Sequence record: MK250019.1 | Direction: 5' to 3' (one strand) | Length of the DNA stretch: 64,000 nucleotides | Part shown: in pieces, positions 1 through 64,000 of the stretch | Numbering within the stretch: the stretch's first letter is position 1 | Layout: each line of letters opens with the position of its first letter | Program-made: the position numbers and the translations under genes | Notes under the pieces: generated by a model | Seen by the model: the letters and a program-made list of their open reading frames with translations, nothing else | Databases searched by the model: none | Told to the model about the DNA's origin: nothing

Positions 1-1624
1 GTTCTTGAAGTTTATCTTCATCTGGTACAGAATTCATATCTTTATCGATTTGTGATTTCATCTTATCAATTGCTTTCTTAACATCTTTACGTGCTTGTTC
101 ACGTGCTGCTTTTTCTGTAGGAGACATTTGACCAGAATTTCTACCAGTTTTTGAATTTCCCATAGAACCTTGAGATGATTGGCTCATTTCACCGCTTTGA
201 CCAGATTGTCTATCTTGTGAATCACCAGAATCATTTCCAGATTGTCCTTGATTATCACCATCATCATTTCCTGAATTTCCATATTCATCTGAATTTTCAG
301 AATCATTATTACCAGATTGTGAATCATTTCCAGATTGAGAATCATCATCACCTTGTTCATCAGAATCTGTTCCTGAACCTTTACCCATAGCTTTATCTAA
401 TTCTTTCTGTATCTCATCATTATATGCATCTTGATACTCAGAAGATTTATCACTATTATCTGGCATATCATCCATACCATAATCACTCATAGTATCTGGA
501 TCTGCTGCACTTAAATCTGTATCATCATATGAACCACTTCCTTGACCTTGTTGCCCATCAGATTGATTATTTTGATTACCTGATTGATTCTGTGATCCTT
601 GATTTCCAGATTGTTGTTGAGATGAATCACTCTGCTGACCTTGTGAACCACCTTGACTTTGTGATTGGCTATTATCACCTTGCTGACCACTCTGACCTTG
701 TTGCTGACTTTGTGAAGACTGACTATCACCAGATTGTCCTTGTTGTCCAGATTGCTGTTGAGAATTATTTACCGGATTTTGATTAATTGGTTGTTGTGGT
801 GTAGAAACTTTATTATAGAAATAAGCATCAAAAATAATTTGCCATGGTTCCATTCTAAATCTATCATCAAAAATTCCATCACATTCTTCTGTTGCTCCAG
901 CAAAATATTTTGGAATTTGTTTTTCAAGATCTCGATTTATCTCAGCATCCATTGCAATATTTGCTAATTGATGATTCTTTCCACCTTGTGTTTCTGTTTT
1001 TCTTTCTGCTTGTTCTCTGTGTCTATATATCTGATGATATGCTTCATGACAAATAACATAAAGAACTAATCTAGCCATTGTAATAACTCTATCAGATTGA
1101 GACATACGTTTACCTTGAGACATTAATTCCTTTACTTGTCCTTTCCCTTTATATAAAAGTTGTTCAGCAAATACAGGATTAAATGCTATACGTACTCCAT
1201 CTGATGCAGCTGTATCAATATTAAATGACCACAAAATAGGTTTATTAAATCGACCTAAAATTGGTCCTAATTCTCTGGTTGATGCAGCTTGAGTTTTTGC
1301 CATTTCACAGAAAGATGCAATTTCAGCAGGAATAATTTCTTCTTCTGTTTGTTCTCCTGTTATCGCGTCAGTAATCTTCACTTTAACTGGCACACGCATT
1401 TTAGATACAGGAATAGAATATCCCATATCTTTCATTGTAGCACCTTTATATAACTTTCGCAAATCTAAGCTTTTCTGTTTCATAAGTCTTCCCCATAAAC
1501 CAGCTAATTCACGTTGGTTCTCTTCAGCAGACTTCATTTTAACACCCATTGTATTCTGTACGGTGTTTTTAGAATAAGCTTCGTATACTCGAGTTTTATT
1601 AGTTTTTAACTTTACCTTTACCAT
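1..1624 (-). CDS. DUF2201-type putative metallopeptidase-domain protein (likely VWA-associated), runs off the left edge
   Basis: Open frame from ATG at 1624 to the window edge. It contains TAASDGVRIAFNP, HEAYH (HEXXH) and LANIAMDAEIN, then a long G/Q/S/N/D low-complexity linker. It lies next to a MoxR-like ATPase. Confidence 0.8.
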   Translation of the reverse strand, partial: MVKVKLKTNKTRVYEAYSKNTVQNTMGVKMKSAEENQRELAGLWGRLMKQKSLDLRKLYKGATMKDMGYSIPVSKMRVPVKVKITDAITGEQTEEEIIPAEIASFCEMAKTQAASTRELGPILGRFNKPILWSFNIDTAASDGVRIAFNPVFAEQLLYKGKGQVKELMSQGKRMSQSDRVITMARLVLYVICHEAYHQIYRHREQAERKTETQGGKNHQLANIAMDAEINRDLEKQIPKYFAGATEECDGIFDDRFRMEPWQIIFDAYFYNKVSTPQQPINQNPVNNSQQQSGQQGQSGDSQSSQSQQQGQSGQQGDNSQSQSQGGSQGQQSDSSQQQSGNQGSQNQSGNQNNQSDGQQGQGSGSYDDTDLSAADPDTMSDYGMDDMPDNSDKSSEYQDAYNDEIQKELDKAMGKGSGTDSDEQGDDDSQSGNDSQSGNNDSENSDEYGNSGNDDGDNQGQSGNDSGDSQDRQSGQSGEMSQSSQGSMGNSKTGRNSGQMSPTEKAAREQARKDVKKAIDKMKSQIDKDMNSVPDEDKLQE

Positions 1625-1731
1625 TATGTTAGAAGTAAAAAAATCTTTTTAATATTTATTAAAATAAAAAGAGTGAACATAATTCAAATAATTATATTCA
1701 CTCTTAATATATATTGTTTATTTAATGTTTA

Positions 1732-4518
1732 TTATTTTTTCGCTCTACTCTTAACTGCATTACGTGTTTGATTGAAATCAAACTTCTCTGAACGTGCAAG
1801 AATATTTAATGCAGGTAAAATAGGAACTTTAGATTCTTCAATCTGATGAACATGTGCAATCTATTGAAGACTTGGATCTTTCTTTGTACGAGCAGCTTCA
1901 TATGCAGTAAGGGTCTTTCTAACTGCAACCGTATTATAGAATTCTTTACGTAAATCTGAATCAATATTATTACACTTTTCAAATAATGAAGTTCTCATAT
2001 TATGTGCGATAGAACCAATTTCAGTTTGAATTGAAATCTTAGCAATCCATGATGCAAAGTGCGCATATAATTGAGCAACACGTGAATTAAGTAATGAATT
2101 TACTTTATTACGTAATGTATCAATATCTTGTAATTCTGCATCATCAAATAATAAGTTATGTGTCTTACCATTAATATTAAATGAATATTCTTTAATAAGT
2201 TTCTATGCAGCAGATGAAACCTGACTGTCTGATAATGGTTTAGCATTTTCTAATGTTTCTATATCATTCTTTATATCTTCCTCAAGATCTCCAGGATATG
2301 CAGCTAATACCTATAATGGTAATTCTTTTGCAATACTAGAAATACACTTCCATTTAGAGAATTCTGATGTTGCATACATATCAACTGATAATGGTTTCTT
2401 ATCATCATCATCCTAATATTCAGAAGGCATACTACCAGTTTCCCAAATAGTTGTCATTACCTATGGAGTAAAGATCTTTGAATATTCATTATATGAACGC
2501 CATGCCTTCATAACAGGACCTGTAGCAGTTGCACCATTTGTACCAGTATCATCACCAATTTTATCACGCATATTATCTGTAAAATATGTCATAAAAATAT
2601 TATAACGTCCGCGTATACCAATTGAACTATTACCAGTTGGATCCAATTCATCAAGACCACCATGTTCATCAACCCACCAGTCCCAATAATCATCATCAAG
2701 TTCATTTAATGCATCAATTAAAACATTTGGAAGAATTCCACCATAATATTCTTTATATGTATTTCCTTCATCATCTGTTTTTTCTTCTACAGAAGAATCA
2801 ATTAATTTCTAATAATATTCTTTTCCAGAAATACCATCAGGATTCTCTTCAAACAAATCAATTAAAGCATCTTTATAGAATGGTCCAATTGTATTTGCCC
2901 ATGTACGAGGAGTAACCATACGTTTTGTACGTAAAATAATTTCCTGATTAAGAACATCACTAATCTTAGATAAAGAATCATTCTGATCTTCATGTGCTCT
3001 CTTATCTGCCTCTGGATTATCAAGCATATCATCATATCCACCATTTACAATAGTAGAATACCATACATAATCATCTGAAGCTTCAATAAAATCTGTAATA
3101 AATGGTGGTACATTAGCTTCATGTGTCAAAGGATCAACTTCACGTGCCCATTCAATCCATTCAGTCTTTGAAGGAACATATGTATAATGTGTAAAACGGT
3201 TTGTTTGTGCAGCAGTAGGGAAATATCTTCTATCTTCTGATTCTGCTTCATTCTCATCAATAGAACGGTTAGATGCAAGAACAAAACCCCATTTAGATGC
3301 AACAACATAATTATCACCAAATTTATGATCATTAACAATACCCATGATAATATTTTGAACATTAGGTTCAACACGTGAATACTCATCCATAAATACAACA
3401 CCACCTTCAAAAGGATGTCCATTAGCAGATGTAATTTCTCCTGTATTATCAGTTGAAAGGAATCTACATGTATTACAGAAATAATCACGTTTCTTATTCT
3501 CTTCTGGATCTGATGTATTAAGATATACTGGTAACCAAGTCTTAGGTGTATCTGTAAATCCTTCACGTGTATACATTTGTGATTTCTTTTTTGCTGAACC
3601 AGAATCAAGACCCCATCCAATTTCACGGGTAGCATCACGAGGTAATGTCCAGTTTTCTATTGTATAACCAGCAAGCATAATAACTTCAAGATTCAAGTTA
3701 ATTGCTTTATATTTAGCATTAGCCATATCTTTAATAGTTTGCTTAATGATTGCAGTTTTACCAATACCAGGAGCACCCCATATAAGGAATGGAACAACAT
3801 CAGAGTGTCCGCCAAGAGGACCAGAAATTTGTTCACGAATATTAGTCTTAAGCTTAGAAATTAATTGCTTAGAATTAATAGCAACACCAAAATGGCTGAA
3901 CCCATTACCATCTTTAACTGCATCATATGAATATACAGCTTCATTTAATGCTTTATATAATTTTGTTGGTTTATAATATGTTTCATTAACATATTTAATA
4001 GATTCAGAAATAGTTTCATCTGTTGTTCCTGCACGTTTAATAACACGACTCCAGAAATTAACAATATCTCTACGGTCTTTTGCTATACCTTCTGCAAATG
4101 CCTAATCAATAGTCATACCACCAGTACCTGCAGTTTTCTTTAATGATGCAGATGGTGCAAAATAAACACCCTTTGGTAACATACCTTTTGATGCTTTAAT
4201 TGCTAGGTTACCGACATTATTTAATGACCATGAAACAACCTAATTAGCTGCATCATCAACAAGTGCAATAAAACCTCTTACTTTATCAGTAATATATGAA
4301 GCAACTTTCTTTCCGTATTCTTTAATCTTATCAATAAATCCTTCATTAATCAAAATCTTATTCAATGGTATATTATTTTCGACATAATTATCATCGAAAC
4401 GCATTGAACATGTATCATTTGATTCATTAATTGATAAAAGAATACCATTAATCTTATACTATGTACCTTTAACACTATGTACAAGAGTTGCTGGTATATT
4501 CAATCTAGTTTTTACCAT
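1732..4518 (-). CDS. MoxR-like AAA+ ATPase with long N- and C-terminal extensions (928 aa, 9 in-frame TAG)
   Basis: Walker A WGAPGIGKT, Walker B VVFMDE, LASNR and AQTNRF motifs. Track ORFs 2809..3726 and 2461..2646 are in one frame and join by TAG readthrough to TAA at 1732. Confidence 0.85.
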
Positions 4519-4643
4519 ATTTAAAAATCAAAAAAATTATTTTTTATATTTATCTTATGAAAATATATAGTATTATTCAGTTAAATTATTTATTAATAAA
4601 AATAAAAAGGTAAACTATGATTCAACATAATTTACCTTTTTAA

Positions 4644-5075
4644 TTAAACTTTCTTAATATTTTTATGTTTTGAAAGTCCTATATTATCTAAATATTTATA
4701 TAATTCTTTCACTGAATCTCTATGAATTATCTCTAATTCATCGTTAATAAGTGTTATTTCTATACGTGGTTTTTCATATAAAATATTATCTTCAATAATA
4801 TAATTATTTGCTATATTATCTTCGATATATTCTTTCATATACAATTCATTTAATTTTGTCCTTGTTATTTTACCAGAAAATAACTGTTCAAATATATCAT
4901 CTTTATAATATACACATTCAATTTCTACTTTAAATCCATTAAATTTTAATCGCCGTCTCTTAACAGTTCCTTTACGATGAATTAATGTACATACAAAACT
5001 TTCATTAAGAACATCTTTCTTATCAAATATTTTAATAGAAATAACTTTATCTACGTTTATATATTTGTCTATCAT
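4644..5075 (-). CDS. hypothetical protein (143 aa)
   Basis: Intact ORF whose start overlaps the upstream gene's stop by 4 nt. Confidence 0.7.
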   Translation of the reverse strand: MIDKYINVDKVISIKIFDKKDVLNESFVCTLIHRKGTVKRRRLKFNGFKVEIECVYYKDDIFEQLFSGKITRTKLNELYMKEYIEDNIANNYIIEDNILYEKPRIEITLINDELEIIHRDSVKELYKYLDNIGLSKHKNIKKV

Positions 5076-5812
5076 TTATTCCAATTAAATATATTAAATA
5101 AATTATGATTATTAGCATAATTAAAAGCAGAACTATGTTTATTTCTAAATTCTGTTTTATTTTTACATTTTTTCATAATATCTATAACTTCTATATCATT
5201 CCATTTATATTTTAATCCACCAATACTACCTGCATTCATACGATTTAAGATAGTATAATTCATTTCTTTATAATATTCTACCCAATATATTTCTCTTGTA
5301 GATGCTTCATAAACAGATAAATTTGTTTCAAGAATAATCGGTTCTGGTATATTACCATATTTTGTCATAAAATAATTATAAACAGCAGAATTACTATATT
5401 TCCTTTTATGTTGTTCAAAACGTTTTTTTGAATGTGTCAACCCTATATAAATACTATTTGTTAATTTATCTATATATGCATAAATAAAAAACTGTTTATT
5501 TAATAAATGAAATTCTTTACTTTTTGATAACCATGAAAATGTATTAATCCATGCTTTTTCATTTGATAATTTACATAAATAATTATCATGTTCATAAAAA
5601 TCTATATAAGTATTATATTTTTTCGCAATATTATATACTTCATTATATGACCATAAAGAATAATTATTTATTGGTAATACTTTATCTAATAAACCATTAT
5701 TCTTTGTATATGTATATAATGTTCTGTTATGATGACATAAATCTCTTCTATTTTTATATTTAGTTAATAATAATTCTAACTATTCATTTGTATAATTATC
5801 ATATTTTTTCAT
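5072..5812 (-). CDS. GIY-YIG homing endonuclease (246 aa, 1 TAG)
   Basis: FIYAYIDKLTNSIYIGLT..KRFEQH..E..W motif. The frame extends upstream of the track ORF to ATG at 5812 through one TAG and includes W-x-x-x-E-V helical repeats. Confidence 0.8.
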
Positions 5813-5817
5813 AATTT

Positions 5818-6357
5818 TTACTTTTTAAATACATCAATATCATCATCCAAACCTGTACTCATTACTGTCTTTGAACGACCTGAAGAAACTATTGTATACT
5901 CAATATCTGCGGTATTACTAATAAACCACTTTCCTGGATAACGTGCACACAAATCTCTATGCTCTCTTACAATATCTAACATTCGTTCCTGATTCTTCTG
6001 AAACTCTGTTCGCAATACCTCTACACTTTGCATAATATTCTTATAAAGACTTGCATCAAACTGAGGATTTGCTTCAGTAATCCACTTCATCAATGAACCA
6101 TCATTTGCATCATAACGTTCACTCATGATATGTGTGTAAATCTTGTCAAAATCAGATGCATACTTATCACTGATTTGCGCCTGCTGGGCAATAACTTTCC
6201 ACATCTTATCATGACAACCTTCAATCTTTCCACGCTGTGCTTCAGCTTCATTTCTCAATGAAATTTCCTGGTTATTATATGTAAAATACATAGATACACC
6301 AGAGATTACAAAAATACCGATAACCACGGCAATAATAACAATTACAATCTTCTTCAT
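5818..6357 (-). CDS. membrane-anchored LemA-like protein (179 aa)
   Basis: N-terminal hydrophobic helix followed by a helical domain (YNNQEISLRNEAEAQ...YPGKWFI) resembling phage LemA-like proteins. Confidence 0.55.
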   Translation of the reverse strand: MKKIVIVIIAVVIGIFVISGVSMYFTYNNQEISLRNEAEAQRGKIEGCHDKMWKVIAQQAQISDKYASDFDKIYTHIMSERYDANDGSLMKWITEANPQFDASLYKNIMQSVEVLRTEFQKNQERMLDIVREHRDLCARYPGKWFISNTADIEYTIVSSGRSKTVMSTGLDDDIDVFKK

Positions 6358-6375
6358 AAATTATTTAATAAATTA

Positions 6376-6534
6376 TTATTTAGTATTATTTTTATTTAAT
6401 TCATAAACAACAAAATGATGATATTCATCCATTGCTTTTTTTAATTGTGATGCATCAGTAGACAAATACTGAGCAGCAACATACATATTATCTGCTAATT
6501 TTTTTAATTTTTCAAATTTCTCATTTATATTCAT
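6376..6534 (-). CDS. small hypothetical protein (52 aa)
   Basis: ATG..TAA ORF (MNINEKFEKLKKLADNMYVAAQYLSTDASQLKKAMDEYHHFVVYELNKNNTK) filling the gap in a co-oriented gene run. Confidence 0.6.
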   Translation of the reverse strand: MNINEKFEKLKKLADNMYVAAQYLSTDASQLKKAMDEYHHFVVYELNKNNTK

Positions 6535-6544
6535 AACAATGAAA

Positions 6545-6769
6545 TTACATTACTTTTCGATAATATACATTTCCTTCTTCCTCAAACATTTCAATCTGAG
6601 AAACCTCATAATCTGTATATTCATTTCCGTTAGAAAAGTCTGTTAATTTTCCATCTGTAGATTTAATATGTCCAGAAATAGTATTATCTCCACATGGATG
6701 AATTTCATATACACCATTTGTATTCTTTACTTCTGTAATAGTTCTTACAATATCACCAATCATTACCAT
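6545..6769 (-). CDS. hypothetical protein (74 aa)
   Basis: Intact TAG-free ORF in an operon-like run. Confidence 0.65.
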   Translation of the reverse strand: MVMIGDIVRTITEVKNTNGVYEIHPCGDNTISGHIKSTDGKLTDFSNGNEYTDYEVSQIEMFEEEGNVYYRKVM

Positions 6770-6798
6770 ATTAATATTTTTTATTTAATTAAACATTA

Positions 6799-7176
6799 TT
6801 AAAGTTTCTCTACCAATGTATCAAGATTATCTATAGTAATTCCTTGAACATCGAATTCTATTTTATTATCATTAATATTTTTTACAGTTAATACACTATA
6901 ATCATAATAAATCTTATCACCTACTGTAAGTTCAGAAGCTTTAACCATTTTAGATTCACCATAATTATGAGTTTCTCTACGGAATTCATCCATACCTTCA
7001 ATTGTAATTGGACAAATAGCTTCATAATGTTCTAATATCCATTCTTTACTACAATTGCCAGATACAAATTCAGGAGCACCATAGCCTTTTGGCAATCCTA
7101 AATAGTCCTTTACTTTAGACATATTATCTACATATTCTGATGCCTTATACCACTTTATATTATTATTTGTATTCAT
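6799..7176 (-). CDS. hypothetical protein (125 aa)
   Basis: Intact TAG-free ORF directly downstream of a TGTATCTTTG promoter. Confidence 0.75.
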   Translation of the reverse strand: MNTNNNIKWYKASEYVDNMSKVKDYLGLPKGYGAPEFVSGNCSKEWILEHYEAICPITIEGMDEFRRETHNYGESKMVKASELTVGDKIYYDYSVLTVKNINDNKIEFDVQGITIDNLDTLVEKL

Positions 7177-7216
7177 AATCTTTATTTTTTAATTGTTTAT
7201 TATTTCATTAACAATA

Positions 7217-7226
7217 CAAAGATACA
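7217..7226 (-). promoter_or_regulatory. Bacteroidota-type -7 promoter element (TGTATCTTTG)
   Basis: Matches the TAnnTTTG consensus about 40 nt upstream of ATG 7176. The same 10-mer precedes five other gene runs. Confidence 0.75.
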
Positions 7227-7245
7227 CATTTTATTTCAAATAAAA

Positions 7246-7275
7246 AAATCTTGGATAAAAAAATATCCAAGATTT
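7246..7275. terminator. intrinsic terminator hairpin after clpX
   Basis: AAATCTTGGATA / TATCCAAGATTT inverted repeat, with a T-tract on the minus strand. Confidence 0.65.
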
Positions 7276-7299
7276 AAAATGATAATTTAAAAATAATAA

Positions 7300-9507
7300 T
7301 TAATTATATGTATTTTCATACTCCAATAGTTTTTCCTTAGCATATTCTATTGTTATATGAAGTTGTTTTTCATCAGTTGCTGGCATTTTATACATATCAT
7401 CAGATAATAATGCTTCTACAATACCTCTTAAACCTCTTGCACCTAATTTATTCTTTATTGATAATTTAACAATATAATCATATACATCATCATCAATAAT
7501 AAGTTCAATACCATCTAATTCAAATAATTTTTTGAATTGTTTTATAATTGCATTCTTAGGTTCAATCAATATTCTTTTCAAATCTTCTTCTGATAATGGA
7601 TTAAGATATGTAATAATTGGAAGACGTCCAATTAATTCCGGTATTAAACCAAAATTCTTAAAATCTTCAGCATTTGCATATTTAAGAATATTATTATTTT
7701 CTTTATCTTCTATATATTGTTTATTCTCTTCTTTAGATATAAAACCTAATGAAGATTTATTCATACGTCTTTCAATAATTTTATCTAAACCTACAAAAGC
7801 GCCTCCACAAATAAACAAAATATTTTTTGTATCAACTTGAACCATTTTTGCATCAGGATGTTTTCTGCCTCCCTTTGGCGGAACATTTACAACAGTACCT
7901 TCAATAATCTTAAGTAACGCTTGTTGAACACCTTCACCTGAAACATCTCTTGTTATAGACGGATTACCTCCAGACTTTCTTGCAATCTTATCACAATTAC
8001 CAGTAACAGTAACAAAATTATTTTGACGAATCATTATCATACCGCTAGGAACAGTAACACAATATACATCATCAGTAAAATCTTTATATACTTTTAATAA
8101 TTTACTGTGTTGAGACATATATTTTTTATTTTTTATTACACAACAATATGAAATATTATATCCTTTTTTATATCTATTATGAATAGAACAACTCATACCA
8201 GAAGTATGAACAATAGTTTGTATAAATAACATTTCATCTAATTTAGAACTTGTAAAATATATATTATCCTTATAATAATTTAATAATCCATCCCAATATC
8301 TTAATTCATTTAAGAATAATTTCTTTTGTCTTATAGATGCGGTTATTAAACAATCTAGACATAATGTTTTCTTTCCATCCTTAAAAAATGGCATATTAGA
8401 TATATCACCAAAATAAAAATTATGGTAACTATTTTTTTCATTAAATGTATATGTATATTTTATATGTAAATTATTTAATATTTCATTTAATCTATTATAT
8501 TTTCGTTCTTTTTTAACGGTTAAATAACCATATTTACCATTTTTTATACAACCATCTGCAGCAAATGCCACTATAAATTTTAACATATCATCAGATATAT
8601 CTATATCATTTCCGTCAAAAATACCTGTAACCGGGAAATCATATCCTTGATTTAATGATTTTTCTGCAATTACTTTTTTAATTATATATTTGTCTCTGTA
8701 TTTGCCATGACTAATAACAACTCTATTATGATTTGGTGTAGATGTATGTATTATTTGACCTGTTTTTGAATTTTGCAATGATAATAATCCATTTAAACAC
8801 TTATGCTTTACTATCCTTTCAGAATTTACTAATGACATTGTGCTATCACTATTCCATTGCATTATCTTTGTAGAATCTGTTAAATCTTTAAAAGGAATAA
8901 AACCATTTTCTGTCATTACTTCAGTATTTCCATCAAAACATTCATCTAAAAAGACTATGCCATGTTCTGCTTTCTTAATATCATAATCACATGCTTGAAG
9001 AAGTCTTGTAATAGAAGTTTCTACATCATCACCTACATAACCTGCTTCTGTAATTGAATTGCAATCTACTATGCTAATAGGCACATCTAACATTTTTGCA
9101 ATTGATTTCACTAATAACGTTTTTCCAACACCAGTTTCCCCACAAAGTATGCAATTTGACTTCTCAATTTCAACATCATCAAATCCTTTTTGCTTTATTC
9201 GTTTATAATGGTTATAAACTGCAACTGCTAATCTTTGTTTTGCTTTATCTTGTCCAATAACATATTGATCTAGAAATTCTTTAATCTCTGTAGGTTTCTT
9301 TACATCATCTTTATGAAATTCATCTTCTGGTATAAAATTTGTATTATGATTAATTATACTAAGATTCATATTGTATATTTGATCACAACACTCATTACAT
9401 ATACTACCAAATTCACCATTAAATAATAATGCAACATCTTTTTTTGTTTTACCACAAAATGAACATTTGTTTTCTTTATTTGTATCTTTATCTTTCTTAA
9501 CTGCCAT
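7300..9507 (-). CDS. clpX: ClpX ATP-dependent protease ATPase subunit containing an intein (735 aa precursor, about 420 aa mature)
   Basis: Zn-binding CSFCGK...ICNECC, Walker [33 protein letters not shown] and IPELIGRLP. Confidence 0.95.
7996..8940 (-). mobile_element. intein (315 aa) with LAGLIDADG-type endonuclease domain, inserted in ClpX Walker B
   Basis: Begins [10 protein letters not shown] right after GIVFLDE and ends VYCVTVPSG...VTGN before Cys(+1)-DKIARK. Internal motifs [11 protein letters not shown] and NELRYWDG. Confidence 0.92.
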
Positions 9508-9548
9508 AATTAAAAACTAAAACTTAAATAACTATAATAACAACATAT

Positions 9549-9577
9549 ATTATAGTCAAAAATATGTTAATTGTTTA
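9549..9577 (-). promoter_or_regulatory. class II promoter (TAAACA-N17-TATAAT) upstream of clpX
   Basis: Exact 17-nt spacer, with the same architecture at about 12 intergenic sites. Confidence 0.55.
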
Positions 9578-9619
9578 TTCTATAAATAAAATAATAAAAC
9601 TAATCTAATAATTAAATAT

Positions 9620-9817
9620 ATGAAAAATAATAAAAAGTCTCCTATTAAAAATAAAAATATAAAAGGAAAAATAGGTTCTGAAGGCGGTTATTATATTGAT
9701 AACTGTCCTGTTTTAATTCCTAAAGAAAATATTAAATTTTTTACTGCAATGCAAAAAGCATGTTCAGTCAATCCATATGGAAATTATGGAAATGCATATA
9801 ATAAGAAATTATTGTAA
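9620..9817 (+). CDS. small basic hypothetical protein (65 aa)
   Basis: ATG..TAA ORF preceded by TATAAATA (9581) and followed by a bidirectional terminator. Confidence 0.55.
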   Translation: MKNNKKSPIKNKNIKGKIGSEGGYYIDNCPVLIPKENIKFFTAMQKACSVNPYGNYGNAYNKKLL

Positions 9818-9818
9818 T

Positions 9819-9865
9819 AAAAAAGAAGATATAAGTTTTTCAAAATTAACTTATATCTTCTTTTT
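9819..9865. terminator. bidirectional intrinsic terminator between convergent genes
   Basis: AAAAAGAAGATATAAGTT / AACTTATATCTTCTTTTT inverted repeat. Confidence 0.75.
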
Positions 9866-9886
9866 ATTTTATATATTAATTTATAA

Positions 9887-10435
9887 TTAAAATTTTAAAC
9901 CATTCATCATTTCAAAAACCTTAATCTTATTATTAATTCCATAAATAATATTATCAATAGTTGAAATAGTATCTTTCATATATTTACAAAAATTATCTAA
10001 TAAATCTACTGATTCTTTTTCTGCTGACAACTGAGATTCTATTTGTAAATTAATAGCACTTTCATTTGTATAACGAATACCAGAAGATCCTGATTTCAAA
10101 GCTAAATATATACTTGATGCTTTTGTTTTATAATCTCTTGTTTGTTTACTTAAAATTTTTGCTGTTCCATAAAATAAATCTATTGCTTCTTGTCTTTTCA
10201 AATAAACTTCATTCATTAATCCATCTATAGATTTAAGATCTTTCATACGTTCATTAAGAGACTTTATAATATCAGTCCATTTATCCTGTAAATTTGTTAA
10301 TGAATTTTCCAAAGAATTCTGCTGTTGTGTATTTGTTTGTACAGATGTATTATTAACACCAGAATTATTTTGAATTGAATTATTATCTATATTATTTATT
10401 GTATTATTATCTTGCTGTGTATTTTCTTCATTCAT
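9887..10435 (-). CDS. helical protein, possibly a UvsY-like recombination mediator (182 aa)
   Basis: The C-terminus (LLDNFCKYMKDTISTIDNIIYGINNKIKVFEMMNG) has the pattern of T4-like UvsY C-termini. The N-terminus is N/Q low-complexity. Confidence 0.45.
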   Translation of the reverse strand: MNEENTQQDNNTINNIDNNSIQNNSGVNNTSVQTNTQQQNSLENSLTNLQDKWTDIIKSLNERMKDLKSIDGLMNEVYLKRQEAIDLFYGTAKILSKQTRDYKTKASSIYLALKSGSSGIRYTNESAINLQIESQLSAEKESVDLLDNFCKYMKDTISTIDNIIYGINNKIKVFEMMNGLKF

Positions 10436-10460
10436 ATAATTAAAGAACTATTCTTTATAC

Positions 10461-10489
10461 ATTATATATATAATAAAAAATAAAGTCTT
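10461..10489 (-). promoter_or_regulatory. class II promoter (AAGACT-N17-TATAAT)
   Basis: Exact 17-nt spacer; the -10 ends 26 nt upstream of ATG 10435. Confidence 0.65.
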
Positions 10490-10683
10490 AAATGAATAAT
10501 TTAATTAAAATCATATTTTAAAAATAATTTCAATCTCTAAAAGGAAATACCTTCTGAAAAAGAAAGAATNNNNNNNNNNNNNNNNNNNNNNNNNNNNNNN
10601 NNNNNNNNNNNNNNNNNNNNNNGTTAAATAAAATTTTTATTTAATTTTTAAATATCTATCATTACCTTAATATCTTAATATTA

Positions 10684-10712
10684 ATTATACTTGAGTTTTG
10701 TGAAAAAGTCTA
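10684..10712 (-). promoter_or_regulatory. class II promoter (TAGACT-N17-TATAAT) facing the N-gap at 10570-10622
   Basis: Exact 17-nt spacer. The -35 side is duplicated at about 10989, next to the second N-gap. Confidence 0.55.
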
Positions 10713-11070
10713 CATTTTTGTGAAAAAAGTTTAATAAAAATTAAAAATAATTTATAACTAATTAATAATCAATAATATTTATATGATAATTTATACAAAT
10801 TCTAAATAATATAATAAAAAATACTTACATTTCCGAAAGACTTACCTTACTAAATTCTATTAAATTAAATAAATAGAATAAAAATTAAATTAAAATTATA
10901 AATTTATAAATTAAATTTTTTCATATATTATATATAGATCTATCACAANNNNNNNNNNNNNNNNNNNNNNNNNNNNGGGCTTTTGAGAAAAAGTCTACAT
11001 TTTTGAGAAATATTTTTAATAAATTCTAAAAATAATTTATAAGTAATTGAAAATCAAATAATTTAGATAT

Positions 11071-11841
11071 ATGAGCATTAGCAAAAATAATACAAAACAA
11101 GTAAAAACAGGTGTAGTTGAATCAATAGATGATCCTACATGTTCTGGACGTGTGAAAGTGAGAGTTGCAGGATTACATGATAACATAGCAACAGAGAATT
11201 TACCATGGTGTAATTATGCTGGTTCTGGTATGTTTTCAGGATCAGGTGGTGGTTAGATTTCAATACCACGTGTAGGAACAAAAGTAAGAGTAAGATTTGC
11301 ATAGGATGATGTCAATGCTATGGAATGGTATGGTACAAATTCAATAGATAGAAAATTATCAGAAGAAATTGCTTCAGATTATGAAGGTTCTTAGGTTCTT
11401 CTTTATGATTCTGAATATGATTTGTCTATCAAGTTTCAACCTGGTTCTGGATTGGCATTTTATTATAAAGGTTCATATATGCAAATGACACCTGATAATA
11501 CTATAACTATTCATTATGGACCTGATGAAACAACAGGTGTTTAGATTTAGTTAACAGATGGAAAGGTTTATATATAGGCACCATAGCAGATTAATATAAC
11601 ATCTGGCAATGAAGTTAATATTGAAGGGAAGATTATAACTTTAAATGGAACATCTGCTGTTCGTATAAAAGGAACAACACCGAATACATGTGCTGTTAAT
11701 GCGACACAACTTATGACATTGTTATAGACAATGGCAACAAATATAGATACAAAATTAGGATAGTCAAAATCTGGTATTTGCGCTGCTACTGTTTCCGGTT
11801 CTAAAGAGAAAATAATGAATCAACATATCCTTTATATTTAA
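11071..11841 (+). CDS. baseplate central spike/hub, T4 gp5 N-terminal OB-fold-like (256 aa, 9 TAG)
   Basis: GVVESIDDPTCSGRVKVRVAGLHD...LPWC...G*ISIPRVGTKVRV followed by beta-helix-like repeats. Continuous with TAG readthrough to TAA at 11839. Confidence 0.85.
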
Positions 11842-12015
11842 TAATGTACGTGTACATTATATAGTATTAGAATGAGATATTTTCATTGTTACAGTATAAG
11901 TATACTGGATCAAGAAAAACATTAAAAAATTGAGAGATTTCTTATGTTTTTCTTATGTTTTTGAAGAAAAAATATAAGTTTTTTGAGATATTATTTTTTA
12001 TTATGGAAAAATATG

Positions 12016-12025
12016 TGTATCTTTG
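12016..12025 (+). promoter_or_regulatory. Bacteroidota-type -7 promoter element (TGTATCTTTG)
   Basis: TAnnTTTG consensus about 48 nt upstream of ATG 12073. Confidence 0.75.
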
Positions 12026-12072
12026 TATTGTGATTAAAAAATAAAAGATATAACAATTAAAAAATAAAAAAT

Positions 12073-12723
12073 ATGAGTACAATTAAAGATATTTTCGTTG
12101 GTAAGAAAACACGTAATTCAATCTATACAGCAGATGCTATTAAGAATCTGCTTGTGAAGATTGCATGTGGTAAGACAAAGTATAATCTTACTACAAAGAC
12201 AGGTAAGAAGTGCTTCTACAATGAAGTTTATCATGCAATGGGCAAGTATTTCATGTTGGATATTGTGAATAAGAATCTGAAAGAATTCGGTATTGGTTCT
12301 GAAGAATCACTTGCAACAGCATTTATTGATAATAAAGAATTTCTTATTAATGAATGTAAGTTGAATCTTTCAGGTTTGGTTATTGAATCAAAATTTGAAA
12401 AGAAGGCAAAGGCATACATTAAGAAGTATGGAAATGGAATTGTACCGCCAACTGATGATAATGAATCTAAACTTTCAGATTTGGAACGTTGTGTTGTTGT
12501 ACGAACAAAGTATGGTACACATGACCCGTTGATGTATACTATTAAAGGTGCATTAACAACAGATATTGCAGATAGTGTGAAAGCTATGTATGCATATGAA
12601 TCAGGTTGTAATTATTATGAGGCTCGACCAATTCTTTATACTACATGGATTAATCTTCCAGATGAATATAAAAATGCATCTCGTCCATGTGAAGAGGATG
12701 ATTTGAAGAACGTAAATGAGTAA
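12073..12723 (+). CDS. hypothetical early protein (216 aa)
   Basis: Intact TAG-free ORF behind a host-type promoter. Confidence 0.8.
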   Translation: MSTIKDIFVGKKTRNSIYTADAIKNLLVKIACGKTKYNLTTKTGKKCFYNEVYHAMGKYFMLDIVNKNLKEFGIGSEESLATAFIDNKEFLINECKLNLSGLVIESKFEKKAKAYIKKYGNGIVPPTDDNESKLSDLERCVVVRTKYGTHDPLMYTIKGALTTDIADSVKAMYAYESGCNYYEARPILYTTWINLPDEYKNASRPCEEDDLKNVNE

Positions 12724-12731
12724 TATAAAAC

Positions 12732-12776
12732 AAAAAGAAATGTTTAGAATATAAATATCTAAACATTTCTTTTTTT
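12732..12776 (+). terminator. intrinsic terminator
   Basis: AAAAAGAAATGTTTAGA / TCTAAACATTTCTTTTT inverted repeat with a T-tract. Confidence 0.7.
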
Positions 12777-12782
12777 ATTAAT

Positions 12783-13313
12783 ATGACAGATAGAAAGTAT
12801 ATTAAATATGTAATTGATGAAGTTGTATTCAGAGAATTTCCAGATGAAGTTACATTGGCATTAAATATATCAGGTTGTCCAAATAATTGTCCTGGTTGTC
12901 ATTCATCATATTTAGCAAATGATATAGGTACTGAATTAACAGAAGATGTATTGGATAAACTAATTAATGATAATAAAGGTATTACATGTATAGGTTTTAT
13001 GGGCGGTGATAATAATCCTAAAGAAGTTGTAAGATTATCTATGTATGTTAAAGAAAAATATCCAAATTTACATACAGGTTGGTATTCTGGTAGGGAAGTA
13101 TTTCCATTACATCATGGCACTTTTGATTATATTAAATTAGGACCATGGAAAGAAGAATGTGGACCGTTAACATCAAAGACTACAAATCAGGTTATGTATA
13201 TGAAGGTAGATGGTGGTATAGATAATCCAATATTTGTTGATATTACAAAGAAAGCATTTCAGTCAGCAAAACCATGGGAAACTGATTATTTGGAGAATAA
13301 TGACAATGTGTAA
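12783..13313 (+). CDS. nrdG: anaerobic ribonucleotide reductase activating protein (radical SAM)
   Basis: VVFREFPDEVTLALNISGCPNNCPGCHS (CxxxCxxC), CIGFMGGD, DYIKLGPW and KTTNQ. Confidence 0.9.
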   Translation: MTDRKYIKYVIDEVVFREFPDEVTLALNISGCPNNCPGCHSSYLANDIGTELTEDVLDKLINDNKGITCIGFMGGDNNPKEVVRLSMYVKEKYPNLHTGWYSGREVFPLHHGTFDYIKLGPWKEECGPLTSKTTNQVMYMKVDGGIDNPIFVDITKKAFQSAKPWETDYLENNDNV

Positions 13314-13557
13314 AAATGAAAGGTAAATGTTACAAATTACATATAGTTTTGAGTAAATTAACAGATCTAGATCAGAAAATGATCCATTTTTATGCTGAAA
13401 AGCATGTTTTTTGAAAACAATTAGATAAATAAAATGTAAGATAGTTAAAGAATTTGATTATAGATAGTTATTAAAATAAATTACAAATATATAAAGAAAT
13501 TAAAAAACGGTTTTCACAAACAGTTTTCTAAAATTAAAAATAAATTAAATTTACGTT

Positions 13558-13662
13558 ATGAGAACAATTATGAACGCAGTTAAGAATGCTTGGACAGCAT
13601 ACTGTAATGGTAATTACGAAATGAATAAGGCAGTTTATGAAGCAGGACTTATTCTTATGTAA
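13558..13662 (+). CDS. small peptide (34 aa) MRTIMNAVKNAWTAYCNGNYEMNKAVYEAGLILM
   Basis: ORF has locally higher GC and is preceded by a 17-mer shared with the next small ORF. Confidence 0.55.
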   Translation: MRTIMNAVKNAWTAYCNGNYEMNKAVYEAGLILM

Positions 13663-13729
13663 TTTAAAAAATTGATAGTTAAAAAAGATAGTTAGAAAAA
13701 TTTTAAAATTAAATTTACGTTAGTTGATT

Positions 13730-13876
13730 ATGAAAAGATTTTTTAGTTTATTGAAGCGTGCTGGTAAAGCATACTGCAAAGCATATACAGAAGCTAACAC
13801 TATTGATTTAGGCAATGGTAAAGTTGCATATATTGGCGGTACTTGTGGCAATATGGGCGTTGTATATGTAGCTTAA
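13730..13876 (+). CDS. small peptide (48 aa) MKRFFSLLKRAGKAYCKAYTEANTIDLGNGKVAYIGGTCGNMGVVYVA
   Basis: Has the same upstream 17-mer (AAATTAAATTTACGTTA) and shares an AYC motif with the previous peptide. Confidence 0.6.
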   Translation: MKRFFSLLKRAGKAYCKAYTEANTIDLGNGKVAYIGGTCGNMGVVYVA

Positions 13877-14125
13877 TTTTTTAAGCAAAGATGAAGTATT
13901 TTTATTGACACACATTCAAATGAGCAATACGGCTCATTTGATTCGGTTATGGTTGGATTCCATATAAATAGTAAAATTATTTAGTGTTTTGTGATGTATT
14001 CATCTTTATTTTTAGAAAGTTATTTAATCCTTAATGGATATTCATATAATATGAATGATGATATGATTTAGGAATATTATAATCATATCAATAGTAATAT
14101 AAAAGAGGAAATAGTTTAATGTTAA

Positions 14126-14154
14126 AAAACTATTTCCTCTTTTTTTAATATAAT
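14126..14154 (+). promoter_or_regulatory. class II promoter (AAAACT-N17-TATAAT) upstream of sbcD, overlapping a terminator hairpin
   Basis: Exact 17-nt spacer, about 34 nt before ATG 14188. Confidence 0.55.
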
Positions 14155-14187
14155 AAACATAATAAAAAGTAATAGATTACTTAAATA

Positions 14188-15306
14188 ATGACAACAACAA
14201 AAAATATAATTTAGATTAAAGCAAGTAAATGTATTTTTCTTGCTGATATTCATTTAGGTGTAAGATCTGCATCAGAAGAATGGCAAGAAAATATTTCATC
14301 ATATTTTTATAATTGGTTTATTCCATATATAAAATCATTAGTGGAAAAAGATCCTACTTATTTTTTAGCAATTTTAGGTGATGTATATGATGATAGAAAA
14401 TCTATTGATATTAATGTAAATGATTTAGCAATAGATATATTTGAAATTTTAGGATCTATATTACCAGTTTATATTATAAACGGAAATCATGATCTATCTA
14501 AAAGAACAAACAAAGGAAATACATCATTAAGAAATTTAGATAATATTCCAAATGTTACAGTTATAAAAGAACCGACATTAATTAAGATTAAACCATCAAC
14601 TAAGATATTATCAAATATTATAGCAATACCATATTTGGGTTCACATGAAGAAGAAAATAAAGTATTACTTGAATATTCTGGTAAAGCAAATTATGCATGG
14701 ATGCATACAGATATTTCGCAAATGAAATTTGATAATGGTATGACTATTATCGGTGCAGTTGATTCAAAAATATTTAAAGGAAAAATATTATCAGGACATA
14801 TTCATAAACGTCAGGAATTAGGTAATGTTATTTATGTAGGTTCTCCATATCAGTTAAGAAGATCAGATATAGGAAATACAAAAGGAGTTTATACAGTAAA
14901 TTTTACTAATAACGAATTATTATTTGAAGAAAATAATTATAGTCCAATATTTCATAAAATAAAGGTAGAAGATTTTCTGAAACTAAGTGTTAAAGAAAGA
15001 GATGAATTTCTTAATAATAATTATAATGATATTCTTATAGAAGAATCTGATTTGAGAAAATATAAATCAGGAACAATATATGATATGGCAAATCTTTCTA
15101 ATGCAAAGAGAGTGCAAATTATTGTTAATAAATCTCATCATGATTTGGATAATATAGATAATGAAGAATATAAAGAATTATCTATTGAAGAACTTATCAA
15201 TGAATCAATTTCACAATTAGATGTTGATGATGAAACAAAAGGCAGATTAAAGAATATCAGTAGAGACAGATTAAAACAAGCAGAAAATGAATTAAATGAA
15301 GTTTAA
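14188..15306 (+). CDS. SbcD/Mre11 (gp47-like) recombination nuclease (372 aa, one TAG at codon 9)
   Basis: Metallophosphoesterase motifs ADIHLG, LGDVYD, GNHD and GHIH. The N-terminal DIH motif lies upstream of the track ORF. Confidence 0.92.
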
Positions 15307-15367
15307 TTATAAATAAATTATCACAAATTATTAAGTTTGTGTTAAAATTAATTAAACTAATTTTTAA

Positions 15368-15583
15368 ATGGATACTATAACATTTATAACAATATATTTT
15401 TTAATAGGATTAATAACATATATATACTTTATTACTTTAGTTAATAAAGCTGAATTAACTTTAGAATGTAAAATAAAGATATTCTTAATTTCAATTTTGG
15501 CAAGTCCATTAGTTATTCTATTAGAATTGTTTGTTTTAATTTTAAATAGAACACGTAATTTAAATGAAGATAGAGAAGATTGA
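15368..15583 (+). CDS. small membrane protein (71 aa)
   Basis: Two hydrophobic segments; overlaps the sbcC start. Confidence 0.6.
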   Translation: MDTITFITIYFLIGLITYIYFITLVNKAELTLECKIKIFLISILASPLVILLELFVLILNRTRNLNEDRED

Positions 15584-17240
15584 ATTTCGTAATTTATTTT
15601 CATATGGTGAATAGGTATAGGAAATAAATTATGATGATACGGGAAAACTTATACTTTTAAAAGGTTAGAGTGGGGCAGGTAAATCTGCAATTCTTTCATT
15701 ACCATGTTTATTATTATATGGAAAAATAGAAAAAGTTCCAAAAACTTCTATTGCAAATAGAATTAATAAAAATGGTTGGATGAGAGGAACAATTAAACAG
15801 GGGTAGCATACATATGTAATAGAAAGAAAGTTTTCTCCAAATGGTGTAACAGTATTTAAAGATAATGAAAATATTGAAAATTATGGAACAAAAGATGCAT
15901 AGTCATTTATTGATTCAGAAATTATAGATATTCCATAGGCAACATATTCAAACATGATTTCAATTTCAATGAAGTCATTTAAATCATTTCTTAAAATGTC
16001 ACCAGCAGATAGAAAACAGATTATAGACAGAGTTTTTGATTTGGAAATTATCAATGTTGTTTTTGAAAATCTTAAAAAAGATATGAGAGAATTAGGTTCT
16101 TCTATAAATGCAGATAATTCTACCATATTTTCTTTAAACCAAACTATATAGAATGCAAATAATGAATTAATTCAAATTCAGCAGAAAATATAGTCGAAAG
16201 AAAGTAAAGATAAGATTGAAGAAAATAATAATAAAATTTAGGAAGATAATCAGAAACTTAAAACATTAAATGATGGTTATAATCAATATGTATAGAAACA
16301 GCAAGAAATAACAAATCAATTTAATTCTATTAAAAATTAGCAGATTGAAAATTCTGTTAATATACGATAGATTCAAGAAAAGATTAATCTTTTTAAATAG
16401 GAAAAATGCCCTACATGCGGATGTTCTTTTTCATCTGAACAATTTAATGAATTAAGAGAAAATCTTAATAAGTTAATGCAAGATAAAATGAATATTGATA
16501 CATAGTTACAAGGTTAGATGAAAACACTTACAGATAACAGTAAAATTGTATCAGATTATCTTAATAAAATCGCGTCTGCTGTAACGAAAATCAATTAGAG
16601 TATAAATGCATTAAATTCAGAAAATCTTGTGATACAGGAGAAATTAAAGTCTAATTCTGAATATAAAGCTGTACAAAATATTATTGAAAAAACTACTGAT
16701 TAGTTAAATGTAATTAAAAAGAATATTGAAGATAAAAATCAATAGATGTTAGATTTACAGAATTTATCTTTAGTATATTCAATAGATGGTGTAAAACAAA
16801 AAGTTATTAATAATTATTTGCCTTTATTAAATAAAGAAATTGAGGATAATTTAATATAGTTGAATATTCCATATGGATTGGAATTTGACAGTAAATTTGA
16901 TCCGCATCTTAAAGATTTAGGTAATGAATTAGATCCAGTTACATTAAGTGATGGAGAAATGACAAGAGTTGATATAGTTGTTTTATGTAGTTTATTTAAA
17001 TTACTTAAAAGACGATACCCATCAATTAATACATTTACATTAGATGAAGTTATTTCTACATTGGACAATTCAAATTCAGGGGCAGTATTGGAATTTTTAA
17101 AGAATTTTGCAAAAGATAATAAATTGAATTGTTTTGTAGTATCACATACAGATTTATACTTGGAAAATTTTGATGAAATAATAGAAGTTGAAAAACATAA
17201 CGGATTTTCAAGATTTACTGTTATGTTAACATCACAATAA
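15564..17240 (+). CDS. SbcC/Rad50 (gp46-like) ATPase (558 aa, about 19 TAG)
   Basis: MKIEKIEFRNLFSYG, Walker A G*SGAGKS, Zn-hook CPTC, signature LSDGE, Walker B FTLDE and VVSH. Three track ORFs lie in one frame. Confidence 0.92.
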
Positions 17241-17243
17241 TTT

Positions 17244-17274
17244 AAAGGATACTAATTCATTTAGTATCCTTTTT
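17244..17274 (+). terminator. intrinsic terminator
   Basis: AAAGGATACTAA / TTAGTATCCTTT plus a T-tract. Confidence 0.7.
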
Positions 17275-17317
17275 GCTTATTAATAAAACTTTATATATTT
17301 TACATTATATAAACTAT

Positions 17318-18448
17318 ATGGATAACAGTAATAATATATTTGACACATCATCATTAACGATTAAAAAAATGTCGGATGATGATTTTTACATGGAAACTAC
17401 ATCAAAGTTACAGGAAATTCTTCAACATGAATTTAGAGGAATTCCTTATAAGCAACAAATAAAGAAAACTATTGATGGACTTAATTTCGCATGTCCGTTT
17501 TGTGGTGATTCTGCAACAGATATACGAAAAAAACGAGCACATTTTATACTTAAAGGAAATTGGGCAGGAAATTTTAAATGTTTTAATTGCGGAAAATTTA
17601 TGAAAATTCATAATTTCTTTAAGTCATTCGATGTGCCTATGTCATTATCTGCCATTACTTATGTAAATGAACATGTAACTAATATACCATCATATAATGC
17701 AAATTCAACTGAAATTACATCAGAAGTATTAGATAAAACATCTGTTATTCAATATTCTGTTAAAAAAGATTATATAAAAAAATATTTAAATCTTTTAGAA
17801 ATTAATGATGTTAATGCAAAACCAGGGTATCTTTATTTAGTAAATAGATGTCAATTTAATTTTGATAATTTTTTGTATGATCCAAAAGGACAATATATTG
17901 TTATTTTAAATTTAGTTGATAATGATAAGGTATTCGGTATTCAGATTAGAGATATAACAGGTAAGAAAAAAGCTAAATATCTTACAATGTCATTATCAAA
18001 AATTCATCATAAAATATTAAAAGATAATATAGAAATACCAGTAAATGTAGAAGCATTATCAACTGTATTTAATATATTTAATATTGATATTTACAGACCT
18101 GTATTAGTAACAGAAGGACCGTTTGATGCATTCCTTCTGCCTAATTGTATCGCAACATCAGGTGCATCTAAATCTATTGGTATTGATTTACCATTTTGGT
18201 TTGTATATGATTCAGATAAGACAGGAAATGAACATGCGATGAAAATGTTACAGGAAGGATATAATGTTTTTATGTGGGAAAAACTAAAGAAAGATTTAGG
18301 ATTACCAGATAAAAATCCATATTCATCAAATAAATTAAAATGGGATATTAATGATGTAATTAAATGGTGTAGAGATAATAATTATAAACAAACTATATAT
18401 TGGTCTAAATATTTTTCTAATGATATGTTAGATGGATTAGACATTTAA
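17318..18448 (+). CDS. DNA primase (T4 gp61-like)
   Basis: Zn-finger CPFCGDS...CFNC and TOPRIM VTEGPFDA...DSD. The ATG at 17318 is preferred over the TTG at 17273. Confidence 0.88.
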   Translation: MDNSNNIFDTSSLTIKKMSDDDFYMETTSKLQEILQHEFRGIPYKQQIKKTIDGLNFACPFCGDSATDIRKKRAHFILKGNWAGNFKCFNCGKFMKIHNFFKSFDVPMSLSAITYVNEHVTNIPSYNANSTEITSEVLDKTSVIQYSVKKDYIKKYLNLLEINDVNAKPGYLYLVNRCQFNFDNFLYDPKGQYIVILNLVDNDKVFGIQIRDITGKKKAKYLTMSLSKIHHKILKDNIEIPVNVEALSTVFNIFNIDIYRPVLVTEGPFDAFLLPNCIATSGASKSIGIDLPFWFVYDSDKTGNEHAMKMLQEGYNVFMWEKLKKDLGLPDKNPYSSNKLKWDINDVIKWCRDNNYKQTIYWSKYFSNDMLDGLDI

Positions 18449-18493
18449 TAGAATGTGTTATATAAAGTATATAATAATATTAATTTAAAAGTT

Positions 18494-19432
18494 ATGGCAA
18501 AAATGAAGCAAAATCTTTCTGATATTTTTTCAGGAGTTAATAAAGAATTATTGAATTCTACAAAGGATAAGTTTAACAAATTGTCAAGTGTAGAAAAGAA
18601 GAAAGTACTTGATAATACAAATAAACTTATGGAGACATTCTGTGATATTTGTGGTGTTGAAAATAAGTATCATTTGACAGAGGAAATGTTTGATGATGCA
18701 AAAGAAAAGTGTAAGGAAACTACAAAAAATATCAAAGATTCTATTAAGGAATCAAAGGATAATCTTGCAGAAATTGCGCGTGATACATTGAATAAATTGG
18801 GTATTTCTGATGAGTTTATTAAGTCATGTAAGGTTGATAATGATAAGATTTATATTGATGTTCAAATGCCGGTAGATTCAGATATTAATGATATTGATTT
18901 GAATATTGATAATGATGGTGTATCATATGATCAGCAGGCAGAGGAACCACATAATGTACCAAAGTTTACTAGAAAGAATAAAGTAAAGAATAAGAAAGTT
19001 CGTCTTAGTAATAAGATTAAATTTAGAGATAATCATCCTGTTGTTGGGACAGAACAGATTGCAGATGATACTACACATATTCTTAATAGACTTAAGGCAG
19101 AAGCAAAAGAGAATGAAGTAAATGAACCAAAGATTAATTTGGATGATATTAAGCAGATTCTTATTGATAAGATTGAAGCTATTCTTGAAGATGAAAATAC
19201 ACATGCTTATACAGTTTATCCACGTGAAGGTGATGTACCAGCATCTGTACAGGTAACACTTGATGATGTATGTGGTTGCGTACGAGAACATCTTAATATT
19301 CTTACAGATGTTGCAGATGCAATTAAGGATAAGTACGGTTTTCCAGAAGTATATGTACATATGATGGAAAACGATGATACTTATAATGATAATACAGTTT
19401 CTGTAGGAATTATATGTATGTTGGAAGATTAA
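18494..19432 (+). CDS. hypothetical protein (312 aa)
   Basis: TAG-free ORF. TAGACA-N17-TATAAA at 18438-18466 precedes ATG 18494. Confidence 0.8.
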   Translation: MAKMKQNLSDIFSGVNKELLNSTKDKFNKLSSVEKKKVLDNTNKLMETFCDICGVENKYHLTEEMFDDAKEKCKETTKNIKDSIKESKDNLAEIARDTLNKLGISDEFIKSCKVDNDKIYIDVQMPVDSDINDIDLNIDNDGVSYDQQAEEPHNVPKFTRKNKVKNKKVRLSNKIKFRDNHPVVGTEQIADDTTHILNRLKAEAKENEVNEPKINLDDIKQILIDKIEAILEDENTHAYTVYPREGDVPASVQVTLDDVCGCVREHLNILTDVADAIKDKYGFPEVYVHMMENDDTYNDNTVSVGIICMLED

Positions 19433-19468
19433 TTATTTTTCATAATTATATTTTTAATTTTGTATTTT

Positions 19469-19507
19469 AATGCTAATCTATTATTGCTAATAGATTAGCA
19501 TTTTTTA
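19469..19507 (+). terminator. intrinsic terminator
   Basis: AATGCTAATCTATT / AATAGATTAGCATT plus a T-tract. Confidence 0.7.
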
Positions 19508-19617
19508 TTTATGTTTTTGATTATAAATATAAAAAATAATTTTTATCTAAATCAAAATTATATGTAATTATTGATAAGATAAATAATAAAAAGAAAATTT
19601 ATTTAATAAAACATAAT

Positions 19618-22600
19618 ATGGGAAAAATTTCTATTGACTTATCTACTATAAAATCAGCAGGTATTTATACTATAGAAATCGATAACTCACAACGTGAGGT
19701 AACAAATCCTACTTCACTTCGTTTGTTACCTGGTTTTAATAATAAAGGTCCTTTCAACCGTCCAGTATTTATGCAGTATGAATCTGAACGTCAGAAGATC
19801 TTTGGAGATATTGATAGTAAGCTTGAGTAGAAAGGTTGTTTCTTTAATAGAATGGCATAGACAATGCTTAAGAACGGTCCTATATTGGCTCTTAATTTGT
19901 TAAAAGTTGATGATTCAATTGATGGTCCAGACCAGGTAAACTATGCTACAATGTCATTAGATTCATGTAAGCCAAATCCTAAAGTTACAAGCGCAGGAAA
20001 AACTTATGGTGAATATGATTATCAGGCAGCAACAATTAATAATAAGTTATATGGTTCAAAACAGGGTGATGTAATTCCTTATGTAGGTAAAACACCATAT
20101 GCAAGTTTGTTTGACCGTGCACGTTTCTGGATTCCTTCTAAGAATAATCTTCAGGCAGTTGCAGCTAACGGCTTATTGAGTAATGATCAGGGTTCATATG
20201 AACATACTAATTTACTTAATTTTGCAAATACAGGTACTGATGAAATTTCAATTCTTGTTTATAAACCAGAAAATGTTACAGGTTATAATGTAACTGCAAA
20301 AGAATGGTGGGGTGGTGATGAAAACATTCCTTATGGATGGATTCGTCCATCTGATTATATTTCAGATTACTTTATCCGCGTTGTTGCAATTAAAGGTAAT
20401 TGGACAAATTATCCAGTTCTTGCAAGTGATCCTATTTGGAGTAAGTATTTCGATAAGAATGGTGTAATTAAGAATAAAGTTTCATCATTATGTTCAGCAG
20501 AAGGCGTAACATTTATCGGTTCTTGGACAGGTTCAATTATTCCTGACTTTGTTGATAAACAAGGTAATTATATGTATATTGAATCAAAGGTAAATGCAAA
20601 TACAGAACGTACTGGTCTTTTGATGTCTGTAAATGAAGATGCTCTTCAGGTTATTTCATATGACAAGAATGGTGTTGATATTGAAACAGGTAATGAAAAC
20701 GGTACAGGTACATGGGTATTTGATTTTGATGGAAATAAACAAGCAGAATCAGAACTCGGTGAAAGTTCAATTAATGAATCTGGTTATCTTGTTGATATGG
20801 TTGGACATAATTTACAAAATGGTATTTATGCAGATAACTATTATTTAAATCTTGCCCATCCATTGTCAAATGAACAAAAACTTCCAGATGAGTCTGTTTT
20901 ATGTTATACATATTATTTCCAGAAAACACAGGCTAGTTGTACAAAAGATTTAAATGCATGGTGTATGTCATTTAATGGTAGAGATACATTATCAACAGAA
21001 GATGATGTAGTTCCTGCAGCAAAAATCAGAGTGCTTTATTGTAAAAATCAATCAATTGATACAAAGAAATTTGTAAAGGCATATTCAGTATATAATGCAG
21101 AAACAAATCAACCTGTTAAAGCAAATAATTCTAAATATGGTGCAAACTTCTATATTATGGAAGAATATAATGTTGATGAAAAGAAATCATCATTATCTGC
21201 AGAACTTTAGAACTGTTTAACAAAACCTCTTACTGATTTAACTAATGAATCTGGAAAGAAAACATTAGAGGTGATAACTACAAAACTTAAGGCATTACCT
21301 GTATATGCTCAACCTAATTTAAAGGTTTCATATAATATAAAGGATGTTGTATATAAACTTGATAATAAAAATAAGTTTACTACACAACAAGCAACAGTCG
21401 CAGATGTAATTTCAAAGGATGCAAAATATCTTTATATTAAAGAAGTACCTGTAACATCTGATACAAATGATAACTATGTATATGAGGATAAGACTATGTA
21501 TTATGGTACATACGCAATTCCTACGGTACCAGTTTCTAAAGCAACATCTGATACTGATAATACAAATGATAAGGTAGAAGTTAAGTTATTCTCTGTAATA
21601 GCTGGAACTAAAACAAATTCATATGCAATTATCCATGATTTGGGAACAATTACTACTACAACTGCAACTAATAAGTTAATTCCTGTTGAAATTACAAATT
21701 ATAAGGATTCAAAAGCAGATACAGGTACTAGTGCAAAAGCTCAAGGATTTACATTCAGCTATGGTGGAAATGATTACTTTGTCAGAGGTATCAGCGCAAT
21801 ACCACAAGCAGGAGGTATTTATACAGCTATGTATAAACTTGTTAATTCTGATACCCCAACTTATTTCGGTGTAAACTTCATGTCTTATAACTATATTACA
21901 GAACATGTAAGTGAAGTTATTACAAATGCATATAATGCATATTACTTTAATGGATATAAGAATACTTCAAGTGTTGCAGCAGCAGTTAATTTACAAACTA
22001 CTGATTTATATGATGAAGGTACATGTCCAGTAACAGATACAAATTTAAATTCATTCATTATTACTAATGAAACAGAAGCAAATAATATATCTGTAGGCGA
22101 TTATGTAAATAATATTTCATTCTATAATAATGTTGGTGAAGCAGAAAAATATAATTTGATTCCTGGTATTACACGAGTTATTACAAAGGTATTCGTTAAT
22201 GTTGATGCTCGTAATGAATTCTATTATAAGGGTTCTAAATATCATATTAATATTGGAGCACTTGGTGATGGTAATTTAATTGAAACAACTGCAGGTAAGA
22301 GAGGATTCTATTTGTTCACAACATTAGATCCTGTTTATATCAGTGATACTAATTATGTTGTTCGTCAGAAACCAATTACAGATGATAGTATTTCACATAA
22401 TTTGAAGTTTATCCCTCTTAAAGGTTTGCATATTTCAGCAAAACACCGTCCAGGATTTGATGAATATGGAAAACTTGATATTGAAGGTGGTATTGAAAAG
22501 ATTTACTCAATGCTTCAGGATGATGGAATTCATAGAGGTCTTTGTAATCCTAATATGGTTGATTACCGCTATATCGTTGACTCAATGTCATATGGTTTAA

Positions 22601-23469
22601 CAAATGAAATGGGTGGTAAAAAATATCTTTCTATTCTTGCAATGGATCGTATGAAAACAACCGCATTACTTAATCTTCCATCTAAGAGACAGTTTGAACT
22701 TTCAGTTGATCCTTGTTTCTGTGATACATATGATCAAGGTGTTTATACAAAACCTTCATTTGATACTAAATATATACCACAAGGTGGTAATACAGACATG
22801 TACTCAACTACAATGTTTAGCTTACCTACTGAAGATGATGGTTCTAAGTTTGCTGCTGCATTCTGGCCTCACTTGGTATATAATGTAAATGGACGTAAGA
22901 TAAATGTACCACCAGCAGCTGATGTTTGTGATGTTCTTATTCGCAAATTTAATGGTGGCGATCCTTATGTAATTGCAGCTAATAGAAATGGTATCATCAA
23001 AAACTCTGATGTTGTTGGTATTGAATTCAATGCAGATACAACAGATAGAGATTATCTTGAACCATTCGGTGTTAATACTATTATTCAGGAAGGTAATAAT
23101 ATCCTTATTTACGGCAATCAAACATGTTATCAGAATACCAAGAGTGACTTCAATAAGTTACATGTTCGTGAGAACCTTAATACTCTTGAAATTGCATGTG
23201 AAGATGTACTTAAGAGATATAACTTCTTATATAATACACCTGCTGTTCGTGCTTCAGTTGTTACTGCACTTACACCAATTCTTGAAACAATGAAATTGTC
23301 TAACGCAATTGAAAGTTATGAGATTATTTGTGATGAGTCAAACAACACACCGGACATCATAGCTGAAGATTATGGAATAGTCGACATCAGCGTGATAGTA
23401 TCTCACGGAATGGAACGTATTGTTCAAAGAATCACTTTGAATCGTAGAGATACATTACAAGACAGATAA
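19618..23469 (+). CDS. contractile tail sheath protein with large insertion domains (1283 aa, 3 TAG)
   Basis: N-terminal SAGIYTIEID...GFNNKGPFNRPV and C-terminal KLHVRENL...YNTPAVR...YEIICDESNNTPDII sheath motifs. Three track ORFs join in one frame. Confidence 0.92.
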
Positions 23470-23491
23470 TTTTTATAATAATATAATAATT

Positions 23492-23528
23492 AAATAGGTT
23501 AGAATTCTGAATTCTAACCTATTTTTTT
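23492..23528 (+). terminator. intrinsic terminator after the sheath gene
   Basis: AAATAGGTTAGAATT / AATTCTAACCTATTT plus a T-tract. Confidence 0.8.
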
Positions 23529-23598
23529 ATTTTTAATATTTTTATATAACTTTTTCCATAATTTAGTATATAATATACAAATATTAATTTTTGTAAAT

Positions 23599-25416
23599 AT
23601 GAATGATGATTTAATAATACAAAAATTCATAACAGATAAAAATAAGATTAATTCACATTATAAACAAATTATAAATAAGAATCAAGAAATTAAAAATTAT
23701 TTAGATAATCGTTATAAAGATGGTAATGATGATTATTGTGAAACATTATATAGGATTCAACATCATATAGAAAAACATCCTGTATGTCCAAATTGTGGAA
23801 AATATGTTAGATATATAAATGGTACAGGATATAGAAAATCATGTTCAGTAAGTTGTAGTAAAAATTATATTAAAGAATTTAATAGTGATGAAATTACAGA
23901 TAATATAATTAAAAATGATTATTTAATAGATAATAAAATAAACACAAATAAATTACAAATAAAATATATTAAAGAACATGGATATGAAAATTATCTTTTA
24001 AATAGATATACAGATTCTACAAATTTTAGTGAAATAATTTATAGAATATGTAATAATGTAAATGAGAAACCACTGTGTAAAGAATGTGGTAAACCTACTA
24101 GATTCTTAAATTTAATAAGTGGTTATGATGATGTATGTTCAGATCGTTGTAGAAATATTTCGTTATTACCAGAAATAACAGATGATTATATTAAATCATT
24201 AGATAAGAAAGGAGGTTTATTTAAATATACATGGTATGGACATGATAAAGTAGAGCAATATTTAAAGAATAAATTTAAAGATGAATATAGATCGTATGAT
24301 GAAGCAATTTATATGATTTTAGAAAATAAGAAACACTTGCCAAAATGTCCTGTTTGCGGAAAAATACTTTTATTTAAAAAAGGTAGATCACAATTTAATA
24401 GTAGATTTATGAAATACTGTTCTATTGAATGTCAATCAATAGGAAGGCGAACAAAAACTATTAATAAGATTAAAAAATTAACAGGATTTAATATTGAATT
24501 AACAAATGATAATCAATATAAATTTATTAATGTTTGTGATATACATAAAGAATTTATTTTAACATATGATTAGTTTCATAACAGATGTTCATCAACAAGA
24601 TATATGTATAGTGTTTTATGTCCTATATGTAATCCTGAACGAAATCCTCAAACATCAATAGAAACTATTATGAAGGATATATTAGATAAGTTAAATATTG
24701 AATATATACAGCATGATAGGAAATTAATTGGTCCTAAAGAATTAGATTTTTATTTAAATAATTATAAAATAGCAATAGAATGTAACGGAACATATTGGCA
24801 TAGTTTATAGAAGAAAGATAAAGATTATCACATTAATAAATTTAATATATGTAGAGATAAAGGAATACAATTAATATCATTTTGGGAATATGATATTAAA
24901 CATAATGAAAGTTTTATTACTAATATTTTAAAAATATATTCAAATAATATTGAACATAATTATACAGATAATTTTAATTACGAAATTAAATGTATAGACA
25001 ATAAGGAATATAAAAATTTTATTAATTTATATAGTTTACATAGGAATGATAAAAGAGTAAATTTAAAATTGGGATTATATATAGAAAATAAGTTAATTTA
25101 TACATTTGGTTTAAATGAAAATAAAACAAATATTCATATATTAAAAATTGTTTCAAGATTTAATTATTACATTAAAGATGTAGTAAAATACATTATTGAC
25201 TATTTAGATACAGATAAAGACATTATTATTGATGTTAATAATGATATAGGTGATATTTATAATATAAAGAAATACTGTTGTTATTATAAAAATATAGATT
25301 CATATGAAGATTTTGTTATACGAAAAGATGATACAGCTTTAGCAAAAAAGAATGATAAATTTGTAGTAAGATGTTATAATTCAGGAATAACTGAATTTAA
25401 AGTAAAACTTTTGTGA
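23599..25416 (+). CDS. Hef-like / PD-(D/E)XK homing endonuclease with three zinc-ribbon repeats (605 aa, 2 TAG)
   Basis: Repeats of P.CxxCGK...F/Y...CS..C and the nuclease motif ELDFYL..YKIAIECNGTYWHS. A class II promoter lies at 23546-23574. Confidence 0.8.
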
Positions 25417-25459
25417 TTTAATTATCTATAATAATTAATAATAGATATAAGTTAGAAAT

Positions 25460-25804
25460 ATGGATAGAGAAAAGGAGTGTAAGGAAATTATATGCAGGTA
25501 TAGTACAGATATTAACAAGAGTATAAATCATGTTTTGGAAAATATATATAATGCAGGTTGGCATGATGGCAGACATGCAGAACGTGATAAGTGGAGTAAA
25601 TGTGAATATCTTATAATTGCACCTGATAAAATGGATAAAATTGCTAAGATATTGGATAATCCTCCTTGTAAGAATTGTGAGTTTAGTACAACAGAAAGAT
25701 TAACGGGATGTTTAGCTGTTCCACAGAAGTGTGAAAAATATCAAGAATATTCTTTATTATGTGAATTAATAAAATATTTTAAAACATGTTCTTATAAATC
25801 ATAA
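25460..25804 (+). CDS. hypothetical Cys-rich protein (114 aa)
   Basis: Intact ORF with AAAACT-N17-TATAAT at 25404-25432. Confidence 0.7.
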   Translation: MDREKECKEIICRYSTDINKSINHVLENIYNAGWHDGRHAERDKWSKCEYLIIAPDKMDKIAKILDNPPCKNCEFSTTERLTGCLAVPQKCEKYQEYSLLCELIKYFKTCSYKS

Positions 25805-25870
25805 GACTTTATTTAGGAATTTGATTATAATATGTAGATAAACTAAAAATATATACATAATAACTATCAA

Positions 25871-26026
25871 ATGAAAACAAAAATGAAACAGGTTAATAAG
25901 TTGGATAATTCTGTGAAGTTGCCATGGACTATCTATAAAGGATTTAGTGTAAATCCAAGTAAAAATGAAAATAATGCAGTTAACGAGAAGTTAAATGAAA
26001 ATAATATACCAGGTATATGGTATTAA
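25871..26026 (+). CDS. small hypothetical protein (51 aa)
   Basis: ATG..TAA ORF between an AAGACT-N17-TATAAT promoter (25803-25831) and a terminator (26032-26073). Confidence 0.6.
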   Translation: MKTKMKQVNKLDNSVKLPWTIYKGFSVNPSKNENNAVNEKLNENNIPGIWY

Positions 26027-26124
26027 TATATAAAAAGTCTGAATTATAAGTGTAATATAATTCAGACTTTTTATTTTATTTATTTCGTAAAATAAATATT
26101 GTAATAAATTATTTTAATTTAATT

Positions 26125-27744
26125 ATGAGTTAGAACTTATATGAAACATTAATAAATGGAATATCATATGCTGTATAGAAATCTTTAAATGAGATGACAA
26201 GATTAGCAGTATAGAGAACAATTGATAAGAAATTATGGTTAAGTGTTGCATCAACATGTTCAAGAAATAAATCAACTGAAGCGAAGAATATTAGACCTAT
26301 TGGTTCAGATAAAGAAAATTTATTGAATAGATATGTTGCTGCTCTTATAATTATGCGAAAACCTTGTCCAGAAACAGAAGATGATATTGATACATTAAAG
26401 ACATTTAAATTAGTTGCTAAACGTTATTTACAATTAGGCGGAACATTATAGGAAATATAGGATTTATACAATAAAAACACAGGTAAAACAAGAATTATAC
26501 CACAAGGAACAGAAAAGAAACCTATATAGAAAAAAGAAGAATATACTGATAAATCAGTATCAACCGATAATATTGTTAAAAATGAACTAGCATAGAAAGA
26601 TTCATATGGTGGAATGGGATTATTTGACGATGATGACATATTTGGTGATGATACAGATGATATATCAAATTCAGAATTAACATAGAAGATTGTTGGTTTA
26701 GATATAAATGCAGATTTAACAACTGTTCTTATTCAACAATTAGGAAATAAACCAAGAGGTTGGAAATTTTATAAACATACAAATGATGAGTATGAGAAAT
26801 ATATGACGATAGATTGTTCGCCTGATTATGAATGGAGATATAAGAAATATGTAAAAGACGTAATGAAAGTAATCAAACAAAAGAATTGGACATGTTATTA
26901 GGTTACTACACCAACTAATTGGCAAATATCATCATTTAAAATAGAAAATCTTACAGATACTTTGGTTCGAGGTTAGATGCAAAAATATTTTGATTTTTAT
27001 AATAATAAGAAAGAACAAAACAAATAGAAATCGCCAGAAGAGATTACTAAAATGATTGATGAACGAATGCAGGTTTATAGATAGTTTGTTAAAGATAGAA
27101 AAAGGCAGGTTAATGCTATAAATAATGATTATGTAAAGAAATTGTTTGAAGAAGATGAATCTGTATATAGAGTTTATTTATCACCTGATACAGGTGTAAT
27201 GTTACTTGTTAAACGAGAAATGGAAGGAATGTCAGAAGATAGTTATAATTATATTTTAACATTTACAGGTAATGTAAATTATAATAATGATTTAAGAGAT
27301 AAGGATTATAATAAGAAATTAAAAGAAAGGGCAAAAGTACAAGCAAAGAGAAAATAGACATTTTTAAAGATGTTACATAAGTATTGTGGTTTAGGTCCAA
27401 GTTTTAGTTATACTGTATTATTTGATGATGACAATTATCCATATATGGTTGAAACATGTAGACTAGGTAATGCAGAAGGTGTATATAGAATATTATAGAA
27501 ACGTTTTTATAATCATGGTGAATATTTTTCATTATATGTACGGACACCTGAACATACAGAACCTGATTCTATTCATGAATTAGTTTAGAATAAAGAACAT
27601 TATCATGTTGAATTAGTAAGATTTATATATGGTGAAAATAAAGGTAAATATCCACAAGTTTTACCGGACGATAATTATTACATAATGTTTAAACCTACTG
27701 AATAGGGTAAAGCACGAATAGATTATATGATTAATAATAAGTAA
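26125..27744 (+). CDS. hypothetical, probably virion-associated protein (539 aa, about 16 TAG, first at codon 3)
   Basis: Continuous frame only with TAG readthrough. Upstream ATAAATAT, downstream terminator (27757-27796). Confidence 0.8.
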
Positions 27745-27877
27745 TTTAAATACATTAAATTGGTTAGTAATATTTCGATGTTACTAACCAATTTTTAATT
27801 ATATTTTATCTGATAGTGAAATAAATCAAATATATACAAAAATATTTGAAGACATATAGTAGATTTAAAAATATTTG

Positions 27878-27887
27878 TGTATCTTTG
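27878..27887 (+). promoter_or_regulatory. Bacteroidota-type -7 promoter element (TGTATCTTTG)
   Basis: TAnnTTTG consensus about 38 nt upstream of ATG 27925. Confidence 0.75.
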
Positions 27888-27924
27888 AACAGACAAATTA
27901 AAGGTATTTACATATAAAAACTAT

Positions 27925-28374
27925 ATGGAAAAAAATTATTGGGGATTAACACATCCGTTTACAACTGAAAGATGTGTGCAACGTCTCATAACAGAATATA
28001 ATAAACATAAGAATTTGATTATTGCATTTGATTTTGATAATACTGTATTTGATTATCATAAAGAAGGAAATCAATATGAATATGATGATGTTATTGACTT
28101 ACTTAAATATTGTTATGATTTAGGTATGACACTTGTATTGTATACATGTGAAGAAAATATAGATAAGATAAAATGGAAAATAAATTGGTGTAAAGAATAT
28201 ATGGGATTTACACCACATTATGTAAATAAATCACCTGTATTGAAACAATCTTATAAGAATGGTAAAATATATTATAACATTCTTTTAGATGACCGTGCGG
28301 GATTATTTGAAGCATATTCTATATTAATTGATGTTGTTTCTTATATAGAAAAAGATAAAGGTTTAATTAAATAA
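27925..28374 (+). CDS. HAD-superfamily hydrolase-like protein
   Basis: IAFDFDNTV (DxDxT) and ILLDDRAG motifs. Confidence 0.7.
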   Translation: MEKNYWGLTHPFTTERCVQRLITEYNKHKNLIIAFDFDNTVFDYHKEGNQYEYDDVIDLLKYCYDLGMTLVLYTCEENIDKIKWKINWCKEYMGFTPHYVNKSPVLKQSYKNGKIYYNILLDDRAGLFEAYSILIDVVSYIEKDKGLIK

Positions 28375-28385
28375 TTTAGAAAAGT

Positions 28386-29258
28386 ATGAAAAATATTAAT
28401 CTTCTTGATAGTTATAATTCAGAAGTGAAGTATGAACTTACTACATTTCCGGATGGTGAACCACATATTAAGTTCCTTGATGATATTGATCGAAAGGATT
28501 CTTATAATGTAGTATGTAGAATTACAAATCCTACAGAATTGTTTGTAGTTATGCAGGTTGGACATATTTTGAAGCGACAAGGCGTATTGTTTAATCTCAC
28601 TATTTTGTATCTCATGTCTATGCGAATGGATAGAGTTATTAATTTCAATGAGGCATTTACATTGGAAATTGTTGCAAATATGATTAACAGTTTCGATGCT
28701 GAGCATGTGTACATTTTTGAAGCACATTCTGACCGTACATTTAAATTGATTAAGAATTCAGAACCTTATTATGCACTTAATATGAATAGTGATTATAATA
28801 AGATGCGTGAAGATTTGTATGAATCTGAGAATTCTGTTATTTGTTATCCAGATCATGGAGCATATGAGCGTTACAGTAAGGATTTCTATCCTACATCTGC
28901 ATATCTTTATATGAATAAGGTTCGAGACCTTGAGAATAAGGGTGTTATTAAGTCTATGGAAATTTCTGAAATTCATCTTCCATTTATGACTGAAGATGAA
29001 GTAAAGCAGATTACCATTATTGATGATTTGTGTGATGGCGGCGGTACTTTCTGTTGGGCTGCTAATATTCTTCGTGACCGATTTGGGAATGATGTAAAGC
29101 TTAATATCTTTATTAAGCATCTTGTAAATCCTGTAGGTCTTGAGAAACTTATCAATTCATTTGATAATGTTTATATTACAGATTCTTATAAGGATTGGGA
29201 ATCTAAAGTAATTATTTTAAATGCACAAAAGAAAGTACATATTATTCATTTAACATAA
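28386..29258 (+). CDS. prs: ribose-phosphate pyrophosphokinase (Prs)-like protein
   Basis: TFPDGEPHIK, YLMSMRMDR, FEAHS, ICYPDHGA and PRPP-binding IIDDLCDGGGTF. Confidence 0.88.
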   Translation: MKNINLLDSYNSEVKYELTTFPDGEPHIKFLDDIDRKDSYNVVCRITNPTELFVVMQVGHILKRQGVLFNLTILYLMSMRMDRVINFNEAFTLEIVANMINSFDAEHVYIFEAHSDRTFKLIKNSEPYYALNMNSDYNKMREDLYESENSVICYPDHGAYERYSKDFYPTSAYLYMNKVRDLENKGVIKSMEISEIHLPFMTEDEVKQITIIDDLCDGGGTFCWAANILRDRFGNDVKLNIFIKHLVNPVGLEKLINSFDNVYITDSYKDWESKVIILNAQKKVHIIHLT

Positions 29259-29353
29259 TTTAAATTTTATAGTCTGAATAATTTTATTATAAAGTTGTTC
29301 AGACTTTTTTATTTTTTATTATATAACAATATATAACGAAAAAATTATTATAC

Positions 29354-29950
29354 ATGGAAAAGAATTTTAATAATGAAATTGATGAGATGGATGATGTTTT
29401 GAATCCAGATGAAATAATTGATGATACTAGTTCAGATATTAATGAGGACGATATTGTCACAGATGAGGATGATAATGAATATGTATCAAAGGAGTATGCA
29501 GATAAACTTATTTCAGAATTGAAAACAGCAAAAGAAGATGCTGATACATGGAAGAATAAGTATATGTATGCATTATCTGATTTTGAAACATATAAGAGAA
29601 ATTCGCAGAAGGATAAGCAGAATATTTTGAAATATGGTAATGAAAAAGTAATTAAGGATATTCTACCTATTATCGATGATTTTGATAGAGCATTTATGCA
29701 TATGGATGCAGAAACAAAAGATGGTGTTATGCTTATCTATAAGAATTTTATTTCTGTATTAGAGAAACATGACGTTACTATTATTCCAGCAGAACCAGGT
29801 GATAAATTTAATGAGAATATTCATGAAGCAATTTCTGTGGTTCCTGCTATGGAAGATGAGCAGAAAGGTACAATTGCAGATTGTGTAACAAAGGGATATA
29901 TGTTACTTGATAAAGTTATCAGATATTCTAAAGTAATTGTATTTAATTAA
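29354..29950 (+). CDS. grpE: GrpE nucleotide exchange factor
   Basis: ALSDFETYKR...ILPIIDDFDRA...FNENIHEAI...KGYMLLDKVIRYSKV. Confidence 0.92.
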   Translation: MEKNFNNEIDEMDDVLNPDEIIDDTSSDINEDDIVTDEDDNEYVSKEYADKLISELKTAKEDADTWKNKYMYALSDFETYKRNSQKDKQNILKYGNEKVIKDILPIIDDFDRAFMHMDAETKDGVMLIYKNFISVLEKHDVTIIPAEPGDKFNENIHEAISVVPAMEDEQKGTIADCVTKGYMLLDKVIRYSKVIVFN

Positions 29951-30195
29951 AATAGAATATCATCATTATAGTTATATGAAGTATTAAATATATCATCAAT
30001 ATTTAATTGTTGAAATTGCTTCTACTATATACTCATATCAAAATCAAATCTATTTTCAGATTTATTATATTTTGCTATTGTTTTATCAAAATCAAATTGA
30101 TTATCAGTATCAAATATTGATCTGAGTATATAGTTTTTACCATTATGACGTAACGTTTTAACAAATTCTCTATTAGTTGGATATTTTCTATTCAT
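29947..30195 (-). CDS. small hypothetical protein (82 aa, tandem TAG TAG)
   Basis: ATG at 30195 is open to TAA at 29947 with TAG readthrough. It is convergent with grpE and shares its TTAA stop. Confidence 0.5.
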
Positions 30196-30293
30196 ATTAA
30201 TTATATATTAATTATAATATATTTATTTTAATGTTAATGAATATTAAATTAATAACAAACTTAAATAGATATTTTCATATTTGATAAAAAAGT

Positions 30294-30303
30294 TGTATCT
30301 TTG
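30294..30303 (+). promoter_or_regulatory. Bacteroidota-type -7 promoter element (TGTATCTTTG)
   Basis: TATCTTTGCA, about 39 nt upstream of ATG 30342. Confidence 0.78.
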
Positions 30304-30341
30304 CAGTGTTATTGATTAAGAATTAAATAATATATATAATT

Positions 30342-30872
30342 ATGGAAGAAATTACAGCAAAGACAGTTAATTGGTTTGATATTAAGGATGAGGTAAAAAT
30401 CATTAAGGAAGAAACGACTTCAAAGCGTATTAAACCTATTAAAATGGTAATGCGTCATAAGAATAATGTTAATACACTGGATGGTTCTATTAATGTAAAT
30501 CATGCAATTTGCAAGAAGGTTACTGCAAAGAATATTGAACCATTTGAAAGCGTACTTGTACATAATCCAAATGATAGAGTAAAATATCATTGTGATGGAG
30601 GCCTTTTCAATGGTAAGACTATTTGTGTGAAGTGCCGTTCTAATGCATATAATGTAAGCGGTAATTTTACATTTACTGAAGATGATTTGTCAGCGGATAT
30701 GATTGCTGTGTATTACTATGATTTAGCTTCAAATCTTGGTCATTGGTTCATTTGTGATAGAAGTCGTTTGAGAAAGAATAAGATGAAGAGATCACAAAAC
30801 ATTTATATTTGTCATCAGGATTACATTAAGGAACATGCATGGTGTGAATATACAGTAACGTTTGATAGATAA
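30342..30872 (+). CDS. hypothetical early protein (176 aa)
   Basis: Intact TAG-free ORF behind a host-type promoter. Confidence 0.8.
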   Translation: MEEITAKTVNWFDIKDEVKIIKEETTSKRIKPIKMVMRHKNNVNTLDGSINVNHAICKKVTAKNIEPFESVLVHNPNDRVKYHCDGGLFNGKTICVKCRSNAYNVSGNFTFTEDDLSADMIAVYYYDLASNLGHWFICDRSRLRKNKMKRSQNIYICHQDYIKEHAWCEYTVTFDR

Positions 30873-30968
30873 TTTAAATTTTTTGAAAAAAAGTTTTCAA
30901 AATTACAGACTTTTGAAAAAAATTTAGATATATATAATATATAGTAAAATAAAATAAGTAAAGAGATT

Positions 30969-31097
30969 ATGAAAACTTTAAATATGACATATGGTATGCA
31001 TCCTGTTTGTGGTATGGTTCACATGTTCCCATGTGGAGGCGGTCGACCTATGTCTATACTTGAGTGTTTAAAGTTTTCTTGTATGTTGCAATCATAA
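30969..31097 (+). CDS. small Cys/Met-rich peptide (42 aa)
   Basis: ORF lies between a CAGACT-N17-TATATA promoter-like site (30906) and a strong terminator (31126-31173). Confidence 0.5.
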   Translation: MKTLNMTYGMHPVCGMVHMFPCGGGRPMSILECLKFSCMLQS

Positions 31098-31125
31098 CCG
31101 GTTAACTCAACATATATACAAATTT

Positions 31126-31173
31126 AACCTCAAGTAGAAAATTGATCAAAATTCTACTTGAGGTTTTTCTTTT
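31126..31173 (+). terminator. intrinsic terminator
   Basis: AACCTCAAGTAGAA / TTCTACTTGAGGTT plus a T-tract. Confidence 0.75.
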
Positions 31174-31176
31174 TAT

Positions 31177-31249
31177 GGTCCGTCTGGTGTAATTGGTAAC
31201 ATGGCAGATTGTGGTTCTGCAGTACAGGGTTCGAGTCCCTAACGTGACC
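31177..31249 (+). tRNA. trnH: tRNA-His(GTG) with irregular acceptor stem
   Basis: G-1, D-arm GTGT/ACAT, anticodon arm GCAGA-TTGTGGT-TCTGC, T-loop TTCGAGT and discriminator C. The acceptor pairs only with a bulge. Confidence 0.8.
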
Positions 31250-31318
31250 CAATTTAATTTTTAAGTAAACTATTAATATAGTTCTTAATATAATTATAAG
31301 AATATTTTATATTAATAT

Positions 31319-32320
31319 ATGGAAATTAAATAGTTTACAGATGATGCATTAAAACATGTATTTGAAATATGTACATCAACAATGAATATATTGGAATTAT
31401 TAGGTTATGAACCATATAAAATAAGAGGATAGAAATGTAAAGAAATATTAAAAATATATGCTAATTAGATTGGTGTCAATATAGAAGATTATAAATCAAA
31501 TAATATAAAATTTAGGATATATAATGAATTACATCCTGTATGTAAAACATGTGGTAAGGGCTTAACATATTTTCAATATAAGCAAAAATAGGAATTTTGT
31601 TGTTCATCATGTGCAGCAACTTATAATAATAAACATAGGATATTATCAAAAAATATACTTAAAAAATTTTCATAGGAACAAAACATAGAAGAACTATAGT
31701 CTAGAAAACGAAATTATGTATTAAATACAGAGTTAATTAAACAAGGTAAAATCTTAAATGATAAAAATATTACATATAAAGAACATTATATAGATATAAC
31801 CAAACTTGGCGTACATATATGTCAAGTATGCGGAAATACATTTATACCTTCAATTACAGTAAAGGGAAATATATCTAAGTCTACTACATGTTCTGATATA
31901 TGTCATAAATAGTTAGTAAGTGAAAAATCAAAATAGGCACTTTAGAAACTTATTAATGACGGTCGGCATAAAGGCTGGATGTCTAGAAATATTACAAGTT
32001 ATCCAGAAAATTTTTGGATTAATGTATTAAATAATAATCATATAGTTTTTACATGTGAATTTAAAGTAAAAAAACGTTGTGGATATTATTATTTCTTGGA
32101 TTTTTTTATAGAGCATAATGGATATAAAATTGATTTAGAAATAGATGGACAACAACATAAGTATAGGAAAGAACATGATATTAAGAGAGATGAATATCTT
32201 ACATCATTAAATTATATCGTTTATAGGATTGAGTGGAATACTATAAATACGGAAAATGGAAAATTATTGATGAAAGAAAAAATTGATAATTTTTTAAATT
32301 GGTTTAATAATTTAGAGTAA
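31319..32320 (+). CDS. zinc-ribbon + DUF559/Vsr-like PD-(D/E)XK endonuclease inside the tRNA array (333 aa, about 9 TAG)
   Basis: CKTCGK...FCCSSCAA, CQVCG...CSDIC and YFLDF...LEIDGQQH...DIKRDEYL..L.Y.VYRIEW. A TAAACT-N17-TATAAT promoter lies at 31266. Confidence 0.82.
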
Positions 32321-32336
32321 AATTATTAAATTATAT

Positions 32337-32410
32337 ATGGTAGTAGTTCAATTGGTAGAATGCTAGTTTTGGGAACTAGTGGTTTGCGGGATCGTGCCCC
32401 GCCTACCATA
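32337..32410 (+). tRNA. trnP: tRNA-Pro(TGG)
   Basis: Acceptor ATGGTAG/CTACCAT and anticodon arm CTAGT-TTTGGGA-ACTAG. The T-loop ATCGTGC is atypical. Confidence 0.85.
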
Positions 32411-32528
32411 CAGAATCGATAAATCTGATATTATCCTTACGTAATTAATCAGATTTAAAACTTTAGATAGTAAGGTATCTATATAATGGAAGTTCACGCC
32501 TAAGGGAAGATTTATACATTATAATTTT

Positions 32529-32603
32529 ACTCTGTTAGCTCAATTGGATTAGAGTAATTCGCTACGAACGAATAGGTTAGGAGTTCGATTCTCTTACAGA
32601 GTA
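32529..32603 (+). tRNA. trnR: tRNA-Arg(ACG)
   Basis: Acceptor ACTCTGT/ACAGAGT, anticodon arm ATTCG-CTACGAA-CGAAT and T-loop TTCGATT. Confidence 0.92.
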
Positions 32604-32610
32604 CAAATAT

Positions 32611-32683
32611 ATCTCTATAGTTTAAGTGAATAAAATAGGATTTTCCTAAATTCCAGTTACTGGTTTGATTCCAGTTAGAGATA
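32611..32683 (+). tRNA. trnR: tRNA-Arg(CCT), slightly degenerate
   Basis: Acceptor ATCTCTA/TAGAGAT. Anticodon loop TTCCTAA sits in a stem with one T-T mismatch. T-loop is TTTGATT. Confidence 0.72.
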
Positions 32684-32749
32684 CATTAATTATTTTGATA
32701 AAAAATAAGAGAAATATATAGACTTTTATTTGATTTCAACATATACATT

Positions 32750-33215
32750 ATGTTAATTGGATGAACAGTTAATAATTAATAATTAATAATAAAAATACTA
32801 TTAAAATGTGGGGTTTTGAGTGCCCATCATTTAAAGAGTTTCGAGAAGAAGACATTGTATGTAAAAGCATTAAGTTTCATTTAGCTGATGAAATGTAGTC
32901 AAGCGTGATGGTATCGATGTACATGGGTCCATCCGTATAACTTCGGGGAATCATAAGCATTAATCTTGGAGAGTACAGTTTTTAGTCTGAAATGACGAAT
33001 TTTCCTACTGGTTGCTCAATATGACATTAAGAGTCGGAGATAATTATTTGTAAGTTCCACAATTACAAGAGGAAAATGGAATTAAGTTGTCGGAATAACG
33101 TGATTATTCTATGTGTGAGTAAGAGAATGAAAGTAGCATTATATGTATGGTGTACGTATGCATATAGAAACAAAGCAAATAATAGCCCTTAGAGAATTTG
33201 CCGAGAAAAGGACAT
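32750..33215 (+). ncRNA. candidate large structured non-coding RNA
   Basis: GC-elevated tract lacking any convincing ORF, with several hairpins and a nested helix. A TAGACT-N17-TATACA promoter-like site lies just upstream (32719). Confidence 0.4.
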
Positions 33216-33233
33216 TAATAGTATTTATAATTT

Positions 33234-33392
33234 GCGGGTATAGCACAATGGTTAGTGTGTCGGTCTTCCATACAAGAATAAACTTGTAAAATTAAACTAT
33301 ATGCTAATAATAAATGTGGTATTATAAAATAAGAGTTCGAATCTCTTGCATATAGCAAACCGAAAATGTCGGTTCGATTCCGATTACCCGCT
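33234..33392 (+). tRNA. trnG: tRNA-Gly(TCC) interrupted by an approximately 87-nt intron after position 37
   Basis: 5' exon GCGGGTA..TCGGT-CTTCCA. The 3' exon A-ACCGA..GTCGG-TTCGATT-CCGAT-TACCCGC-T gives a canonical cloverleaf once 33271-33357 is removed. Confidence 0.88.
33297..33356 (+). ncRNA. D-armless tRNA-like element nested in the tRNA-Gly intron (TGT pseudo-anticodon)
   Basis: CTATATGC/GCATATAG acceptor-like stem, ATAATA-AATGTGG-TATTAT hairpin and AAGAG-TTCGAAT-CTCTT T-arm. Confidence 0.6.
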
Positions 33393-33692
33393 CAAAGATA
33401 AAATTAGGTATACATAGTTTTGTATCGAAGCTTTATATTACCATTAGTTGTAATATTCAAATCGTTCGTTGACATGGTTATTCCGTGATGTTAGTAGTAA
33501 GTTATAATTAATTTATAGCAAACGGAATATTAATAAAAACGTACTCGGCGTTTAAGTTGAATGTACCACGCTGCCCGTATTGTTGACATTTAATTAAGTA
33601 TTTAATTAAGTTGAAACATATGTTTAAAAAACTTATGGTACCACGAGTGTTTTCTACGTCGTTTCACTCATTTTTTGGATATAATAATATAT

Positions 33693-33826
33693 GAGAGTCA
33701 TAACAGCAAATTTAGTTCTATTGTTTATTGGGATAACATAAGACTCTTGAATCAATTATATTATGGGAGATATTACAGCAAATTATTATTTAGGATCATA
33801 CTTTTAATATGAAATTCTTGTCTCCT
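33693..33826 (+). repeat. two tandem approximately 60-nt stem-closed elements sharing ACAGCAAATT
   Basis: GAGAGTC-ATAACAGCAAATT...GACTCTT (33693-33748) and GGAGAT-ATTACAGCAAATT...GTCTCC (33766-33825). Confidence 0.6.
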
Positions 33827-33834
33827 GTTTATTT

Positions 33835-33914
33835 GGGTAAATGCCTGAGTGGTCGAAGGGAATGATCTGCAAAATCATTATTATACGTCGTGTGTTCGAA
33901 TCACACTTTACCCT
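33835..33914 (+). tRNA. trnC: tRNA-Cys(GCA) with extended variable region
   Basis: Acceptor GGGTAAA/TTTACCC, discriminator T, anticodon arm ATGAT-CTGCAAA-ATCAT and T-arm GTGTG-TTCGAAT-CACAC. Confidence 0.88.
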
Positions 33915-34241
33915 CTAATATAAAATATTTCCGTGGTATACAGCACGTAAAAAGAGGTTGACTTGTATATTCTATAGACCTACTGTATAATAATATATAT
34001 GATGTATATGTGAAACACCATGTTCTATTAAGAGTTCATTAACTGAGGTTAATTTTGAATTGCACTGATATTAGATGCATAATATATAATGAATATAACG
34101 ACGGTACTGTGAAATGACTATTATTTTTAGTTGCTTGGAAACGGCGTACGAAGTTTTTATAATAGTGGAAGTAATGATAAAACAGTTAAATGTAAATCTT
34201 TCTGAGACAATGGGGACAACTTGTAGTAAGAGAGTATTTTT

Positions 34242-34345
34242 GTTGATATAGTTTAATGGGAAAACACCCAAATCCCAGGGATAAGAGATAATACTTTGAA
34301 ATAGGTATTAGAAGATTTTAGATGGTTCGATTCCATTTATCAACT
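34242..34345 (+). ncRNA. tRNA-like RNA with canonical acceptor/D/T arms and an aberrant, expanded anticodon region
   Basis: GTTGATA/TATCAAC acceptor, GTTT-AATGGGA-AAAC D-arm and GATGG-TTCGATT-CCATT T-arm. No canonical 5-bp/7-nt anticodon arm is present. Confidence 0.65.
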
Positions 34346-34355
34346 CAAATTAATG

Positions 34356-34475
34356 AAGTGTGTAGTTTAATTGGTAAAATATCCTTTGAATAGGACTGTG
34401 CGCAGATAGAACATAATGTTAGTCATATTAATCGCATTATTGATAATGATGTTGGTTCGATTCCAACGACACTTC
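34356..34475 (+). ncRNA. tRNA-like RNA with canonical D/T arms, truncated anticodon hairpin and long insert
   Basis: AAGTGT/ACACTT acceptor, GTTT-AATTGGTA-AAAT D-arm, TCCT-TTGAAT-AGGA hairpin, a 50-60-nt insert and GTTGG-TTCGATT-CCAAC T-arm. Confidence 0.65.
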
Positions 34476-34761
34476 CTAATAAATAAAAAGATCTCGGTAA
34501 TTAGATAAAACATTATATGAGTGAAGCAACTCACCATAACTGCAGATAAATGAGTGAGGGACATAAGAGTGTATGAAGAAAGATGGACTATGGACACCAC
34601 CATATAATTGCGTTTTCAATAATAGTAAAGTAAACTTTAGTATAAGTTCCATTAACGCTAAAATAGAAACATTGTTATTGAAGTCTACTATGCGTGCGAT
34701 GGTTGAATGAAACCATTGTAGTTCTAAGGCATTGTAAAACGTTTTATTTATTAATTTTTAT

Positions 34762-34835
34762 GGCGAGATAGCTTAGTTGGTCAGAGCGCAGGATTCATAT
34801 CCCTGAGGTCGTGTGTTCAAATCACACTTTCGCTA
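34762..34835 (+). tRNA. trnM: tRNA-Met/Ile2 (CAT)
   Basis: Acceptor GGCGAGA/TTTCGCT, anticodon loop TTCATAT and T-arm GTGTG-TTCAAAT-CACAC. Confidence 0.9.
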
Positions 34836-34862
34836 CTATTATTTTTTGATTGTTTATTTTTA

Positions 34863-34898
34863 TAAGAGGTATATCATTTTTTGGTATATCTCTTTTTT
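34863..34898 (+). terminator. intrinsic terminator closing the tRNA array
   Basis: AAGAGGTATATCA / TGGTATATCTCTT plus a T-tract. Confidence 0.7.
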
Positions 34899-34913
34899 AT
34901 TTAGGAAATAATG

Positions 34914-34923
34914 TGTATCTTTG
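34914..34923 (+). promoter_or_regulatory. Bacteroidota-type -7 promoter element (TGTATCTTTG)
   Basis: TAnnTTTG consensus about 28 nt upstream of ATG 34951. Confidence 0.72.
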
Positions 34924-34950
34924 AATTGTTATTAATAAAATAGTAATAAA

Positions 34951-35430
34951 ATGAAGAAATATAAAGTATATCAACTTCGTAGAGAAAACGAAAATATAAT
35001 TGATGATTATCATGAATCATATGATGCAAAAATGAAAGTTATTGCAGAATATGAGATTTCATCTGATAGAAATGATCCAGTTATTATATCAGAAGATATA
35101 TGACATATGTGTAATGTTCATTGTTGGGATCATACATGGTCTGATGGACAAGTTGTTAAACGAGATGATATTACATTAACACCTACATCTGATTTTGATG
35201 GATTTGTTAATAGTGATATTGTAGTTGAAACTGTAAATGGATTATATCTAGCAGAATCATGTGGATTTATGAAGGTGGATTCATTGAATTATGCTATGCA
35301 TAGAATTACTGTAAGATTCCCATTTATCTCTTATTATGATATAAGAAATAAAGAAGATTTTAATGAAGATTTACTTCGTGATATTCGTAATGAAATTCAG
35401 AAAGAATATCAGAAGAGAATTGAAGAGTAA
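34951..35430 (+). pseudogene. hypothetical gene with an in-frame TGA at 35101 (nonsense allele, sequencing error, or two coupled ORFs)
   Basis: ATG 34951 and track ORF 35107 are in the same frame, separated by TGA-CAT. Confidence 0.5.
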
Positions 35431-35468
35431 TAATAAACAAATATAAACAATTAAAAAGTAATATAATT

Positions 35469-36311
35469 ATGGCATGTAATAGTTTTTTAAATTCAGTTAT
35501 TAGAGGATTTGGTAGTCAGATTGGTAGAGATTCTGCTAAGGTTCTTACAAATTCTATGTATGGTAATGCACATGCAACACCATATAGAAATACTTCAAGT
35601 GAAATTGAAGTAGATTTGAATTCTCATTATGAGAAATTAACAGATGCGGATATTGCTTTATTAAATTCATCTAATATTAATGAATGGTGTAATACATATA
35701 GTTGCACATATCAGCGTGTTGGTAGTAATAGAATTAATTATATTAAATATTGTTTTATTTGGTTTGTATTAATTGGTTTAAATTTATTAGGTTTTATAAT
35801 TGCTTTATATAAAGGTTATAAACATTATAATCTAAAAAAGAAGATGAATCAAGAACAATATATAATTGAGCACCCATTTATTGAAGAATATAATGTAATT
35901 GATAATCGAACAAAAACAGGATTTAAAACGAATAAAAGAAAGAATGTAGAATATTATACATTAGATGTATATGAAAATTCAACAGAAGACTATATTAAGA
36001 AAGAAAAAAAGTTAGGTCTAATTTATTTTATTATTTCTATTTTTGCATTATCTGTATTTATTTTACCGTCAAATAGTGATGCTAATAATATAGATAATAT
36101 TAATACAACAGAACTTATAGATACAACCGTTGTCGATACAACAGTTGTTGATACATCAAAAGTTAATAATGATATTGAAGTAGAAAATTCTCAAAAAACG
36201 AATGTGAAATATAATGATAATTCTATTCGTTGTAAAGCTATTACACATAAAGGTACAAGATGTTCACGTAAAAATCAATATGATGGATATTGTTGGCAAC
36301 ATAGAAAATAA
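35469..36311 (+). CDS. membrane protein (2 TM regions) with C-terminal Cys motif CKAITHKGTRCSRK...CWQH
   Basis: Intact TAG-free ORF with hydrophobic segments and a C-terminal Zn-ribbon-like motif (DUF5763-like). Confidence 0.72.
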   Translation: MACNSFLNSVIRGFGSQIGRDSAKVLTNSMYGNAHATPYRNTSSEIEVDLNSHYEKLTDADIALLNSSNINEWCNTYSCTYQRVGSNRINYIKYCFIWFVLIGLNLLGFIIALYKGYKHYNLKKKMNQEQYIIEHPFIEEYNVIDNRTKTGFKTNKRKNVEYYTLDVYENSTEDYIKKEKKLGLIYFIISIFALSVFILPSNSDANNIDNINTTELIDTTVVDTTVVDTSKVNNDIEVENSQKTNVKYNDNSIRCKAITHKGTRCSRKNQYDGYCWQHRK

Positions 36312-36358
36312 TTTTTTGAAAATTTTTCCTAGAATATTTTTTTATTTGGAATAAAACA

Positions 36359-36368
36359 TGTATCTTTG
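36359..36368 (+). promoter_or_regulatory. Bacteroidota-type -7 promoter element (TGTATCTTTG)
   Basis: TAnnTTTG consensus about 47 nt upstream of ATG 36415. Confidence 0.75.
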
Positions 36369-36414
36369 TAATGTAAATAATAAACAAATAATAAACAATT
36401 AAAAAATAAAGATT

Positions 36415-36861
36415 ATGAATACAACAGTTAAGATTTCTCCAGCACAGGTTTTCCCAGTAGCTAACAAGATTCGTGCAGCAAAGCACATCTCTATGAAGGA
36501 AGCATACGCAGAAGCAAAGGCACAGCTTATTGCAGAAGCAGAGAATGCAGTGAAGACTGCAGAGGCAGTAGTTGAAACACCTACTAATGTAGTTGAGACA
36601 CCAGCTAATATGAAGTTGCATACAGAGTTGGTAGAGAAGATGAAGAACGGAAACGTTAAGTTTGTATTCTTCAATAACAAGGGTAAGAAGATTACAACTA
36701 CCGGTACTCTTGATATGTCAAAGGTTCCTACAAACCGTGATGTTCAGGGTCGTAAGACTGCAAAGGATGAGAATACTCAGGTATTCTATGATGTTCGACA
36801 TGGTGTATACCGCTCTTATCAGAAGGATAAGTTGGTAGAGATTATTTCAAAGAAGAAGTAA
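36415..36861 (+). CDS. SH3-fold (WYL_2/DUF2693-like) early protein
   Basis: MKNGNVKFVFFNNKGKKITTTGTL...QVFYDVRHGVYRSY pattern and highly biased codons. Confidence 0.7.
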   Translation: MNTTVKISPAQVFPVANKIRAAKHISMKEAYAEAKAQLIAEAENAVKTAEAVVETPTNVVETPANMKLHTELVEKMKNGNVKFVFFNNKGKKITTTGTLDMSKVPTNRDVQGRKTAKDENTQVFYDVRHGVYRSYQKDKLVEIISKKK

Positions 36862-36905
36862 AATGTCTTATATATGTTAAAGAATAATGGTGAGTTTCTT
36901 GTAAG

Positions 36906-36934
36906 TAGACAATTCACCATTATTCTTATATAAT
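36906..36934 (+). promoter_or_regulatory. class II promoter (TAGACA-N17-TATAAT) about 330 nt upstream of the lysin
   Basis: Exact 17-nt spacer with near-consensus hexamers. Confidence 0.62.
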
Positions 36935-37266
36935 ATATAAATCAATTCGAATAAATATAGAAGTGATTTTATTTAATATGTGAATTGATAATTTGTGAAA
37001 CATGTGTCTGACGGAAAGCACATGTATTTTTCGTGCAATGTTCAATTTTAATTAATTTTAATTTTGATAGGTTAAAGGAGTAAACCTATAAGCGCGGAAT
37101 AATAAAGTCGTATTGAAAATCAAATTTTGATTCCATAAAAGTTGGAATATGGTTTTTGAAGGCTAAGATGAAGTTATAAAGAATCTAACACACCACATAT
37201 GTGATATATGTATATGTTATTTCTTTTTCATCGAATAATAAAAAATAACATAGAAACAATTAATTT

Positions 37267-37866
37267 ATGAAGAAAAAAGTGATATTAAAGAAAATTTTAT
37301 TATTTACGCTATTGTTTTTATTACCTTTCATATCAATAAATGCTGCAACTATTGATAGTAATAATAATGCGTATGAAGAAGTAAATGCAAAGACAACAGT
37401 AGTTAAACATACAAAGTCTAGTATTGAAAATTCGTTAGTTGATGAGGCTAGAACATATATCAAGTCGTTATATCCTGGTTGTCCAGATATAATTCCTAGT
37501 TATATTGTAAAAGCAGGTTTAGCAAATAATATTGATATTTGTTTTATGCTTGCTCAAACACAGTTAGAAACTACCTTTGGCAAGGCAGGTGTAGGAAGAA
37601 CGTGTTCAAGACGTTCATTATTTGGTATCGAGAAAAGATACTATAAAACATATAAAGAAGCAATTAATGCGTATGTAGACGTATTGACTTCAAATTATTT
37701 AGTAAAGGGCCGTACAGAACAACATTTGTTAAATAATTATGTTAATAAAAACGGTCATCGTTATGCTGGTAATCCTAAGTATGAATATTATCTTAAGAAA
37801 CATTATAATACAATTGCATCTACAACAAAAATAAAGCAATTGCAACGCCAGTACAAGAGATTATAA
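37267..37866 (+). CDS. GH73 glucosaminidase-like peptidoglycan hydrolase with N-terminal signal peptide
   Basis: FMLAQTQLETTFG, LFG and YAGNPKY motifs. Basic-hydrophobic N-terminus MKKKVILKKILLFTLLFLLPFISINA. Confidence 0.8.
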   Translation: MKKKVILKKILLFTLLFLLPFISINAATIDSNNNAYEEVNAKTTVVKHTKSSIENSLVDEARTYIKSLYPGCPDIIPSYIVKAGLANNIDICFMLAQTQLETTFGKAGVGRTCSRRSLFGIEKRYYKTYKEAINAYVDVLTSNYLVKGRTEQHLLNNYVNKNGHRYAGNPKYEYYLKKHYNTIASTTKIKQLQRQYKRL

Positions 37867-37929
37867 TTTTGAGTAATCTCAAATCTTCTCGCAAATCAAT
37901 TTATATACATATTAAATATTAGTTATATT

Positions 37930-37968
37930 AAGGGGATCCATGTTACGTTTACATGGATCCCCTTTTTT
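37930..37968 (+). terminator. strong intrinsic terminator
   Basis: AAGGGGATCCATG / CATGGATCCCCTT plus a T-tract. Confidence 0.88.
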
Positions 37969-38000
37969 GATAAATATAATAAAGAATTTTTATTAAACAT

Positions 38001-39377
38001 ATGGCTTTATATTTAAACAATGCACAATATGGCTCAGGTAATCAATCTTCTCAAGATACACTAATACATAGTTATAATAAATCTTTTTTTTCAGATTATA
38101 ATCATGCAAAGACGGTGTTATTATAGAAAGTTATGAAACCAGGTGAAGTAACATTTGCTTATTATTATGATTCAAAAGTACCTTATGGATAGAATGTTAT
38201 TTTTGCAGTTGGACCATTATCTGATGCAGGCTGTAATACTATATTTAAAAATGCTGATGATATTGACAGTGTAAAAGACGTATTAGATGAAACTATTGCA
38301 GATATAAATGCAAGTGTATCTAATATGGAAACTAAAGTTGATGGAATCATTGAAGAATGCAAAACACCTTTATTAACAAAAATAGAAAAAAACATCAATG
38401 ATATAGATGATATAAAAAGAGATATATCTACAATTAAATCTGATATAGTTAATACTAATGATACATTAACAAGTAAGATTAATCAAGTAAATAATCAATT
38501 AACTGCATAGATGTCTCAAGATAAAACAAACCTTATTAATAAGATTAATGATACGTCAAATGATATAGTTAAATATATTGATAATACATCTAATGCTATT
38601 ATTAATTATATTAATAGATCAGTTTCTCTTGCAGTAGGAAATGTAACTACTGATTATACATAGAAAAATGATGATACATCAATGACATTGGGTAATGCAA
38701 TTTCTACATTAAAATTAAATTTAGAATAGTCTATTTCTGATTTATCTGGTAAACATGATGGAGATATTACCGGTTTATAGAGAATAATTGATGAAGCAAA
38801 AGGTAAAGTAACAGAAAATACAACGACATTATCACAGTATATACAATAGAATAATAGTTTTGTAAGAAAGTTAAATACAAGTATTAATAATGTAAATAAT
38901 GCATTAGATGAACGTATTACTAATCTCAGATAGGATTTTGAAACATTGGAAATACCTAAAAAAATTCATGACTTATCAACAAGGATTGCTACTGTAACAA
39001 CTCAATCAAATGTAGATCATGAAAAACTTAAGGCTATTGATAATTTAGAAAGTAGATTATCCAAATGTGAAGGTCGATATGAAAAACATTTCGAGATGGA
39101 TATGGTTCAGTTAAATGGAAATATAAAAGATATAAATACATCTATTTCAAATATTATTAAAAGTATTGACAATATTAAGATAAAAACTGGTACCAGTGAA
39201 GGAACTGTATAGGATAAGTTTGATAATATAAGTAGTCAACTTTTTAATATAAGTGAACGTTTATCAAAGATAGATTCATCTATTAATGCACTTGAAACAA
39301 AATTTGCTGGAAATGAAACATATCATAATGAATTGTTAAATGAATTATCTTCATATAAAAATTCATTAGATTATTAA
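38001..39377 (+). CDS. coiled-coil structural protein, paralogue family member 1 (458 aa)
   Basis: Continuous with TAG readthrough. N-domain PGEVTFAYYYD...FAVG followed by heptad/hendecad repeats. Confidence 0.8.
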
Positions 39378-39401
39378 TAAAAATTAAAAATATATTATAT
39401 T

Positions 39402-41957
39402 ATGGAATATAAAAGTCCGTTATTAAATTAGATAATTTCTATATTAGACAAACGTTCTGAAGCTGGTGAAAAAAGAATTAAGAAGACAGAAGATTATGTT
39501 AAGAGTTATGATACATCTATTACTCGTCATATAAACAAATAGGTTGAAGAACTTAATACATCTATAAAAACAGCAACAGATAAAGTAATAGGAGATTTAA
39601 ATACAAGTATTAATAATACTGTTGATACCATATCACATGATATTTTGAGTGTTTCAACAAACCTTAAAACCGCCATTGAATAGATTTACTATAATATTAA
39701 TACATCTATTAATGGCGGTAAAACTGATACATCTATATATCTTATTGGTTTAAAAAATGAATTAGAAAGAAAGATAAATGATGTTGACTAGAAGTATAAA
39801 ATTGCTGATAGTTAGTTATCAAGTACGTTAAGTTAGAATATAAAAGATGTATCAACTAAATTAACACAGAAAGTTAATATAATTGATACAAAATATGATA
39901 CAAGTATTTCTAACTTATCATAGAAGCATGATAGTTCATTTATATAGGTTACTAATTTAATTTCTAGTTAGGGAACTTCAATTGGTAATAAAATTACAAG
40001 AGATATTAGTACAGCTAAATAGGAATTAAATTCTAATATATCTACCATATAGAGTAATTTAAATGGTAAAATTGATAATACAAATACTTCTATTAATTTA
40101 TAGTTTGATAGAGTTGCTAGAAAATTAGAACATTAGAATACTTCAATAGATGATATATCAATACGCTTAAATACGACGTCAAGAGCAATAGTAAAAGCAT
40201 TAAATACATCAGCTAATGATTTATATAATATTACAGATGATATATCTACAAAATTAAAAAGTTCATTAAACTAGGTAAAAATAGATATAACAGGAAAATA
40301 TGATGCAGAGATTAGAAAGTTAAATACATCTATTAGAAATTTAGATCTTGATACTACTAACTCATTAAGTACATTAAATACATCTGTAACAACATTAGAA
40401 ACAAATTAGAAAAAATTAAATACATCATTAGCTAGTTTACGAGAATCATTTGATAAATTAGTTGATACTGAAGATGTTAATGGTGTTATAGATACATTCA
40501 GAGAAGTTGAAGATTTTTTATCTAATATATCAGATGAAAAAACATTAACTGGTATGTTATCTGAGTTAAAAACTGGAATAGATTCACACATTGATGCAAG
40601 TATTAAAGATATATCAAATGCAATTGATAATGTTAAAGAAGAAATAGGAACAAATATTAATAATAGAGTTAATGCGTTAGAAACAACACTTAATACAACT
40701 GTAAATACAAAACTTACAGAAATTAATTCATCTATTAATGATATTAGTACACGTTTAAAATAGTCAATAACCGATCAATAGACATATGTATCTACAGAAA
40801 TTGGTAAAATAAATTCATCAATAAAAGATTTAAATACAACAATTAAATAGAATGTTGATACATCTTTAAAAGCAATTCAATCTAAATTAGATTCATCATT
40901 AAAAACAGTTTCAGATTCATTAACTTCAACAACAAGTAGAGTTGCAAAATTAGAATTAAATAACGTAACTGCTGCAAAGGTAACAACCGGTACAAATACA
41001 AAATTATGGAATGATACAACTGACAGTATAAATGAAGATTCATATGTTATTAACAAATAGGTATTAACAACTAAAGAAAATAATGTTGAAAAAACATATG
41101 AATAGAAATTAGTAAACAGTAATATTATAAAAGAAATTAATAAATCTGAAAAAGCAGTTGCATCTAATTTATTAACTGTTAATAATAATATTGCTTCTAT
41201 TAATACAAAATTAAGTAATATTAATTCAAGTATTGGTAATATATTAAATTCTTCATATATAAACAAGAAGAATAAGTATACAACAAACGGATTTAATACA
41301 ATAGGTGGTTGTTTAGATTTTATTATTAATGATATGTATTATACTGCACCTGCAGCTGTAAATGTAACATATACAGTAACACCTACATCATTTATTAGAG
41401 GTAAGAATACAAGTGTTACATTTAAATATACTGTTAATAATTATCCTAATAATATATAGAGTATTACATATAATGGTGCTACAAAAACAGAAAGAACATT
41501 TACAGAAACAATTACAGTAAGTAATTCTGTATCAAGAGCATTATCTGTAGTTTCTAACTATGTTGACAGTAAGGATGCTAGACCAACATCATTTAATAAA
41601 ACATTAACAGTATATGCTAATTTAGAATTATATGTTTGGACATCAACATCAACATCATTTAATAAAGCATATACATCTGCTAATATGCCAGCTGGATATA
41701 CTACATATACATATAATTCAGGTAATTATAGTATAAATGTAAATAATGGTACTGCAGCAAAATATATATTCTTTGTTTCAGATAAGAATTTAGTTGAATC
41801 AAAATTCTTTGTATATGAACATGGTGGTGCACCAACATTAGGTGGTGGTATTACAAATTTAGGAACAATAACAATATAGAAGTATGATGTTGCATAGACA
41901 TATTACTTATATAGATCTAATAATGTCCTTAATGGTAATTGGGACATTAAATTTTAA
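39402..41957 (+). CDS. coiled-coil fibre-like protein with beta-rich C-terminal domain (851 aa)
   Basis: Continuous with TAG readthrough. Repeated LNTSI/DTSI motifs and a Thr/Val-rich Ig-like C-terminus. Confidence 0.78.
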
Positions 41958-41991
41958 CAATAAATAATAAAACTAATTAGTATAATTTTAT

Positions 41992-44900
41992 ATGGCTATA
42001 AAACTTCCAGATACGCTGAGAACTGCAAATGATACCTATCCTATTGCAGTCTCAGAAGAAATAAAAGGTGGTATTCGTGGAGTTTAGACAGTAGAAGATT
42101 TGAGTAGAATAAATAATGCTTTGATTTCTAATGGTATGTTAGTATGGGTAGAAAAATCAAAGAGTTATTACAAATATACAAATGGAACATGGTCTATATT
42201 ATCTGCTTCTGCTTCTGGAACTCCATTACTTACAACTGCATAGATAACAGCATTAAAAAATCAAGGAGTTTTACCTGATAATTACATTTGGATACGTTCT
42301 AAAGATGATATTGATTTAGAATAGGAAGGTGTTGTAAATAAAACATATACAACATCAAAGAATGGTAGTTATGTTGATATATTATTTCAAGCAATAAGAT
42401 AGTTACAGACAGAAGTTGCTAAAATGAGAAATACATTTAAATATGGAATGTATTCTTGTACAAATAAAGAAATGGCAGTTTCTAATGTTGTTAATGAAAT
42501 GGTTGCAACACCTGCAGATGAGCCACTATGGGCAATAGAAGAAGATGGATTATCTTATGTATATGCAATAGATTTTAATTCTGCTGATATTGATTTAAAA
42601 GATCCATTAAAGCAAATAAGAAATGTAAATAACTCATATTATGAAATAAATGGTGATTTATCTGACAAGAAAATTTATTTTGATCATACATTTTCTGGTG
42701 ATATTAAAGATATTGATGAGGATTTAACTGGTTCTACATTGGAAGCATTAGAGGACCCAAAAGAATTTGCATATTTAACAGTAACTAATAAGCGTGAAGG
42801 AAACAAATCATACTTATTAGATTTTTCTGTTCTTATCGAACCATAGAAACATGAGTCGATAAAAGATAATTCACAACGTAAGTCAATTGATAATATTAAT
42901 TTTGGAAATTTATTACCAAATTACGTAGAAACTGTAAATATAATGTTATTATTAAATAGAAAGCAATTTAAAAAAGATAATTGGTATGGAAATAATTATT
43001 TATATGTTTCAATATCAGATTATTATACAAATAACGTTATTGTTTAGGGATACTATAATAAAGATGATGGTAAACTTTATAAAAATATACAAGATTTAGG
43101 AGATCAATATTTCTTTAGTAGATTTTATTTCGGTAAATTAAATTTAAATAAATTAGCATTTTATTCACGTTATCAAGATTTTACAAAATTTATTAATGAA
43201 ACAGATAAAGTTGTTAAACCAAATATTCCTAATGATAGTGATTATAGATATAAAGTTGCACATATTACAATTCGTTCTGTTTCTGATGAAGCAGAATTAA
43301 CAGAAATAAAGCAATACCTTCCTAATAATGAATTAATATGGGAAGAAAAAAATAGTGTTTTATGGATAAAATCAAACGATAAGGTAGTACAAATTGGTAG
43401 TACAAGTAATTCAAATAATAATGGAAATCAAAATAATAATAAAGATAGTATGACACAAGAAGAATTAATAAAAGCTCTTAAAGAAATGGGCATTGTTTAT
43501 GATTCAAATAATGGATTAGAATTAGAATAGGCTAAAGTAGAAGATATTACTTTTATTAATTCTAATTTAACTGATAAGTATATATATTCAATAGATTCGG
43601 AAGGTAATTTACATTCTACTATTGAACCAAAGACAACTTTAAAAGAACGAGTTGCAAATAAAGAATTATATAAATCATCAAAGCCTGGTGCAACATTTAA
43701 ACCAAGAGGATTTGTAGCAAATCTTGTTTCTGATAATCCTACATCAGCAGGTTCACTTTTAAATGATTCTGATAGAATTCATATTTCACAATTTTATGCA
43801 CCATTATCTACAGATATTGAAGAAGGAAAAATTGGTTGTTCTCATGCATTTATCGAATTAAGTAATACATCAACAATCGATTTTTAGTTAGATGGTTGCT
43901 ATTTACATTATTTTAGTCTTAGTGACACTGGAGTATCAACATATTATAATCTTCCGTTAAAAGGTGTAATACCTGCCGGTAATACATTTGTTATTCGTGG
44001 TAAAAAATATGCAGATTATAAAAATTCAAATGTATTTATTAAAGTAAATTCATTTGATTTAGAATGGTTTTTTGAAAAAGATGTATTAGCAGATTTAACA
44101 GTTAATACTGCATATAAAGGATATGGATTAGCATTAACATACGGTAATAAAGTAGGAGATGAAGAAATAGCACCACAAATAACATTAGCTCGTGCAAATG
44201 CATCTGGTTCATATGAGTATAGAGATAATTATATTGATGGTATTTTATACTCATATAAAGTTGCAAATATTCCAGAAAATTATAAAACATGGGCAATTTA
44301 TAATTCAGGATATGATGTATTATCAAATAGTCTATTTAGAGAAACATTCTTACTTGATCCTGCTAAACAAGGATTTTAGGCTCTTTGTTCTAATAAAAAA
44401 GACTCATCAAGAGCACGCCATGAAAAATCAACAGACTTTACATTATTATCACTTGCAAATGAATTTATTGAATTCCCTAAATCCGATTCGGTAAAAGCTG
44501 TGTCTGATTATACACCACGTGCATCATTTGAACATAAAACAGTTATTACAGAAAAAAGTAATATCGATTTAAATAAGCCAAATATGATTACATGTGCCTT
44601 TGGTATTAATATGTTAACTACACGTTGTTTCAACTGGATTTCTGGAGGTATATTTGATGAATTTATTTGGATTAGAAAGAAAGGAAGTACAACTGCATGG
44701 AAAGATTGTGCAAGATATGAATCATATACAAGTTCAAAATGTAGTGTTGTAACTGAGCGTTCTACAAGTGAAATTACAAAGAAAACATTTAATGAAAGTG
44801 ATACAGCATAGAAAGAAGCAAAAACATATATTTATGACAGAATAACCGGAATATTCCCTGGTACAACAACAGAATATACTGCACATAAAGTTATTATTAA

Positions 44901-46551
44901 CTTACCAACACCATCACAGGGTACATCAGAATATGAATATTGTGTTGGTCGTGCATTGCTTGATGGAAGCCCAGACCCTGCACACAGTAATGTAAATGAA
45001 CTTTATACATTTACAATGTATGCATCTAAATATATACCACGAATTTATCAAACTTCTGACCAATAGGGATTCCATTGGATTGAATATCAGGTATGGGCTG
45101 GTGCAGCTAAAAAAATAAATGAATATATTAATTCCACTAAAGGTTCTGAATATATGCCAGTATTAGTAAATACAGGTGATATGACACAATCTGGTTCTCG
45201 TATTTCAGAATGGTTTGATTATTATGAAGCTGGTAAATGTTTATTTAATCACCTTGAATAGATGAATGTTGTTGGTAATAATGACTTAGCTAATATAGAT
45301 CCTACATTATTAGGAAATGGTGATGATTCTGGTAAATCTAATTCATTTTATTTCCATGTATTTTACTGTTATGAAGTAGATAATTTTGGTAATACTGCAT
45401 ATCCTATAATTAATAAGAAATACATACCATCTTTATATTATTTCGGAACAAATGATTATCGATTTATAATGGTTAATTCAGAAATTACTGTAAAATGTTG
45501 TTCTGATTGGTATAATTTATCAAATTATAATATATATACTGGTTATACAGTTGGTACAAATAATAATTATAAAACAGAATCATGGACACCAATATATAAT
45601 ATGTTATTTGCAATAATGAATAATTTTACAGGAAAACAATTTATTACTGCATGTCATGAAATGCCATTTACAGTTATTACTAAGGCAAATATTATGTACA
45701 ATAATTCAATAACAGCAAAGCAAAGAAGTGCATCAGGTACATCATTAGTTGGATCACATTTAAATTCAATAACAGCAGAAGATATTGGTTATGGATTTAA
45801 CTGGTTCTCTCGTTTACTTGAATATTTTGCAGGTAAAGGTAAAACAAAATTATGCATCGGAGGACATAAGCATACATATGCTATGACATTCCCTATTAGA
45901 GAAAATTATACTTATATAGAAAACGGTGTAAAAAAAGATTCTAAAACAGCACCAATGCCTATGTCAGCGAACCTTAATAATGCAATTGAAAAATCAGTTA
46001 GTTGGACAAAAAAATATACATATAATGCAACTGATTGTACATTTACTGAAAGTACTTCTGGTACTGATACTGTACATACAAGTAAGTTGCCATATATTAA
46101 TACAAATGTGAAATCAATGATATATAATGGAGCTACTACTATTTCTGGTGCAGCAAAAGCAGCGCATTTATTTTTACCATATTAGTATTTAAATACATTA
46201 ACTACAAGTAATGCAATTACATACTTAATGTGTTAGGCAACAGGTTATAAGTACTCATCAAATAAGGAATTACCTGCATATACATAGGCATTCTCTGAAC
46301 TTATACCATAGACAACAGAAAAAGAAAAACCAGCAGATTCTCAAAAATACCCAATGTTTATAGATATTTTACTTAATAATACAACTATATCATATAAATT
46401 AATAAGTGTTAATAATGTATTTGACAGTAAATATTTATTTACACAACGAACATATGGAACTTCTGCAAGTACATTAAAGTATATAAAAATAAAAGATAAT
46501 ACTTTATATGGAACTTGGTTAGATAATATTACAACATTAAAAACACTTTAA
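41992..46551 (+). CDS. large virion-type protein with lamin-tail-like domain and purple-acid-phosphatase-like metallophosphoesterase (1519 aa)
   Basis: LTD-like FIELSNTSTIDF*LDGCYLHY...LPLKGVIPAGNTFVIRG and phosphoesterase motifs TSDQ, NTGDMTQ, GNND, CHEMPF and GGHKH. Confidence 0.8.
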
Positions 46552-46574
46552 TAAAAATTATATTATGATATAAT

Positions 46575-49500
46575 ATGAAATATAATGGCAAAGATAATTT
46601 TATAACAGATAATGATATTCTTGTTACTTCTGGTGTTGGAAGTAACAAGAATCTTCATACTGTTATTACTGAATAGTAGGATGATATTGATGAATTAAAA
46701 TCAAATGTAAAATGGATCTATAAATATGGCGGTGTAGGTTCTGGTTCTGGTTCTGGTTCTGGATCCGGTTCTGGCGGAAAATGGAAACCAACAATATAGA
46801 TAGGAGGTATATTAGCAGAAACTGGTGTTCCTGTAGATCTTTCTAATAAAATAATAGATAATGTTGCATTAGTTGATATAAATATTGCTATTAGTAATCC
46901 AGGAGCTGGTGGCTACTAGTTTAAAATTTCATATTCATATGATGATGGTACATATCAATCATATCCTGAGTTATTAACAACAACTAATAACTGTAGTTGT
47001 ACATTTACTCTTAAATTAACAAAAAATAGTAAATTTGGTTTAAAAATTTAGGATATTGATAATAATAGTAAAGATTATATTTTTACATATTTTTTATTCG
47101 GTCTTAGTTATAGTATAAAAGCAATGGCATATAATGCTCAAGGTAAATTATATGAATTACCAGATACTAATTATAAACCGAAATCATATCCTAATGGTGT
47201 TGTATATAGATTAGAAATTAATAATTTTGGTGGATTTAATCTTAATTATAATGTTGGTAATACTATAGATTATAAAATTATTTCTATAAATGAGCAAGAT
47301 TATAAATTATATAATAATAATCCAAATAAAGGACCATATTATGATGAAACTAATCATAAGGGAATGATTGATAAATCACAAGTATCTATTAAATTAGACT
47401 ATTTAATAGATAATAAGGTATTATCAAATGAACTTAATTTTGGTACATAGACATTTTTTGCTAATATAATTAATATTTTAAATGGTGTAGCAGATAATCA
47501 TACAATTAGTTCAGAGTATTCTATAGTTCCAGATACAAATGAATATATAATTTGTTTATCAACATCAATAAATGGTAAAATATATAATGATAATACTGAT
47601 ATTACTGACGAAGAAGCAAATAAAGAAGCATTTTATGCAGGTGATAAAGTAACATTTAATTTGAGACCATTTAACTTTCCTACTGAAACAATTCAAGTAA
47701 ATTATGTATTAATTAATTAGAAAAATGGTATTAATATAAGTAGTACACTAAATTTAAACGCTGGTCGTTATACATCTGCTTCTTTTAATATATACACAGG
47801 ATGGACAAAAATTATTATCAATAAAACAATTACTAAATGGTATTATGGTAAATCTGTATAGTCAACTATTAATTGGTATAATGAAGAAGGTGATAAACAA
47901 TCTAAGGCAAGTAATTTAATTTCATCATATGTAAGATTTAATAATTCTATTTCAGATAATATGGTGTCTAATAGTATATTTAAATCTATAAAAATTAATA
48001 ATTATTATGAATTAACAAAAAATATAAATGCATAGGATAAAATTATTGATTTATATGGTACAAGTACATCTTTTGATATTAATACATGTATGCATATTGC
48101 ACTTGGTGTACAATTTTCTTCATCAAATGTAAATGAAAAAATATTAGAGTTAAAAAACTCTAATCATTAGACTATGTTTACATTATACCAATCAAAATGT
48201 GTATTTACAAATGGTGGAGATGCAAAAATATATATTCCAAAAGAAAAATAGTATGCACCTCAAGATTTTGCAAAATATCATTTAATTGATATTTATATAA
48301 AACCAGCAGATCCATATATTTTAACTAATACTGTAGAAGGTAATAAATCGTAGGATTCTTTATATTATATCCAAGATTTAAAAGATAAGATAACTACTGA
48401 AAATAATACGAACCATAATAATGAACTATATTATGCTGAGATTTATATAGATGGTATTACAGATTGTATTACTACAACATTTACAAGTTCATATTCAGAA
48501 CTTAGATATTTATATTTGAAAAATATAAATATCTCATATAATTTAATTGAGTTAAGTAAGTTTAATTCATTAAGATATACATTTAATGATATTGATGCAG
48601 TTTTATATTATTATACATATAAATAGTTATTATCAAAAAATACTTCGATTACATAGAACAATATAAATATGATTTCTAATATATTATCATATGATTATAA
48701 TTCTATTTCTTGTGATTTGAGTAATAAATGTATTGTTAGAAAACATAATTAGTTACGTATAACTAAAGAATTTATAGATACTATTTCTAAATACATAGAA
48801 ATCCCTATTTATATAATAAATGTTAGTCATACACGTGAAAATGATAGTACAACATCTATTTTTTAGTGGTTAAATGGTTCATACGATGAAAATGTAAATA
48901 TATAGTCATGGCCTATAAAGTCATCAAATATTGATGGTGTACATAGTACAGGTATTACATATATTTCACCTACTGACCATTCATCAACAGTAATAAAATT
49001 TCCAAATAAAGATGAATATACATAGGCAATATTTACATTAGATATACAAGGTTCATCTACACGAAGAAACCATGGAAAGAACTTAGATTTAAATTTAGTA
49101 AATAATAATACAACAACAGGAACAAAATTATTATATTCACCTAATTTTGATTCTGCTGATGATAATACATTCTTACCAGAATCTAAATTTACATTAAAAG
49201 CAGATATTGTAGACTCTGGTCATACAAATAATACTGTAATGGGTAAATTTATAAATGATAACACCAAAAAATTCGAAACAAATTCTAAAGGTATGTATAA
49301 GAATTATATTAAGAATTGTTTGGAAGGATTCCCATGTATTGTAATATTAAATATTGATTATGAAGTAGATAACTCTGTACCTGAATATTATTTCTTAGGT
49401 ATATATAACTTTAACTTAGGTCGTGGTTCATATTCAAACTTAGGTTATGTTGATAATTCAATTTTTGATTCAAAATTGGAATCAGTTTCACCAGAAAAAC

Positions 49501-52500
49501 CATTTGAATTTTTTGCGATATAGGAAACAAGTTATGAGTTAAGAACAGATTTCGGATGTGCTGAAATTACTGGTAATAGTCCATAGTTTGACTTCTCCCT
49601 TTGGGATGATACAATATTATATAATTTTGAGGAAGAATCAGGTAATAATTATATGTGGGATGATATTGTTACTAGTTAGCAAGGTGCATTTAAAGAAGCA
49701 TTAAAATATTTTGTTAGAGATGTCGCAATCTCGGGTGGTTATATTTTTAAATATTTAGGTAAAGAAGCAATAGATCATAGTGAATGGACTGGTTGGAATA
49801 AAGTTGGTTGTGTTCCTAATGTAAAAAAACAATATAAACGTAGATCTAGTGATCTTAAAAATATATATTATGATCCAAACATAAAAATTCCGAATGACGA
49901 AAAATGGCAATCTATATTTGAGCGTACAATGAGAGATTCTGAATATCAGGGTTCTCAATCATATGCACGTTTGGATTATGTATCATTAGTTGAATATTAT
50001 ACTATTTGTATGGCTTTTGGACTTGTTGACTCTGTATAGAAAAACTTGAATGTTAAAACATGGACATTAAATAAAAAAGAACGATTAGAAACAGATGTAG
50101 AAGAAAAGAATTTAATTAGATCAAGATTCTATATTTCATTCTATGATATGGATACATGTTTAGGTATAAATAATGATTCACAAGATACAACAACATTCTG
50201 TTTTTCTGATTATTGGAAATCAAATGAAACAGTAAAAAATGACATTCATATATTACAATCTATAACTCAATATAGAGATTATTTTAATGATACTGATAAA
50301 GAATTAGGTGAATATGGTTATGATACACCATCTTCATTCTTATTTGCAATCGCTAAATATGGTACAACAGTATTTAATCAATCAGAGTTAGATCATATAA
50401 GTTATTTAGAGTACTAGACTCCTACATTAGTATGGTTAAAATATAGAGCAGCAAATGCAACTGCATATACAGGAAATAATAAAGAAGGTACAGGTTCGTT
50501 AAGAAGTGCTGATTATTTTATGAATACATATTATAAAAAACATTTGGAAGGCGTTCCGGAATTAATATTTAATTTAAATTATAAAGCAAAGTATATAGTA
50601 TATAATATAGAAGAGTCTTGGGAATTTGATGAATCAAAAAAATCAACTTTTATTGGAACATATACAATAAATCCAAAAACTATTTATACTCAAGGCTTTC
50701 ATATAAATGCAACTAAATTTAGAGGACGTTCTATATATCGTGTTACTGATTGGTTTGATGCTAGATTACATATATTAGACGCATATTTTAATTTACAAGA
50801 TGCAAGAGAATATATTTCAGTAACAGAAGAAGAAAAAGCACTTTAGCCATCATATCCAAATAATAATAATAATGTTGAAGTTACATAGCTTTCTATAAAA
50901 AATAATTCAGAAGTTAGTAGAGCATTTTAGGATGTATTAACATATGCTACAGATATTAACATAAAAACATAGATATTTGGTAATGGTACAGAATCTCCAA
51001 AAATTACATTCCCACCAGAACCTATAACTATATTGGTTCAGGCATAGGATTATACACCATTGTTATTTGATGTCAGTGGTACAATAAAAGCAAAATATTT
51101 ATTACGTAGTGCTGGTAATAAATACCAAATAACATTCCAGAGTTCTGGTAATACAGACTTTGCTTTTTATGGTTCAAATCAATTAACATATATTAGTGAT
51201 GTAACATGGTTTACTCCATCTAGTTTATATATTATATCTGATAACCTTAGAAATATATATGGTAATAGGCCTAATTATAAAGTTAAGATAGTAAGTATTA
51301 AATCACCAGTATTATAGAGTATCGAGTTAATTGGTACAAATTATTCTGGAACATTGGAATTAACAAATCCTACAGAATATATTAACTTATCAACTATTGA
51401 TATTTCAAATAGTTAGATAAATCTTAAATTAACAGATTTAACAGTTCAAGACGTAAATCTTACAAGTGTTTATTGTAGTAAATGTATGATAACAAATTGT
51501 AATAATATTAAAACGTTAAAACTTAATGATTTAACAGTAACAAATGAACTTAGTTTAACTATTAATTATAGTAATGAGATATTATTAAATGAAATTGAAC
51601 CTAAAAATTTTTCAATAACAAATAATTTAAGTAAAGTTAAAGGTAAAGATAATATATTAATTATAGATGGTAGAAAAAACCACAAATTTTAGACGTTAGA
51701 AACATTAACAATACATGGTTTTTCAAAAGTATATATATTTGGTTGCCCAATGTTAAATAAAGTTTCAATTTCTGAAATTAATTCATTATCTATAAATAGT
51801 GACGGATTTGATCCAAATATATATTTAGAAGAATTTGTTGTATGTAATTGCTCAACATCAAATCTTGTTAGCACATTTACTATTAATTCAAATGATTTAA
51901 ATGTTATTGACTTACATGAATTTAGTCATTTAAAACGAGTATGTTTTGATAGAACTTAGAATTTTACATCTGTAATATTACCAAGTACATTAACTTTATA
52001 GGGAAGTGAATTTAGCGGATGTAAATCACTACAATATTTAGATATTCGTGATAAAAATAATGTTAAATCACCTGCTATTACAATTTCGAATTATAATACA
52101 TATAGTTTTTCTTATAGAGGTACAAGTTCTGGAAATACAGGATTTAATACATATACAGCAGAATCTGAGGGTATATTTTACAGATGTATTAAATTTAAAT
52201 TAGAGCGAACAAAAACTGATAATTCTATTACACCTTTACGTGTAAGTACTTCAGTTACATCATTATCAAATTTATTTAATGCAGTTGAATATAAAACTGC
52301 TTATGATATAACATTAGGAAAAATAGCGAATTTTATAGATAATATACCTGTAAATAATAATATTACAAATATAAGTTATATGTGTAATAATTAGTTAGGT
52401 ATAAAACTATTAAAAGATACATTTAAAAGTGATGGTCCAAATAAATCAACATTACACTTAGGTACATTTGGAAAATGTACGAATGTTTCTCATGCATTTA

Positions 52501-55250
52501 CTATAGATGATCCATATATTAACAAATGGATTTGGTATGATAAAAATAAAACACAAGTAATCGGGTGTAATGATTATTATACATTATTTGGACAAGGAAG
52601 TAAAAATATATATATAACTATAGATTGTTTTTATCCAATACTAACAAAAATTACAAAGTTTATAGGAAGTGATTGTATATAGTTAATGGTAATACATCCT
52701 ATATATTCTGGTGCTAATTAGACATTTAATATTAATACTATTCTTACAGATGATAAAAAGAAATAGGAAAAAGAATATGAAAATGCATCAAAATATTCAA
52801 AGAGTATAACATATGTTAGTGATTCAACTAATGCTGGTAATATTATATCTGGAACTGTTTATGCACGTAGTATATTTGTAAATGAAACTAATTCAAATGG
52901 TAACGTTGATACAGAAGATAATGTTTCTGCAATATATCCTACATCATTAACCGATTTTTCTAGTGTTAATTTATGTAGTACAACTGGTTTAACATGGAAT
53001 TTATATGGTTTATTTAGTAAAAAATGGAAAATATAGTATATATCTGCATTCCAATATAATTGTAATATACGAGAACACGCTATAGAATACGAAGATATAT
53101 TAAATAATAAGTTCTTACCATCAACATTAATAAATATAAATAATAGTTTTAATACAGGATTCTCTACTAGAGTTGATTATTCTCGTTTTTTGGATTTTAA
53201 ACAATTATTAACACAATATGAGAAATGGTATAATGATAAAGATAATAAAAATAAAAGAGACTATCAATTCTTTGGAAGTTGTCAAAGTAACAATATGACT
53301 GACACTACATATTTAGCAGGTATGACTTTTGATAAAACAATATCAAAAGGAAACTTCTATGAATGGTTATGTAGAGTTATAGAATCATCATGTCTTAAAT
53401 GTATTAATTTCTTATTTAAAAATACTAATATTATAATATCAAAAGATGCAACAGATGTAAATTTTACCATTGATAAAGCATTTGAAAGCATTGGTTATAA
53501 TAGTAGTTAGCGAAAAAAAATATTAGATAATGCAAATAATAATTAGTTAGTAAATATATATGGTTTATTTTAGAATTTAAGATGTTATAAAGAAGATGAT
53601 TTAAACACACCATTATATATGGATTTTGGAACAGATTTATTTAAGTATCTACCTAATGTTAAAGTAGTTGCTGCCTTATTCTATGGAACTTATTGGAATA
53701 ACCCTATACCTTTTAATTTATTTAATAAAAGATATAAAGTTTCTGATAGATATGGATATATGCCTGTACAAGAAGATAGTGAACTTATAAGAAAGAAGAT
53801 AAAATATGTTTCATACACATATAAATAGGATATTACTTATATATCATCATGCTTTAATAAAACACATTTTAATGCACAAAAAGACGGTGATAAATAGGCA
53901 AATACATTTGATATAAACAATATACCAACGAAGGATGCTGATGGTGAAGTATTAATAAATTATTACCAATTTGTAGATAATGAAAATAATCCACTTGAAA
54001 CTGATAGAGAAAAACATATTATTGATAAAATAATACAATGTTATACAAATGAAACAGGTAGTGAGGAATTATATCTTTATCCATCTTATGAATATACTGA
54101 CACATTAAAGTTACATGGGGCATTCTATATAGGCATATTTGATAAATGTGGTAATACAACTGAATCAACTTATTCACCATAGCAAGTGTTACCATTATCA
54201 GGAACTATAAATAACTATTTAAATAATTTAATTGTTTCTCCAGACTTACTATATGCATGTACATCTAATTGTACAATGGATAATGTTCTTAGTTAGGATG
54301 GTATAACAAAAGATATGTTAACTGGTATTTTACCGAAACATTTTTATAAAAACATAAAAACAATTAATACTGCATCTAATTATTCTGCATTTAAAGATTG
54401 TTTTGTAATTCCAAATTATATAGGTACATATATAGAAACATCAGGAGATATTGTAAAATTAAGATATAATATATACTCATTTATACCTGATGATTTTACA
54501 AATAGTAATATGACAGATTTAAAATATGCATTTAACTTTAAAATGCATTGGCCAAAATAGGGTATTCAAATAGGAAATACATATGAATATGATTTTTATG
54601 TAGTATCTACAACTAATTCATTTGATAGAAATATAACATCATTAAATAATGCATTTCCTACCTCATTTGTAGATGGTGATAAAAACGTAGTAAATACTAG
54701 AAATGTTAATTATAATACATTAAATAGATCTATTCACTTCAATTTATCATGTAGTTATACTACTTCTACATATAATAAAGAAAATAAAGAAAAAATATTT
54801 GGATCATTATCACACGATAATTTAACATATATTGATACATTCAATACAGGAATTAATATGAGTATATTTACACAATTAGATGTAACTAATTTAATTACAA
54901 ATATAAATGTTCTATACGGATATTTTGGTTATATTTTTAATTAGTCATATGACATTTCTAATATGAAGTTATTAAATATTGATGTGAAGAATATGTATTG
55001 TATTACATTAACTAATATAAGTGAATTTCAAGATTATCAATTATCTTGTAATATTGTATTTCCTAAATGTAATTCTGTTAATGAAACAACAAAACGTTTA
55101 TTTAATATTAGTATAGGTAACGGTAAAAAATTCCATACAAATACAAGTATGTTTGGAAATAAAACTAATACAGAAATATATAAAAATATGTATAATACTA
55201 AATTTGAATTTAATAACGTAACAAGACCTATTTATGCTGGTGCTGAATAA
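46575..55250 (+). CDS. giant structural protein with CotH-like kinase domain and leucine-rich repeats (2891 aa)
   Basis: Ten track ORFs lie in one frame, joined by TAG readthrough. CotH-like FTLKADIVDSGHTNN...EGFP...FLGIYNFNLGR...LVDSV*KN...FYDMDTCLG. BspA-like LRR (VILPSTLTFIGSEFSGCKSL). Confidence 0.82.
46737..46776 (+). repeat. GGTTCT hexamer tandem encoding a Gly-Ser linker
   Basis: ggttctggttctggttctggttctggatccggttct in frame. Confidence 0.8.
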
Positions 55251-55258
55251 TATAATTA

Positions 55259-55297
55259 AGAGAGATACAACTGAGATTTGTATCTCTCTTCTTTTTT
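55259..55297 (+). terminator. intrinsic terminator
   Basis: AGAGAGATACAA / TTGTATCTCTCT plus a T-tract. Confidence 0.8.
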
Positions 55298-55329
55298 AAT
55301 AAATATAAAAAGAATTTTAATGAATATAA

Positions 55330-58300
55330 ATGGATAAGAAATGTTCTCAACTCATTATAGGTCAATCAATAATTCATAGTTTTAACCCTAAACCGTTTAA
55401 AAATATGGATACTGCTATTTATGCTCTCAATAACAAAGAATTAAGAGCTGGAGAAATTGCTATAGCATATTATAATGACCCTACTGAAACAAGAGGAATT
55501 GGAGCTATTGTAGCAACTGGTAATATTCTACCTGGAGGAAATCAAATATTCAAGAATACAGCATATACAGATAAACTTATAAAAAACGTTAAAGAATTAA
55601 TCGAATCTAATTCAGTTGATATAAGTGTAATAGAAGAAAACGTAAATAATAATATTGCAGATATTGCTGTTTTAAAAACATAGTTAAAAAAATTAACAGC
55701 AGATACAAATAATAATAATTCTTCAATAGATGATAAATTAAAAGAAATCAATATCATTATTGATAATATGAAAAAGGATGTTTCAAATATTATCGATAAT
55801 ATTAATAAAATTGTTGCTGATGCTTCAAAATCTATTGTTGATACAGCAGCTTCTGTTTCCAAAGATTATTTAGCAGCAGATACTTCATTAAAAAACTATG
55901 TTGATAATGAAAACATAAAAATTAATCAAAAAATTGATAATATTTCATCAAATTTTGATACAAAAGTCGAGGAAATTAGTACCAAAATAAATTCCAATAC
56001 AAGTATACTTGAAAATACAATAAATAATAATTCATCATTAATTTATAATGATATTTCAAAGTTAGATGATAAAGTAAATTCTTATAATACAAGTTTAAAT
56101 ACATCTTTAGCATTTAATGTTTCTACACTTAATTCTCGTATCGATGATAATAAAAATTATGTTGATATACGTGAATCTCTTATTAGAAAATATGTTGATT
56201 CTAAAGATGATCAAATAAACTGGAATATTAATGATACATCAAAACATATTCATTATCGTATTGATGAAGAAGTTCATAAACTTAATGATAGAATAACGCA
56301 GGAACATATTGATATGAATAGAGTTATTGCTGATAATAAAACAGAAGCAAAGCGCTATGCAGATCAAATGTTAACAGAAGCAAAATCATATACAGATGAA
56401 GTAGAAGAATATACTAAAGCTTCTATTAAACAAGCAGAACTTGATTCAAAGAAATATACAGATGATGAAATATCAAATTTAGATAATGAATTATCAGAAT
56501 CTATTCATAATACAAGTTTATATGCAAAAGAATGTTATGATGATGTAAAAAAACATCTTAAATTACAAAATGCATCATTAATTACATATGTAAATGATGA
56601 AATCAGAATGTGTGATGAACGAGTTACTGATAGAGTAAATAGTGTTAAAACATTAGTAGATTCTACAAAAACTCAGTTAAATACGTCTATTAATAAAGTA
56701 TATGAAAATGCATTAAAATATACTAATGACACTAAGAGTGAGATATTAAAACATATATTAATTAATGATATTAAAGTAAGGGAAGATTTTGCAAAAGCTG
56801 ATGCTGCATTAGATAAAAAAATTGATGATACTTCTAAATTATTAGGTGATTATGTTGATAATACGTCAAATGCTATTGTTGACCATATTAAAGATACATC
56901 AAAGTTAATATGGAATTATGTTGATAATACATCTAATGATATTGTTTCATATATTAATAATACATCTAATGATATTGTTTCATATATTAATAATACATCT
57001 AATGCTATTGTCGCATATATAGATAAGCAAGATAATGCATAGAAAGATTATACAGATGCAAAGAAAAAAGAAATAATTAATTTTGTTGAAGACCTTTCTA
57101 ATAATTTTAAAACTTATATTGATACCAGAGATAATGCAACATTAAGTGATGCAAAGATTTATACAAATGGAGAAATTCAAAAAGTTAATAATACAATAAC
57201 AACACTTGATGAAAAAGTAGAAGATTATAATAGAAATACACATGAATTAATTACAAATGTTTCAAATGGAATTATCAATGATTATAAAACAGAAATTAAA
57301 AATGTAATTGATGATGTTTCAAGAAATGATACATGGTTATATAATCATATCGAGAAATATAATACAGATCTTTCTGGTAAAATTGATACCAATAATCAAA
57401 CAGTAACAAAATTACTCAATGACGTTTCTGATGGTCTTTATCAAAAAATTGAGAATACATCAGATTATTTAGAAGAGGTTATTACTGCATTAGAAACAAA
57501 GCATAATGATGAAGTAAAGATAACAAATACTTCTATTATGAATTTTGTTAATTCTTATAATTCAAGTACTGCTACTGCTATTAATGCTCTTAATACAAGT
57601 ATTAATGATTATTGGAAAAATATAACAGATACAATTAATACAAATTTAGGAAATGTAAGTACAGGTGTTTTAGGAAAGATTAATACTATATAGAAAGATT
57701 TATCTACATATATTTAGACAGCTGAAAGTACATTAAATTCATTATATAAAAATGCAGATTCCAGTCTTCTTGGATATATAAATGATCAAGATACAAAACT
57801 TCAAAATAACATTGATGATATTTCTACAAAGATTGTTAATAAGTTTAATACTAAATGTGAAAAATTAAGTAATTTAATTAACACTACCACAACTAATTTA
57901 AATTCATCAATCAATAGTGTTCATGATACATTATTCCAGAAAATAGAAAATACATCTACAGAAATTGTTGATGCATTAAATACATCAATATCTAATATTA
58001 ATATTAAATTAGGTTAGGATAAATCTGAATTAATAACAAAGATTGATGATATTTCCACAAAGATTGTTGATGCGTTAAATGTTTCAATTAATGATATTAA
58101 TAAGTTGCTTAAACAGAAAGATGTAGAGTTAGATAACAAGATTGATACTACATACACCAAAATTATTGGAGAGATGAATGCATCTGATGGTATTTTAAAT
58201 AAACGTATAACCGATCTTGAAACAAAACATGTTAATGAATTAAAGCAAAAAGAAAAAGATCTTACAACATTAATTACTAACACAAAAACAGAATTATCTG

Positions 58301-59943
58301 ATCAACATACAAAAGATAAAAATGCTATTATTACAAAGTATGATAAATTAACATCTGATAATACTACTGCAATTGATAATGTTAGAAAAGATTTTGAAAC
58401 TGCAGATGAAGCAATCCATACAAAATATGATAAGTTATGTAAAGATAATAAAGATGAGTTAATAAGAAAAATTGATGATATTTCTACAAAGATTGTTAAT
58501 GCATTTAATACTTCTATTAGTAATGTATATGATGAATTAAAGTAGGCAGATAGTAATTTAGATATTAAATACAAAGGAATTACAGATGATATTATTACAG
58601 ATTTTAATACATCAATTGGTAAAGTATACAATGAATTAAAGCAAACAGATAGTGATTTATTAAAGAAAATTAATGACGCAAGTAGTTTAATTCCAAAAGC
58701 ATAGGATGGTGCTGTTACAACATATGAAGCATTGAAATATGTATGGAGTGACGGTAATAATGCTTCTGATAAATGTGTTGTTGGTGCAGGTTAGACTAAT
58801 GTTGTTTTAAAAGATAATAAAGTTCAATTTGTTTTAGGTGCATGGAATAATGGGACAACAAAGCTTCGTTATACAGAAATTCCAGAAACAACCACAACAA
58901 ATAATGGTCTTTTATCTATTGATTCTAAATAGAAATATGATAATTATGCAAATGAAATTCAAACTATTAATCAAACTATTACTGAAGTTAAATAGAATTT
59001 AAGAACAGAAACAACTACACGTTAGACTGAAGATCATAAGTTACAAACTAGTATTGATACAATTAATAATACTACAATACCTAATTTACATACAACTATT
59101 ACAACAGAAGTTAATAATAAATATGATCCACAAATTAAGACAATTAACGGTAAGATAACAAGTGAATCTACTACATTACAAGGTAATATAGATAATCTTA
59201 AAACAACATTACAAACTGATTATGACACTAAATTAAGTGAATTGAATACTTCTATTAATAATAAAGTATATAAAGTATTAGATGGTAGAATTACAGATAA
59301 AATAAGTACTGTAAATACAAATTATAAAGCAGAAGATTTACGCTTACAAGGTGAAATAGATAAGATTAATAATACTACTATTGATAAAAAGGTTAATGAT
59401 CTTAAAACAACATTAGAAGATAAGTATGATCCTGAAATAAAGACAATTAAACAAAATATTTCAACTAATCAGTCTGATATTATTGATAAAAAGCTACCAA
59501 GTTTAAAGACTTCTATTGAAACAGATTATAATAAGAAAATAACAGCTGAATCAAATGAACGAAAGATAACAGATTCATCATTAAAAACTGATATTGATTT
59601 ATTAACGAAGTCTGTTAATACCATAAGTAATCTTATCGGAACAGTAGATAAAGATAATAACAAAAATATTATTGAGATGTTTAAAGATGTAAATCAATCT
59701 ATTACAGATATTAAACAATCTATTGCTTAGTTAGATACTCGTATAACATCACTTGAAGCAACAGGTACAACACATCCTGATATTGAAAATAGGCTTAAAG
59801 TTCTCGAATCTAAATATAATTAGATAACAACAATGTCTAGTGATATTACTGATATTAAAGCAAAACTTAATAATATCAATGCTGATCACGAAAACTTATA
59901 TAATGGTGTAAAAACTTATAATGAATCATTAAACTATGATTAA
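55330..59943 (+). CDS. coiled-coil structural protein, paralogue family member 2 (1537 aa)
   Basis: N-domain LRAGEIAIAYYND...VATG and about 1400 aa of coiled coil. Four track ORFs join in one frame. Confidence 0.85.
56924..57010 (+). repeat. 33-bp tandem repeat (11-aa NNTSNDIVSYI), about 2.6 copies
   Basis: AATACATCTAATGATATTGTTTCATATATTAAT repeated in frame. Confidence 0.85.
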
Positions 59944-60030
59944 ATAAATATAATGGTGATATAGAAATGAAAAGCTATATCACCATTTATTGTTTTCAGA
60001 TAAATATAAAAAATATAGATTTTAATATAT

Positions 60031-61695
60031 ATGAATGTTTATGATTTACCTCCTCGCAGACCAGGAGTAAACGCATGTCACCCATGTCCACCTCCACCAC
60101 CAATGCCTCCACATTGTGGTCCTCATCATGGTCCATGTCATGATCCATTCCATGATCCTTGTTGTGAACCTCCACATCATTGTCATCCACCATATTAGAT
60201 AATTAATCATTATAATAAAGTATGTTTTAAAAATTATGATGAAGCAGTTAGTAAATTAAAAGTAAAGAATTTACTTCCTGGTGAAATGGCATTTGCTTAT
60301 TATTTTGATAAAACAGCAGATTATGGAATTAATGCTATTGCTGCAGTTGGCTCAATTAAATTAGGTGGAACTAATATTATCTATGATAATGCAGATAAAG
60401 TTCAACAACTTATGGATAAATTATAGGATACAGTTTCTGCAAATAATGAGAAATTTGATTCTATCAAAACCAAATTAGATATGTTGGATGATATTTCAAC
60501 AAAATTAGATAATATTATTAAAAATGATTCATCTAATTCATCCACTATTACTAGTTCACTTGATGGTATTAAAAAAGATATAGAAAATCTTAAAGATTCT
60601 GATACTTCTATATTCGAAAGACTTGATACTATTGATTCTCAAGTAAACCAGATTGGCGAATATTTAGAAACTCATGAAGAATTTGCGCAGGCATTGGATG
60701 CATCTGTAAAGAAACTTCGTGATGATGTAGATAATCTTGGACTTGATGGAAAACTTAATGAGTTAGATTAGAAGATTGAACAAACAAAGCAAGACATCCT
60801 TACATAGGCTACAGCAGATCATGCTAAACTTAAATCAGACTTTGAAAAGCAAATCAATGATTTATCTACTAATTACTCAAGTAGTCTTGACGATCTTAAA
60901 GTTGCAATCACTGCAGAAATTGAAGCTGCAACAACGCCTATAAAAAATGATATTTATGATTTATAGGTAAAAGACGGTGTATTAGATAAGAAAATTGATG
61001 ATACAAAAGTTGAAACTGTTACAGAATCTAAACAATATACAGATCAAAAAATTGAAGCTACAATGCAAGATATTAATACTTCATTAGGAAAAATGAAGAA
61101 TGATATTCATGATTTATCTGATCTTATTACTGAATCAAAAACTGATTCAACTACTGCACATCAAGAATTAAAAACTTATATTGATAGAATTAAAACAGAT
61201 ATTACTGGTGAAAATACAACTTTTAAAGGCGAAGTTACCGCAGAACTTAATTCTCAAAAGCAATATTTGAAAGATTCCATAGAAGGATTTAAGAGTGAAT
61301 ATACAGCATCAACAAATGATTCTATATAGAGAGAATGTGGAAAAGTATAGGCAAAACTTGAAGAGTTTATTAATACAGCAAATACAAAACATTCTGCAAT
61401 TGAAGCAAAAATTTTAACGATTAACCAAAATTTTGATACATATAAAACAGAAGTAAACGGTCAAGTTGATAATAAGATTGCTAAGTTAAATACAGATATG
61501 AGAAACTATCTTGATAAAGCAATTTCTTAGGATAGAATTCATTATGATGCAATATATGCACGTAAAGATGAAATGCATAAACAAATAAGTGGTGGTAAAG
61601 GTATTGTTATTGAAAATGGAGTAGCAAACCTTACTATTGATGATAATGGTATTTTAACAATTGGTGGTAAACATTATCAGTTAACACAGATTTAA
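60031..61695 (+). CDS. coiled-coil structural protein with His/Cys/Pro-rich N-terminus, paralogue family member 3 (554 aa)
   Basis: CHPCPPPPPMPPHCGPHHGPCHDPFHDPCCEPPHHCHPP, then LLPGEMAFAYYFD...AAVG and coiled coil. Confidence 0.85.
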
Positions 61696-61718
61696 TATTT
61701 TATTAAATAAACAATTAT

Positions 61719-61755
61719 AAAGAGACTATTTTTCGCGAATAGTCTCTTTCTTTTT
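61719..61755 (+). terminator. intrinsic terminator
   Basis: AAGAGACTATT / AATAGTCTCTT plus a T-tract. Confidence 0.8.
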
Positions 61756-61794
61756 AATAATAAATATAAAAAGAAATTTTAAACAAATATAAAC

Positions 61795-64000
61795 ATGGCA
61801 GGATTTATGGATAATAACAAATATGGTCATCATAATGTTCCACCTGTTGGCCTTAATGGATTTAATAAGATATGTTTCACTGATTAGAAAGAAGCAGAAA
61901 ATATGTTGTTAAATAAGGCATTGTTACCAGGTTAGCTTACATTCGCATACTATTATGATAATGATTCAGCTAATAGCGTTAATGTCATGGCAGCAGTCGG
62001 CACATTAAAAGGAGAGAAAGACAATCATATTTTTGTTAGTTATGAAACTATAAATTAGTTAATTGACTCTATAGATGATTCATTAGATGATTATGATACT
62101 AGCTTAATATATATTCGTAAGGAAGTTATGAATAAACTTTCTGTTTTAGAAGATGAATAGACTAAATTATCAAATAAGGTTGATAACATCTTACCAGATA
62201 TGCAACCAAAGTTTGATGAAATATATACAAAGTTAGAATCATTAGAATCAGCAGGAAAAGAATATACTGATACAAAAGTTAATGAATTAACTGAATATGT
62301 TAATTCTTCTGTAATGGAAAAGATTAATAATTATGAAGGCACAATGTCTGATATGATATTAGATGCATCTTCTAAATTAGATAACATGCAGAAGGAATTT
62401 GAATCAAAAGCGAAAGAAATTCTTAACAGAAGTGAAGATGTATATAATACTCTTGATGTTTCTCTTCGTAATTATGTTGATAATGAAATGTTGGGAATGC
62501 AACAGTTTGTTCATTCTGAAACAACACAAGCAGTTATTGACATGAATGCAAAATATGCTGTTTTGAAAAAAGCAGTTGCATCTATAAATGCGTCAGTTAA
62601 TGATGTAGATATTAAACATAACAAAAAGGAAACAGAATTAAATAGAACTATTGTTGAAACAGCAACACAATTAACAGAAGATTTATAGGTTGCTAATGTT
62701 TCACTTATTAATTATATTAATCAATAGTCAGAATTATTTAATAAGAGAATCGATAAGAAGATTGATGAACTTGAATTTAATGTAAAATCTAAAAATATTG
62801 ATTTAACAAATACAGTAGAAGAATATCAGCATAATATTAAAAATGATATTGCTGTATTCAATACATCTATGAGAACTTTTGTTAAATCAAGTCTTGCCAC
62901 AGTTTAGACAGATGTAAATTCAAAGTATTCAGAATTAAAAACATATGTTACATCAAATGATGCATCTTTATTAAATTATGTTAATGCACTTGAAGTTGCA
63001 TAGAAGACATATATCAATAAGCATGATTCTGAAATTAAATCTTGGATTGCAACTGCTAATACTTCTTTATTTAATATTGTACGTTCAACTGATAGTAAGT
63101 TAAAGGATGATATTGATGCAATGGATTCACGTCATCAGGCAATGTATCGTTCAGTAGAATCAAGACTCGATAATCTTATTGATGATATTTCAACAGATCT
63201 TAATATCCTTGTTAATGAATATAATAAGGAAATTAAAAACTTTACACGTAAACATGTAAGCGATCTTGAAAATCAACTTAAAGTTCAAAATGTAAGTCTT
63301 GTAAATTATATTGACGATAAAGCACAGGAAGGGGTTAATGAAACTCGTTTACTCAATGCATCTCTTCGCACACAATTAAAGAATACTGTAAATTTACTTA
63401 ATACAAGTATTAACAATTCAATTCAATATACAGACGATGAAATTTCTAATTTGAAAACATATGTTGATAATGAAAATTCATCTATTATAACTTATGTTGA
63501 TAATCAAGATTCAAAAGTTAAGTTATATGCTGAATTAAAAGATAAAGAAGTAAAAAATTATATTGATGAATTAGAAGAGCAACTTAAGAAATATTCTAAT
63601 GAAGGAGATTCTTCTGTTGTTAATTATATTAAATTAACAAAAGATAATATTGAAGAGTTTGTTAAAAAACAGGATGAAGATACATTAAAGAAAGCATATA
63701 TTCATGATGATGAAATCAGAAATAATATGATTGCAGACTATAATGCATTTGTTCGTAAGCAAAAAGATATTGATGCATCTTTATTAAATTATGTTAAAAA
63801 TACAGATACTTCATTATTTAATTATATTAAGAATAGAGATGAACAAATAAAGAGATGGATTGCTATTGGTGATACGTCAATTTATAATTATTTCAAGTCT
63901 ATTAATACATCATTATTTAATTATGTAACAAAGAAAGATACCGATTTACAGAATACTATTGTAAATACAGGTACAAAGTTACAAAATGATATGGAAGTAT
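61795..64000 (+). CDS. coiled-coil structural protein, paralogue family member 4 (partial, runs off the right edge)
   Basis: LLPG*LTFAYYYD...AAVG N-domain and DASL/NTSL/DTSL repeats. Confidence 0.85.

What the first reader, a model, noticed from the sequence alone, without database searches (positions are those of the whole stretch)
9549..36934. Second promoter class WARACW-N17-TATAAT (non-Bacteroidota, sigma70-like) at about 12 sites
Seen with an exact 17-nt spacer: 9549(-) clpX, 10461(-) uvsY-like, 10684(-), 14126 sbcD, 17285 primase (TATAAA), 18438 (TATAAA), 23546 (ATAACT), 25404, 25803, 30906 (TATATA), 31266, 32719 (TATACA) and 36906, plus a 16-nt variant at 29300 (grpE). The -35/-10 layout is of E. 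coli type, not the Bacteroidota -33/-7 layout, and it precedes replication, recombination and chaperone genes. Inference: a middle-gene regulon read by a phage-encoded sigma factor. I know of no description of this motif for these phages.
Basis: partly seen in the sequence, partly recalled or inferred. Interest (0 to 1): 0.72.

Follow-up and report, generated by a model that had tools for sequence, protein, structure and literature searches.

The report
Phage-specific promoter class in Lak megaphage
The window is the start of a Prevotella megaphage (Lak-A2) genome, and the motif TARACWTTT-N14-TATAAT is a real, rigidly spaced promoter class of about 100 copies that the host's own sigma factor should not read and that one of the phage's three sigma factors most likely does.

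Summary
The window is Prevotella phage Lak-A2, bases 1-64000 (TAG read as Gln, 26% GC). It is a myovirus, not a crAss-like phage.

WARACW-N17-TATAAT occurs 9 times in the window against 1.5 expected. Genome-wide there are 71 hits (57 intergenic), against 5-17 (0-5 intergenic) for every other spacer from 8 to 25. A weight matrix finds about 105-120 intergenic sites, only at spacer 17. Of these, 92% point at the next gene, with a median of 33 nt to the ATG.

Lak-B1 shows the same spike at N17. A candidate host-lineage genome (Leyella stercorea) shows none.

Genes behind the motif are mainly replication and nucleotide-metabolism genes, plus ClpX, a GrpE-like gene, tRNAs and probably the TAG-suppressor tRNA. 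A separate Bacteroidota-type class (tgTATCTTTG) precedes other, TAG-poor genes.

Lak-A2 encodes three sigma factors: RpoD-like, ECF-like and T4 gp55-like. The ECF gene lies behind a host-type promoter and carries a strong copy of this motif 14 nt before its ATG in every Lak lineage checked. This is inferred, not shown.

Two listed sites (29300, 30906) fail and one exact hit (23459) is spurious. It is a new member of a known kind.

The parts
9549..9577 (-). M-class promoter TAAACA-N17-TATAAT upstream of the ClpX gene (7300-9507)
   Evidence: Exact match. Matrix score 20.6, intergenic. ClpX at E 6e-156.
10461..10489 (-). M-class promoter AAGACT-N17-TATAAT upstream of the 182-aa gene 9887-10435 (function unknown)
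   Evidence: Exact match. Score 20.4. No family hit for the gene.
10684..10712 (-). Consensus M-class promoter inside a ~150-nt repeat cassette. Its transcript runs into N gap 10570-10622.
   Evidence: Score 26.2, the best in the window. One of about 11 cassette copies in the genome. Repeat D1 10696-10772 / 10981-11057.
10977..11005 (-). Second cassette copy: -35 TAGACT (10993-10998) and part of the spacer are visible, but the -10 lies inside N gap 10949-10976 and is not scorable
   Evidence: The masked letters were not looked up.
14126..14154 (+). M-class promoter AAAACT-N17-TATAAT upstream of sbcD (14188-15306)
   Evidence: Conserved in Lak-B1 (TAAACT...TATAAT) while the flanks are 75% identical. 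An RNA-library contig starts at about 14163 (weak).
15353..15381 (+).
   Evidence: Score 15.9. Lak-B1 has TAAACA-N17-TATAAT at the same place despite indels alongside.
17285..17313 (+). M-class promoter AAAACT-N17-TATAAA, 4 nt before the primase ATG (17318)
   Evidence: Score 17.3. Primase, phrog_47. RNA-library contigs break at 17152/17334 (weak).
18438..18466 (+). M-class promoter TAGACA-N17-TATAAA overlapping the primase 3' end, upstream of 18494-19432
   Evidence: Score 19.8. Conserved in L015, L021 and Lak-B1.
23546..23574 (+). M-class promoter, weak -35 (ATAACT)-N17-TATAAT, upstream of homing endonuclease 23599-25416
   Evidence: Score 13.1. Conserved in L015 and Lak-B1 with one spacer change.
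25404..25432 (+). M-class promoter AAAACT-N17-TATAAT upstream of 25460-25804
   Evidence: Exact match. Score 16.9.
25803..25831 (+). M-class promoter AAGACT-N17-TATAAT upstream of 25871-26026 and 26125-27744
   Evidence: Exact match. Score 18.3.
31266..31294 (+). M-class promoter TAAACT-N17-TATAAT upstream of HNH endonuclease 31319-32320 and the tRNA Pro/Arg/Arg genes
32719..32747 (+). M-class promoter TAGACT-N17-TATACA after tRNA-Arg, upstream of a 44-aa ORF and further tRNAs
   Evidence: Score 17.4. ORF 32806-32940.
36906..36934 (+). M-class promoter TAGACA-N17-TATAAT with no plus-strand ORF for about 300 nt (long leader or non-coding RNA before 37267-37866)
   Evidence: Score 20.7. ORF list. 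No Rfam hit.
23459..23487 (+). Exact pattern match that is probably NOT a promoter (end of the sheath gene, followed by a terminator hairpin)
   Evidence: Deleted in L015 and Lak-B1. Score 13.7.

Best explanation
The sites are promoters of a phage-specific class, called M here. The consensus is T-A-R-A-C-W-T-T-T, 14 more spacer bases, then R-TATAA(T/A)-nnn-TA. This equals a -35-like hexamer, an invariant 17-nt spacer and a -10 hexamer.

There are about 100-120 copies in each Lak genome. They are read by the host core RNA polymerase carrying a phage-encoded sigma factor, not by the Prevotella housekeeping sigma.

Proposed cascade. Steps marked (shown) are seen in the sequence. The others are inferred.
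1. Host sigma-A reads the Bacteroidota-type promoters (tgTATCTTTGtattgt), which precede TAG-poor genes (shown: motif, position, TAG load).
2. One such promoter heads the operon that contains the phage ECF-type sigma gene, 219155-220105 in Lak-A2 (shown).
3. That sigma then reads the M promoters, including the one 14 nt before its own ATG. This gives positive autoregulation, as is usual for ECF sigmas (inferred).
4. The M regulon supplies replication, recombination and nucleotide-metabolism enzymes, ClpX, a GrpE-like protein, tRNAs and probably the TAG-suppressor tRNA (shown: positions. Inferred: co-transcription).
5. A T4 gp55-like sigma and ATAAATA-type motifs serve late genes (weakly supported).

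The confidence given is for 'a real promoter class read through a phage-encoded sigma'. For the specific assignment I put the ECF sigma at about 0.45-0.5 and the RpoD-like sigma at about 0.25.
For: Promoter nature:
- Spacer-specific enrichment: 71 hits against about 11, and 57 against about 2 intergenic. The matrix gives 105-121 intergenic hits at N17 against 3-27 at other spacers.
- 111 of 121 intergenic hits point at the next gene (binomial P about 1e-22). The median distance to the ATG is 33 nt, interquartile range 25-100.
- Sites lie 22-26 nt before the 5' ends of tRNA-Glu and tRNA-Ala.

Conservation:
- Lak-B1 has 37 of 97 forward-strand matches at N17, against about 6 per other spacer.
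- Orthologous sites are kept while flanks diverge.

Not a host class:
- A Leyella stercorea genome carrying the CRISPR repeat that targets Lak (PMC6784885) has 10 of 100 matches at N17, which is flat.
- The host-type motif forms a separate class in the phage.

Gene content:
- 12 of the 14 proteins given a named function by PHROGs, out of 30 sampled genes, belong to DNA/RNA/nucleotide metabolism.
- In the window: SbcD, SbcC, primase, ClpX and GrpE-like.
- TAG load per 1000 codons is 3.2 for host-type-only genes, 6.1 for M-only genes and 9.6 for genes with none of the three motifs.

Sigma factors:
- Three phage sigma genes are present.
- The ECF gene has an M site scoring 21-22 placed 14 nt before its ATG in Lak-A2, in Lak-B1 and in seven IMG/VR loci (three sequence versions in all). 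A relative with only 59% identical sigma has a site scoring 16.7. The host-type promoter upstream of the operon is kept as well.
- The ECF region-2 and region-4 helices are identical across these lineages.
- The RpoD-like sigma has no M or host-type site upstream in Lak-A2 or Lak-B1. Its -35 and -12 contact residues differ from both E. coli sigma-70 and the host RpoD: R584/E585/R588 become E/T/N, and Q437/T440 become R/M.
- The -35 core (A/G)AC-T-T-T resembles the ECF 'AAC' box, and the spacer is rigid, as in ECF promoters (own knowledge of ECF promoters such as sigma-E and sigma-W).
Against: - No transcription start has been mapped. The only RNA data are assembled contigs from animal-gut and wastewater metatranscriptomes. 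They show that the region is present in RNA libraries and that contigs break near two sites. Contigs cannot prove starts, and the strain differs.
- The -10 hexamer TATAAT is typical of group 1/2 sigmas, not of ECF sigmas (usually CGT-type). A regulon of about 100 promoters is large for an ECF sigma. Both points favour the RpoD-like sigma.
- The TAG argument against the RpoD-like sigma is weak: it has 4 in-frame TAG in Lak-A2 but none in Lak-B1.
- The M-like hit before the gp55-like sigma gene overlaps a terminator hairpin and may be fortuitous.
- One M target is a portal gene, so the class is not cleanly 'pre-late'.
Confidence: 0.72

Rival explanations
1. The same promoter class is read by the phage RpoD/RpoS-like sigma (132224-133240 in Lak-A2), which has regions 1.2, 2, 3 and 4. 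The ECF sigma would then be just one of its target genes.
For: - The -10 is a perfect TATAAT, and the geometry (GAC at hexamer positions 3-5, 17-nt spacer) equals the sigma-70 consensus.
- The protein keeps the core-binding and melting residues: DLIQxGNIGLMKA, Y430 and W433.
- A large regulon fits a housekeeping-like sigma.
Against: - Its gene has neither an M nor a host-type promoter. It follows a terminator and a conserved gATAAATAt motif, which suggests late expression.
- The -35 and -12 contact residues are replaced.
- It carries 4 TAG codons in Lak-A2, whereas the suppressor tRNA itself seems to lie behind M promoters.
Confidence: 0.25
2. Host sigma-A, or another host sigma, reads the -10 while a phage activator binds the TARACWTTT box, as in T4 middle promoters (sigma appropriation by MotA and AsiA).
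For: - The phage is T4-like in several replication and late-transcription genes: SbcCD (the counterparts of gp46/47), clamp loader and a gp55-like sigma.
- The upstream box sits at a fixed distance from a TAnnnT-type -10.
Against: - The -10 lacks the TTTG extension that the phage's own host-type promoters carry without exception.
- No MotA or AsiA homologue was looked for or seen.
- The candidate host genome has no N17 excess.
- The phage has two unexplained sigma factors that would be left without promoters.
Confidence: 0.1
3. The motif is not a promoter but a dispersed repeat or another signal (mobile element end, replication or packaging signal) that happens to look like -35/-10.
For: About 11 of the 71 exact copies lie in a ~150-nt repeated cassette.
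Against: - The other 60 copies share only the two boxes and the spacing, not the spacer sequence.
- 92% are co-oriented with the next gene, at 25-40 nt from the start codon or at tRNA 5' ends.
- Enrichment remains after removing the cassettes.
Confidence: 0.03

Closest known systems
Bacillus phage SPO1 sigma cascade (host sigma-A early, gp28 middle, gp33/34 late)
   Same: The host sigma reads early promoters, and a phage sigma made early redirects host core polymerase to a distinct -35/-10 promoter class in front of replication genes. Further phage sigma(s) follow (own knowledge; PMC13401047 abstract).
   Different: - The boxes differ: SPO1 middle promoters use AGGAGA and TTTnTTT.
- The host is a Firmicute whose own promoters are TTGACA/TATAAT. 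Here the phage class looks E. coli-like while the host class is the Bacteroidota -33/-7 type.
- Nothing has been tested experimentally for Lak.
phiEco32 / Salmonella phage 7-11 phage-encoded sigma (distant sigma-70 family) with middle and late promoters
   Same: A phage sigma distantly related to the sigma-A family takes over host core polymerase. Its promoters were found as an over-represented intergenic motif (PMC4331800).
   Different: Those promoters are a single 9-bp element (tAATGTAtA) without a -35 box (PMC4331800). The Lak class has two boxes and a rigid 17-nt spacer.
Bacterial ECF sigma promoters (for example sigma-E GGAACTT-N16-TCTGA, sigma-W TGAAAC-N16-CGTA)
   Same: An AC-containing -35 followed by T's, a strict spacer, and a copy of the promoter directly upstream of the sigma gene itself (own knowledge).
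   Different: The -10 is TATAAT instead of a CGT-type element. The regulon is about 100 promoters. No anti-sigma partner was identified.
T4 middle promoters (MotA box plus sigma-70 -10, with AsiA)
   Same: The gene class served (replication, nucleotide metabolism, tRNAs) and a box at a fixed distance upstream of a TAnnnT -10.
   Different: The box sequence and position differ (a TGCTT box at -30 in T4). The mechanism needs an activator and co-activator, for which there is no evidence here.
PeSL cassettes (promoter-early stem-loop repeats) of T4-type phages
   Same: Multi-copy ~100-150-nt intergenic cassettes that each carry a consensus promoter, found at module borders (own knowledge).
   Different: There is no sequence relation. 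No stem-loop was checked. Only 11 of about 100 M promoters are in cassettes.

Membership tests
sigma-70-family -35/-10 promoter (E. coli-type layout) | Two hexamers resembling TTGACA and TATAAT separated by 17 +/- 1 nt | tested here: met
   TARACW matches 4 of the 6 TTGACA positions. TATAA(T/A) is conserved at 90% or more at five positions. The spacer is exactly 17 with no excess at 16 or 18.
sigma-70-family -35/-10 promoter (E. coli-type layout) | Lies upstream of genes and is co-oriented with them | tested here: met
   111 of 121 intergenic hits are co-oriented. Median 33 nt to the ATG. Sites lie 22-26 nt before two tRNA 5' ends.
sigma-70-family -35/-10 promoter (E. coli-type layout) | Transcription starts 5-9 nt after the -10 hexamer | tested here: inconclusive
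   Only assembled RNA-library contigs were available. One starts about 9 nt after the -10 of site 14126 and another 21 nt after that of 17285. A conserved T-A lies 4-5 nt after the hexamer.
Bacteroidota housekeeping promoter (-33 TTTG / -7 TAnnTTTG) | A TAnnTTTG element at -7 | tested here: not met
   M sites have TATAAT followed by A/T, with no TTTG. The phage has a separate tgTATCTTTGtattgt class at other genes.
Bacteroidota housekeeping promoter (-33 TTTG / -7 TAnnTTTG) | Present as a class in the host genome | tested here: not met
   The M pattern shows no N17 excess in the Leyella stercorea An906 genome: 10 of 100 matches.
ECF-sigma promoter | An AAC-type -35 box and a strict spacer | tested here: met
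   A-(A/G)-A-C-(T/A)-T-T-T, with C invariant (2.8 bits). Spacer only 17.
ECF-sigma promoter | A copy directly upstream of the cognate sigma gene (autoregulation) | tested here: met
   An M site scoring 21-22 lies 14 nt before the ECF sigma ATG in Lak-A2, Lak-B1 and seven IMG/VR loci. The G002 relative has one scoring 16.7. This shows position only, not that this sigma reads it.
ECF-sigma promoter | A CGT-type -10 element | tested here: not met
   The -10 is TATAA(T/A), with G at only 27% one base upstream.
T4 middle promoter (MotA/AsiA) | MotA box (a/t)(a/t)(a/t)TGCTTtA centred at -30, and MotA and AsiA genes | not tested
   The box sequence seen here is different. No search for MotA or AsiA homologues was run.
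T4 late promoter (gp55) | TATAAATA at -10 with no -35 requirement | tested here: not met
   The M class requires the upstream box at a fixed distance. A separate ATAAATA motif peaks 30-39 nt before the ATG of other genes.

The most novel reading that the evidence does not exclude
A megaphage of a Bacteroidota host runs a three-tier sigma cascade. A phage ECF-type sigma, made from a host-type promoter, gives the host core polymerase an E. coli-like -35/-10 specificity that is foreign to the host. Through that regulon (about 100 promoters) it switches on replication and also the TAG-suppressor tRNA. One promoter class would then time the phage's change of genetic code.
Probability: 0.3. Interest if true: 0.75.

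Novelty: new member of a known kind. Interest (0 to 1): 0.55.

Why it matters
Lak megaphages are widespread in human and animal guts. They are uncultured, and their gene regulation is undescribed.

A clean promoter class of about 100 sites, separate from the host-type class, gives a first transcription map. It splits the roughly 590 genes, most of them hypothetical, into temporal groups. It also links promoter class to the TAG-recoding switch, because a suppressor tRNA lies behind M sites.

The finding yields directly testable pairs (phage sigma plus promoter) that could serve as orthogonal expression parts in Bacteroidota. It also shows how a phage can escape the unusual promoter grammar of its host.

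Tried and rejected
- crAss-like identity: rejected. Tail sheath, baseplate hub and a 99.7% match to Lak-A1/A2.
- TATAAATA as a proven late class: the total intergenic count is not above the reversed-pattern control (69 against 115). Only a positional peak of ATAAATA 30-39 nt before the ATG is seen. Left as a lead.
- TAG codons as proof that the RpoD-like sigma is made late: weakened, because the Lak-B1 copy has none.
- Loci L015-L020 (85% primase identity) have only one exact hit in 21 kb. This reflects -10 variants and different gene content, not loss of the class.
- Relative G002 (47 kb fragment) has three N16 matches and one N17 match among 11, too few to judge.
- The search for related loci with a single ECF sigma found only itself. 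The alignment query worked. The 26%-identical homologue L040 has ACAACT-N17-TATAAT about 95 nt upstream, but below the score threshold, so it was not counted.
- Rfam found nothing in the repeat cassette and only tRNAs in the window.
- RNA evidence: only contigs were available. The breaks at 14143/14165 and 17152/17334 coincide with two sites, but the pig-gut strain diverges there, so this is not counted as start-site mapping.
- The M-like site before the gp55-like sigma gene overlaps a terminator hairpin in both Lak-A2 and Lak-B1 and is treated as uncertain.
- No anti-sigma or other function was found for the neighbours of the ECF sigma gene.
- Complex prediction and the structure tools were not used, because they cannot test DNA specificity.

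Full report
WHAT THE WINDOW IS

The window is 23-33% GC. Under table 11, ORFs of 100 aa or more cover 62% of it. Reading TAG as a sense codon raises that to 88% and merges fragments into frames of up to 2,893 aa.

PHROG and NCBIfam hits:
- tail sheath, 19618-23469
- baseplate hub, 11071-11841
- SbcD, 14188-15306
- SbcC, 15564-17240
- primase, 17273/17318-18448
- ClpX, 7300-9507
- a GrpE-like protein, 29354-29950
- homing endonucleases

The SbcD protein is 99.7% identical to Prevotella phage Lak-A1/A2. In MK250019.1 (Lak-A2) the match sits at the same coordinates as in the window. The window is therefore bases 1-64000 of a Lak megaphage: 541 kb, code 15, predicted host Prevotella (PMC6784885). 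It is not a crAss-like phage.

I fetched only bases 64001-541299 of that record. I never read the masked letters in any copy.

THE N GAPS

Both gaps (10570-10622 and 10949-10976) lie in the divergent intergenic region between 9887-10435(-) and 11071-11841(+). No ORF of 60 aa or more touches them under either code, so reading frame is not an issue.
- Sites 10461(-) and 10684(-) are complete.
- The transcript of 10684(-) runs into gap 1 after about 62 nt, so its target cannot be followed.
- A 77-nt direct repeat (10696-10772 and 10981-11057) shows a second copy of the same cassette. Its -35 is visible at 10993-10998(-), but its -10 falls inside gap 2 and cannot be scored.

IS THE MOTIF REAL

In the window there are 9 exact matches against 1.5 expected.

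Varying the spacer is the sharper control.
- Genome-wide, WARACW-Nn-TATAAT gives 71 matches at n=17 (57 intergenic) and 5-17 (0-5 intergenic) at every other n from 8 to 25.
- One-mismatch sites add about 47 more intergenic sites, only at n=17.
- The reversed pattern is flat across spacers.
- An iterated weight matrix gives 105-121 intergenic hits at spacer 17 against 3-27 at spacers 14-20. The small excess at 15 and 19 comes from TATATA slippage.

The refined logo is T-A-R-A-C-W-T-T-T(T), then R-T-A-T-A-A-(T/A)-a-w-a-T-A.

Of 121 intergenic hits, 111 point at the next gene (P about 1e-22). The median distance to the start codon is 33 nt.

In the window, 14 sites score 13 or more at N17, against 0-3 at other spacers. 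All lie between 9.5 and 37 kb. None lies in the 37-64 kb block of giant, TAG-rich genes.

SITE-BY-SITE CORRECTIONS
- 29300 and 30906 do not fit (scores 8.3 and 3.4).
- 23459 is an exact match but sits at the end of the sheath gene before a terminator hairpin, and is deleted in relatives.
- 15353 is an extra, conserved site.

CONSERVATION AND HOST CONTROL

Lak-B1 (baboon; 91% SbcD identity) has 37 of 97 forward-strand matches at N17, against about 6 per other spacer. The orthologous sites before sbcD, sbcC, 18494 and 23599 keep both boxes while the flanks carry substitutions and indels.

A Leyella (Prevotella) stercorea genome that carries the CRISPR repeat reported to target Lak (PMC6784885) shows 10 of 100 matches at N17, which is no excess.

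The phage also carries a second, quite different, strongly conserved motif: tttttatTTGaaa...atgTATCTTTGtattgt. This is the Bacteroidota TAnnTTTG type (own knowledge: Bayley et al. 2000). It occurs at 7217(-), 12018, 27880, 30296, 34916 and 36361 in the window, and before about 84 genes genome-wide.

The motif under study is therefore a second class, specific to the phage.

WHAT THE CLASS DRIVES

In the window: ClpX, a 182-aa unknown protein, SbcD, SbcC, primase, two homing endonucleases, several unknown genes and tRNA clusters.

Outside the window I sampled 30 genes behind strong sites. PHROGs gave 14 of them a named function:
- three DNA polymerase pieces
- two helicases, one of them DnaB-like
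- clamp loader
- NAD-dependent ligase
- NrdD and an NrdG-like activase
- a homing endonuclease and a transposase
- nicotinamide phosphoribosyltransferase
- one portal protein

M sites also lie 22-26 nt before tRNA-Glu and tRNA-Ala. Two M sites (146324 and 146227, minus strand) precede a TAG-free ORF that is followed 15 nt later by a tRNA with anticodon CTA, with no terminator-like site between them.

TAG load per 1000 codons is 3.2 for genes behind host-type promoters only, 6.1 for M-only genes and 9.6 for genes with none of the three motifs scanned. This fits an intermediate temporal class but is indirect.

WHO READS IT

Lak-A2 encodes three sigma-70-family proteins:
- an RpoD/RpoS-like protein of 338 aa (132224-133240)
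- an ECF-type protein of 316 aa (219155-220105; SigW at 3e-21)
- a T4 gp55-like late sigma (153610-154095)

The ECF gene is the second gene of an operon headed by a host-type promoter. It has an M site scoring 21.3 placed 14 nt before its ATG, inside the 3' end of the upstream gene. Both features are kept in Lak-B1 and in seven IMG/VR Lak loci. They are also kept in a relative whose sigma is only 59% identical overall but identical in the region-2 and region-4 helices. A promoter of its own class directly upstream is the usual signature of an ECF sigma. The AC-TTT -35 box and the rigid spacer also fit that family (own knowledge).

The RpoD-like sigma has no M or host-type site upstream. It follows a terminator and a conserved gATAAATAt motif. 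Its -35 and -12 contact residues differ from E. coli sigma-70 and from both host RpoD paralogues.

Against the ECF assignment:
- TATAAT is a group-1-like -10.
- A regulon of about 100 promoters is large for an ECF sigma.
- The TAG argument is weak, because the Lak-B1 copy of the RpoD-like gene has no TAG.

I therefore favour the ECF sigma (about 0.45-0.5) over the RpoD-like sigma (about 0.25). Sigma appropriation of a host sigma comes third at about 0.1.

RNA DATA

Animal-gut and wastewater RNA libraries hold this stretch, but only as assembled contigs. In one pig metatranscriptome, a 2,991-nt contig starts about 9 nt after the -10 of site 14126. It ends at 17152, 88 nt before the sbcC stop codon. 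The next contig starts 21 nt after the -10 of site 17285. This fits the prediction but cannot prove transcription starts. That strain also diverges from the window at 14143.

REPEAT CASSETTE

Eleven of the exact sites lie in a ~150-nt cassette. These are found mostly in pairs 240-285 nt apart and mostly at divergent gene borders. They carry the best-scoring promoters and about 45 conserved transcribed bases. Rfam has no match. They recall the PeSL promoter cassettes of T4-type phages (own knowledge).

LITERATURE AND NOVELTY

The Lak paper mentions sigma factors once and promoters not at all. No paper in the library describes Lak promoters. Phage sigma cascades with their own promoter classes are well known, for example SPO1 and phiEco32/7-11 (PMC4331800).

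This is a new member of a known kind. It stands out for its size, its exact spacing, its E. coli-like grammar in a Bacteroidota phage and its possible link to the code switch.

Noticed in passing
window 1-64000 (e.g. 46575-55250, 41992-46551, 55330-59943): TAG is read as sense (code 15). ORF coverage rises from 62% to 88%, and giant frames of 2,891, 1,519 and 1,537 aa appear. TAG density differs strongly between genes, from 0 to 47 per gene.
   Followed up: partly
window 7217(-), 12018, 27880, 30296, 34916, 36361: A separate, roughly 45-nt conserved promoter-like motif of the Bacteroidota type (tttttatTTGaaa...atgTATCTTTGtattgt) precedes TAG-poor genes. About 84 co-oriented copies occur genome-wide.
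   Followed up: partly
window 10640-10790 and 10977-11060; Lak-A2 100639, 100879, 172708, 223574, 328306-328736, 453887, 454153: A ~150-nt repeat cassette with a consensus M promoter and about 45 conserved transcribed bases. In most copies these begin with a 14-codon mini-ORF, but not in the window copy. Copies lie at gene-module borders. Each N gap of the window sits next to one copy.
   Followed up: partly
Lak-A2 132224-133240, 219155-220105, 153610-154095 (outside the window): Three phage sigma genes: RpoD-like, ECF-like and gp55-like. The RpoD-like gene has 4 in-frame TAG in Lak-A2 and none in Lak-B1.
   Followed up: yes
Lak-A2 144866-144938 and 145771-145845 (outside the window): Two tRNAs with anticodon CTA (TAG suppressors), plus one with anticodon TTA at 211337-211409. 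The first CTA tRNA lies behind two M sites.
   Followed up: partly
window 7300-9507 (-): ClpX is 735 aa and matches the ClpX model in two stretches. An insert of roughly 300 aa between them gives a PhoH-like/ATPase hit, so it may be an inserted domain or an intein.
   Followed up: no
window 33234-33392 and 34242-34345: Rfam calls two long tRNA-like genes (159 and 104 nt) that ARAGORN did not report. They may be intron-containing tRNAs.
   Followed up: no
window 19618-23469: The sheath homology covers only the last ~300 of 1,283 aa. The long N-terminal part has no family hit. A TATAAATA lies 88 nt upstream, at 19522.
   Followed up: no
Lak-A2 122977-124524, 345475-346287, 346643-347617 (outside the window): DNA polymerase homology is split over three separate genes, each with its own M promoter. 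A homing endonuclease gene (343723-345378) lies next to two of them.
   Followed up: no
genome-wide upstream regions: ATAAATA peaks 30-39 nt before the ATG of genes that have neither M nor host-type motifs (41 of 75 occurrences fall in that bin). This may be a T4-like late class for the gp55-like sigma.
   Followed up: partly
window 36935-37266: A strong M site (36906) is followed by about 300 nt with no plus-strand ORF of 20 aa or more. This may be a non-coding RNA or a long leader.
   Followed up: no

What the first reader, a model, noticed from the sequence alone, without database searches (positions are those of the whole stretch)
32719..33215. Candidate large (about 400-450 nt) structured ncRNA with its own promoter inside the tRNA array
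Seen: GC clearly above the flanks and no convincing ORF. Helices are TTTCAT/ATGAAA (about 32875-32893), ATTTTCCT/AGGAAAAT (about 33000/33069) enclosing TTGTAA/TTACAA, GAATAA/TTATTC and TATATG/CATATA, with possible end pairing AATGT/ACATT. A class II promoter lies upstream. I cannot see tmRNA, RNase P or group I core motifs. Established: large ornate RNAs (GOLLD, ROOL) occur in phage tRNA clusters. Inference: a new or divergent large ncRNA.
Basis: partly seen in the sequence, partly recalled or inferred. Interest (0 to 1): 0.7.

Follow-up and report, generated by a model that had tools for sequence, protein, structure and literature searches.

The report
Conserved structured RNA in Lak megaphage
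A roughly 440-base stretch between two tRNA genes of the giant gut phage Lak-A2 is a conserved, heavily transcribed, protein-free RNA that folds into many hairpins and matches no known RNA family; what it does is unknown.

Summary
The window is Prevotella phage Lak-A2 (MK250019.1). The finding is real, but its limits shift to about 32789-33233, + strand.

- **Position and conservation.** The element lies between tRNA-Arg(CCT) and an intron-bearing tRNA-Gly(UCC). It is single-copy and sits at the same locus in all 19 distinct Lak A/B/C-like homologues found. These are 88-100% identical, while neighbouring tRNAs and spacers are about 67-85% identical in most comparisons.
- **Not coding.** No ORF is conserved under table 11 or TAG=Q.
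- **No known family.** Three variants gave no Rfam hit at E<=10, and ARAGORN found no tmRNA.
- **Structure.** About ten helices keep their pairing through substitutions. One 9-bp hairpin varies at six pairs with none broken. A terminal helix joins the two ends. Wobble-type changes fit only the + strand. The overall fold is unresolved, and folding energy alone is not significant.
- **Expression.** Animal-gut metatranscriptome contigs cover it at depths of 369 and 1083, too deep to be carried-over phage DNA.

Devoto et al. had noted "highly expressed intergenic regions" in Lak phages without defining any RNA.

Best reading: a lineage-specific stable structured ncRNA made with the tRNA array, its 3' end probably cut by RNase P. 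The function and the claimed promoter are unproven.

The parts
32789..33233 (+). The whole element: about 440-nt conserved non-coding unit (candidate stable structured RNA)
   Evidence: The block of 88-100% identity in 19 distinct homologues starts at about 32792 and ends at about 33228. RNA contigs span 32789-33093 (depth 1083) and 32751-33232 (depth 369). No Rfam hit.
32793..32809 (+). P1, 5' strand of the terminal helix (AAATACTATTAA, 2-nt bulge, TGT)
   Evidence: Pairs with 33212-33226 as 12 + 3 bp. L023 has A>G here, giving G.U.
33212..33226 (+). P1, 3' strand (ACA, TTAATAGTATTT). It ends 7 nt before tRNA-Gly +1.
   Evidence: L049 has A>G here, giving G.U. Both P1 changes are wobble-compatible on + and would be C.A on the - strand.
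32811..32825 (+). H1: GGG/CCC hairpin with a variable loop
   Evidence: The stem is invariant. The loop differs in sequence and length (7-9 nt) between clades.
32875..32893 (+). H2: 7-bp hairpin TTTCATT/GATGAAA
   Evidence: A-U changes to G-C in 6 sequences and U.G to U-A in L023, with no break.
32907..32933 (+). H3: GATGG/CCATC with a 17-nt loop
   Evidence: G-C changes to G.U twice. A possible inner pair 32915-32925 switches C-G to U-A in the B clade (by eye).
32941..32971 (+). H4: 12-bp bipartite hairpin with a tetraloop
   Evidence: The loop reads AUAA, GUAA, GCAA, ACAA or AAAA. The closing C-G becomes U.G in L048. Two G.U/A-U switches occur. One U.C mismatch appears in LakB2 and L023.
32985..32996 (+). 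H5: GUC/GAC stem with invariant loop UGAAAU
   Evidence: L025 has GGU/ACC, so two pairs are changed on both sides. L049 has one C.A mismatch.
32999..33077 (+). Central domain: candidate helix 32999-33006/33070-77 enclosing H6 (33048-52/33064-68)
   Evidence: The 8-bp helix never varies except for a terminal A.C in L049. In H6, U-A becomes U.G in 8 sequences. RNAalifold offers competing long-range pairings to 33175-33200. Unresolved.
33026..33098 (+). Internal repeat ATTAAG-N2-3-TCGGA-(G)ATAA, two copies (33026-33045 and 33081-33098)
   Evidence: These are the only two matches to ATTAAG.{2,4}TCGGA in the 64-kb window.
33092..33110 (+). H7: GGAATAA/TTATTCT hairpin, loop CGTGA
   Evidence: Invariant except A-U to G.U in L021.
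33111..33139 (+). H7b: hairpin whose stem sequence differs between clades
   Evidence: The stem reads AUG(U/C)/GCAU in clade A, UUGGU/ACCAG in B, L047 and L049 (L048 not checked), UUGAU/AUCAA in L025, and UGAUUAUU/AAUAAUCG in L023. Shuffled segments give a terminal helix of >=5 bp in 19% of cases and >=7 bp in 1.3%.
33141..33165 (+). H8: 9-bp hairpin ATATGTATG/TATGCATAT
   Evidence: 6 of 9 pairs vary across the 19 sequences (A-U/G-C/G.U, U-A/U.G and others) and none is ever broken.
33150..33184 (+). Segment homologous to a promoter-like box plus leader in distant Lak-like phages
   Evidence: The 17-mer AAACAAAGCAAATAATA and the upstream GTGTA..TGCAT are shared with L036:9176 and L040:9180. There they follow a terminator hairpin and precede an ATG. 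Chance expectation is about 1e-5 by my own estimate.
32685..32788 (+). AT-rich (14% GC) upstream spacer with conserved motif AATATAGACTTTTA (32715-28). Possible promoter or processing region.
   Evidence: The motif is shared by Lak-A, Lak-B and L025 but lies at a variable distance from the element. RNA depth rises across this region in X13. No promoter consensus found.
33234..33392 (+). Downstream tRNA-Gly(UCC) with an ~88-nt insert. Its 5' end would define the element's 3' end through RNase P.
   Evidence: Rfam tRNA at 54.3 bits with an 89-nt insertion in the anticodon loop. The insert is absent in Lak-A1 and in the X12 strain.

Best explanation
The region encodes a lineage-specific, stable, highly structured non-coding RNA of about 440 nt on the + strand of Lak megaphages.

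**Shown**
- It is non-coding.
- It is under stronger purifying selection than most of the neighbouring tRNAs and spacers.
- Its substitutions preserve base pairing in about ten helices, in a way that fits only the + strand.
- It is abundant in RNA libraries.

**Inferred (biogenesis)**
- It is transcribed with the tRNA array, either from a start in the AT-rich spacer just upstream or by read-through.
- Its 3' end is released when RNase P cuts at +1 of tRNA-Gly, 7 nt after the terminal helix.
- The 15-bp terminal helix joins the 5' and 3' ends and shields them from exonucleases, so the RNA accumulates above its neighbours.

**Inferred with low confidence (function)**
- It acts in trans as a folded scaffold or protein-binding RNA in the phage's tRNA and translation programme.
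- The duplicated AUUAAG..UCGGA module and the invariant UGAAAU loop are candidate contact sites.
- It would be analogous to, but not homologous with, the large ornate RNAs found beside phage tRNAs.
For: **Identity and context**
- The window matches MK250019.1 at 100%. There is one place per record in all 15 Lak genomes of the phage collection.
- TAG=Q usage is evident in the long ORFs and is reported by Devoto et al..

**Conservation**
- Lak-A vs Lak-B: 91-92% across the element. The combined upstream-tRNA-plus-element HSP is 80% and downstream segments are 76-85%.
- L025: 87-89% in the element against 67-80% in most flanking segments, with one 74-nt piece at 90.5%.
- Devoto et al. give only 61-65% ANI between A1 and B over a 70-kb region.

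**No coding**
- The ATG-32806 frame is shifted by indels in LakB2 and L023.
- The ATG-33076 frame hits TGA after 4 codons in B, L023, L025 and L047-49.

**Structure**
- H8: 6 of 9 pairs vary and none breaks.
- H2: A-U to G-C. H5: two double changes. H7b: four different complementary stems. P1: two independent G.U-type changes.
- For 32864-32999, 98.6% of cells are paired. Three pairs changed on both sides, against 1.1 +/- 0.4 in shuffles (1/500). Slid controls give 31-54% paired and no compensation.
- Whole-element column shuffles refolded by RNAalifold: 4 compensatory pairs vs 1.2 +/- 1.0 (1/80), and energy -78 vs -64 +/- 5.
- Reading the same structure on the - strand breaks 22 of 24 variable pairs.

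**Expression**
- Contig depths are 369 (X12) and 1083 (X13) over the element, in runs of 348 and 401 million letters. A 540-kb genome at that depth would need 0.2-0.6 Gb, so this is local RNA, not DNA carry-over.
- In X13 the window-like strain reads 12.6 upstream and 143 downstream.

**Novelty**
- No Rfam family at E<=10 for three variants. No tmRNA by ARAGORN.
Against: - Folding energy of the single sequence is no better than dinucleotide shuffles.
- All homologues are at least 88% identical, so covariation rests on few independent events.
- One-sided wobble changes are no more frequent than in refolded column shuffles: 16 vs 14.4 +/- 2.6.
- The long-range helices predicted for the 5' domain accumulate mismatches. 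H5 and H4 each show a mismatch in some sequences.
- In the L023 comparison the downstream kilobase is about as conserved (88%) as the element.
- The RNA data are assembled contigs. They show no strand and no true 5' or 3' ends.
- Contig ends at 32789 and 33232 could be assembly-graph branch points, where strains diverge at the edges of the conserved block. The high depth partly sums several strains.
- One pig run (X17) covers 33151-34670 at about 4000 but nothing of 32789-33150. Some variants may therefore lack, or have diverged in, the 5' three-quarters.
- More distant Lak-like contigs have tRNA arrays at the same place but no detectable homologue.
- No function or partner has been identified.
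Confidence: 0.62

Rival explanations
1. It is a cis-acting processed spacer or leader of the polycistronic tRNA precursor. Its structure serves only to guide or time processing of the flanking tRNAs, for example by presenting the RNase P site of tRNA-Gly. The excised piece has no function of its own.
For: - It lies directly against a tRNA 5' end, inside an array closed by a terminator-like hairpin at 34864-94.
- The other spacers of the array are also transcribed and 76-85% conserved.
- X8 shows continuous low coverage from the upstream tRNAs into the element.
Against: - It is more conserved than the tRNAs it would serve in the Lak-B and L025 comparisons, and far larger and more ornate than known tRNA leaders.
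- It is kept intact in L023, where the three upstream tRNAs are deleted.
- In Lak-B the downstream neighbour is a different tRNA-Gly sequence, yet the element is unchanged.
- Its depth exceeds that of the adjoining spacers 3- to 8-fold.
Confidence: 0.2
2. Its main role is at the DNA or transcription level: a promoter and leader region driving the downstream tRNAs. The 3' part derives from a promoter plus 5' leader, and the rest is a long structured leader.
For: - 33150-33184 is homologous to a TAnnTTTG-type box plus A-rich leader that follows a terminator and precedes an ORF in L036 and L040.
- X17 transcripts start their match at 33151 at very high depth.
- Depth rises 11-fold from upstream to downstream of the element in X13.
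Against: - In Lak A/B the box has drifted away from the TTTG consensus (TACGTATG, TACGTGTG, TGTA..). The changes keep the H8 hairpin paired instead.
- Depth is higher over the 5' part than after 33165 in X12 and X13.
- This reading does not explain selection on the 350 nt upstream or on the terminal helix.
Confidence: 0.08
3. It is a non-autonomous mobile DNA element (MITE-like, or a homing insert) bounded by terminal inverted repeats. Its high similarity between clades reflects recent spread rather than selection.
For: - It has 15-nt terminal inverted repeats.
- The neighbourhood holds presence/absence inserts: the DUF559-type ORF 31319-32320 and the tRNA-Gly insert.
- Devoto et al. describe recombination among Lak genomes.
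Against: - There is one copy per genome and the locus is always the same.
- I saw no target-site duplication.
- Substitutions are compensatory or wobble-type on one strand only.
- No empty site was seen among close relatives.
Confidence: 0.05
4. It encodes one or more small proteins.
For: ATG-started frames of 30-44 aa (32806) and 38-83 aa (33076) exist in Lak-A2.
Against: - Both frames are destroyed in other homologues, by frameshifts in LakB2 and L023 and by TGA after 4 codons in six sequences.
- The longest stop-free runs change frame and strand between homologues.
Confidence: 0.02

Closest known systems
GOLLD and ROOL RNAs (large ornate ncRNAs of phages and prophages, often next to tRNA genes)
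   Same: A large, multi-helix, protein-free RNA inside or beside a phage tRNA cluster, with function unknown. The tRNA context and phage origin of those families are from my own knowledge.
   Different: No match to any Rfam model, GOLLD and ROOL included, at E<=10. It is shorter (about 440 nt, against roughly 580 and 800 from my own knowledge). It is restricted to one phage lineage. Nothing is known about whether it forms oligomers.
Stable small RNAs of the phage T4 tRNA operon (species 1 and 2 RNAs)
   Same: A non-tRNA stable RNA encoded within a phage tRNA cluster and, by inference, released by the tRNA-processing machinery. The T4 facts are from my own knowledge.
   Different: About three times larger. 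No sequence relation has been tested or is known. Processing here is inferred, not shown.
'Highly expressed large intergenic regions' of Lak phages (Devoto et al., bioRxiv 10.1101/356790)
   Same: Same genomes. That paper reports non-coding regions of up to ~1.5 kb that are among the most expressed parts of A1 and A2.
   Different: In the text I searched, no element boundaries, structure, conservation analysis or RNA family is given, and 'ncRNA' and 'noncoding' do not occur. This report defines one such unit.
Bacteroidetes-type promoter plus A-rich leader (TAnnTTTG box)
   Same: The 35 nt at 33150-33184 are homologous to such a unit in distant Lak-like contigs.
   Different: In Lak A/B/C the box has lost the TTTG core and evolves as the 3' strand and loop of hairpin H8. 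No ATG follows it.

Membership tests
GOLLD RNA | Match to the Rfam covariance model | tested here: not met
   cmscan of all 4227 Rfam 15 families at E<=10 on Lak-A2, L025 and L023 variants gave no GOLLD hit.
GOLLD RNA | Location in a phage or prophage near tRNA genes | tested here: met
   Lies between tRNA-Arg(CCT) and tRNA-Gly(UCC) of a phage.
ROOL RNA | Match to the Rfam covariance model | tested here: not met
   No hit at E<=10.
ROOL / GOLLD | Self-assembly into a homo-oligomeric particle | not testable with these tools
   Needs native gels, SEC-MALS or cryo-EM of the transcript.
tmRNA | tRNA-like domain (acceptor stem plus T-arm) and a tag reading frame | tested here: not met
   ARAGORN finds no tmRNA in the window. 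No Rfam tmRNA hit at E<=10. No GGTTCGA-type T-arm in the element.
RNase P RNA | Conserved regions CR-I and CR-V forming helix P4, in the canonical order | tested here: not met
   No Rfam RNase P model hits at E<=10. GAGGAAAAUGG at 33069-79 resembles CR-I, but it lies 63% along the RNA and has no P4 partner (by eye).
Group I intron | Interrupts a gene, with a P3-P7-P9 core and a terminal G | tested here: not met
   The flanks are spacer, not exon halves. The last base before the tRNA is T. No Rfam group I hit.
MITE-like mobile element | Terminal inverted repeats | tested here: met
   Arms 32790-32804 and 33215-33229, 15 nt, 93% complementary.
MITE-like mobile element | Multiple dispersed copies and a target-site duplication | tested here: not met
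   One place per record by blastn. One significant covariance-model hit per genome in two Lak records. No duplication seen at the ends.
Stable RNA processed from a tRNA operon (T4 species 1/2 type) | Co-transcription with tRNAs and release by RNase P or other tRNA-processing nucleases | tested here: inconclusive
   One RNA contig ends at 33232, one base before the tRNA. Contigs cannot show true ends, and assembly branch points offer another explanation.
Small-protein gene | Reading frame conserved among homologues | tested here: not met
   Frameshifts and stops in homologues.

The most novel reading that the evidence does not exclude
It could be the founding member of a new class of large ornate phage RNA that works directly on tRNAs. 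Two possibilities are docking tRNA elbows through T-loop-like modules such as the invariant UGAAAU loop, and helping to process the 'enigmatic' short introns at position 37/38 of Lak tRNAs, for which bacteria have no known splicing machinery. A third possibility is assembly into a multimeric RNA particle, as reported for ROOL and GOLLD. Nothing here excludes these ideas, and nothing here tests them.
Probability: 0.1. Interest if true: 0.85.

Novelty: new variant of a known kind. Interest (0 to 1): 0.6.

Why it matters
- **Size of the gap.** Lak megaphages (about 540 kb, amber-recoded) are among the largest phages of the human and animal gut. They have not been cultured, and 84% of their protein-coding genes are hypothetical.
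- **What this adds.** Their most highly expressed regions were reported to be non-coding but were never dissected. This report gives one of them exact limits, a strand, a partial secondary structure with covariation support, and a set of 19 homologues.
- **What it enables.** The RNA can now be synthesised, probed and imaged without culturing the phage.
- **Wider interest.** If it proves to be a functional large RNA, it joins the few bacterial and phage RNAs above 400 nt with complex folds, a class in which new biochemistry has repeatedly been found.
- **Evolution.** Part of it appears to have been recruited from a promoter-leader sequence, which bears on how such RNAs arise.

Tried and rejected
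**Analyses that led nowhere**
- Folding-energy z-scores of the single sequence were uninformative on both strands.
- Generic sigma-70 promoter and terminator scans found no excess over shuffles. The only terminator-like site is at 34864-94.
- The conserved upstream motif ATATAGACTTTTAT is not a recurring promoter box in the window: 7 matches with up to 2 mismatches against 6.4 expected.
- The 17-mer AAACAAAGCAAATAATA is likewise not a recurring motif.
- A duplex-energy scan of the element against all 50-nt tiles of the window gave no outlier in the tRNA array or the tRNA inserts. The method allows huge loops, so I dropped it.
- CATTAA looked enriched (4 in the element against 0.6 expected). 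One copy is not conserved and a coding window has 5, so this is not used as evidence.

**Searches for more homologues**
- Pattern scans of IMG/VR and the metagenome collection gave only near-identical Lak contigs plus chance hits (L009-L011, L014), which I discarded after inspection.
- A protein-guided IMG/VR scan found only the same three Lak contigs.
- nhmmer and covariance model R1 found nothing in the distant Lak-like contigs L034, L036 and L040, and no paralogue in two whole Lak genomes.

**Structure**
- RNAalifold's long-range helices in the 5' domain (32838-60 / 32973-93) are rejected as unsupported. They collect mismatches and conflict with the covarying H5 hairpin.

**Alternative identities**
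- The small-ORF, tmRNA, RNase P and group I readings are rejected (see the membership tests).

Full report
**Identity of the window**

The 531 bases around the finding match Prevotella phage Lak-A2 (MK250019.1) at 100%, at the same coordinates. They also match all 15 Lak genomes in the phage collection, once per genome. Lak phages read TAG as glutamine. The window shows this directly, with long ORFs carrying up to 47 in-frame TAGs, and Devoto et al. state it. I therefore judged coding potential under both table 11 and TAG=Q.

**Check of the observation**

The region lies in a + strand tRNA array:
- tRNA-His 31177
- tRNA-Pro 32337
- tRNA-Arg(ACG) 32529
- tRNA-Arg(CCT) 32611-32684
- a 549-nt gap
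- an oversized tRNA at 33234-33392
- tRNA-Cys 33835
- another oversized tRNA at 34242
- tRNA-Met 34762
- a terminator-like hairpin at 34864-94

GC is 33.1% in 32789-33232. The window average for 444-nt windows is 26.2 +/- 4.2%, and the spacer just upstream is 14.4%. No ORF above 44 aa lies within the element in either code. Two details need correcting:
- Only TTGTAA/TTACAA lies inside ATTTTCCT/AGGAAAAT.
- AATGT/ACATT is the inner end of a longer terminal helix, 32793-32804 with 33215-33226, then 32807-09 with 33212-14.

The 'class II promoter' could not be verified.

**True limits and conservation**

Alignments with Lak-A1, C1 and B1-B3 show a sharply bounded conserved block. It runs from about 32792 (AAATACTATT...) to about 33228 (...AATAGTATTT), exactly the two strands of the terminal helix.

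| Comparison | Element | Flanks |
|---|---|---|
| Lak-A vs Lak-B | 91-92% | 80% for the HSP that also spans the upstream tRNAs; 76-85% downstream |
| Lak-A2 vs L025 | 87-89% | mostly 67-80%; one 74-nt piece at 90.5% |
| Lak-A2 vs L023 | 88.6% | about 88% over the next kilobase |

Devoto et al. give 61-65% ANI between A1 and B over a 70-kb region.

I enlarged the homologue set in two ways:
- DNA pattern scans.
- Walking from neighbouring proteins to ENA and Logan contigs.

This gave 19 distinct sequences, 88-100% identical. All are at the same locus, including L023, where the three upstream tRNAs are deleted. More distant Lak-like contigs (their neighbouring WYL_2 protein is 65-69% identical) carry tRNA arrays at the same place. 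They have no homologue detectable by nhmmer or by a covariance model. Two relatives lack the array altogether. The element is single-copy in two whole Lak genomes.

**Not coding**
- The ATG at 32806 opens 30-44 codons in Lak-A2. A 1-nt insertion in LakB2 and a 2-nt deletion in L023 shift that frame to an early stop. Beyond codon 30, the A and B clades are in different frames.
- The ATG at 33076 is followed by TGA after four codons in B, L023, L025 and L047-49.

**Not a known RNA**

cmscan against all 4227 Rfam 15 families at E<=10 finds only the flanking tRNAs, for Lak-A2, L025 and L023. ARAGORN finds no tmRNA. I found no convincing RNase P, tmRNA or group I signature by eye.

**Structure**

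Thermodynamics alone says nothing: z = -0.38 on + and -0.19 on -. The comparative signal is what counts.

| Helix | Window coordinates | What the homologues show |
|---|---|---|
| H8 | 33141-49 / 33157-65 | 6 of 9 pairs vary in 19 sequences; none broken |
| H2 | 32875-81 / 32887-93 | A-U to G-C in six sequences; U.G to U-A in one |
| H5 | 32985-87 / 32994-96 | GUC/GAC becomes GGU/ACC in L025; one C.A mismatch in L049 |
| H7b | 33111-39 | Four different but complementary stems |
| H4 | 32941-71 | Loop reads AUAA, GUAA, GCAA, ACAA or AAAA; closing C-G becomes U.G once |
| H1 | 32811-25 | GGG/CCC kept; loop changes in sequence and length |
| P1 | 32793-32809 / 33212-26 | Two independent A>G changes, one on each strand, both giving G.U |

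The four H7b stems are AUGY/GCAU, UUGGU/ACCAG, UUGAU/AUCAA and UGAUUAUU/AAUAAUCG.

Controls:
- For 32864-32999, 98.6% of cells pair. Three pairs change on both sides, against 1.1 +/- 0.4 in shuffles (1/500). Slid partners give 31-54% pairing and no compensation. That alignment was fitted to the model, which favours the structure.
- For the whole element, refolded column shuffles give 1.2 +/- 1.0 compensatory pairs against 4 observed (1/80). One-sided wobble changes are not enriched over that control.
- Read on the - strand, the structure breaks at 22 of 24 variable pairs. This fixes the strand as +, the strand of the tRNAs.

The long-range pairings RNAalifold proposes for the 5' domain collect mismatches and conflict with H5. 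The central domain has two competing solutions. The global fold is therefore open. An internal repeat, ATTAAG-N2-3-TCGGA-(G)ATAA, occurs twice in the element (at 33026 and 33081) and nowhere else in the 64 kb.

**Expression**

Eight runs on record as RNA hold the stretch. I laid contigs of four of them on 32300-34900, which is 2601 letters and within the operators' limit.
- **X12 (gut).** A 504-nt contig covers 32751-33232 at depth 369. The next contig downstream has depth 117.
- **X13 (pig gut).** A 305-nt contig covers exactly 32789-33093 at depth 1083. Upstream tRNAs of the same strain read 12.6, and downstream reads 143.
- **X8 (wastewater).** Covers the region at low depth.

At these depths a 540-kb genome would need 0.2-0.6 Gb of reads, and the runs hold 0.35-0.40 Gb. 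The signal is therefore local RNA, not DNA carry-over. This agrees with Devoto et al., who mapped metatranscriptomes to A1 and A2 and found some intergenic regions among the most expressed parts of the genome.

Limits of this evidence:
- Contigs give neither strand nor true ends.
- Contig breaks at the edges of the conserved block could be graph branch points between strains.
- The high depth partly sums several strains.
- Run X17 (pig, size-fractionated) covers 33151-34670 at about 4000 and nothing of 32789-33150. Its contig continues upstream into unlike sequence that, in L013, lies next to the stretch matching window 34562 onward. Some variants may be rearranged, or may lack the 5' part.

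**Origin of the 3' part**

The 17-mer at 33168-84 and the preceding GTGTA..TGCAT are shared with the distant contigs L036 and L040. There they follow a terminator hairpin, contain a TAnnTTTG box (TATATTTG in L036), and lead into an ATG. In Lak A/B/C the box has lost the TTTG core and no ATG follows. The changes instead keep H8 paired. I read this as a promoter-leader segment recruited into the RNA. A residual internal start cannot be excluded.

**Best explanation and rivals**

I conclude, at about 0.6 confidence, that this is a discrete, stable, structured + strand ncRNA specific to the Lak A/B/C lineage.
- It is made with the tRNA array.
- Its 3' end is probably cut by RNase P at tRNA-Gly +1.
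- Its ends are locked by P1.
- I place only low confidence on its function as a trans-acting scaffold or protein-binding RNA.

Rivals:
- A purely cis-acting processed spacer (0.2).
- A promoter-leader region (0.08).
- A MITE-like DNA element (0.05).
- Small proteins (0.02).

**Comparison with what is known, and novelty**

It resembles GOLLD, ROOL and the T4 tRNA-operon stable RNAs in context only, and it fails their model-based membership tests. The general fact that Lak intergenic regions are highly expressed was published. This defined element, its structure and its family are not described in the papers I could search.

I rate it a new variant of a known kind: a large phage ncRNA beside tRNAs. 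Interest is 0.6.

Noticed in passing
window 33234-33392 (also 34242-34345 and about 34355-34470): tRNA-Gly(UCC) carries an ~88-nt insert at the canonical 37/38 position. The insert itself looks like a mini-tRNA (acceptor CTATATGC/GCATATAG, T-arm AGAGTTCGAATCTCT). It is absent in Lak-A1 and in the strain of RNA run X12. Devoto et al. call these 'enigmatic introns'. No splicing mechanism is known for them in bacteria.
   Followed up: partly
window 31319-32320: A 333-aa ORF, open only with TAG=Q (9 TAG codons), lies between tRNA-His and tRNA-Pro. Its counterpart in L049 hits DUF559. It is absent from Lak-B3 and L025, so it is an inserted, probably mobile, endonuclease-type gene.
   Followed up: partly
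window 35104-35106 (gene 34951-35430): Lak-A2 has TGA where Lak-A1, L025, L047 and L036 have TGG (Trp). This splits a roughly 153-165-aa gene into 50-aa and 107-aa ORFs. It may be a nonsense mutation in this genome or an assembly variant.
   Followed up: partly
window 33150-33184; L036:9140-9195; L040:9144-9199: A promoter-like box plus A-rich leader sits upstream of a small ORF in distant Lak-like contigs. It is homologous to part of the ncRNA in Lak A/B/C.
   Followed up: yes
L032 and L033 (ENA contigs): These Lak-like relatives lack the whole tRNA array and several following genes. The upstream gene is shortened (153 aa) and is followed directly by the glucosaminidase gene.
   Followed up: no
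window 32715-32728: The motif AATATAGACTTTTA, just after tRNA-Arg(CCT), is conserved in Lak-A, Lak-B and L025, although the surrounding spacer is not. Its distance to the element varies from 45 to 255 nt. It could be a processing or transcription signal.
   Followed up: partly
window 33393-33834, 33916-34241, 34476-34761: The other long spacers of the array are also covered by RNA contigs (depth up to about 4000 in run X17) and are 75-85% conserved against Lak-B. They may hold further RNAs.
   Followed up: no
L013:5489-5776, relative to window about 34562-34574: L013 carries a 288-nt insertion here. Its last 19 nt, together with the 8 nt that follow, reappear joined to window position 33151 in an RNA contig of run X17. 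This hints at a rearranged variant or a recombination at the short repeat CATTATA-TGTA.
   Followed up: partly

What the first reader, a model, noticed from the sequence alone, without database searches (positions are those of the whole stretch)
33234..33392. tRNA-Gly(TCC) with a non-self-splicing-size intron that itself folds as a mini tRNA
Seen: an 87-nt insert at the canonical 37/38 position. It holds a TACAAG/CTTGTA hairpin plus a D-armless cloverleaf with an 8-bp acceptor-like stem, a 7-nt loop centred on TGT and a perfect TTCGAAT T-arm. Established: bacterial tRNA introns are usually long group I/II ribozymes, while short 37/38 introns are archaeal/eukaryal and need an endonuclease plus ligase. 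Inference: the inner tRNA mimic could be excised by RNase P and 3' trimming, then the exons ligated (RtcB-like), giving a tRNA-guided splicing route or an anticodon-nuclease shield. I recall intron-bearing tRNAs being noted in Lak genomes, so novelty lies mainly in the mechanism.
Basis: partly seen in the sequence, partly recalled or inferred. Interest (0 to 1): 0.82.

Follow-up and report, generated by a model that had tools for sequence, protein, structure and literature searches.

The report
Structured intron in Lak phage tRNA-Gly
The glycine tRNA gene of gut megaphage Lak-A2 carries an 87-base insert, already published in 2019, that belongs to a phage-specific family of short introns built from a hairpin plus a tRNA-like core, and nobody yet knows how they are removed.

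Summary
The window is bases 1-64000 of Prevotella phage Lak-A2 (MK250019.1). Devoto et al. 2019 (PMC6784885, Table S6) print this exact 87-nt tRNA-Gly(TCC) intron and note that a sister intron in tRNA-Thr "may encode a tRNA".

New here:
- **One family.** The Lak introns in Gly, Thr, Phe, "Tyr" and a newly found Pro gene share one plan: a 5' hairpin, an A-rich linker, and a tRNA-like acceptor/T-arm helix. Across 11 distinct sequences 99.4% of pair cells are paired, and 13 of 17 pairs show compensatory changes.
- **Position.** Intron-less alleles show the inserts are not at 37/38. Thr and Phe sit at 36|37. The published "Tyr(GTA)" gene is really tRNA-Asn(GUU), split at 35|36. Gly is ambiguous between 36|37 and 37|38.
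- **Boundaries.** They follow the intron's own structure. The intron starts W-U-A-(A)-C before the hairpin and ends after N73-C74 of the inner tRNA mimic. The same N73-C74|A/T junction follows nearly all free-standing Lak tRNA genes examined.
- **Conservation.** The introns are better conserved than their exons and are gained or lost precisely.
- **Enzymes.** Lak-A2 and Lak-B1 show no EndA, RtcB or RNase Z. Lak-A1 encodes an RNA ligase.

Splicing itself remains unproven, and the mechanism below is inferred.

The parts
33234..33393 (+). Whole tRNA-Gly(UCC) gene with intron. 33392 is discriminator U73 and 33393 is the conserved encoded C74.
   Evidence: Rfam RF00005 at 54.3 bits. Identical to 'A2 Gly TCC' in Devoto 2019 Table S6. 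The N73-C74-A/T flank is shared by nearly all Lak tRNA genes.
33234..33269 (+). Exon 1: acceptor 5' strand, D arm, anticodon stem 5' strand TCGGT, and loop C32-C36 including anticodon TCC (33267-33269). A at 33270 belongs to exon 1 only if the site is 37|38.
   Evidence: Sequence. Alignment with the intron-less Lak-A1 allele.
33270..33356 (+). Intron, 87 nt, with boundaries set by the family rule (36|37): ATAC...ATAGC. The DNA comparison equally allows 33271-33357.
   Evidence: Exactly 87 nt are absent from Lak-A1. The family rule comes from the Thr, Asn and Phe intron-less alleles.
33271..33288 (+). 5' hairpin module: TACAAG, loop AATAAA, CTTGTA.
   Evidence: MFE and centroid fold. All 4 modelled pairs covary across the family and are 100% paired.
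33289..33296 (+). A-rich linker AAATTAAA, with family consensus AAAU(U/C/G)AA(A/U) just before the inner acceptor stem.
   Evidence: Alignments A6 and A7.
33297..33304 (+). Inner acceptor-like stem, 5' strand CTATATGC.
   Evidence: Fold. Covariation in 5 of 8 pairs; the first two pairs, C-G and U-A, are invariant.
33307..33325 (+). Inner 'anticodon-like' hairpin ATAATA / AATGTGG / TATTAT. This is a variable lower-half element without U33, so it is not a decoding loop.
   Evidence: Fold. An IMG/VR variant has a 3-nt deletion here but can still form a 5-bp stem with the same loop (by inspection; the MFE fold of that variant differs). The region is absent or different in the Phe, Asn, Pro and Thr introns.
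33331..33347 (+). Inner T arm: AAGAG, loop TTCGAAT, CTCTT.
   Evidence: Fold. Covariation in 4 of 5 pairs.
33348..33356 (+). Inner acceptor 3' strand GCATATAG plus C. In 12-bp tRNA numbering this is ...G73-C74, and the intron ends here.
33357..33392 (+). Exon 2: A37 A38, anticodon stem 3' strand ACCGA, variable loop, T arm, acceptor 3' strand and U73.

Best explanation
This is a genuine tRNA-Gly(UCC) gene of Lak megaphage A2, interrupted directly after the anticodon by one member of a Lak-specific family of short, modular introns that depend on proteins for removal.

**Shown**
- Every member has the same three modules. These are a 4-6 bp hairpin that starts 1-3 nt inside the intron, a conserved A-rich linker, and a tRNA-like acceptor/T-arm coaxial helix of 12-13 bp with a canonical T loop.
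- The lower half of the inner 'tRNA' varies freely.
- The DNA boundaries track the intron's structure rather than a fixed tRNA position. The intron begins W-U-A-(A)-C and ends N73-C74 of the inner mimic.

**Inferred mechanism**
1. The inner mimic recruits the activity that makes the 3' ends of ordinary Lak tRNAs, which all carry N73-C74|A/T. That activity cuts after C74 and frees exon 2 with a 5' phosphate.
2. A second hydrolytic cut is made at the single-stranded RN|WU site just upstream of the hairpin. This could be RNase E/G-like, or an unknown phage nuclease that reads the hairpin and linker. It frees exon 1 with a 3' OH.
3. RNase P may separately release the mimic.
4. The two exons stay held together by the outer tRNA body. 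A 3'-OH/5'-P RNA ligase, such as the one Lak encodes, seals them.

**DNA level**
The element is gained or lost precisely and spreads between diverged alleles. This probably happens by recombination in mixed infections.

**Sub-confidences**
- Real spliced intron of this family: about 0.7.
- The specific enzymology: about 0.3.
For: **Identity**
- The window is 100% identical to Lak-A2 at the same coordinates.
- The intron is printed in Devoto 2019 Table S6.

**One family**
- A covariance model built only from the 'Tyr' and Phe introns finds the Gly intron at 50.4 bits (E 1e-6) and the Thr intron at 31.5 bits.
- Across 11 distinct sequences, 99.4% of 180 pair cells are paired and 13 of 17 pairs have compensatory changes. 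Slid controls give 24-48% paired.

**Boundaries**
- Intron-less Thr in Lak-C1 reads CTTGTAA with identical exons.
- Intron-less Phe reads CTGAAAA.
- The intron-less orthologue of the 'Tyr' gene reads CTGTTAA, which is Asn(GUU).
- Lak-B1's intron-bearing exons closely match Lak-A1's free tRNA-Asn.
- Almost all of 28 ARAGORN-called Lak tRNA genes (five of them intron-bearing or long odd calls) show N73-C74-A/T.

**Signs that the gene is functional**
- The intron+ and intron- Gly alleles differ by compensatory anticodon-stem changes, TCGGT/ACCGA versus CCAGT/ACTGG.
- In the paper's tRNAscan table this is the only TCC-anticodon gene listed for Lak-A2.
- The host tRNAs read heavily used codons: AAT 89, ACA 55, TTT 30, GGA 15.5 and CCA 12.8 per 1000.
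- The Asn and Phe introns persist across the A/B lineage split. The paper's Table S3 gives 0.45-0.65 for A1 against the B genomes.

**Mobility**
- Presence and absence are mosaic among near-identical genomes.
- The intron is 99% identical where exons are 79% (A1 vs L165), and 97% where exons are 70% (A1 vs B1).

**Enzymes**
- A Lak-A1 ORF at 245717-246559 (-) is an RNA ligase: phrog_548 at E 5e-17, and a weak match to TIGR02306.
- No EndA, RtcB or RNase Z was detected in Lak-A2 or Lak-B1, with positive controls ringing.
Against: - No spliced RNA has been seen. Contigs from three RNA libraries carry the unspliced gene. The only 'joint' found is the DNA-level Lak-A1-type intron-less allele. Contigs cannot exclude a spliced form.
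- No nuclease has been tied to either splice site.
- RNase Z normally cuts after N73, not C74 (from memory).
- The RN|WU match to RNase E/G is recalled from memory and rests on only five kinds of junction.
- The ligase is a distant family member of unknown specificity. It was located only in Lak-A1; its presence in A2 was not checked. It did not match the Rnl1 or Rnl2 TIGRFAM models.
- High intron conservation could reflect a function of the intron RNA itself rather than mobility.
Confidence: 0.5

Rival explanations
1. The intron RNA is the point. The outer tRNA gene is a carrier, and the hairpin plus tRNA-like RNA is released as a stable small RNA with its own role. It might act as a decoy for host tRNA-targeting defence nucleases or for tRNA-binding enzymes, or as a timer that gates supply of high-demand tRNAs. 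Splicing of the exons may still occur.
For: - The intron is more conserved than its exons: 99% vs 79%, and 97% vs 70%.
- The linker and the first two acceptor pairs are invariant.
- From memory there is precedent for functional RNAs inside tRNA introns, the archaeal tRNA-Trp intron box C/D RNA.
Against: - Only the top half is conserved. The lower halves differ radically between members, which argues against one shared trans-acting specificity.
- Some Lak genomes lack most of the introns.
- There are no abundance data.
Confidence: 0.2
2. The insert is an unspliced selfish insertion. A small non-autonomous mobile element has landed in anticodon loops and simply inactivates these tRNA genes, leaving pseudo-tRNAs as bacterial-mode tRNAscan calls them.
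For: - tRNAscan in bacterial mode called the gene 'Pseudo TCC', score 20.1.
- Presence and absence are mosaic.
- No spliced product was observed.
- HNH homing-endonuclease genes lie in and near the tRNA clusters.
Against: - Exons stay perfectly tRNA-like, with compensatory changes.
- The Asn and Phe insertions have been retained since the A/B split without exon decay.
- The hit genes decode the commonest phage codons.
- Insertion is always within one nucleotide of the anticodon's 3' end, with no shared target sequence.
- No free-standing copy exists in four complete genomes.
Confidence: 0.15
3. It is an archaeal/eukaryal-type intron. A bulge-helix-bulge or position-measured 37/38 intron is cut by an EndA/Sen-like endonuclease and joined by RtcB.
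For: - The size range fits, and tRNAscan in eukaryote mode places the intron at 37/38.
- An RtcB homologue rings in the Bacteroides control genome.
Against: - The sites are 36|37 and 35|36 in the unambiguous cases.
- By inspection no 3-4-3 bulge-helix-bulge can be drawn. Nucleotides 32-35 (CUUC) do not pair with the intron's 3' end, which is already locked in the inner acceptor stem.
- No EndA was found in the phage, and the EndA model hit only the four archaeal control genomes, not the bacterial ones.
Confidence: 0.04
4. It is a self-splicing or self-cleaving ribozyme, such as a miniature group I-like intron or paired small nucleolytic ribozymes.
For: From memory, the known bacterial and phage tRNA or mRNA introns are group I or II. 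The insert has a conserved structure.
Against: - It is only 79-141 nt long.
- No Rfam intron or ribozyme family matches at E <= 1.
- The conserved helices are a plain hairpin and a tRNA top half, with no catalytic-core-like conserved junctions.
Confidence: 0.03

Closest known systems
Lak megaphage 'enigmatic' tRNA introns (Devoto et al. 2019, Nat Microbiol, PMC6784885, Table S6 and Fig. 4)
   Same: It is the same object. [quoted passage not shown] It is reported as identical in C1 and in pig fragments. The Thr intron is noted as possibly encoding a tRNA and as being offset by one nucleotide from the prediction.
   Different: - The paper lists the Gly intron as 'no hit in rfam'.
- It does not unite the introns into one structural family and gives no splice-site rule.
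- It annotates the Asn(GUU) gene as Tyr(GTA).
- It lists no Phe intron for C1 or for the B genomes.
- All of these points are added here.
Archaeal/eukaryal endonuclease-spliced tRNA introns (BHB motif, EndA/Sen plus RtcB/Trl1)
   Same: Both are short, depend on proteins, and lie in the anticodon loop. Archaeal introns can also be mobile and can carry functional RNAs, such as the tRNA-Trp box C/D intron (from memory).
   Different: There is no BHB. The sites are 35|36 and 36|37. No EndA was found in the phage. The intron carries its own tRNA-like module, which seems to define the 3' cut.
Group I introns in bacterial and phage genes (cyanobacterial tRNA-Leu(UAA); T4 td, nrdB, sunY)
   Same: They are introns in bacterial or phage genes. 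tRNA anticodon loops are the classic site. Presence and absence are mosaic, with links to homing endonucleases (from memory).
   Different: The element is 3-5 times too small. It has no P1-P9 core, no Rfam hit and no ORF.
tRNA-like processing signals cut by RNase P/Z (MALAT1 mascRNA, mitochondrial tRNA punctuation, tRNA-snoRNA or tRNA-gRNA arrays)
   Same: An acceptor/T-arm mimic embedded in a longer transcript marks where end-processing nucleases cut. This is the closest analogy to how the intron probably works (from memory).
   Different: Here the mimic sits inside another tRNA's anticodon loop, so the flanks must be re-ligated. An extra 5' hairpin module is needed. Cleavage is inferred after C74, not N73.
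Phage T4 tRNA repair (PrrC anticodon nuclease countered by Pnkp plus Rnl1)
   Same: It is a phage-encoded RNA ligase acting on a break in a tRNA anticodon loop (from memory).
   Different: - The T4 breaks carry cyclic-P/5'-OH ends and need end-healing.
- No polynucleotide kinase appears in the stored part of the Lak annotation table.
- The Lak ligase does not match the Rnl1 model.

Membership tests
tRNA (Rfam RF00005), isotype Gly - outer gene | Full cloverleaf scoring above the gathering threshold | tested here: met
   54.3 bits against a gathering score of 29, model positions 1-71, with the insert skipped.
tRNA (Rfam RF00005), isotype Gly - outer gene | Gly identity set: anticodon UCC, G1:C72, C2:G71, G3:C70, U73 | tested here: met
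   Read directly from 33234-33392. The intron-less Lak-A1 allele has loop CTTCCAA. That these positions define Gly identity is recalled from E. coli work.
Lak tRNA-intron family | Sequence identity to the published A2/C1 Gly intron | tested here: met
   Letter-for-letter match to Table S6. Same coordinates in MK250019.1.
Lak tRNA-intron family | Shared modular structure (hairpin, linker, acceptor/T helix) supported by covariation | tested here: met
   Cross-detection by a model that did not include the Gly intron: 50.4 bits, E 1e-6. 99.4% of pair cells paired, 13 of 17 pairs compensatory.
Lak tRNA-intron family | Boundaries: 5' W-U-A-(A)-C ... N73-C74 3' | tested here: inconclusive
   Gly fits as ATAC...AGC if the site is 36|37, but the flanking A's also allow 37|38. 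The rule is unambiguous for Thr, Asn and Phe.
Archaeal/eukaryal endonuclease-spliced tRNA intron | Canonical 37/38 position | tested here: inconclusive
   Ambiguous for Gly. Not met in the sister introns: Thr and Phe at 36|37, Asn at 35|36.
Archaeal/eukaryal endonuclease-spliced tRNA intron | Bulge-helix-bulge at the splice sites | tested here: not met
   By inspection of the folds. The 3' end of the intron is paired within the inner acceptor stem, and no 4-bp helix forms with nucleotides 32-35.
Archaeal/eukaryal endonuclease-spliced tRNA intron | EndA-type endonuclease and RtcB available | tested here: not met
   TIGR00324 and TIGR03073 give no match in Lak-A2 or Lak-B1, while the controls ring. 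The host genome was not examined.
Group I / group II self-splicing intron | Catalytic core (Rfam models) and adequate length | tested here: not met
   87 nt. Nothing but tRNA at E <= 1 across 30000-37000.
Bona fide tRNA - inner element | Cloverleaf with D arm, 7-nt anticodon loop with U33, and 7+5 bp acceptor/T stack | tested here: not met
   No Rfam tRNA hit inside the Gly intron. No D arm. The loop AAUGUGG has A at the U33 position. The stack is 8+5 = 13 bp. It is a mimic of the tRNA top half.
RNase P/Z-processed tRNA-like element (mascRNA type) | Acceptor/T-arm coaxial helix with a canonical T loop | tested here: met
   Loops UUCGAAU, UUCGAUU and UUCGUUU. 12-13 bp stack in all members.
RNase P/Z-processed tRNA-like element (mascRNA type) | Actual cleavage by RNase P and a 3' tRNA nuclease | not testable with these tools
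   Needs an enzyme assay or RNA end-mapping. RNase Z is absent from the phage, so it would have to come from the host.

The most novel reading that the evidence does not exclude
Lak phages use a previously undescribed splicing pathway in which the intron carries its own processing signals.
- A tRNA top-half mimic directs the ordinary tRNA 3'-end nuclease to make the 3' splice site.
- A hairpin-plus-linker module directs a second hydrolytic cut.
- A phage ATP-dependent RNA ligase reseals the anticodon loop.
- The ORF-less element also spreads between diverged tRNA alleles.

This would be a third class of tRNA intron, beside group I and BHB introns.
Probability: 0.25. Interest if true: 0.85.

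Novelty: already known. Interest (0 to 1): 0.55.

Why it matters
Outside group I and II ribozymes, bacteria and their viruses are not known to splice tRNAs (from memory). Yet these megaphages interrupt the tRNAs that read their most heavily used codons with short structured inserts.

The existence of the inserts has been public since 2019. Their logic has not been worked out. The family model, the corrected splice sites (including the Tyr-to-Asn re-annotation) and the coincidence with the C74 junction turn an 'enigmatic' annotation into a concrete biochemical hypothesis. That hypothesis can be tested with a handful of transcripts and enzymes.

If confirmed, it would define a new RNA-processing route. 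It would also give a compact, programmable 'cut here and re-join' RNA cassette. Practically, Lak tRNA sets predicted with eukaryote-mode tRNAscan are mis-assigned at these genes.

Tried and rejected
1. **ARAGORN -i reading** as tRNA-Ala(AGC) with an intron at 33/34. Rejected on G3:C70, U73 and the intron-less allele.
2. **RNA evidence.** My single read-laying run covered four metatranscriptome runs, available only as contigs.
   - Three runs carry the unspliced gene.
   - One shows a 'joint' that is really the Lak-A1-type intron-less DNA allele, with CCAGT/ACTGG stems.
   - No A2-type spliced junction was found. This is inconclusive, not negative.
3. **Enzyme searches in Lak-A2 and Lak-B1.** RNase Z, EndA and RtcB gave no hits while the controls rang. 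The Rnl2 and Rnl1 TIGRFAM models also gave no hits, but their controls rang weakly or not at all, so these two are uninformative.
4. **The KEGG 'rnlB' gene of Lak-A1** was located through dnaK. It is an RNA ligase by PHROGs but only weakly by NCBIfam, and it has no PDB sequence match. It could not be folded, because loci from annotated records are barred from the fold tools.
5. **Free-standing copies of the element.** None were found in four complete Lak genomes.
6. **Cellular genomes.** All 50 pattern hits in bacteria and archaea failed the covariance model.
7. **IS200/IS605-like ssDNA transposition.** I considered it because the element has subterminal hairpins. I rejected it because the five insertion sites share no target tetranucleotide.
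8. **Pairing between the inner loop or intron ends and the splice junction** (a splint for a nick-sealing ligase). At most 3 bp could be drawn, so I dropped it.
A protein-anchored search for more Lak contigs in IMG/VR found only one.
Full report
**What the window is**

The window has 26.3% G+C. Coverage by open frames of at least 200 aa rises from 31% to 76% when TAG is read through. This matches the TAG recoding described for Lak megaphages. A blastn of 33134-33492 hits Prevotella phage Lak-A2 (MK250019.1) at 100% identity and at the same coordinates. Lak-C1 matches at 99.7%. Lak-A1 matches in two pieces that skip the insert.

The tRNA table of Devoto et al. 2019 (PMC6784885) gives the same coordinates for Lak-A2. 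It lists 'Pseudo TCC 33234-33354', and Table S6 shows anticodon TCC at 33267-33269. So the window is bases 1-64000 of Lak-A2.

**Checking the observation**

Default ARAGORN does not see the gene. Rfam's tRNA model aligns 33234-33392 end to end at 54.3 bits, E 7e-10, and skips an insert in the anticodon loop. No other Rfam family matches inside the insert at E <= 1.

Its energy is -16.6 kcal/mol against -8.1 +/- 2.3 for 200 dinucleotide shuffles, z -3.6, and no shuffle does as well. The structure has five parts:
- a 6-bp hairpin, TACAAG/CTTGTA;
- an 8-nt linker, AAATTAAA;
- an 8-bp acceptor-like stem;
- a 6-bp stem with loop AATGTGG;
- a 5-bp T stem with loop TTCGAAT.

ARAGORN with introns allowed offers a different reading, Ala(AGC) with an intron at 33/34. 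I reject that reading for three reasons. The acceptor has G3:C70. The discriminator is U73, which together with G1:C72 and C2:G71 is the Gly identity set as I recall it from E. coli. And the intron-less allele in Lak-A1 has the loop CTTCCAA.

**It is already published**

Devoto et al. describe 'enigmatic' tRNA introns in Lak phages. [quoted passage not shown] For the tRNA-Thr intron they state that it 'itself may encode a tRNA' and that it is offset by one nucleotide from the tRNAscan prediction.

I found no later mechanistic work. Later Lak papers only note that eukaryote-mode tRNAscan is needed.

**One structural family**

I took the introns of 'Tyr', Phe and Thr from Lak-A1 and 'Tyr' from Lak-B1. 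A covariance model built only from 'Tyr'(A1), Phe(A1) and 'Tyr'(B1) found the Gly intron at 50.4 bits (E 1e-6) and the Thr intron at 31.5 bits (E 4e-3). These were the best non-seed hits in 83 kb.

The rebuilt model, searched over four complete genomes, gave these results:

| Genome | Introns found | Note |
|---|---|---|
| Lak-A2 | Gly, Thr, Phe, 'Tyr' | |
| Lak-A1 | Thr, Phe, 'Tyr' | no Gly intron |
| Lak-C1 | Gly, 'Tyr', Phe | the paper lists no Phe intron for C1 |
| Lak-B1 | 'Tyr', Phe | Phe diverged; the paper lists none for the B genomes |

No free-standing copy turned up anywhere in these genomes.

IMG/VR and metagenome scans added four more members:
- a Gly variant with a 3-nt deletion in the inner lower hairpin;
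- a new intron in a tRNA-Pro(UGG) gene, whose inner mimic has a D arm but no anticodon arm;
- a divergent Asn-type intron on a 33% G+C contig (L177);
- an Asn-type intron set in different exons (L165).

All 50 pattern hits in bacterial and archaeal genomes failed the model.

On the final alignment of 11 distinct sequences, 99.4% of 180 pair cells form standard pairs. Thirteen of 17 pairs show changes on both sides: 4 of 4 in the hairpin, 5 of 8 in the acceptor and 4 of 5 in the T stem. When the 3' partners are slid by 1-3 columns, only 24-48% of cells pair. That alignment was fitted to the model, which favours pairing.

What is conserved is the hairpin, the linker AAAU(U/C/G)AA(A/U), and a 12-13 bp acceptor/T coaxial helix with a canonical T loop. 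The lower half of the inner 'tRNA' is free to vary. Gly, Phe and Asn(A) have no D arm. Pro has no anticodon arm. Thr is a full cloverleaf. Asn(B) has a 48-nt expansion.

**Where the intron really sits**

Intron-less alleles exist for four of the host genes.
- **Thr.** Lak-C1 has identical exons and the loop CTTGTAA, so the Lak-A1 insert is TTACAATC...CATAGAGC, between 36 and 37. No other placement reproduces the allele.
- **Phe.** Two IMG/VR contigs have identical exons and the loop CTGAAAA. The insert is TTAACAG...TATAGAGAC, again at 36|37.
- **'Tyr'.** Two contigs with the same flanking sequence read GAGACTGTTAATCTCT. The loop is CTGTTAA and the anticodon is GTT.
- **Gly.** The flanking A's allow either 36|37 (intron 33270-33356, ATAC...AGC) or 37|38.

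The 'Tyr' result is backed by three further observations:
- Lak-B1's intron-bearing exons closely match Lak-A1's free tRNA-Asn(GUU).
- The gene is class I with G73.
- A normal class II tRNA-Tyr lies nearby.

So the published 'tRNA-Tyr(GTA) with intron' is tRNA-Asn(GUU), with the insert ATACAGG...TTATGTAGC between 35 and 36.

For Pro, the G37 expected of tRNA-Pro (from memory; the intron-less Pro gene in this window has the loop TTTGGGA) is obtained only with 36|37.

The site in the outer tRNA moves between 35|36 and 36|37. The position relative to the intron modules does not move. I therefore conclude that the boundaries are specified by the intron. It begins W-U-A-(A)-C, with the C opening the hairpin. 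It ends N73-C74 in 12-bp tRNA numbering of the inner mimic.

**A genome-wide clue**

In almost all of them the discriminator is followed by an encoded C and then A or T, never CCA. The 3' end of every intron is the same N73-C74|(A/T/G) junction.

This is the strongest argument that whatever matures ordinary Lak tRNA 3' ends also makes the 3' splice site.

An RNase P cut at 33297 would leave the 27-nt 5' intron segment (33270-33296: leading nucleotide, hairpin and linker) on exon 1. A separate cut at the 5' boundary is therefore required. All five kinds of 5' junction read N|W-U (CC|AU, GU|UU, GU|AU, AA|UU, GG|AU). This resembles the RN|WU preference I recall for RNase E/G. That resemblance is a lead, not a test.

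From memory, RNase P, Z and E leave 3'-OH/5'-P ends, which RtcB cannot join. Searches of Lak-A2 and Lak-B1 found no RtcB, EndA or RNase Z, while the control genomes, including Bacteroides, rang. The paper's KEGG 'rnlB' gene of Lak-A1 lies at 245717-246559 on the minus strand and encodes 281 aa. It is an RNA ligase by PHROGs (phrog_548, E 5e-17) and weakly by TIGR02306, the DraRnl-type family. It is a candidate sealing enzyme whose chemistry matches hydrolytic cuts.

**Is it spliced?**

This is not shown. In four metatranscriptome runs, available only as contigs, three carry the intact intron-bearing gene. The fourth carries a 'joint' whose intervening letters (…CCAGTCTTCCAAACTGG…) identify it as the Lak-A1-type intron-less DNA allele, not a spliced A2 transcript.

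Indirect support for function comes from four observations:
- The intron+ and intron- Gly alleles differ by compensatory anticodon-stem changes, TCGGT/ACCGA versus CCAGT/ACTGG.
- In the paper's tRNAscan table this is the only TCC-anticodon gene listed for Lak-A2.
- The interrupted tRNAs read very common phage codons: AAT 89, ACA 55, TTT 30, GGA 15.5 and CCA 12.8 per 1000.
- The Asn and Phe introns have been kept across the A/B split with intact exons.

**Mobility**

Presence and absence are mosaic among close relatives, and the boundaries are always exact. The Asn intron is 99% identical between Lak-A1 and L165 where the exons are 79% identical. It is 97% identical between Lak-A1 and Lak-B1 where the exons are 70% identical.

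In Gly, the sequence differences between A1 and A2 cluster within about 15 nt of the insertion site, which looks like a co-conversion tract. HNH homing-endonuclease genes sit inside the tRNA cluster (window 31319-32320) and next to the ligase. Lateral spread by recombination in mixed infections is plausible. A direct function of the intron RNA is an alternative reason for its conservation.

**Verdict**

The feature is real and structurally well supported. As an observation it is already in the literature. RNase P at 33297 plus RtcB cannot be the whole story, and 37/38 is probably wrong.

The pathway I favour has four steps, none of them yet demonstrated:
1. A 3' cut after C74 by the tRNA 3'-end nuclease.
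2. A second hydrolytic cut guided by the hairpin.
3. Optional release of the mimic by RNase P.
4. Sealing of the exons by a 3'-OH/5'-P ligase.

Noticed in passing
Lak-A1 MK250015.1 500019-500151 (locus L004:12004-12168, minus strand); Lak-A2 417541-417630; Lak-B1 129744-129881: The intron-bearing gene published as tRNA-Tyr(GTA) is tRNA-Asn(GUU) split at 35|36. Intron-less orthologues read CTGTTAA. The gene is class I with G73, and Lak-B1's exons closely match Lak-A1's free tRNA-Asn.
   Followed up: yes
Lak-C1 MK250029.1 460515-460589 (-); Lak-B1 MK250020.1 126887-126968 (+): The tRNA-Phe(GAA) genes of C1 and B1 carry family introns that the 2019 tables do not list. The B1 copy is diverged and has compensatory T-stem changes.
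   Followed up: yes
L031:1501-1588 (-) = IMGVR_UViG_3300014937_000002 70147-70234: A new family member sits in a tRNA-Pro(UGG) gene. Its inner mimic has a D arm but no anticodon arm. The same contig carries an 84-nt variant of the Gly intron.
   Followed up: partly
window 31177-34836 and L004 (Lak-A1 488000-504000): Almost all Lak tRNA genes encode N73-C74 followed by A or T, never CCA. This suggests a dedicated 3'-end processing rule and is the same junction as every intron's 3' end.
   Followed up: partly
window 31319-32320 (+): A 333-aa ORF, with 9 TAG codons read as Q, lies between tRNA-His and tRNA-Pro and matches HNH endonuclease phrog_1271 (E 6e-8). It looks like a free-standing homing-endonuclease gene inside the tRNA cluster. 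A second homing endonuclease (phrog_3339) lies next to the RNA ligase in Lak-A1.
   Followed up: no
window 34242-34345 and 34356-34476 (+): There are two adjacent over-long tRNA-like genes of 104 and 121 nt, with large inserts and uncertain anticodons. The first scores 38.9 bits on Rfam tRNA. tRNAscan says Gly CCC, while ARAGORN says Ile or Asn with introns. The T arm of the first is identical over 19 nt (34322-34340) to the inner T arm of the Phe intron.
   Followed up: no
window 33835-33915 (+): tRNA-Cys(GCA) is 81 nt long and has an unusually long extra arm for a Cys tRNA.
   Followed up: no
window 33999-34058: Contigs from two pig-gut RNA libraries skip 58 bp here. This is probably a strain-level indel in the spacer between tRNA-Cys and the odd tRNA-like genes.
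   Followed up: no
L040 (IMGVR_UViG_3300045988_166570, about 41830-42830): This 553-kb Lak relative has an insert of about 1 kb with an open frame between tRNA-Leu and an intron-less tRNA-Thr, where Lak-A1 has none. It lacks the Thr, Asn and Phe introns but keeps the Gly intron.
   Followed up: no
window 27925-29258 (+): Genes resembling phosphoheptose isomerase and ribose-phosphate pyrophosphokinase (phrog_1238, phrog_619) lie just upstream of the tRNA cluster.
   Followed up: no

What the first reader, a model, noticed from the sequence alone, without database searches (positions are those of the whole stretch)
38001..64000. Four-member paralogue family: shared N-terminal PG(E/Q)xx(F/I)AYYxD...A(V/T)G domain plus coiled coils of very different length
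Seen: the domain occurs in genes at 38001 (458 aa), 55330 (1537 aa), 60031 (554 aa) and 61795 (more than 735 aa). Members 1, 2 and 4 start right after a terminator, and all four have a late-type motif. Inference: a common capsid- or tail-docking domain carrying fibres of different length, like the hair-like appendages of some jumbo phages. I do not recognise the domain.
Basis: partly seen in the sequence, partly recalled or inferred. Interest (0 to 1): 0.68.

Follow-up and report, generated by a model that had tools for sequence, protein, structure and literature searches.

The report
Lak megaphage coiled-coil fibre gene family
A giant gut phage (Prevotella megaphage Lak-A2) encodes five related proteins that share a previously undescribed N-terminal "knob", predicted to form a trimer and followed by helical rods about 60 to 2,200 residues long; they are most likely fibres on the virus particle.

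Summary
The window is Prevotella phage Lak-A2 (MK250019.1, bases 1-64000), and the four genes are open only when TAG is read as Gln.

- **Family:** The ~85-aa N-terminal domain is truly homologous (9 of 10 pairs have E <= 4e-6). There are five members, not four: a 148-aa member lies at 151 kb, and member 4 is 2,698 aa in full.
- **Distribution:** The domain matches no Pfam, PHROGs, NCBIfam, PDB or BFVD entry. It has only 72 cluster representatives among 1.84 billion proteins, all unnamed. Those whose context was checked lie in Lak-like recoded phages.
- **Structure:** It models as a small alpha/beta domain, and a trimer test passed (0.80 against a best control of 0.01). The signature residues sit at the subunit interface.
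- **Rods:** They are proline-free for up to 2,205 residues and have an 11/3 (hendecad) period, not a heptad one.
- **Evolution:** Gene lengths are conserved between clades. Member 1 keeps its first ~110 residues (93% identity) while the rest is swapped between Lak-B1 and Lak-B2. Its operon is deleted in Lak-C1.

Best reading (confidence 0.6): late-expressed trimeric virion fibres that share an N-terminal knob serving trimerisation and anchoring. Where they sit on the particle (tail, neck or head) is unresolved.

The parts
38001..39377 (+). Member 1 (458 aa, 9 TAG=Gln). The N-terminal domain is at about 38052-38300, followed by a helical rod of ~360 aa. It ends in the motif YKNSLDY, which resembles the end of member 2.
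37930..37964 (+). Hairpin terminator before member 1 (14 bp stem, dG -24.5 kcal/mol, followed by a T-run).
37970..37982 (+). Late-type upstream box ATAAATATAATAA, 18 nt before the member 1 ATG.
39402..41957 (+). 851-aa passenger gene. It has no family domain. It consists of a 643-aa proline-free hendecad rod and a ~200-aa beta-rich C-terminal tip that varies between Lak-B genomes. It has no box of its own and is probably co-transcribed with member 1.
41992..46551 (+). 1519-aa passenger gene. It is globular, with a weak lamin-tail-domain hit and no family domain.
46575..55250 (+). 2891-aa passenger gene. It has no known domains. It is absent from Lak-C1.
55258..55290 (+). Hairpin terminator that ends the member 1 operon and precedes member 2.
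55299..55311 (+). Exact upstream box ATAAATATAAAAA, 18 nt before the member 2 ATG.
55330..59943 (+). Member 2 (1537 aa). The domain is at about 55357-55614. A 1,053-aa proline-free hendecad rod follows, then a proline-containing stretch at roughly aa 1120-1390 that includes a compact insert (aa ~1120-1200), then a terminal heptad segment.
59955..59984 (+). Hairpin before member 3 (10 bp stem, dG -13.4 kcal/mol, weaker T tract).
60000..60012 (+). Exact upstream box, 18 nt before the member 3 ATG.
60031..61695 (+). Member 3 (554 aa). A 55-aa Pro/His/Cys-rich N-terminal extension (60031-60192) precedes the domain (60193-60450). The rod has a strong heptad segment, and the protein ends in a short beta-type C-terminus.
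61721..61747 (+). Hairpin terminator before member 4.
61760..61772 (+). Exact upstream box, 22 nt before the member 4 ATG.
61795..64000 (+). Member 4; only the first 735 aa lie in the window. The gene runs to 69891 in MK250019.1 (2,698 aa). The domain is at 61843-62094. A 2,205-aa proline-free hendecad rod follows, then five C-terminal LGGIKxGY...NAYV repeats.

Best explanation
These genes encode a family of late-expressed, homotrimeric, alpha-helical fibres of the Lak megaphage particle.

Each protein starts with an alpha/beta domain of about 85 residues. Three copies pack into a knob that nucleates a parallel coiled coil. By analogy with other phage fibres, this knob is the virion-proximal end that plugs into the particle.

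The knob is followed by an unbroken helical rod, mostly of hendecad (11/3) periodicity. The rod's length is specific to each paralogue. At 0.15 nm per residue the rods would measure roughly 8, 55, 60, 200 and 330 nm.

Member 1 appears to be the proximal adaptor of an exchangeable accessory module. Its distal part co-varies with the next gene (851 aa), which carries a variable tip of the receptor-binding type.

- **Shown:** homology, N-terminal position, periodicity, length conservation, the mosaic breakpoint, and the late-gene signals.
- **Supported by a model only:** the trimer.
- **Inferred:** presence in the virion, the anchoring role of the knob, and the site of attachment (tail/baseplate, neck or head).
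For: - **Identity and code:** The window is Lak-A2. All in-frame stops are TAG. Lak phages use TAG mainly in structural-gene regions (PMC6784885).
- **Copy number:** There are five paralogues in Lak-A2, five in Lak-B1 and five in Lak-C1.
- **Position in the protein:** The profile search found 72 representatives, and in 70 the domain starts within the first 80 residues.
- **Fold:** The AF2 model of the domain has pLDDT 79.5: a helix, a beta-hairpin and a further strand, leading into a helix.
- **Trimer test on a 148-aa family member:** score 0.80 against a best control of 0.01. The runs agree in at least 91% of contacts and pLDDT is at least 82. In the calibration, 20 of 30 solved homomers and 1 of 23 monomers reached the mark. 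The conserved N, PGE, Y and G-x-L residues lie in the interface.
- **Rods:** Proline-free spans reach 2,205 aa, 1,053 aa and 643 aa. The periodicity peak is at 3.62-3.66 residues, 7-11 times the shuffled control.
- **Length conservation, A2 vs B1:** 458/457, 1537/1525, 554/552 and 2698/2666 aa, at 39-69% identity.
- **N-terminal conservation:** The first 100 aa are more conserved than the rest (72-84% against 46-69%).
- **Mosaicism:** Member 1 of B1 and B2 is 93% identical over 100 aa and unrelated after about aa 110. The tip of the 851-aa partner diverges in the same genomes.
- **Late-gene signals:** A late box and a hairpin precede each gene. The box also occurs upstream of the tail sheath gene.
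- **Tail context:** The same window holds a tail sheath gene and a baseplate-hub gene.
- **Expression:** Contigs from RNA libraries of four studies cover members 2 and 3.
Against: - There is no direct evidence that any member is in the virion. Lak phages are uncultured, and no proteome or image exists.
- No known fibre-anchor fold or family matches the domain. The best structural Z is 3.9.
- In the trimer model the signature residues make subunit contacts rather than lying on an exposed surface. That fits a pure oligomerisation role equally well.
- Only the trimer was tested. Dimers and tetramers were not, and hendecad bundles can be tetramers.
- Tail fibres of well-studied myoviruses are beta-structured, not alpha-helical.
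- The model of member 4's tip failed (pLDDT 33), and its only fibre-family hit is below threshold (PF11133, 16.4 bits against a 24.6 cut-off).
- The RNA evidence rests on assembled contigs, which may include DNA carry-over.
Confidence: 0.6

Rival explanations
1. The N-terminal domain is only a trimerisation or folding nucleus for the coiled coil, an N-terminal counterpart of the T4 foldon. It is not the part that docks to the particle. Attachment, if any, would use the variable extreme N-terminus or the C-terminus.
For: - In the trimer model nearly all signature residues (N18, P39-G40-E41, Y46, G63, L65 in P0032 numbering) are inter-chain contacts.
- The residues ahead of the domain differ between paralogues. 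One example is the 55-aa Pro/His/Cys-rich extension of member 3.
Against: - A folding nucleus would not need to stay constant while the rest of member 1 is replaced (93% identity, then unrelated).
- Five paralogues keeping one module over long divergence is the typical pattern of a shared docking site.
- A few conserved polar residues (K35 and D49 in P0032 numbering) lie outside the predicted interface.
Confidence: 0.2
2. The proteins are not external fibres but internal or assembly-stage rulers or scaffolds. Examples would be a tail tape measure (member 4 at 2,698 aa would span about 400 nm) or capsid-size rulers.
For: - Paralogue lengths are conserved between clades despite 39-69% identity, as expected of a ruler.
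- There are weak PHROGs hits to tape-measure families (E 6.6e-5 to 6.4e-4).
- No tape measure gene was identified in the window.
Against: - The tape-measure hits fall only on the coiled-coil region and are of the same kind as the SMC, ZorA and apolipoprotein noise.
- Tape measures are single-copy, not a five-member family ranging from 148 to 2,698 aa.
- Member 4 ends in repeats of a fibre type.
- Member 1 is mosaic, and its operon is dispensable in Lak-C1. That suits accessory host-range fibres, not an essential ruler.
Confidence: 0.12
3. The rods are amphipathic 11-mer-repeat helices that bind lipid or membrane surfaces, in the manner of apolipoproteins or perilipins. They would act in the infected cell or at the host envelope rather than as rigid fibres.
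For: Pfam Apolipoprotein A1/A4/E (PF01442) scores 105.6 bits on member 2, above its 90-bit cut-off. It scores 82.8 bits on the 851-aa protein. The periodicity is 11/3.
Against: - Apolipoprotein repeats are punctuated by prolines about every 22 residues (own knowledge). Here there is no proline for 1,053 to 2,205 residues.
- The trimer model buries the hydrophobic stripe in a parallel bundle.
- No signal peptide or membrane segment is evident in the translations (by eye, not tested).
- The match is explained by shared periodicity alone.
Confidence: 0.04

Closest known systems
T4 fibritin (Wac), the neck whiskers
   Same: Both have an N-terminal virion-attachment segment followed by a parallel trimeric alpha-helical coiled-coil shaft, and both are late structural proteins of a contractile-tailed phage (own knowledge of fibritin). 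The trimer and helical rod are supported here.
   Different: - There is no detectable sequence or fold similarity.
- There is no C-terminal foldon.
- The period is hendecad rather than heptad over most of the rod.
- The rods are up to about 2,200 residues long, against 486 aa for the whole of fibritin.
- There are five paralogues instead of one gene.
Modular tail fibres and tailspikes that share an N-terminal anchor domain (P22-family tailspike head-binding domain; multi-spike phages such as CBA120; branched fibres of phiKp24)
   Same: The N-terminal module is conserved while the distal part is exchanged by recombination. Several paralogues carry the same module. phiKp24 is cited in PMC13282480.
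   Different: - The anchor fold is unrelated to any solved one (best Z 3.9).
- The shafts are alpha-helical rods rather than beta-helices.
- Most members have no recognisable enzymatic or lectin tip.
Hair-like or head-fibre-like appendages of jumbo phages (Tenacibaculum PTm1/PTm5 capsid fibres; Erwinia Y3 hairs along the tail) and the phi29 head fibre gp8.5
   Same: All involve multiple long filaments decorating a very large phage. PTm1 also infects a Bacteroidota host (PMC13282480). Member 4's tip gives a weak hit to the phi29 head-fibre family.
   Different: - The profile search of 1.84 billion proteins found no homologue outside unnamed metagenomic proteins. Those whose context was checked lie in Lak-like recoded phages.
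- The PF11133 hit is below its cut-off.
- The morphology of Lak particles is unknown.
Hendecad coiled coils such as tetrabrachion and stalk segments of trimeric autotransporter adhesins
   Same: Both show 11/3 hydrophobic periodicity giving nearly straight, very long surface rods, with polar Asn-containing core motifs (own knowledge). N[TV]S is enriched 4-12 fold here.
   Different: These are cellular proteins with other anchors. There is only chance-level sequence similarity (YadA E 0.85). The oligomeric state was tested here only as a trimer.

Membership tests
T4 fibritin (Wac) family | Sequence or profile similarity to fibritin, including the C-terminal foldon | tested here: not met
   No fibritin family appears among the Pfam, PHROGs or NCBIfam hits. 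The C-termini are YKNSLDY-type ends or beta repeats.
T4 fibritin (Wac) family | Parallel homotrimeric alpha-helical coiled coil | tested here: inconclusive
   The trimer model scores 0.80 against a best control of 0.01 for a 148-aa member. This is a prediction only, and other stoichiometries were not tested. The long rods are hendecad, not heptad.
T4 fibritin (Wac) family | N-terminus bound to the neck of the virion | not testable with these tools
   No particle structure or proteome exists for Lak phages.
phi29 head fibre (Pfam PF11133) | Score above the Pfam gathering threshold | tested here: not met
   Member 4's tip scores 16.4 bits against a 24.6-bit cut-off, E 0.0064, over 36 residues only.
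Apolipoprotein A1/A4/E (Pfam PF01442) | Score above the gathering threshold | tested here: met
   Member 2 scores 105.6 bits against a 90-bit cut-off. The other members score below it.
Apolipoprotein A1/A4/E (Pfam PF01442) | Tandem 11/22-mer amphipathic helices punctuated by proline; a secreted lipid-binding protein | tested here: not met
   The proline-free span is 1,053 aa in member 2 and 2,205 aa in member 4. The match is explained by the shared 11/3 periodicity. These proteins are therefore not filed as members.
Phage tail tape measure protein | Significant profile match; single-copy gene | tested here: not met
   Only weak hits on the coiled-coil region (E 6.6e-5 to 6.4e-4). There are five paralogues of 148-2,698 aa. 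Synteny with tail-assembly genes was not examined.
Modular phage fibre with a conserved N-terminal anchor (a functional class, not a sequence family) | N-terminal module conserved while the distal part is exchanged between close relatives | tested here: met
   Member 1 of B1 and B2 is 93% identical over the first 100 aa and unrelated after about aa 110; the lengths are 457 and 279 aa. Between A2 and B, the first 100 aa are the most conserved block in members 2 and 3, and among the most conserved in member 4.
Modular phage fibre with a conserved N-terminal anchor (a functional class, not a sequence family) | Physical presence on the virion and binding of the N-terminal module to a structural protein | not testable with these tools
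   This needs virion proteomics, cryo-EM or binding assays.

The most novel reading that the evidence does not exclude
Lak megaphages may carry a graded set of straight trimeric hendecad coiled-coil filaments, all plugged into the particle by one new knob domain.

- The predicted lengths are about 8, 55, 60, 200 and 330 nm.
- The longest, with about 2,200 uninterrupted helical residues, would be among the longest continuous coiled coils known. It would also be the longest alpha-helical fibre of any phage, comparable to the whole tail.
- Such filaments could act as long-range antennae in the gut.
- The shortest member (148 aa) may be a stub that caps unused docking sites.
- Member 1 may be an adaptor for a swappable host-range cassette.
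Probability: 0.3. Interest if true: 0.75.

Novelty: new variant of a known kind. Interest (0 to 1): 0.6.

Why it matters
Lak phages are among the largest known phages. They are widespread in human and animal guts, remain uncultured, and have never been imaged. Most of their structural genes are unannotated.

This family gives a concrete and testable prediction about their morphology: several classes of very long helical fibres. It also points to a candidate host-range module (member 1 and its operon) that is swapped in Lak-B2/B4 and deleted in Lak-C1.

In addition, it defines a new, compact trimer-forming domain and an extreme natural example of hendecad coiled coils. Both are of interest for protein design and for annotating recoded megaphage genomes.

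Tried and rejected
**Searches that found nothing for the domain**
- Table 11 reading: the genes are fragmented, so TAG=Q was adopted on the evidence.
- Pfam, PHROGs and NCBIfam: only coiled-coil noise, none of it covering the domain.
- PDB profile search: nothing; the best hit was EmbR at E 0.13.
- Foldseek against PDB and BFVD: no hit with E <= 0.001.
- VIA-align wide: best Z 3.9 (SH2-like and COMM-like topologies), well within the noise range.
- ESM Atlas with P0032: only leads below 0.9, including Mtd_N and alanine-zipper clusters. This is not used as evidence.
- Source names: none in any database.
- Literature: the family is not described in the Lak papers read.

**Steps that failed or were unavailable**
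- AF2 of member 4's C-terminal repeats: pLDDT 33, unusable, so no fold search was run on it.
- PDB sequence searches for member 4's tip and the 1519-aa protein: nothing.
- No whole genome is held for the window. The GenBank record was reached through loci instead.

It was left out.
Neither was re-sent.

**Ideas considered and rejected**
- Spanin: the only support is a weak Rz hit at E 0.0025 on the coil, and no membrane segment is evident.
- A read-through fusion of member 1 with the 851-aa gene: they are in frame in A2 but separated by two TAA stops, and they are out of frame in Lak-B2.

Full report
**Identity of the window and genetic code**

Under table 11 the region holds only short ORFs. 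The true ends are TAA. They are 38001-39377 (458 aa), 55330-59943 (1537 aa), 60031-61695 (554 aa) and 61795 to the window end (735 aa).

The window is 100% identical to bases 1-64000 of Prevotella phage Lak-A2, MK250019.1. This is a 541-kb uncultured megaphage. Its use of code 15, mainly in structural-gene regions, is published (PMC6784885). The recoding is therefore shown by the genome itself and not assumed. No suppressor tRNA lies among the six tRNAs of the window.

**The family is real, and larger than reported**

- The four N-termini align with 12-14 invariant columns: N, F, A, K, G of PGE, AYY, D, A-x-G and N-x-I.
- In all-against-all blastp of the ~85-aa domains, 9 of 10 pairs reach E <= 4e-6 at a database size of 2e7. 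The tenth pair (members 2 and 4) is linked through the others.
- A profile search of the whole Lak-A2 record finds a fifth copy at 151074-151520. It is a 148-aa protein made of the domain plus a short coil.
- Member 4 runs on to 69891 and is 2,698 aa in full.
- Lak-B1 and Lak-C1 also have five copies each.
- A complete 673-kb relative has only one copy, of 432 aa. The expansion is therefore specific to the Lak-A/B/C lineage.

**How widespread and how known**

A profile of ten domains was searched against 1.84 billion cluster representatives. It gave 72 hits at E <= 1e-3 and 59 at E <= 1e-10. In 70 of the 72 hits the domain starts within the first 80 residues. By eye, the hits fall into subfamilies that mirror the five paralogues. 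The duplications therefore appear older than the A/B/C split.

None of the ten clusters looked up carries a name in any source. A distant member lies in another TAG-recoded phage contig.

No known family or structure matches the domain:
- Pfam, PHROGs and NCBIfam give only coiled-coil noise that never covers the domain.
- A PDB profile search gives nothing.
- The AF2 model has pLDDT 79.5: a helix, a beta-hairpin and a third strand, then the start of the rod helix.
- That model has no Foldseek match in PDB or BFVD at E <= 0.001.
- Its best Z against 48,161 chains is 3.9, well inside the noise range stated by the tool.

The Lak papers that were read do not describe the family.

**The rods**

The rods contain almost no proline. 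The proline-free spans are 2,205 residues in member 4, 1,053 in member 2 and 643 in the neighbouring 851-aa protein. Heptad periodicity is significant only near the ends and in part of member 3.

The dominant hydrophobic period in all rods is 3.62-3.66 residues, at 7-11 times the shuffled control. That is 11/3, a hendecad repeat. It explains why the apolipoprotein model, built of 11/22-mer repeats, scores up to 105.6 bits. That match reflects shared periodicity, not homology, because the proline punctuation of apolipoproteins is absent.

At 0.15 nm per residue (own knowledge) the helical parts would measure about:
- 8 nm for member 5
- 55 nm for member 1
- 60 nm for member 3
- 200 nm for member 2
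- 330 nm for member 4

Gene lengths are nearly fixed between clades A and B, at only 39-69% identity: 458/457, 1537/1525, 554/552 and 2698/2666 aa.

**Oligomer**

A three-copy model of a 148-aa database member (P0032, with an 11-row alignment) scored 0.80. The best of three controls scored 0.01. The runs agree in at least 91% of contacts, and pLDDT is at least 82. In the tool's calibration, 20 of 30 solved homomers and 1 of 23 monomers reached the mark. That calibration used two copies and its own alignments, so the counts hold only roughly here.

The interface has two parts. One is a heptad-spaced stripe along the coil. The other, within the knob, is made of the family's signature residues. 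This supports a parallel trimer. It also means that much of the domain's conservation serves subunit packing. Only the trimer was tested.

**Late-gene signals and operon structure**

- Each of members 1-4 follows a hairpin with a U-rich tail: 37930-37964, 55258-55290, 59955-59984 and 61721-61747. Their folding energies range from -13.4 to -24.5 kcal/mol.
- Each member, including member 5, has the box ATAAATATAAAAA (0-1 mismatch) ending 18-22 nt before the ATG.
- The same box precedes a TAG-containing 928-aa gene on the minus strand. It also lies upstream of the tail sheath gene.
- With one mismatch allowed the window has 12 matches, against 6.6 +/- 2.3 expected. Only 2 of 100 shuffles reached 12.
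- The 851-, 1519- and 2891-aa ORFs between members 1 and 2 have neither box nor hairpin. They are spaced 23-34 nt apart, so they look co-transcribed with member 1.
- Contigs from RNA libraries of four studies cover members 2 and 3. This is consistent with expression, but contigs cannot prove it.

**Evolutionary behaviour**

Between A2 and a B-type phage, the first 100 residues are the most conserved block in members 2 and 3 and among the most conserved in member 4 (72-84% against 46-69% overall).

Member 1 is the fastest-evolving member, at 37-39% identity between A and B. Within clade B it is mosaic. B1 and B2 are 93% identical over the first 100 aa and unrelated after about residue 110. The B2 protein is only 279 aa, while its downstream partner grows from 851 to 991 aa.

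The tip of that partner is 81% identical to A2's in most B genomes but only 48% identical in B2 and B4. These are the same genomes in which member 1 is replaced.

In Lak-C1, member 1 has an internal deletion and a premature stop. A2 positions 39439-55245, which hold all three passenger genes, are missing.

Together these findings show a conserved N-terminal module joined to an exchangeable and even dispensable distal system. That is the pattern seen in phage fibre and host-range modules.

**Context**

The window also holds a tail sheath gene at 19618-23469 and a baseplate-hub-like gene at 11071-11841. A glucosaminidase gene ends just before member 1. Replication genes and HNH endonucleases are interspersed. 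The phage is therefore contractile-tailed, and the fibre cluster (38-70 kb) lies in the same late region.

**Interpretation**

The best-supported reading is a family of late, trimeric, alpha-helical virion fibres. They share a new N-terminal knob that both trimerises the rod and, by analogy with other phage fibres, anchors it to the particle.

I cannot tell whether they sit on the baseplate, along the tail, on the neck (as fibritin does) or on the head.
- The alpha-helical shafts, the range of lengths and a sub-threshold head-fibre hit on member 4's tip favour whiskers or hairs.
- The variable-tipped partner of member 1 favours a tail-associated host-range role, at least for that member.

Three rivals remain:
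- a pure trimerisation role for the domain
- internal rulers or a tape measure
- lipid-binding 11-mer helices

The evidence for and against each is set out under Rival explanations. Chance similarity is excluded.

**Novelty**

The architecture of N-terminal anchor plus trimeric coiled coil is known from T4 fibritin. Conserved-anchor and swappable-tip modularity is known from many tail fibres and tailspikes. What is new:
- the domain family itself, which has no sequence or fold relative
- its fivefold expansion
- the hendecad rods of extreme, conserved length

I therefore rate it a new variant of a known kind.

**Limits**

- Two masked N stretches (10570-10622 and 10949-10976) were left untouched.
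- Read laying was given 5,901 letters.

Noticed in passing
window 1-64000 (tRNAs at 31177-34836): TAG is used as a sense codon only in some genes. Examples are the fibre genes, the sheath gene, and the 558-, 539- and 928-aa genes. Many others have none, which fits late-gene-specific recoding. None of the six tRNAs in the window (His, Pro, Arg x2, Cys, Met) is a TAG suppressor.
   Followed up: partly
window 39439-55245, compared with Lak-C1 MK250029.1 (L017): Lak-C1 lacks about 15.8 kb that holds the 851-, 1519- and 2891-aa genes. Its member 1 has an internal coiled-coil deletion and a premature stop, giving 205 aa. The whole member 1 operon is therefore dispensable or decaying in that lineage.
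   Followed up: yes
window 38001-41957; Lak-B2 L050:289-4093: The combined length of member 1 and the next gene is nearly constant: 458+851=1309 in A2, 457+851=1308 in B1, and 279+991=1270 in B2. The partner's first ~17 residues (MEYKS...ISILDKR) stay conserved even when the rest diverges. This hints at an end-to-end two-part fibre.
   Followed up: partly
window 60031-60192: Member 3 begins with a 55-aa extension made almost only of Pro, His and Cys. Cys/His-rich N-terminal extensions recur in distant family members (P0059, P0065, P0067, P0069, P0081). This may be a metal-binding or disulfide-forming segment ahead of the knob.
   Followed up: partly
window 58690-58930 (member 2, aa ~1120-1200): A compact stretch containing Pro and Gly interrupts the rod of member 2, between a 1,053-aa hendecad segment and the C-terminal part of the protein. 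It may be a knob or a hinge.
   Followed up: no
rods of members 1, 2 and 4 and of the 851-aa protein: The tripeptide N-[T/V]-S is enriched 4-12 fold over shuffled sequence (for example 20 observed against 1.6 expected in member 2). The most common context is L-N-T-S-I. It may be a polar core layer of the hendecad bundle.
   Followed up: partly
window 41992-46551: By eye, the 1519-aa protein contains motifs like those of metallophosphoesterases (GD..., GNNDL, GGHKH). It also gives a weak lamin-tail-domain hit (E 3e-4). Pfam does not detect a Metallophos domain, and no PDB sequence relative was found.
   Followed up: partly
window 37267-37866; L026:497-1384; L039:4423-5142: A peptidoglycan hydrolase gene (a glucosaminidase in Lak-A2, a phage lysozyme in two distant relatives) lies shortly upstream of the family member in three divergent phages. 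In Lak-A2 a terminator separates the two genes.
   Followed up: partly
window 2-1624 (-), 23599-25416, 31319-32320: Several HNH/homing-endonuclease-like genes are interspersed among the structural and replication genes. One of them lies directly after the tail sheath gene.
   Followed up: no
window 10570-10622 and 10949-10976: Two masked N stretches lie just upstream of the baseplate-hub-like gene at 11071-11841. They were left as they are.
   Followed up: no
MK250019.1 68665-69888 (member 4 tip); NC_055883.1 16209-16661: Member 4 ends in five repeats of LGGIKxGY...NAYV(T/S)(L/I)T. Lak-B has one repeat fewer. The only match outside Lak phages is a hypothetical protein of crAss-like phage cr85_1 (30% identity, E 6e-4), encoded between the portal and lysis genes.
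   Followed up: partly
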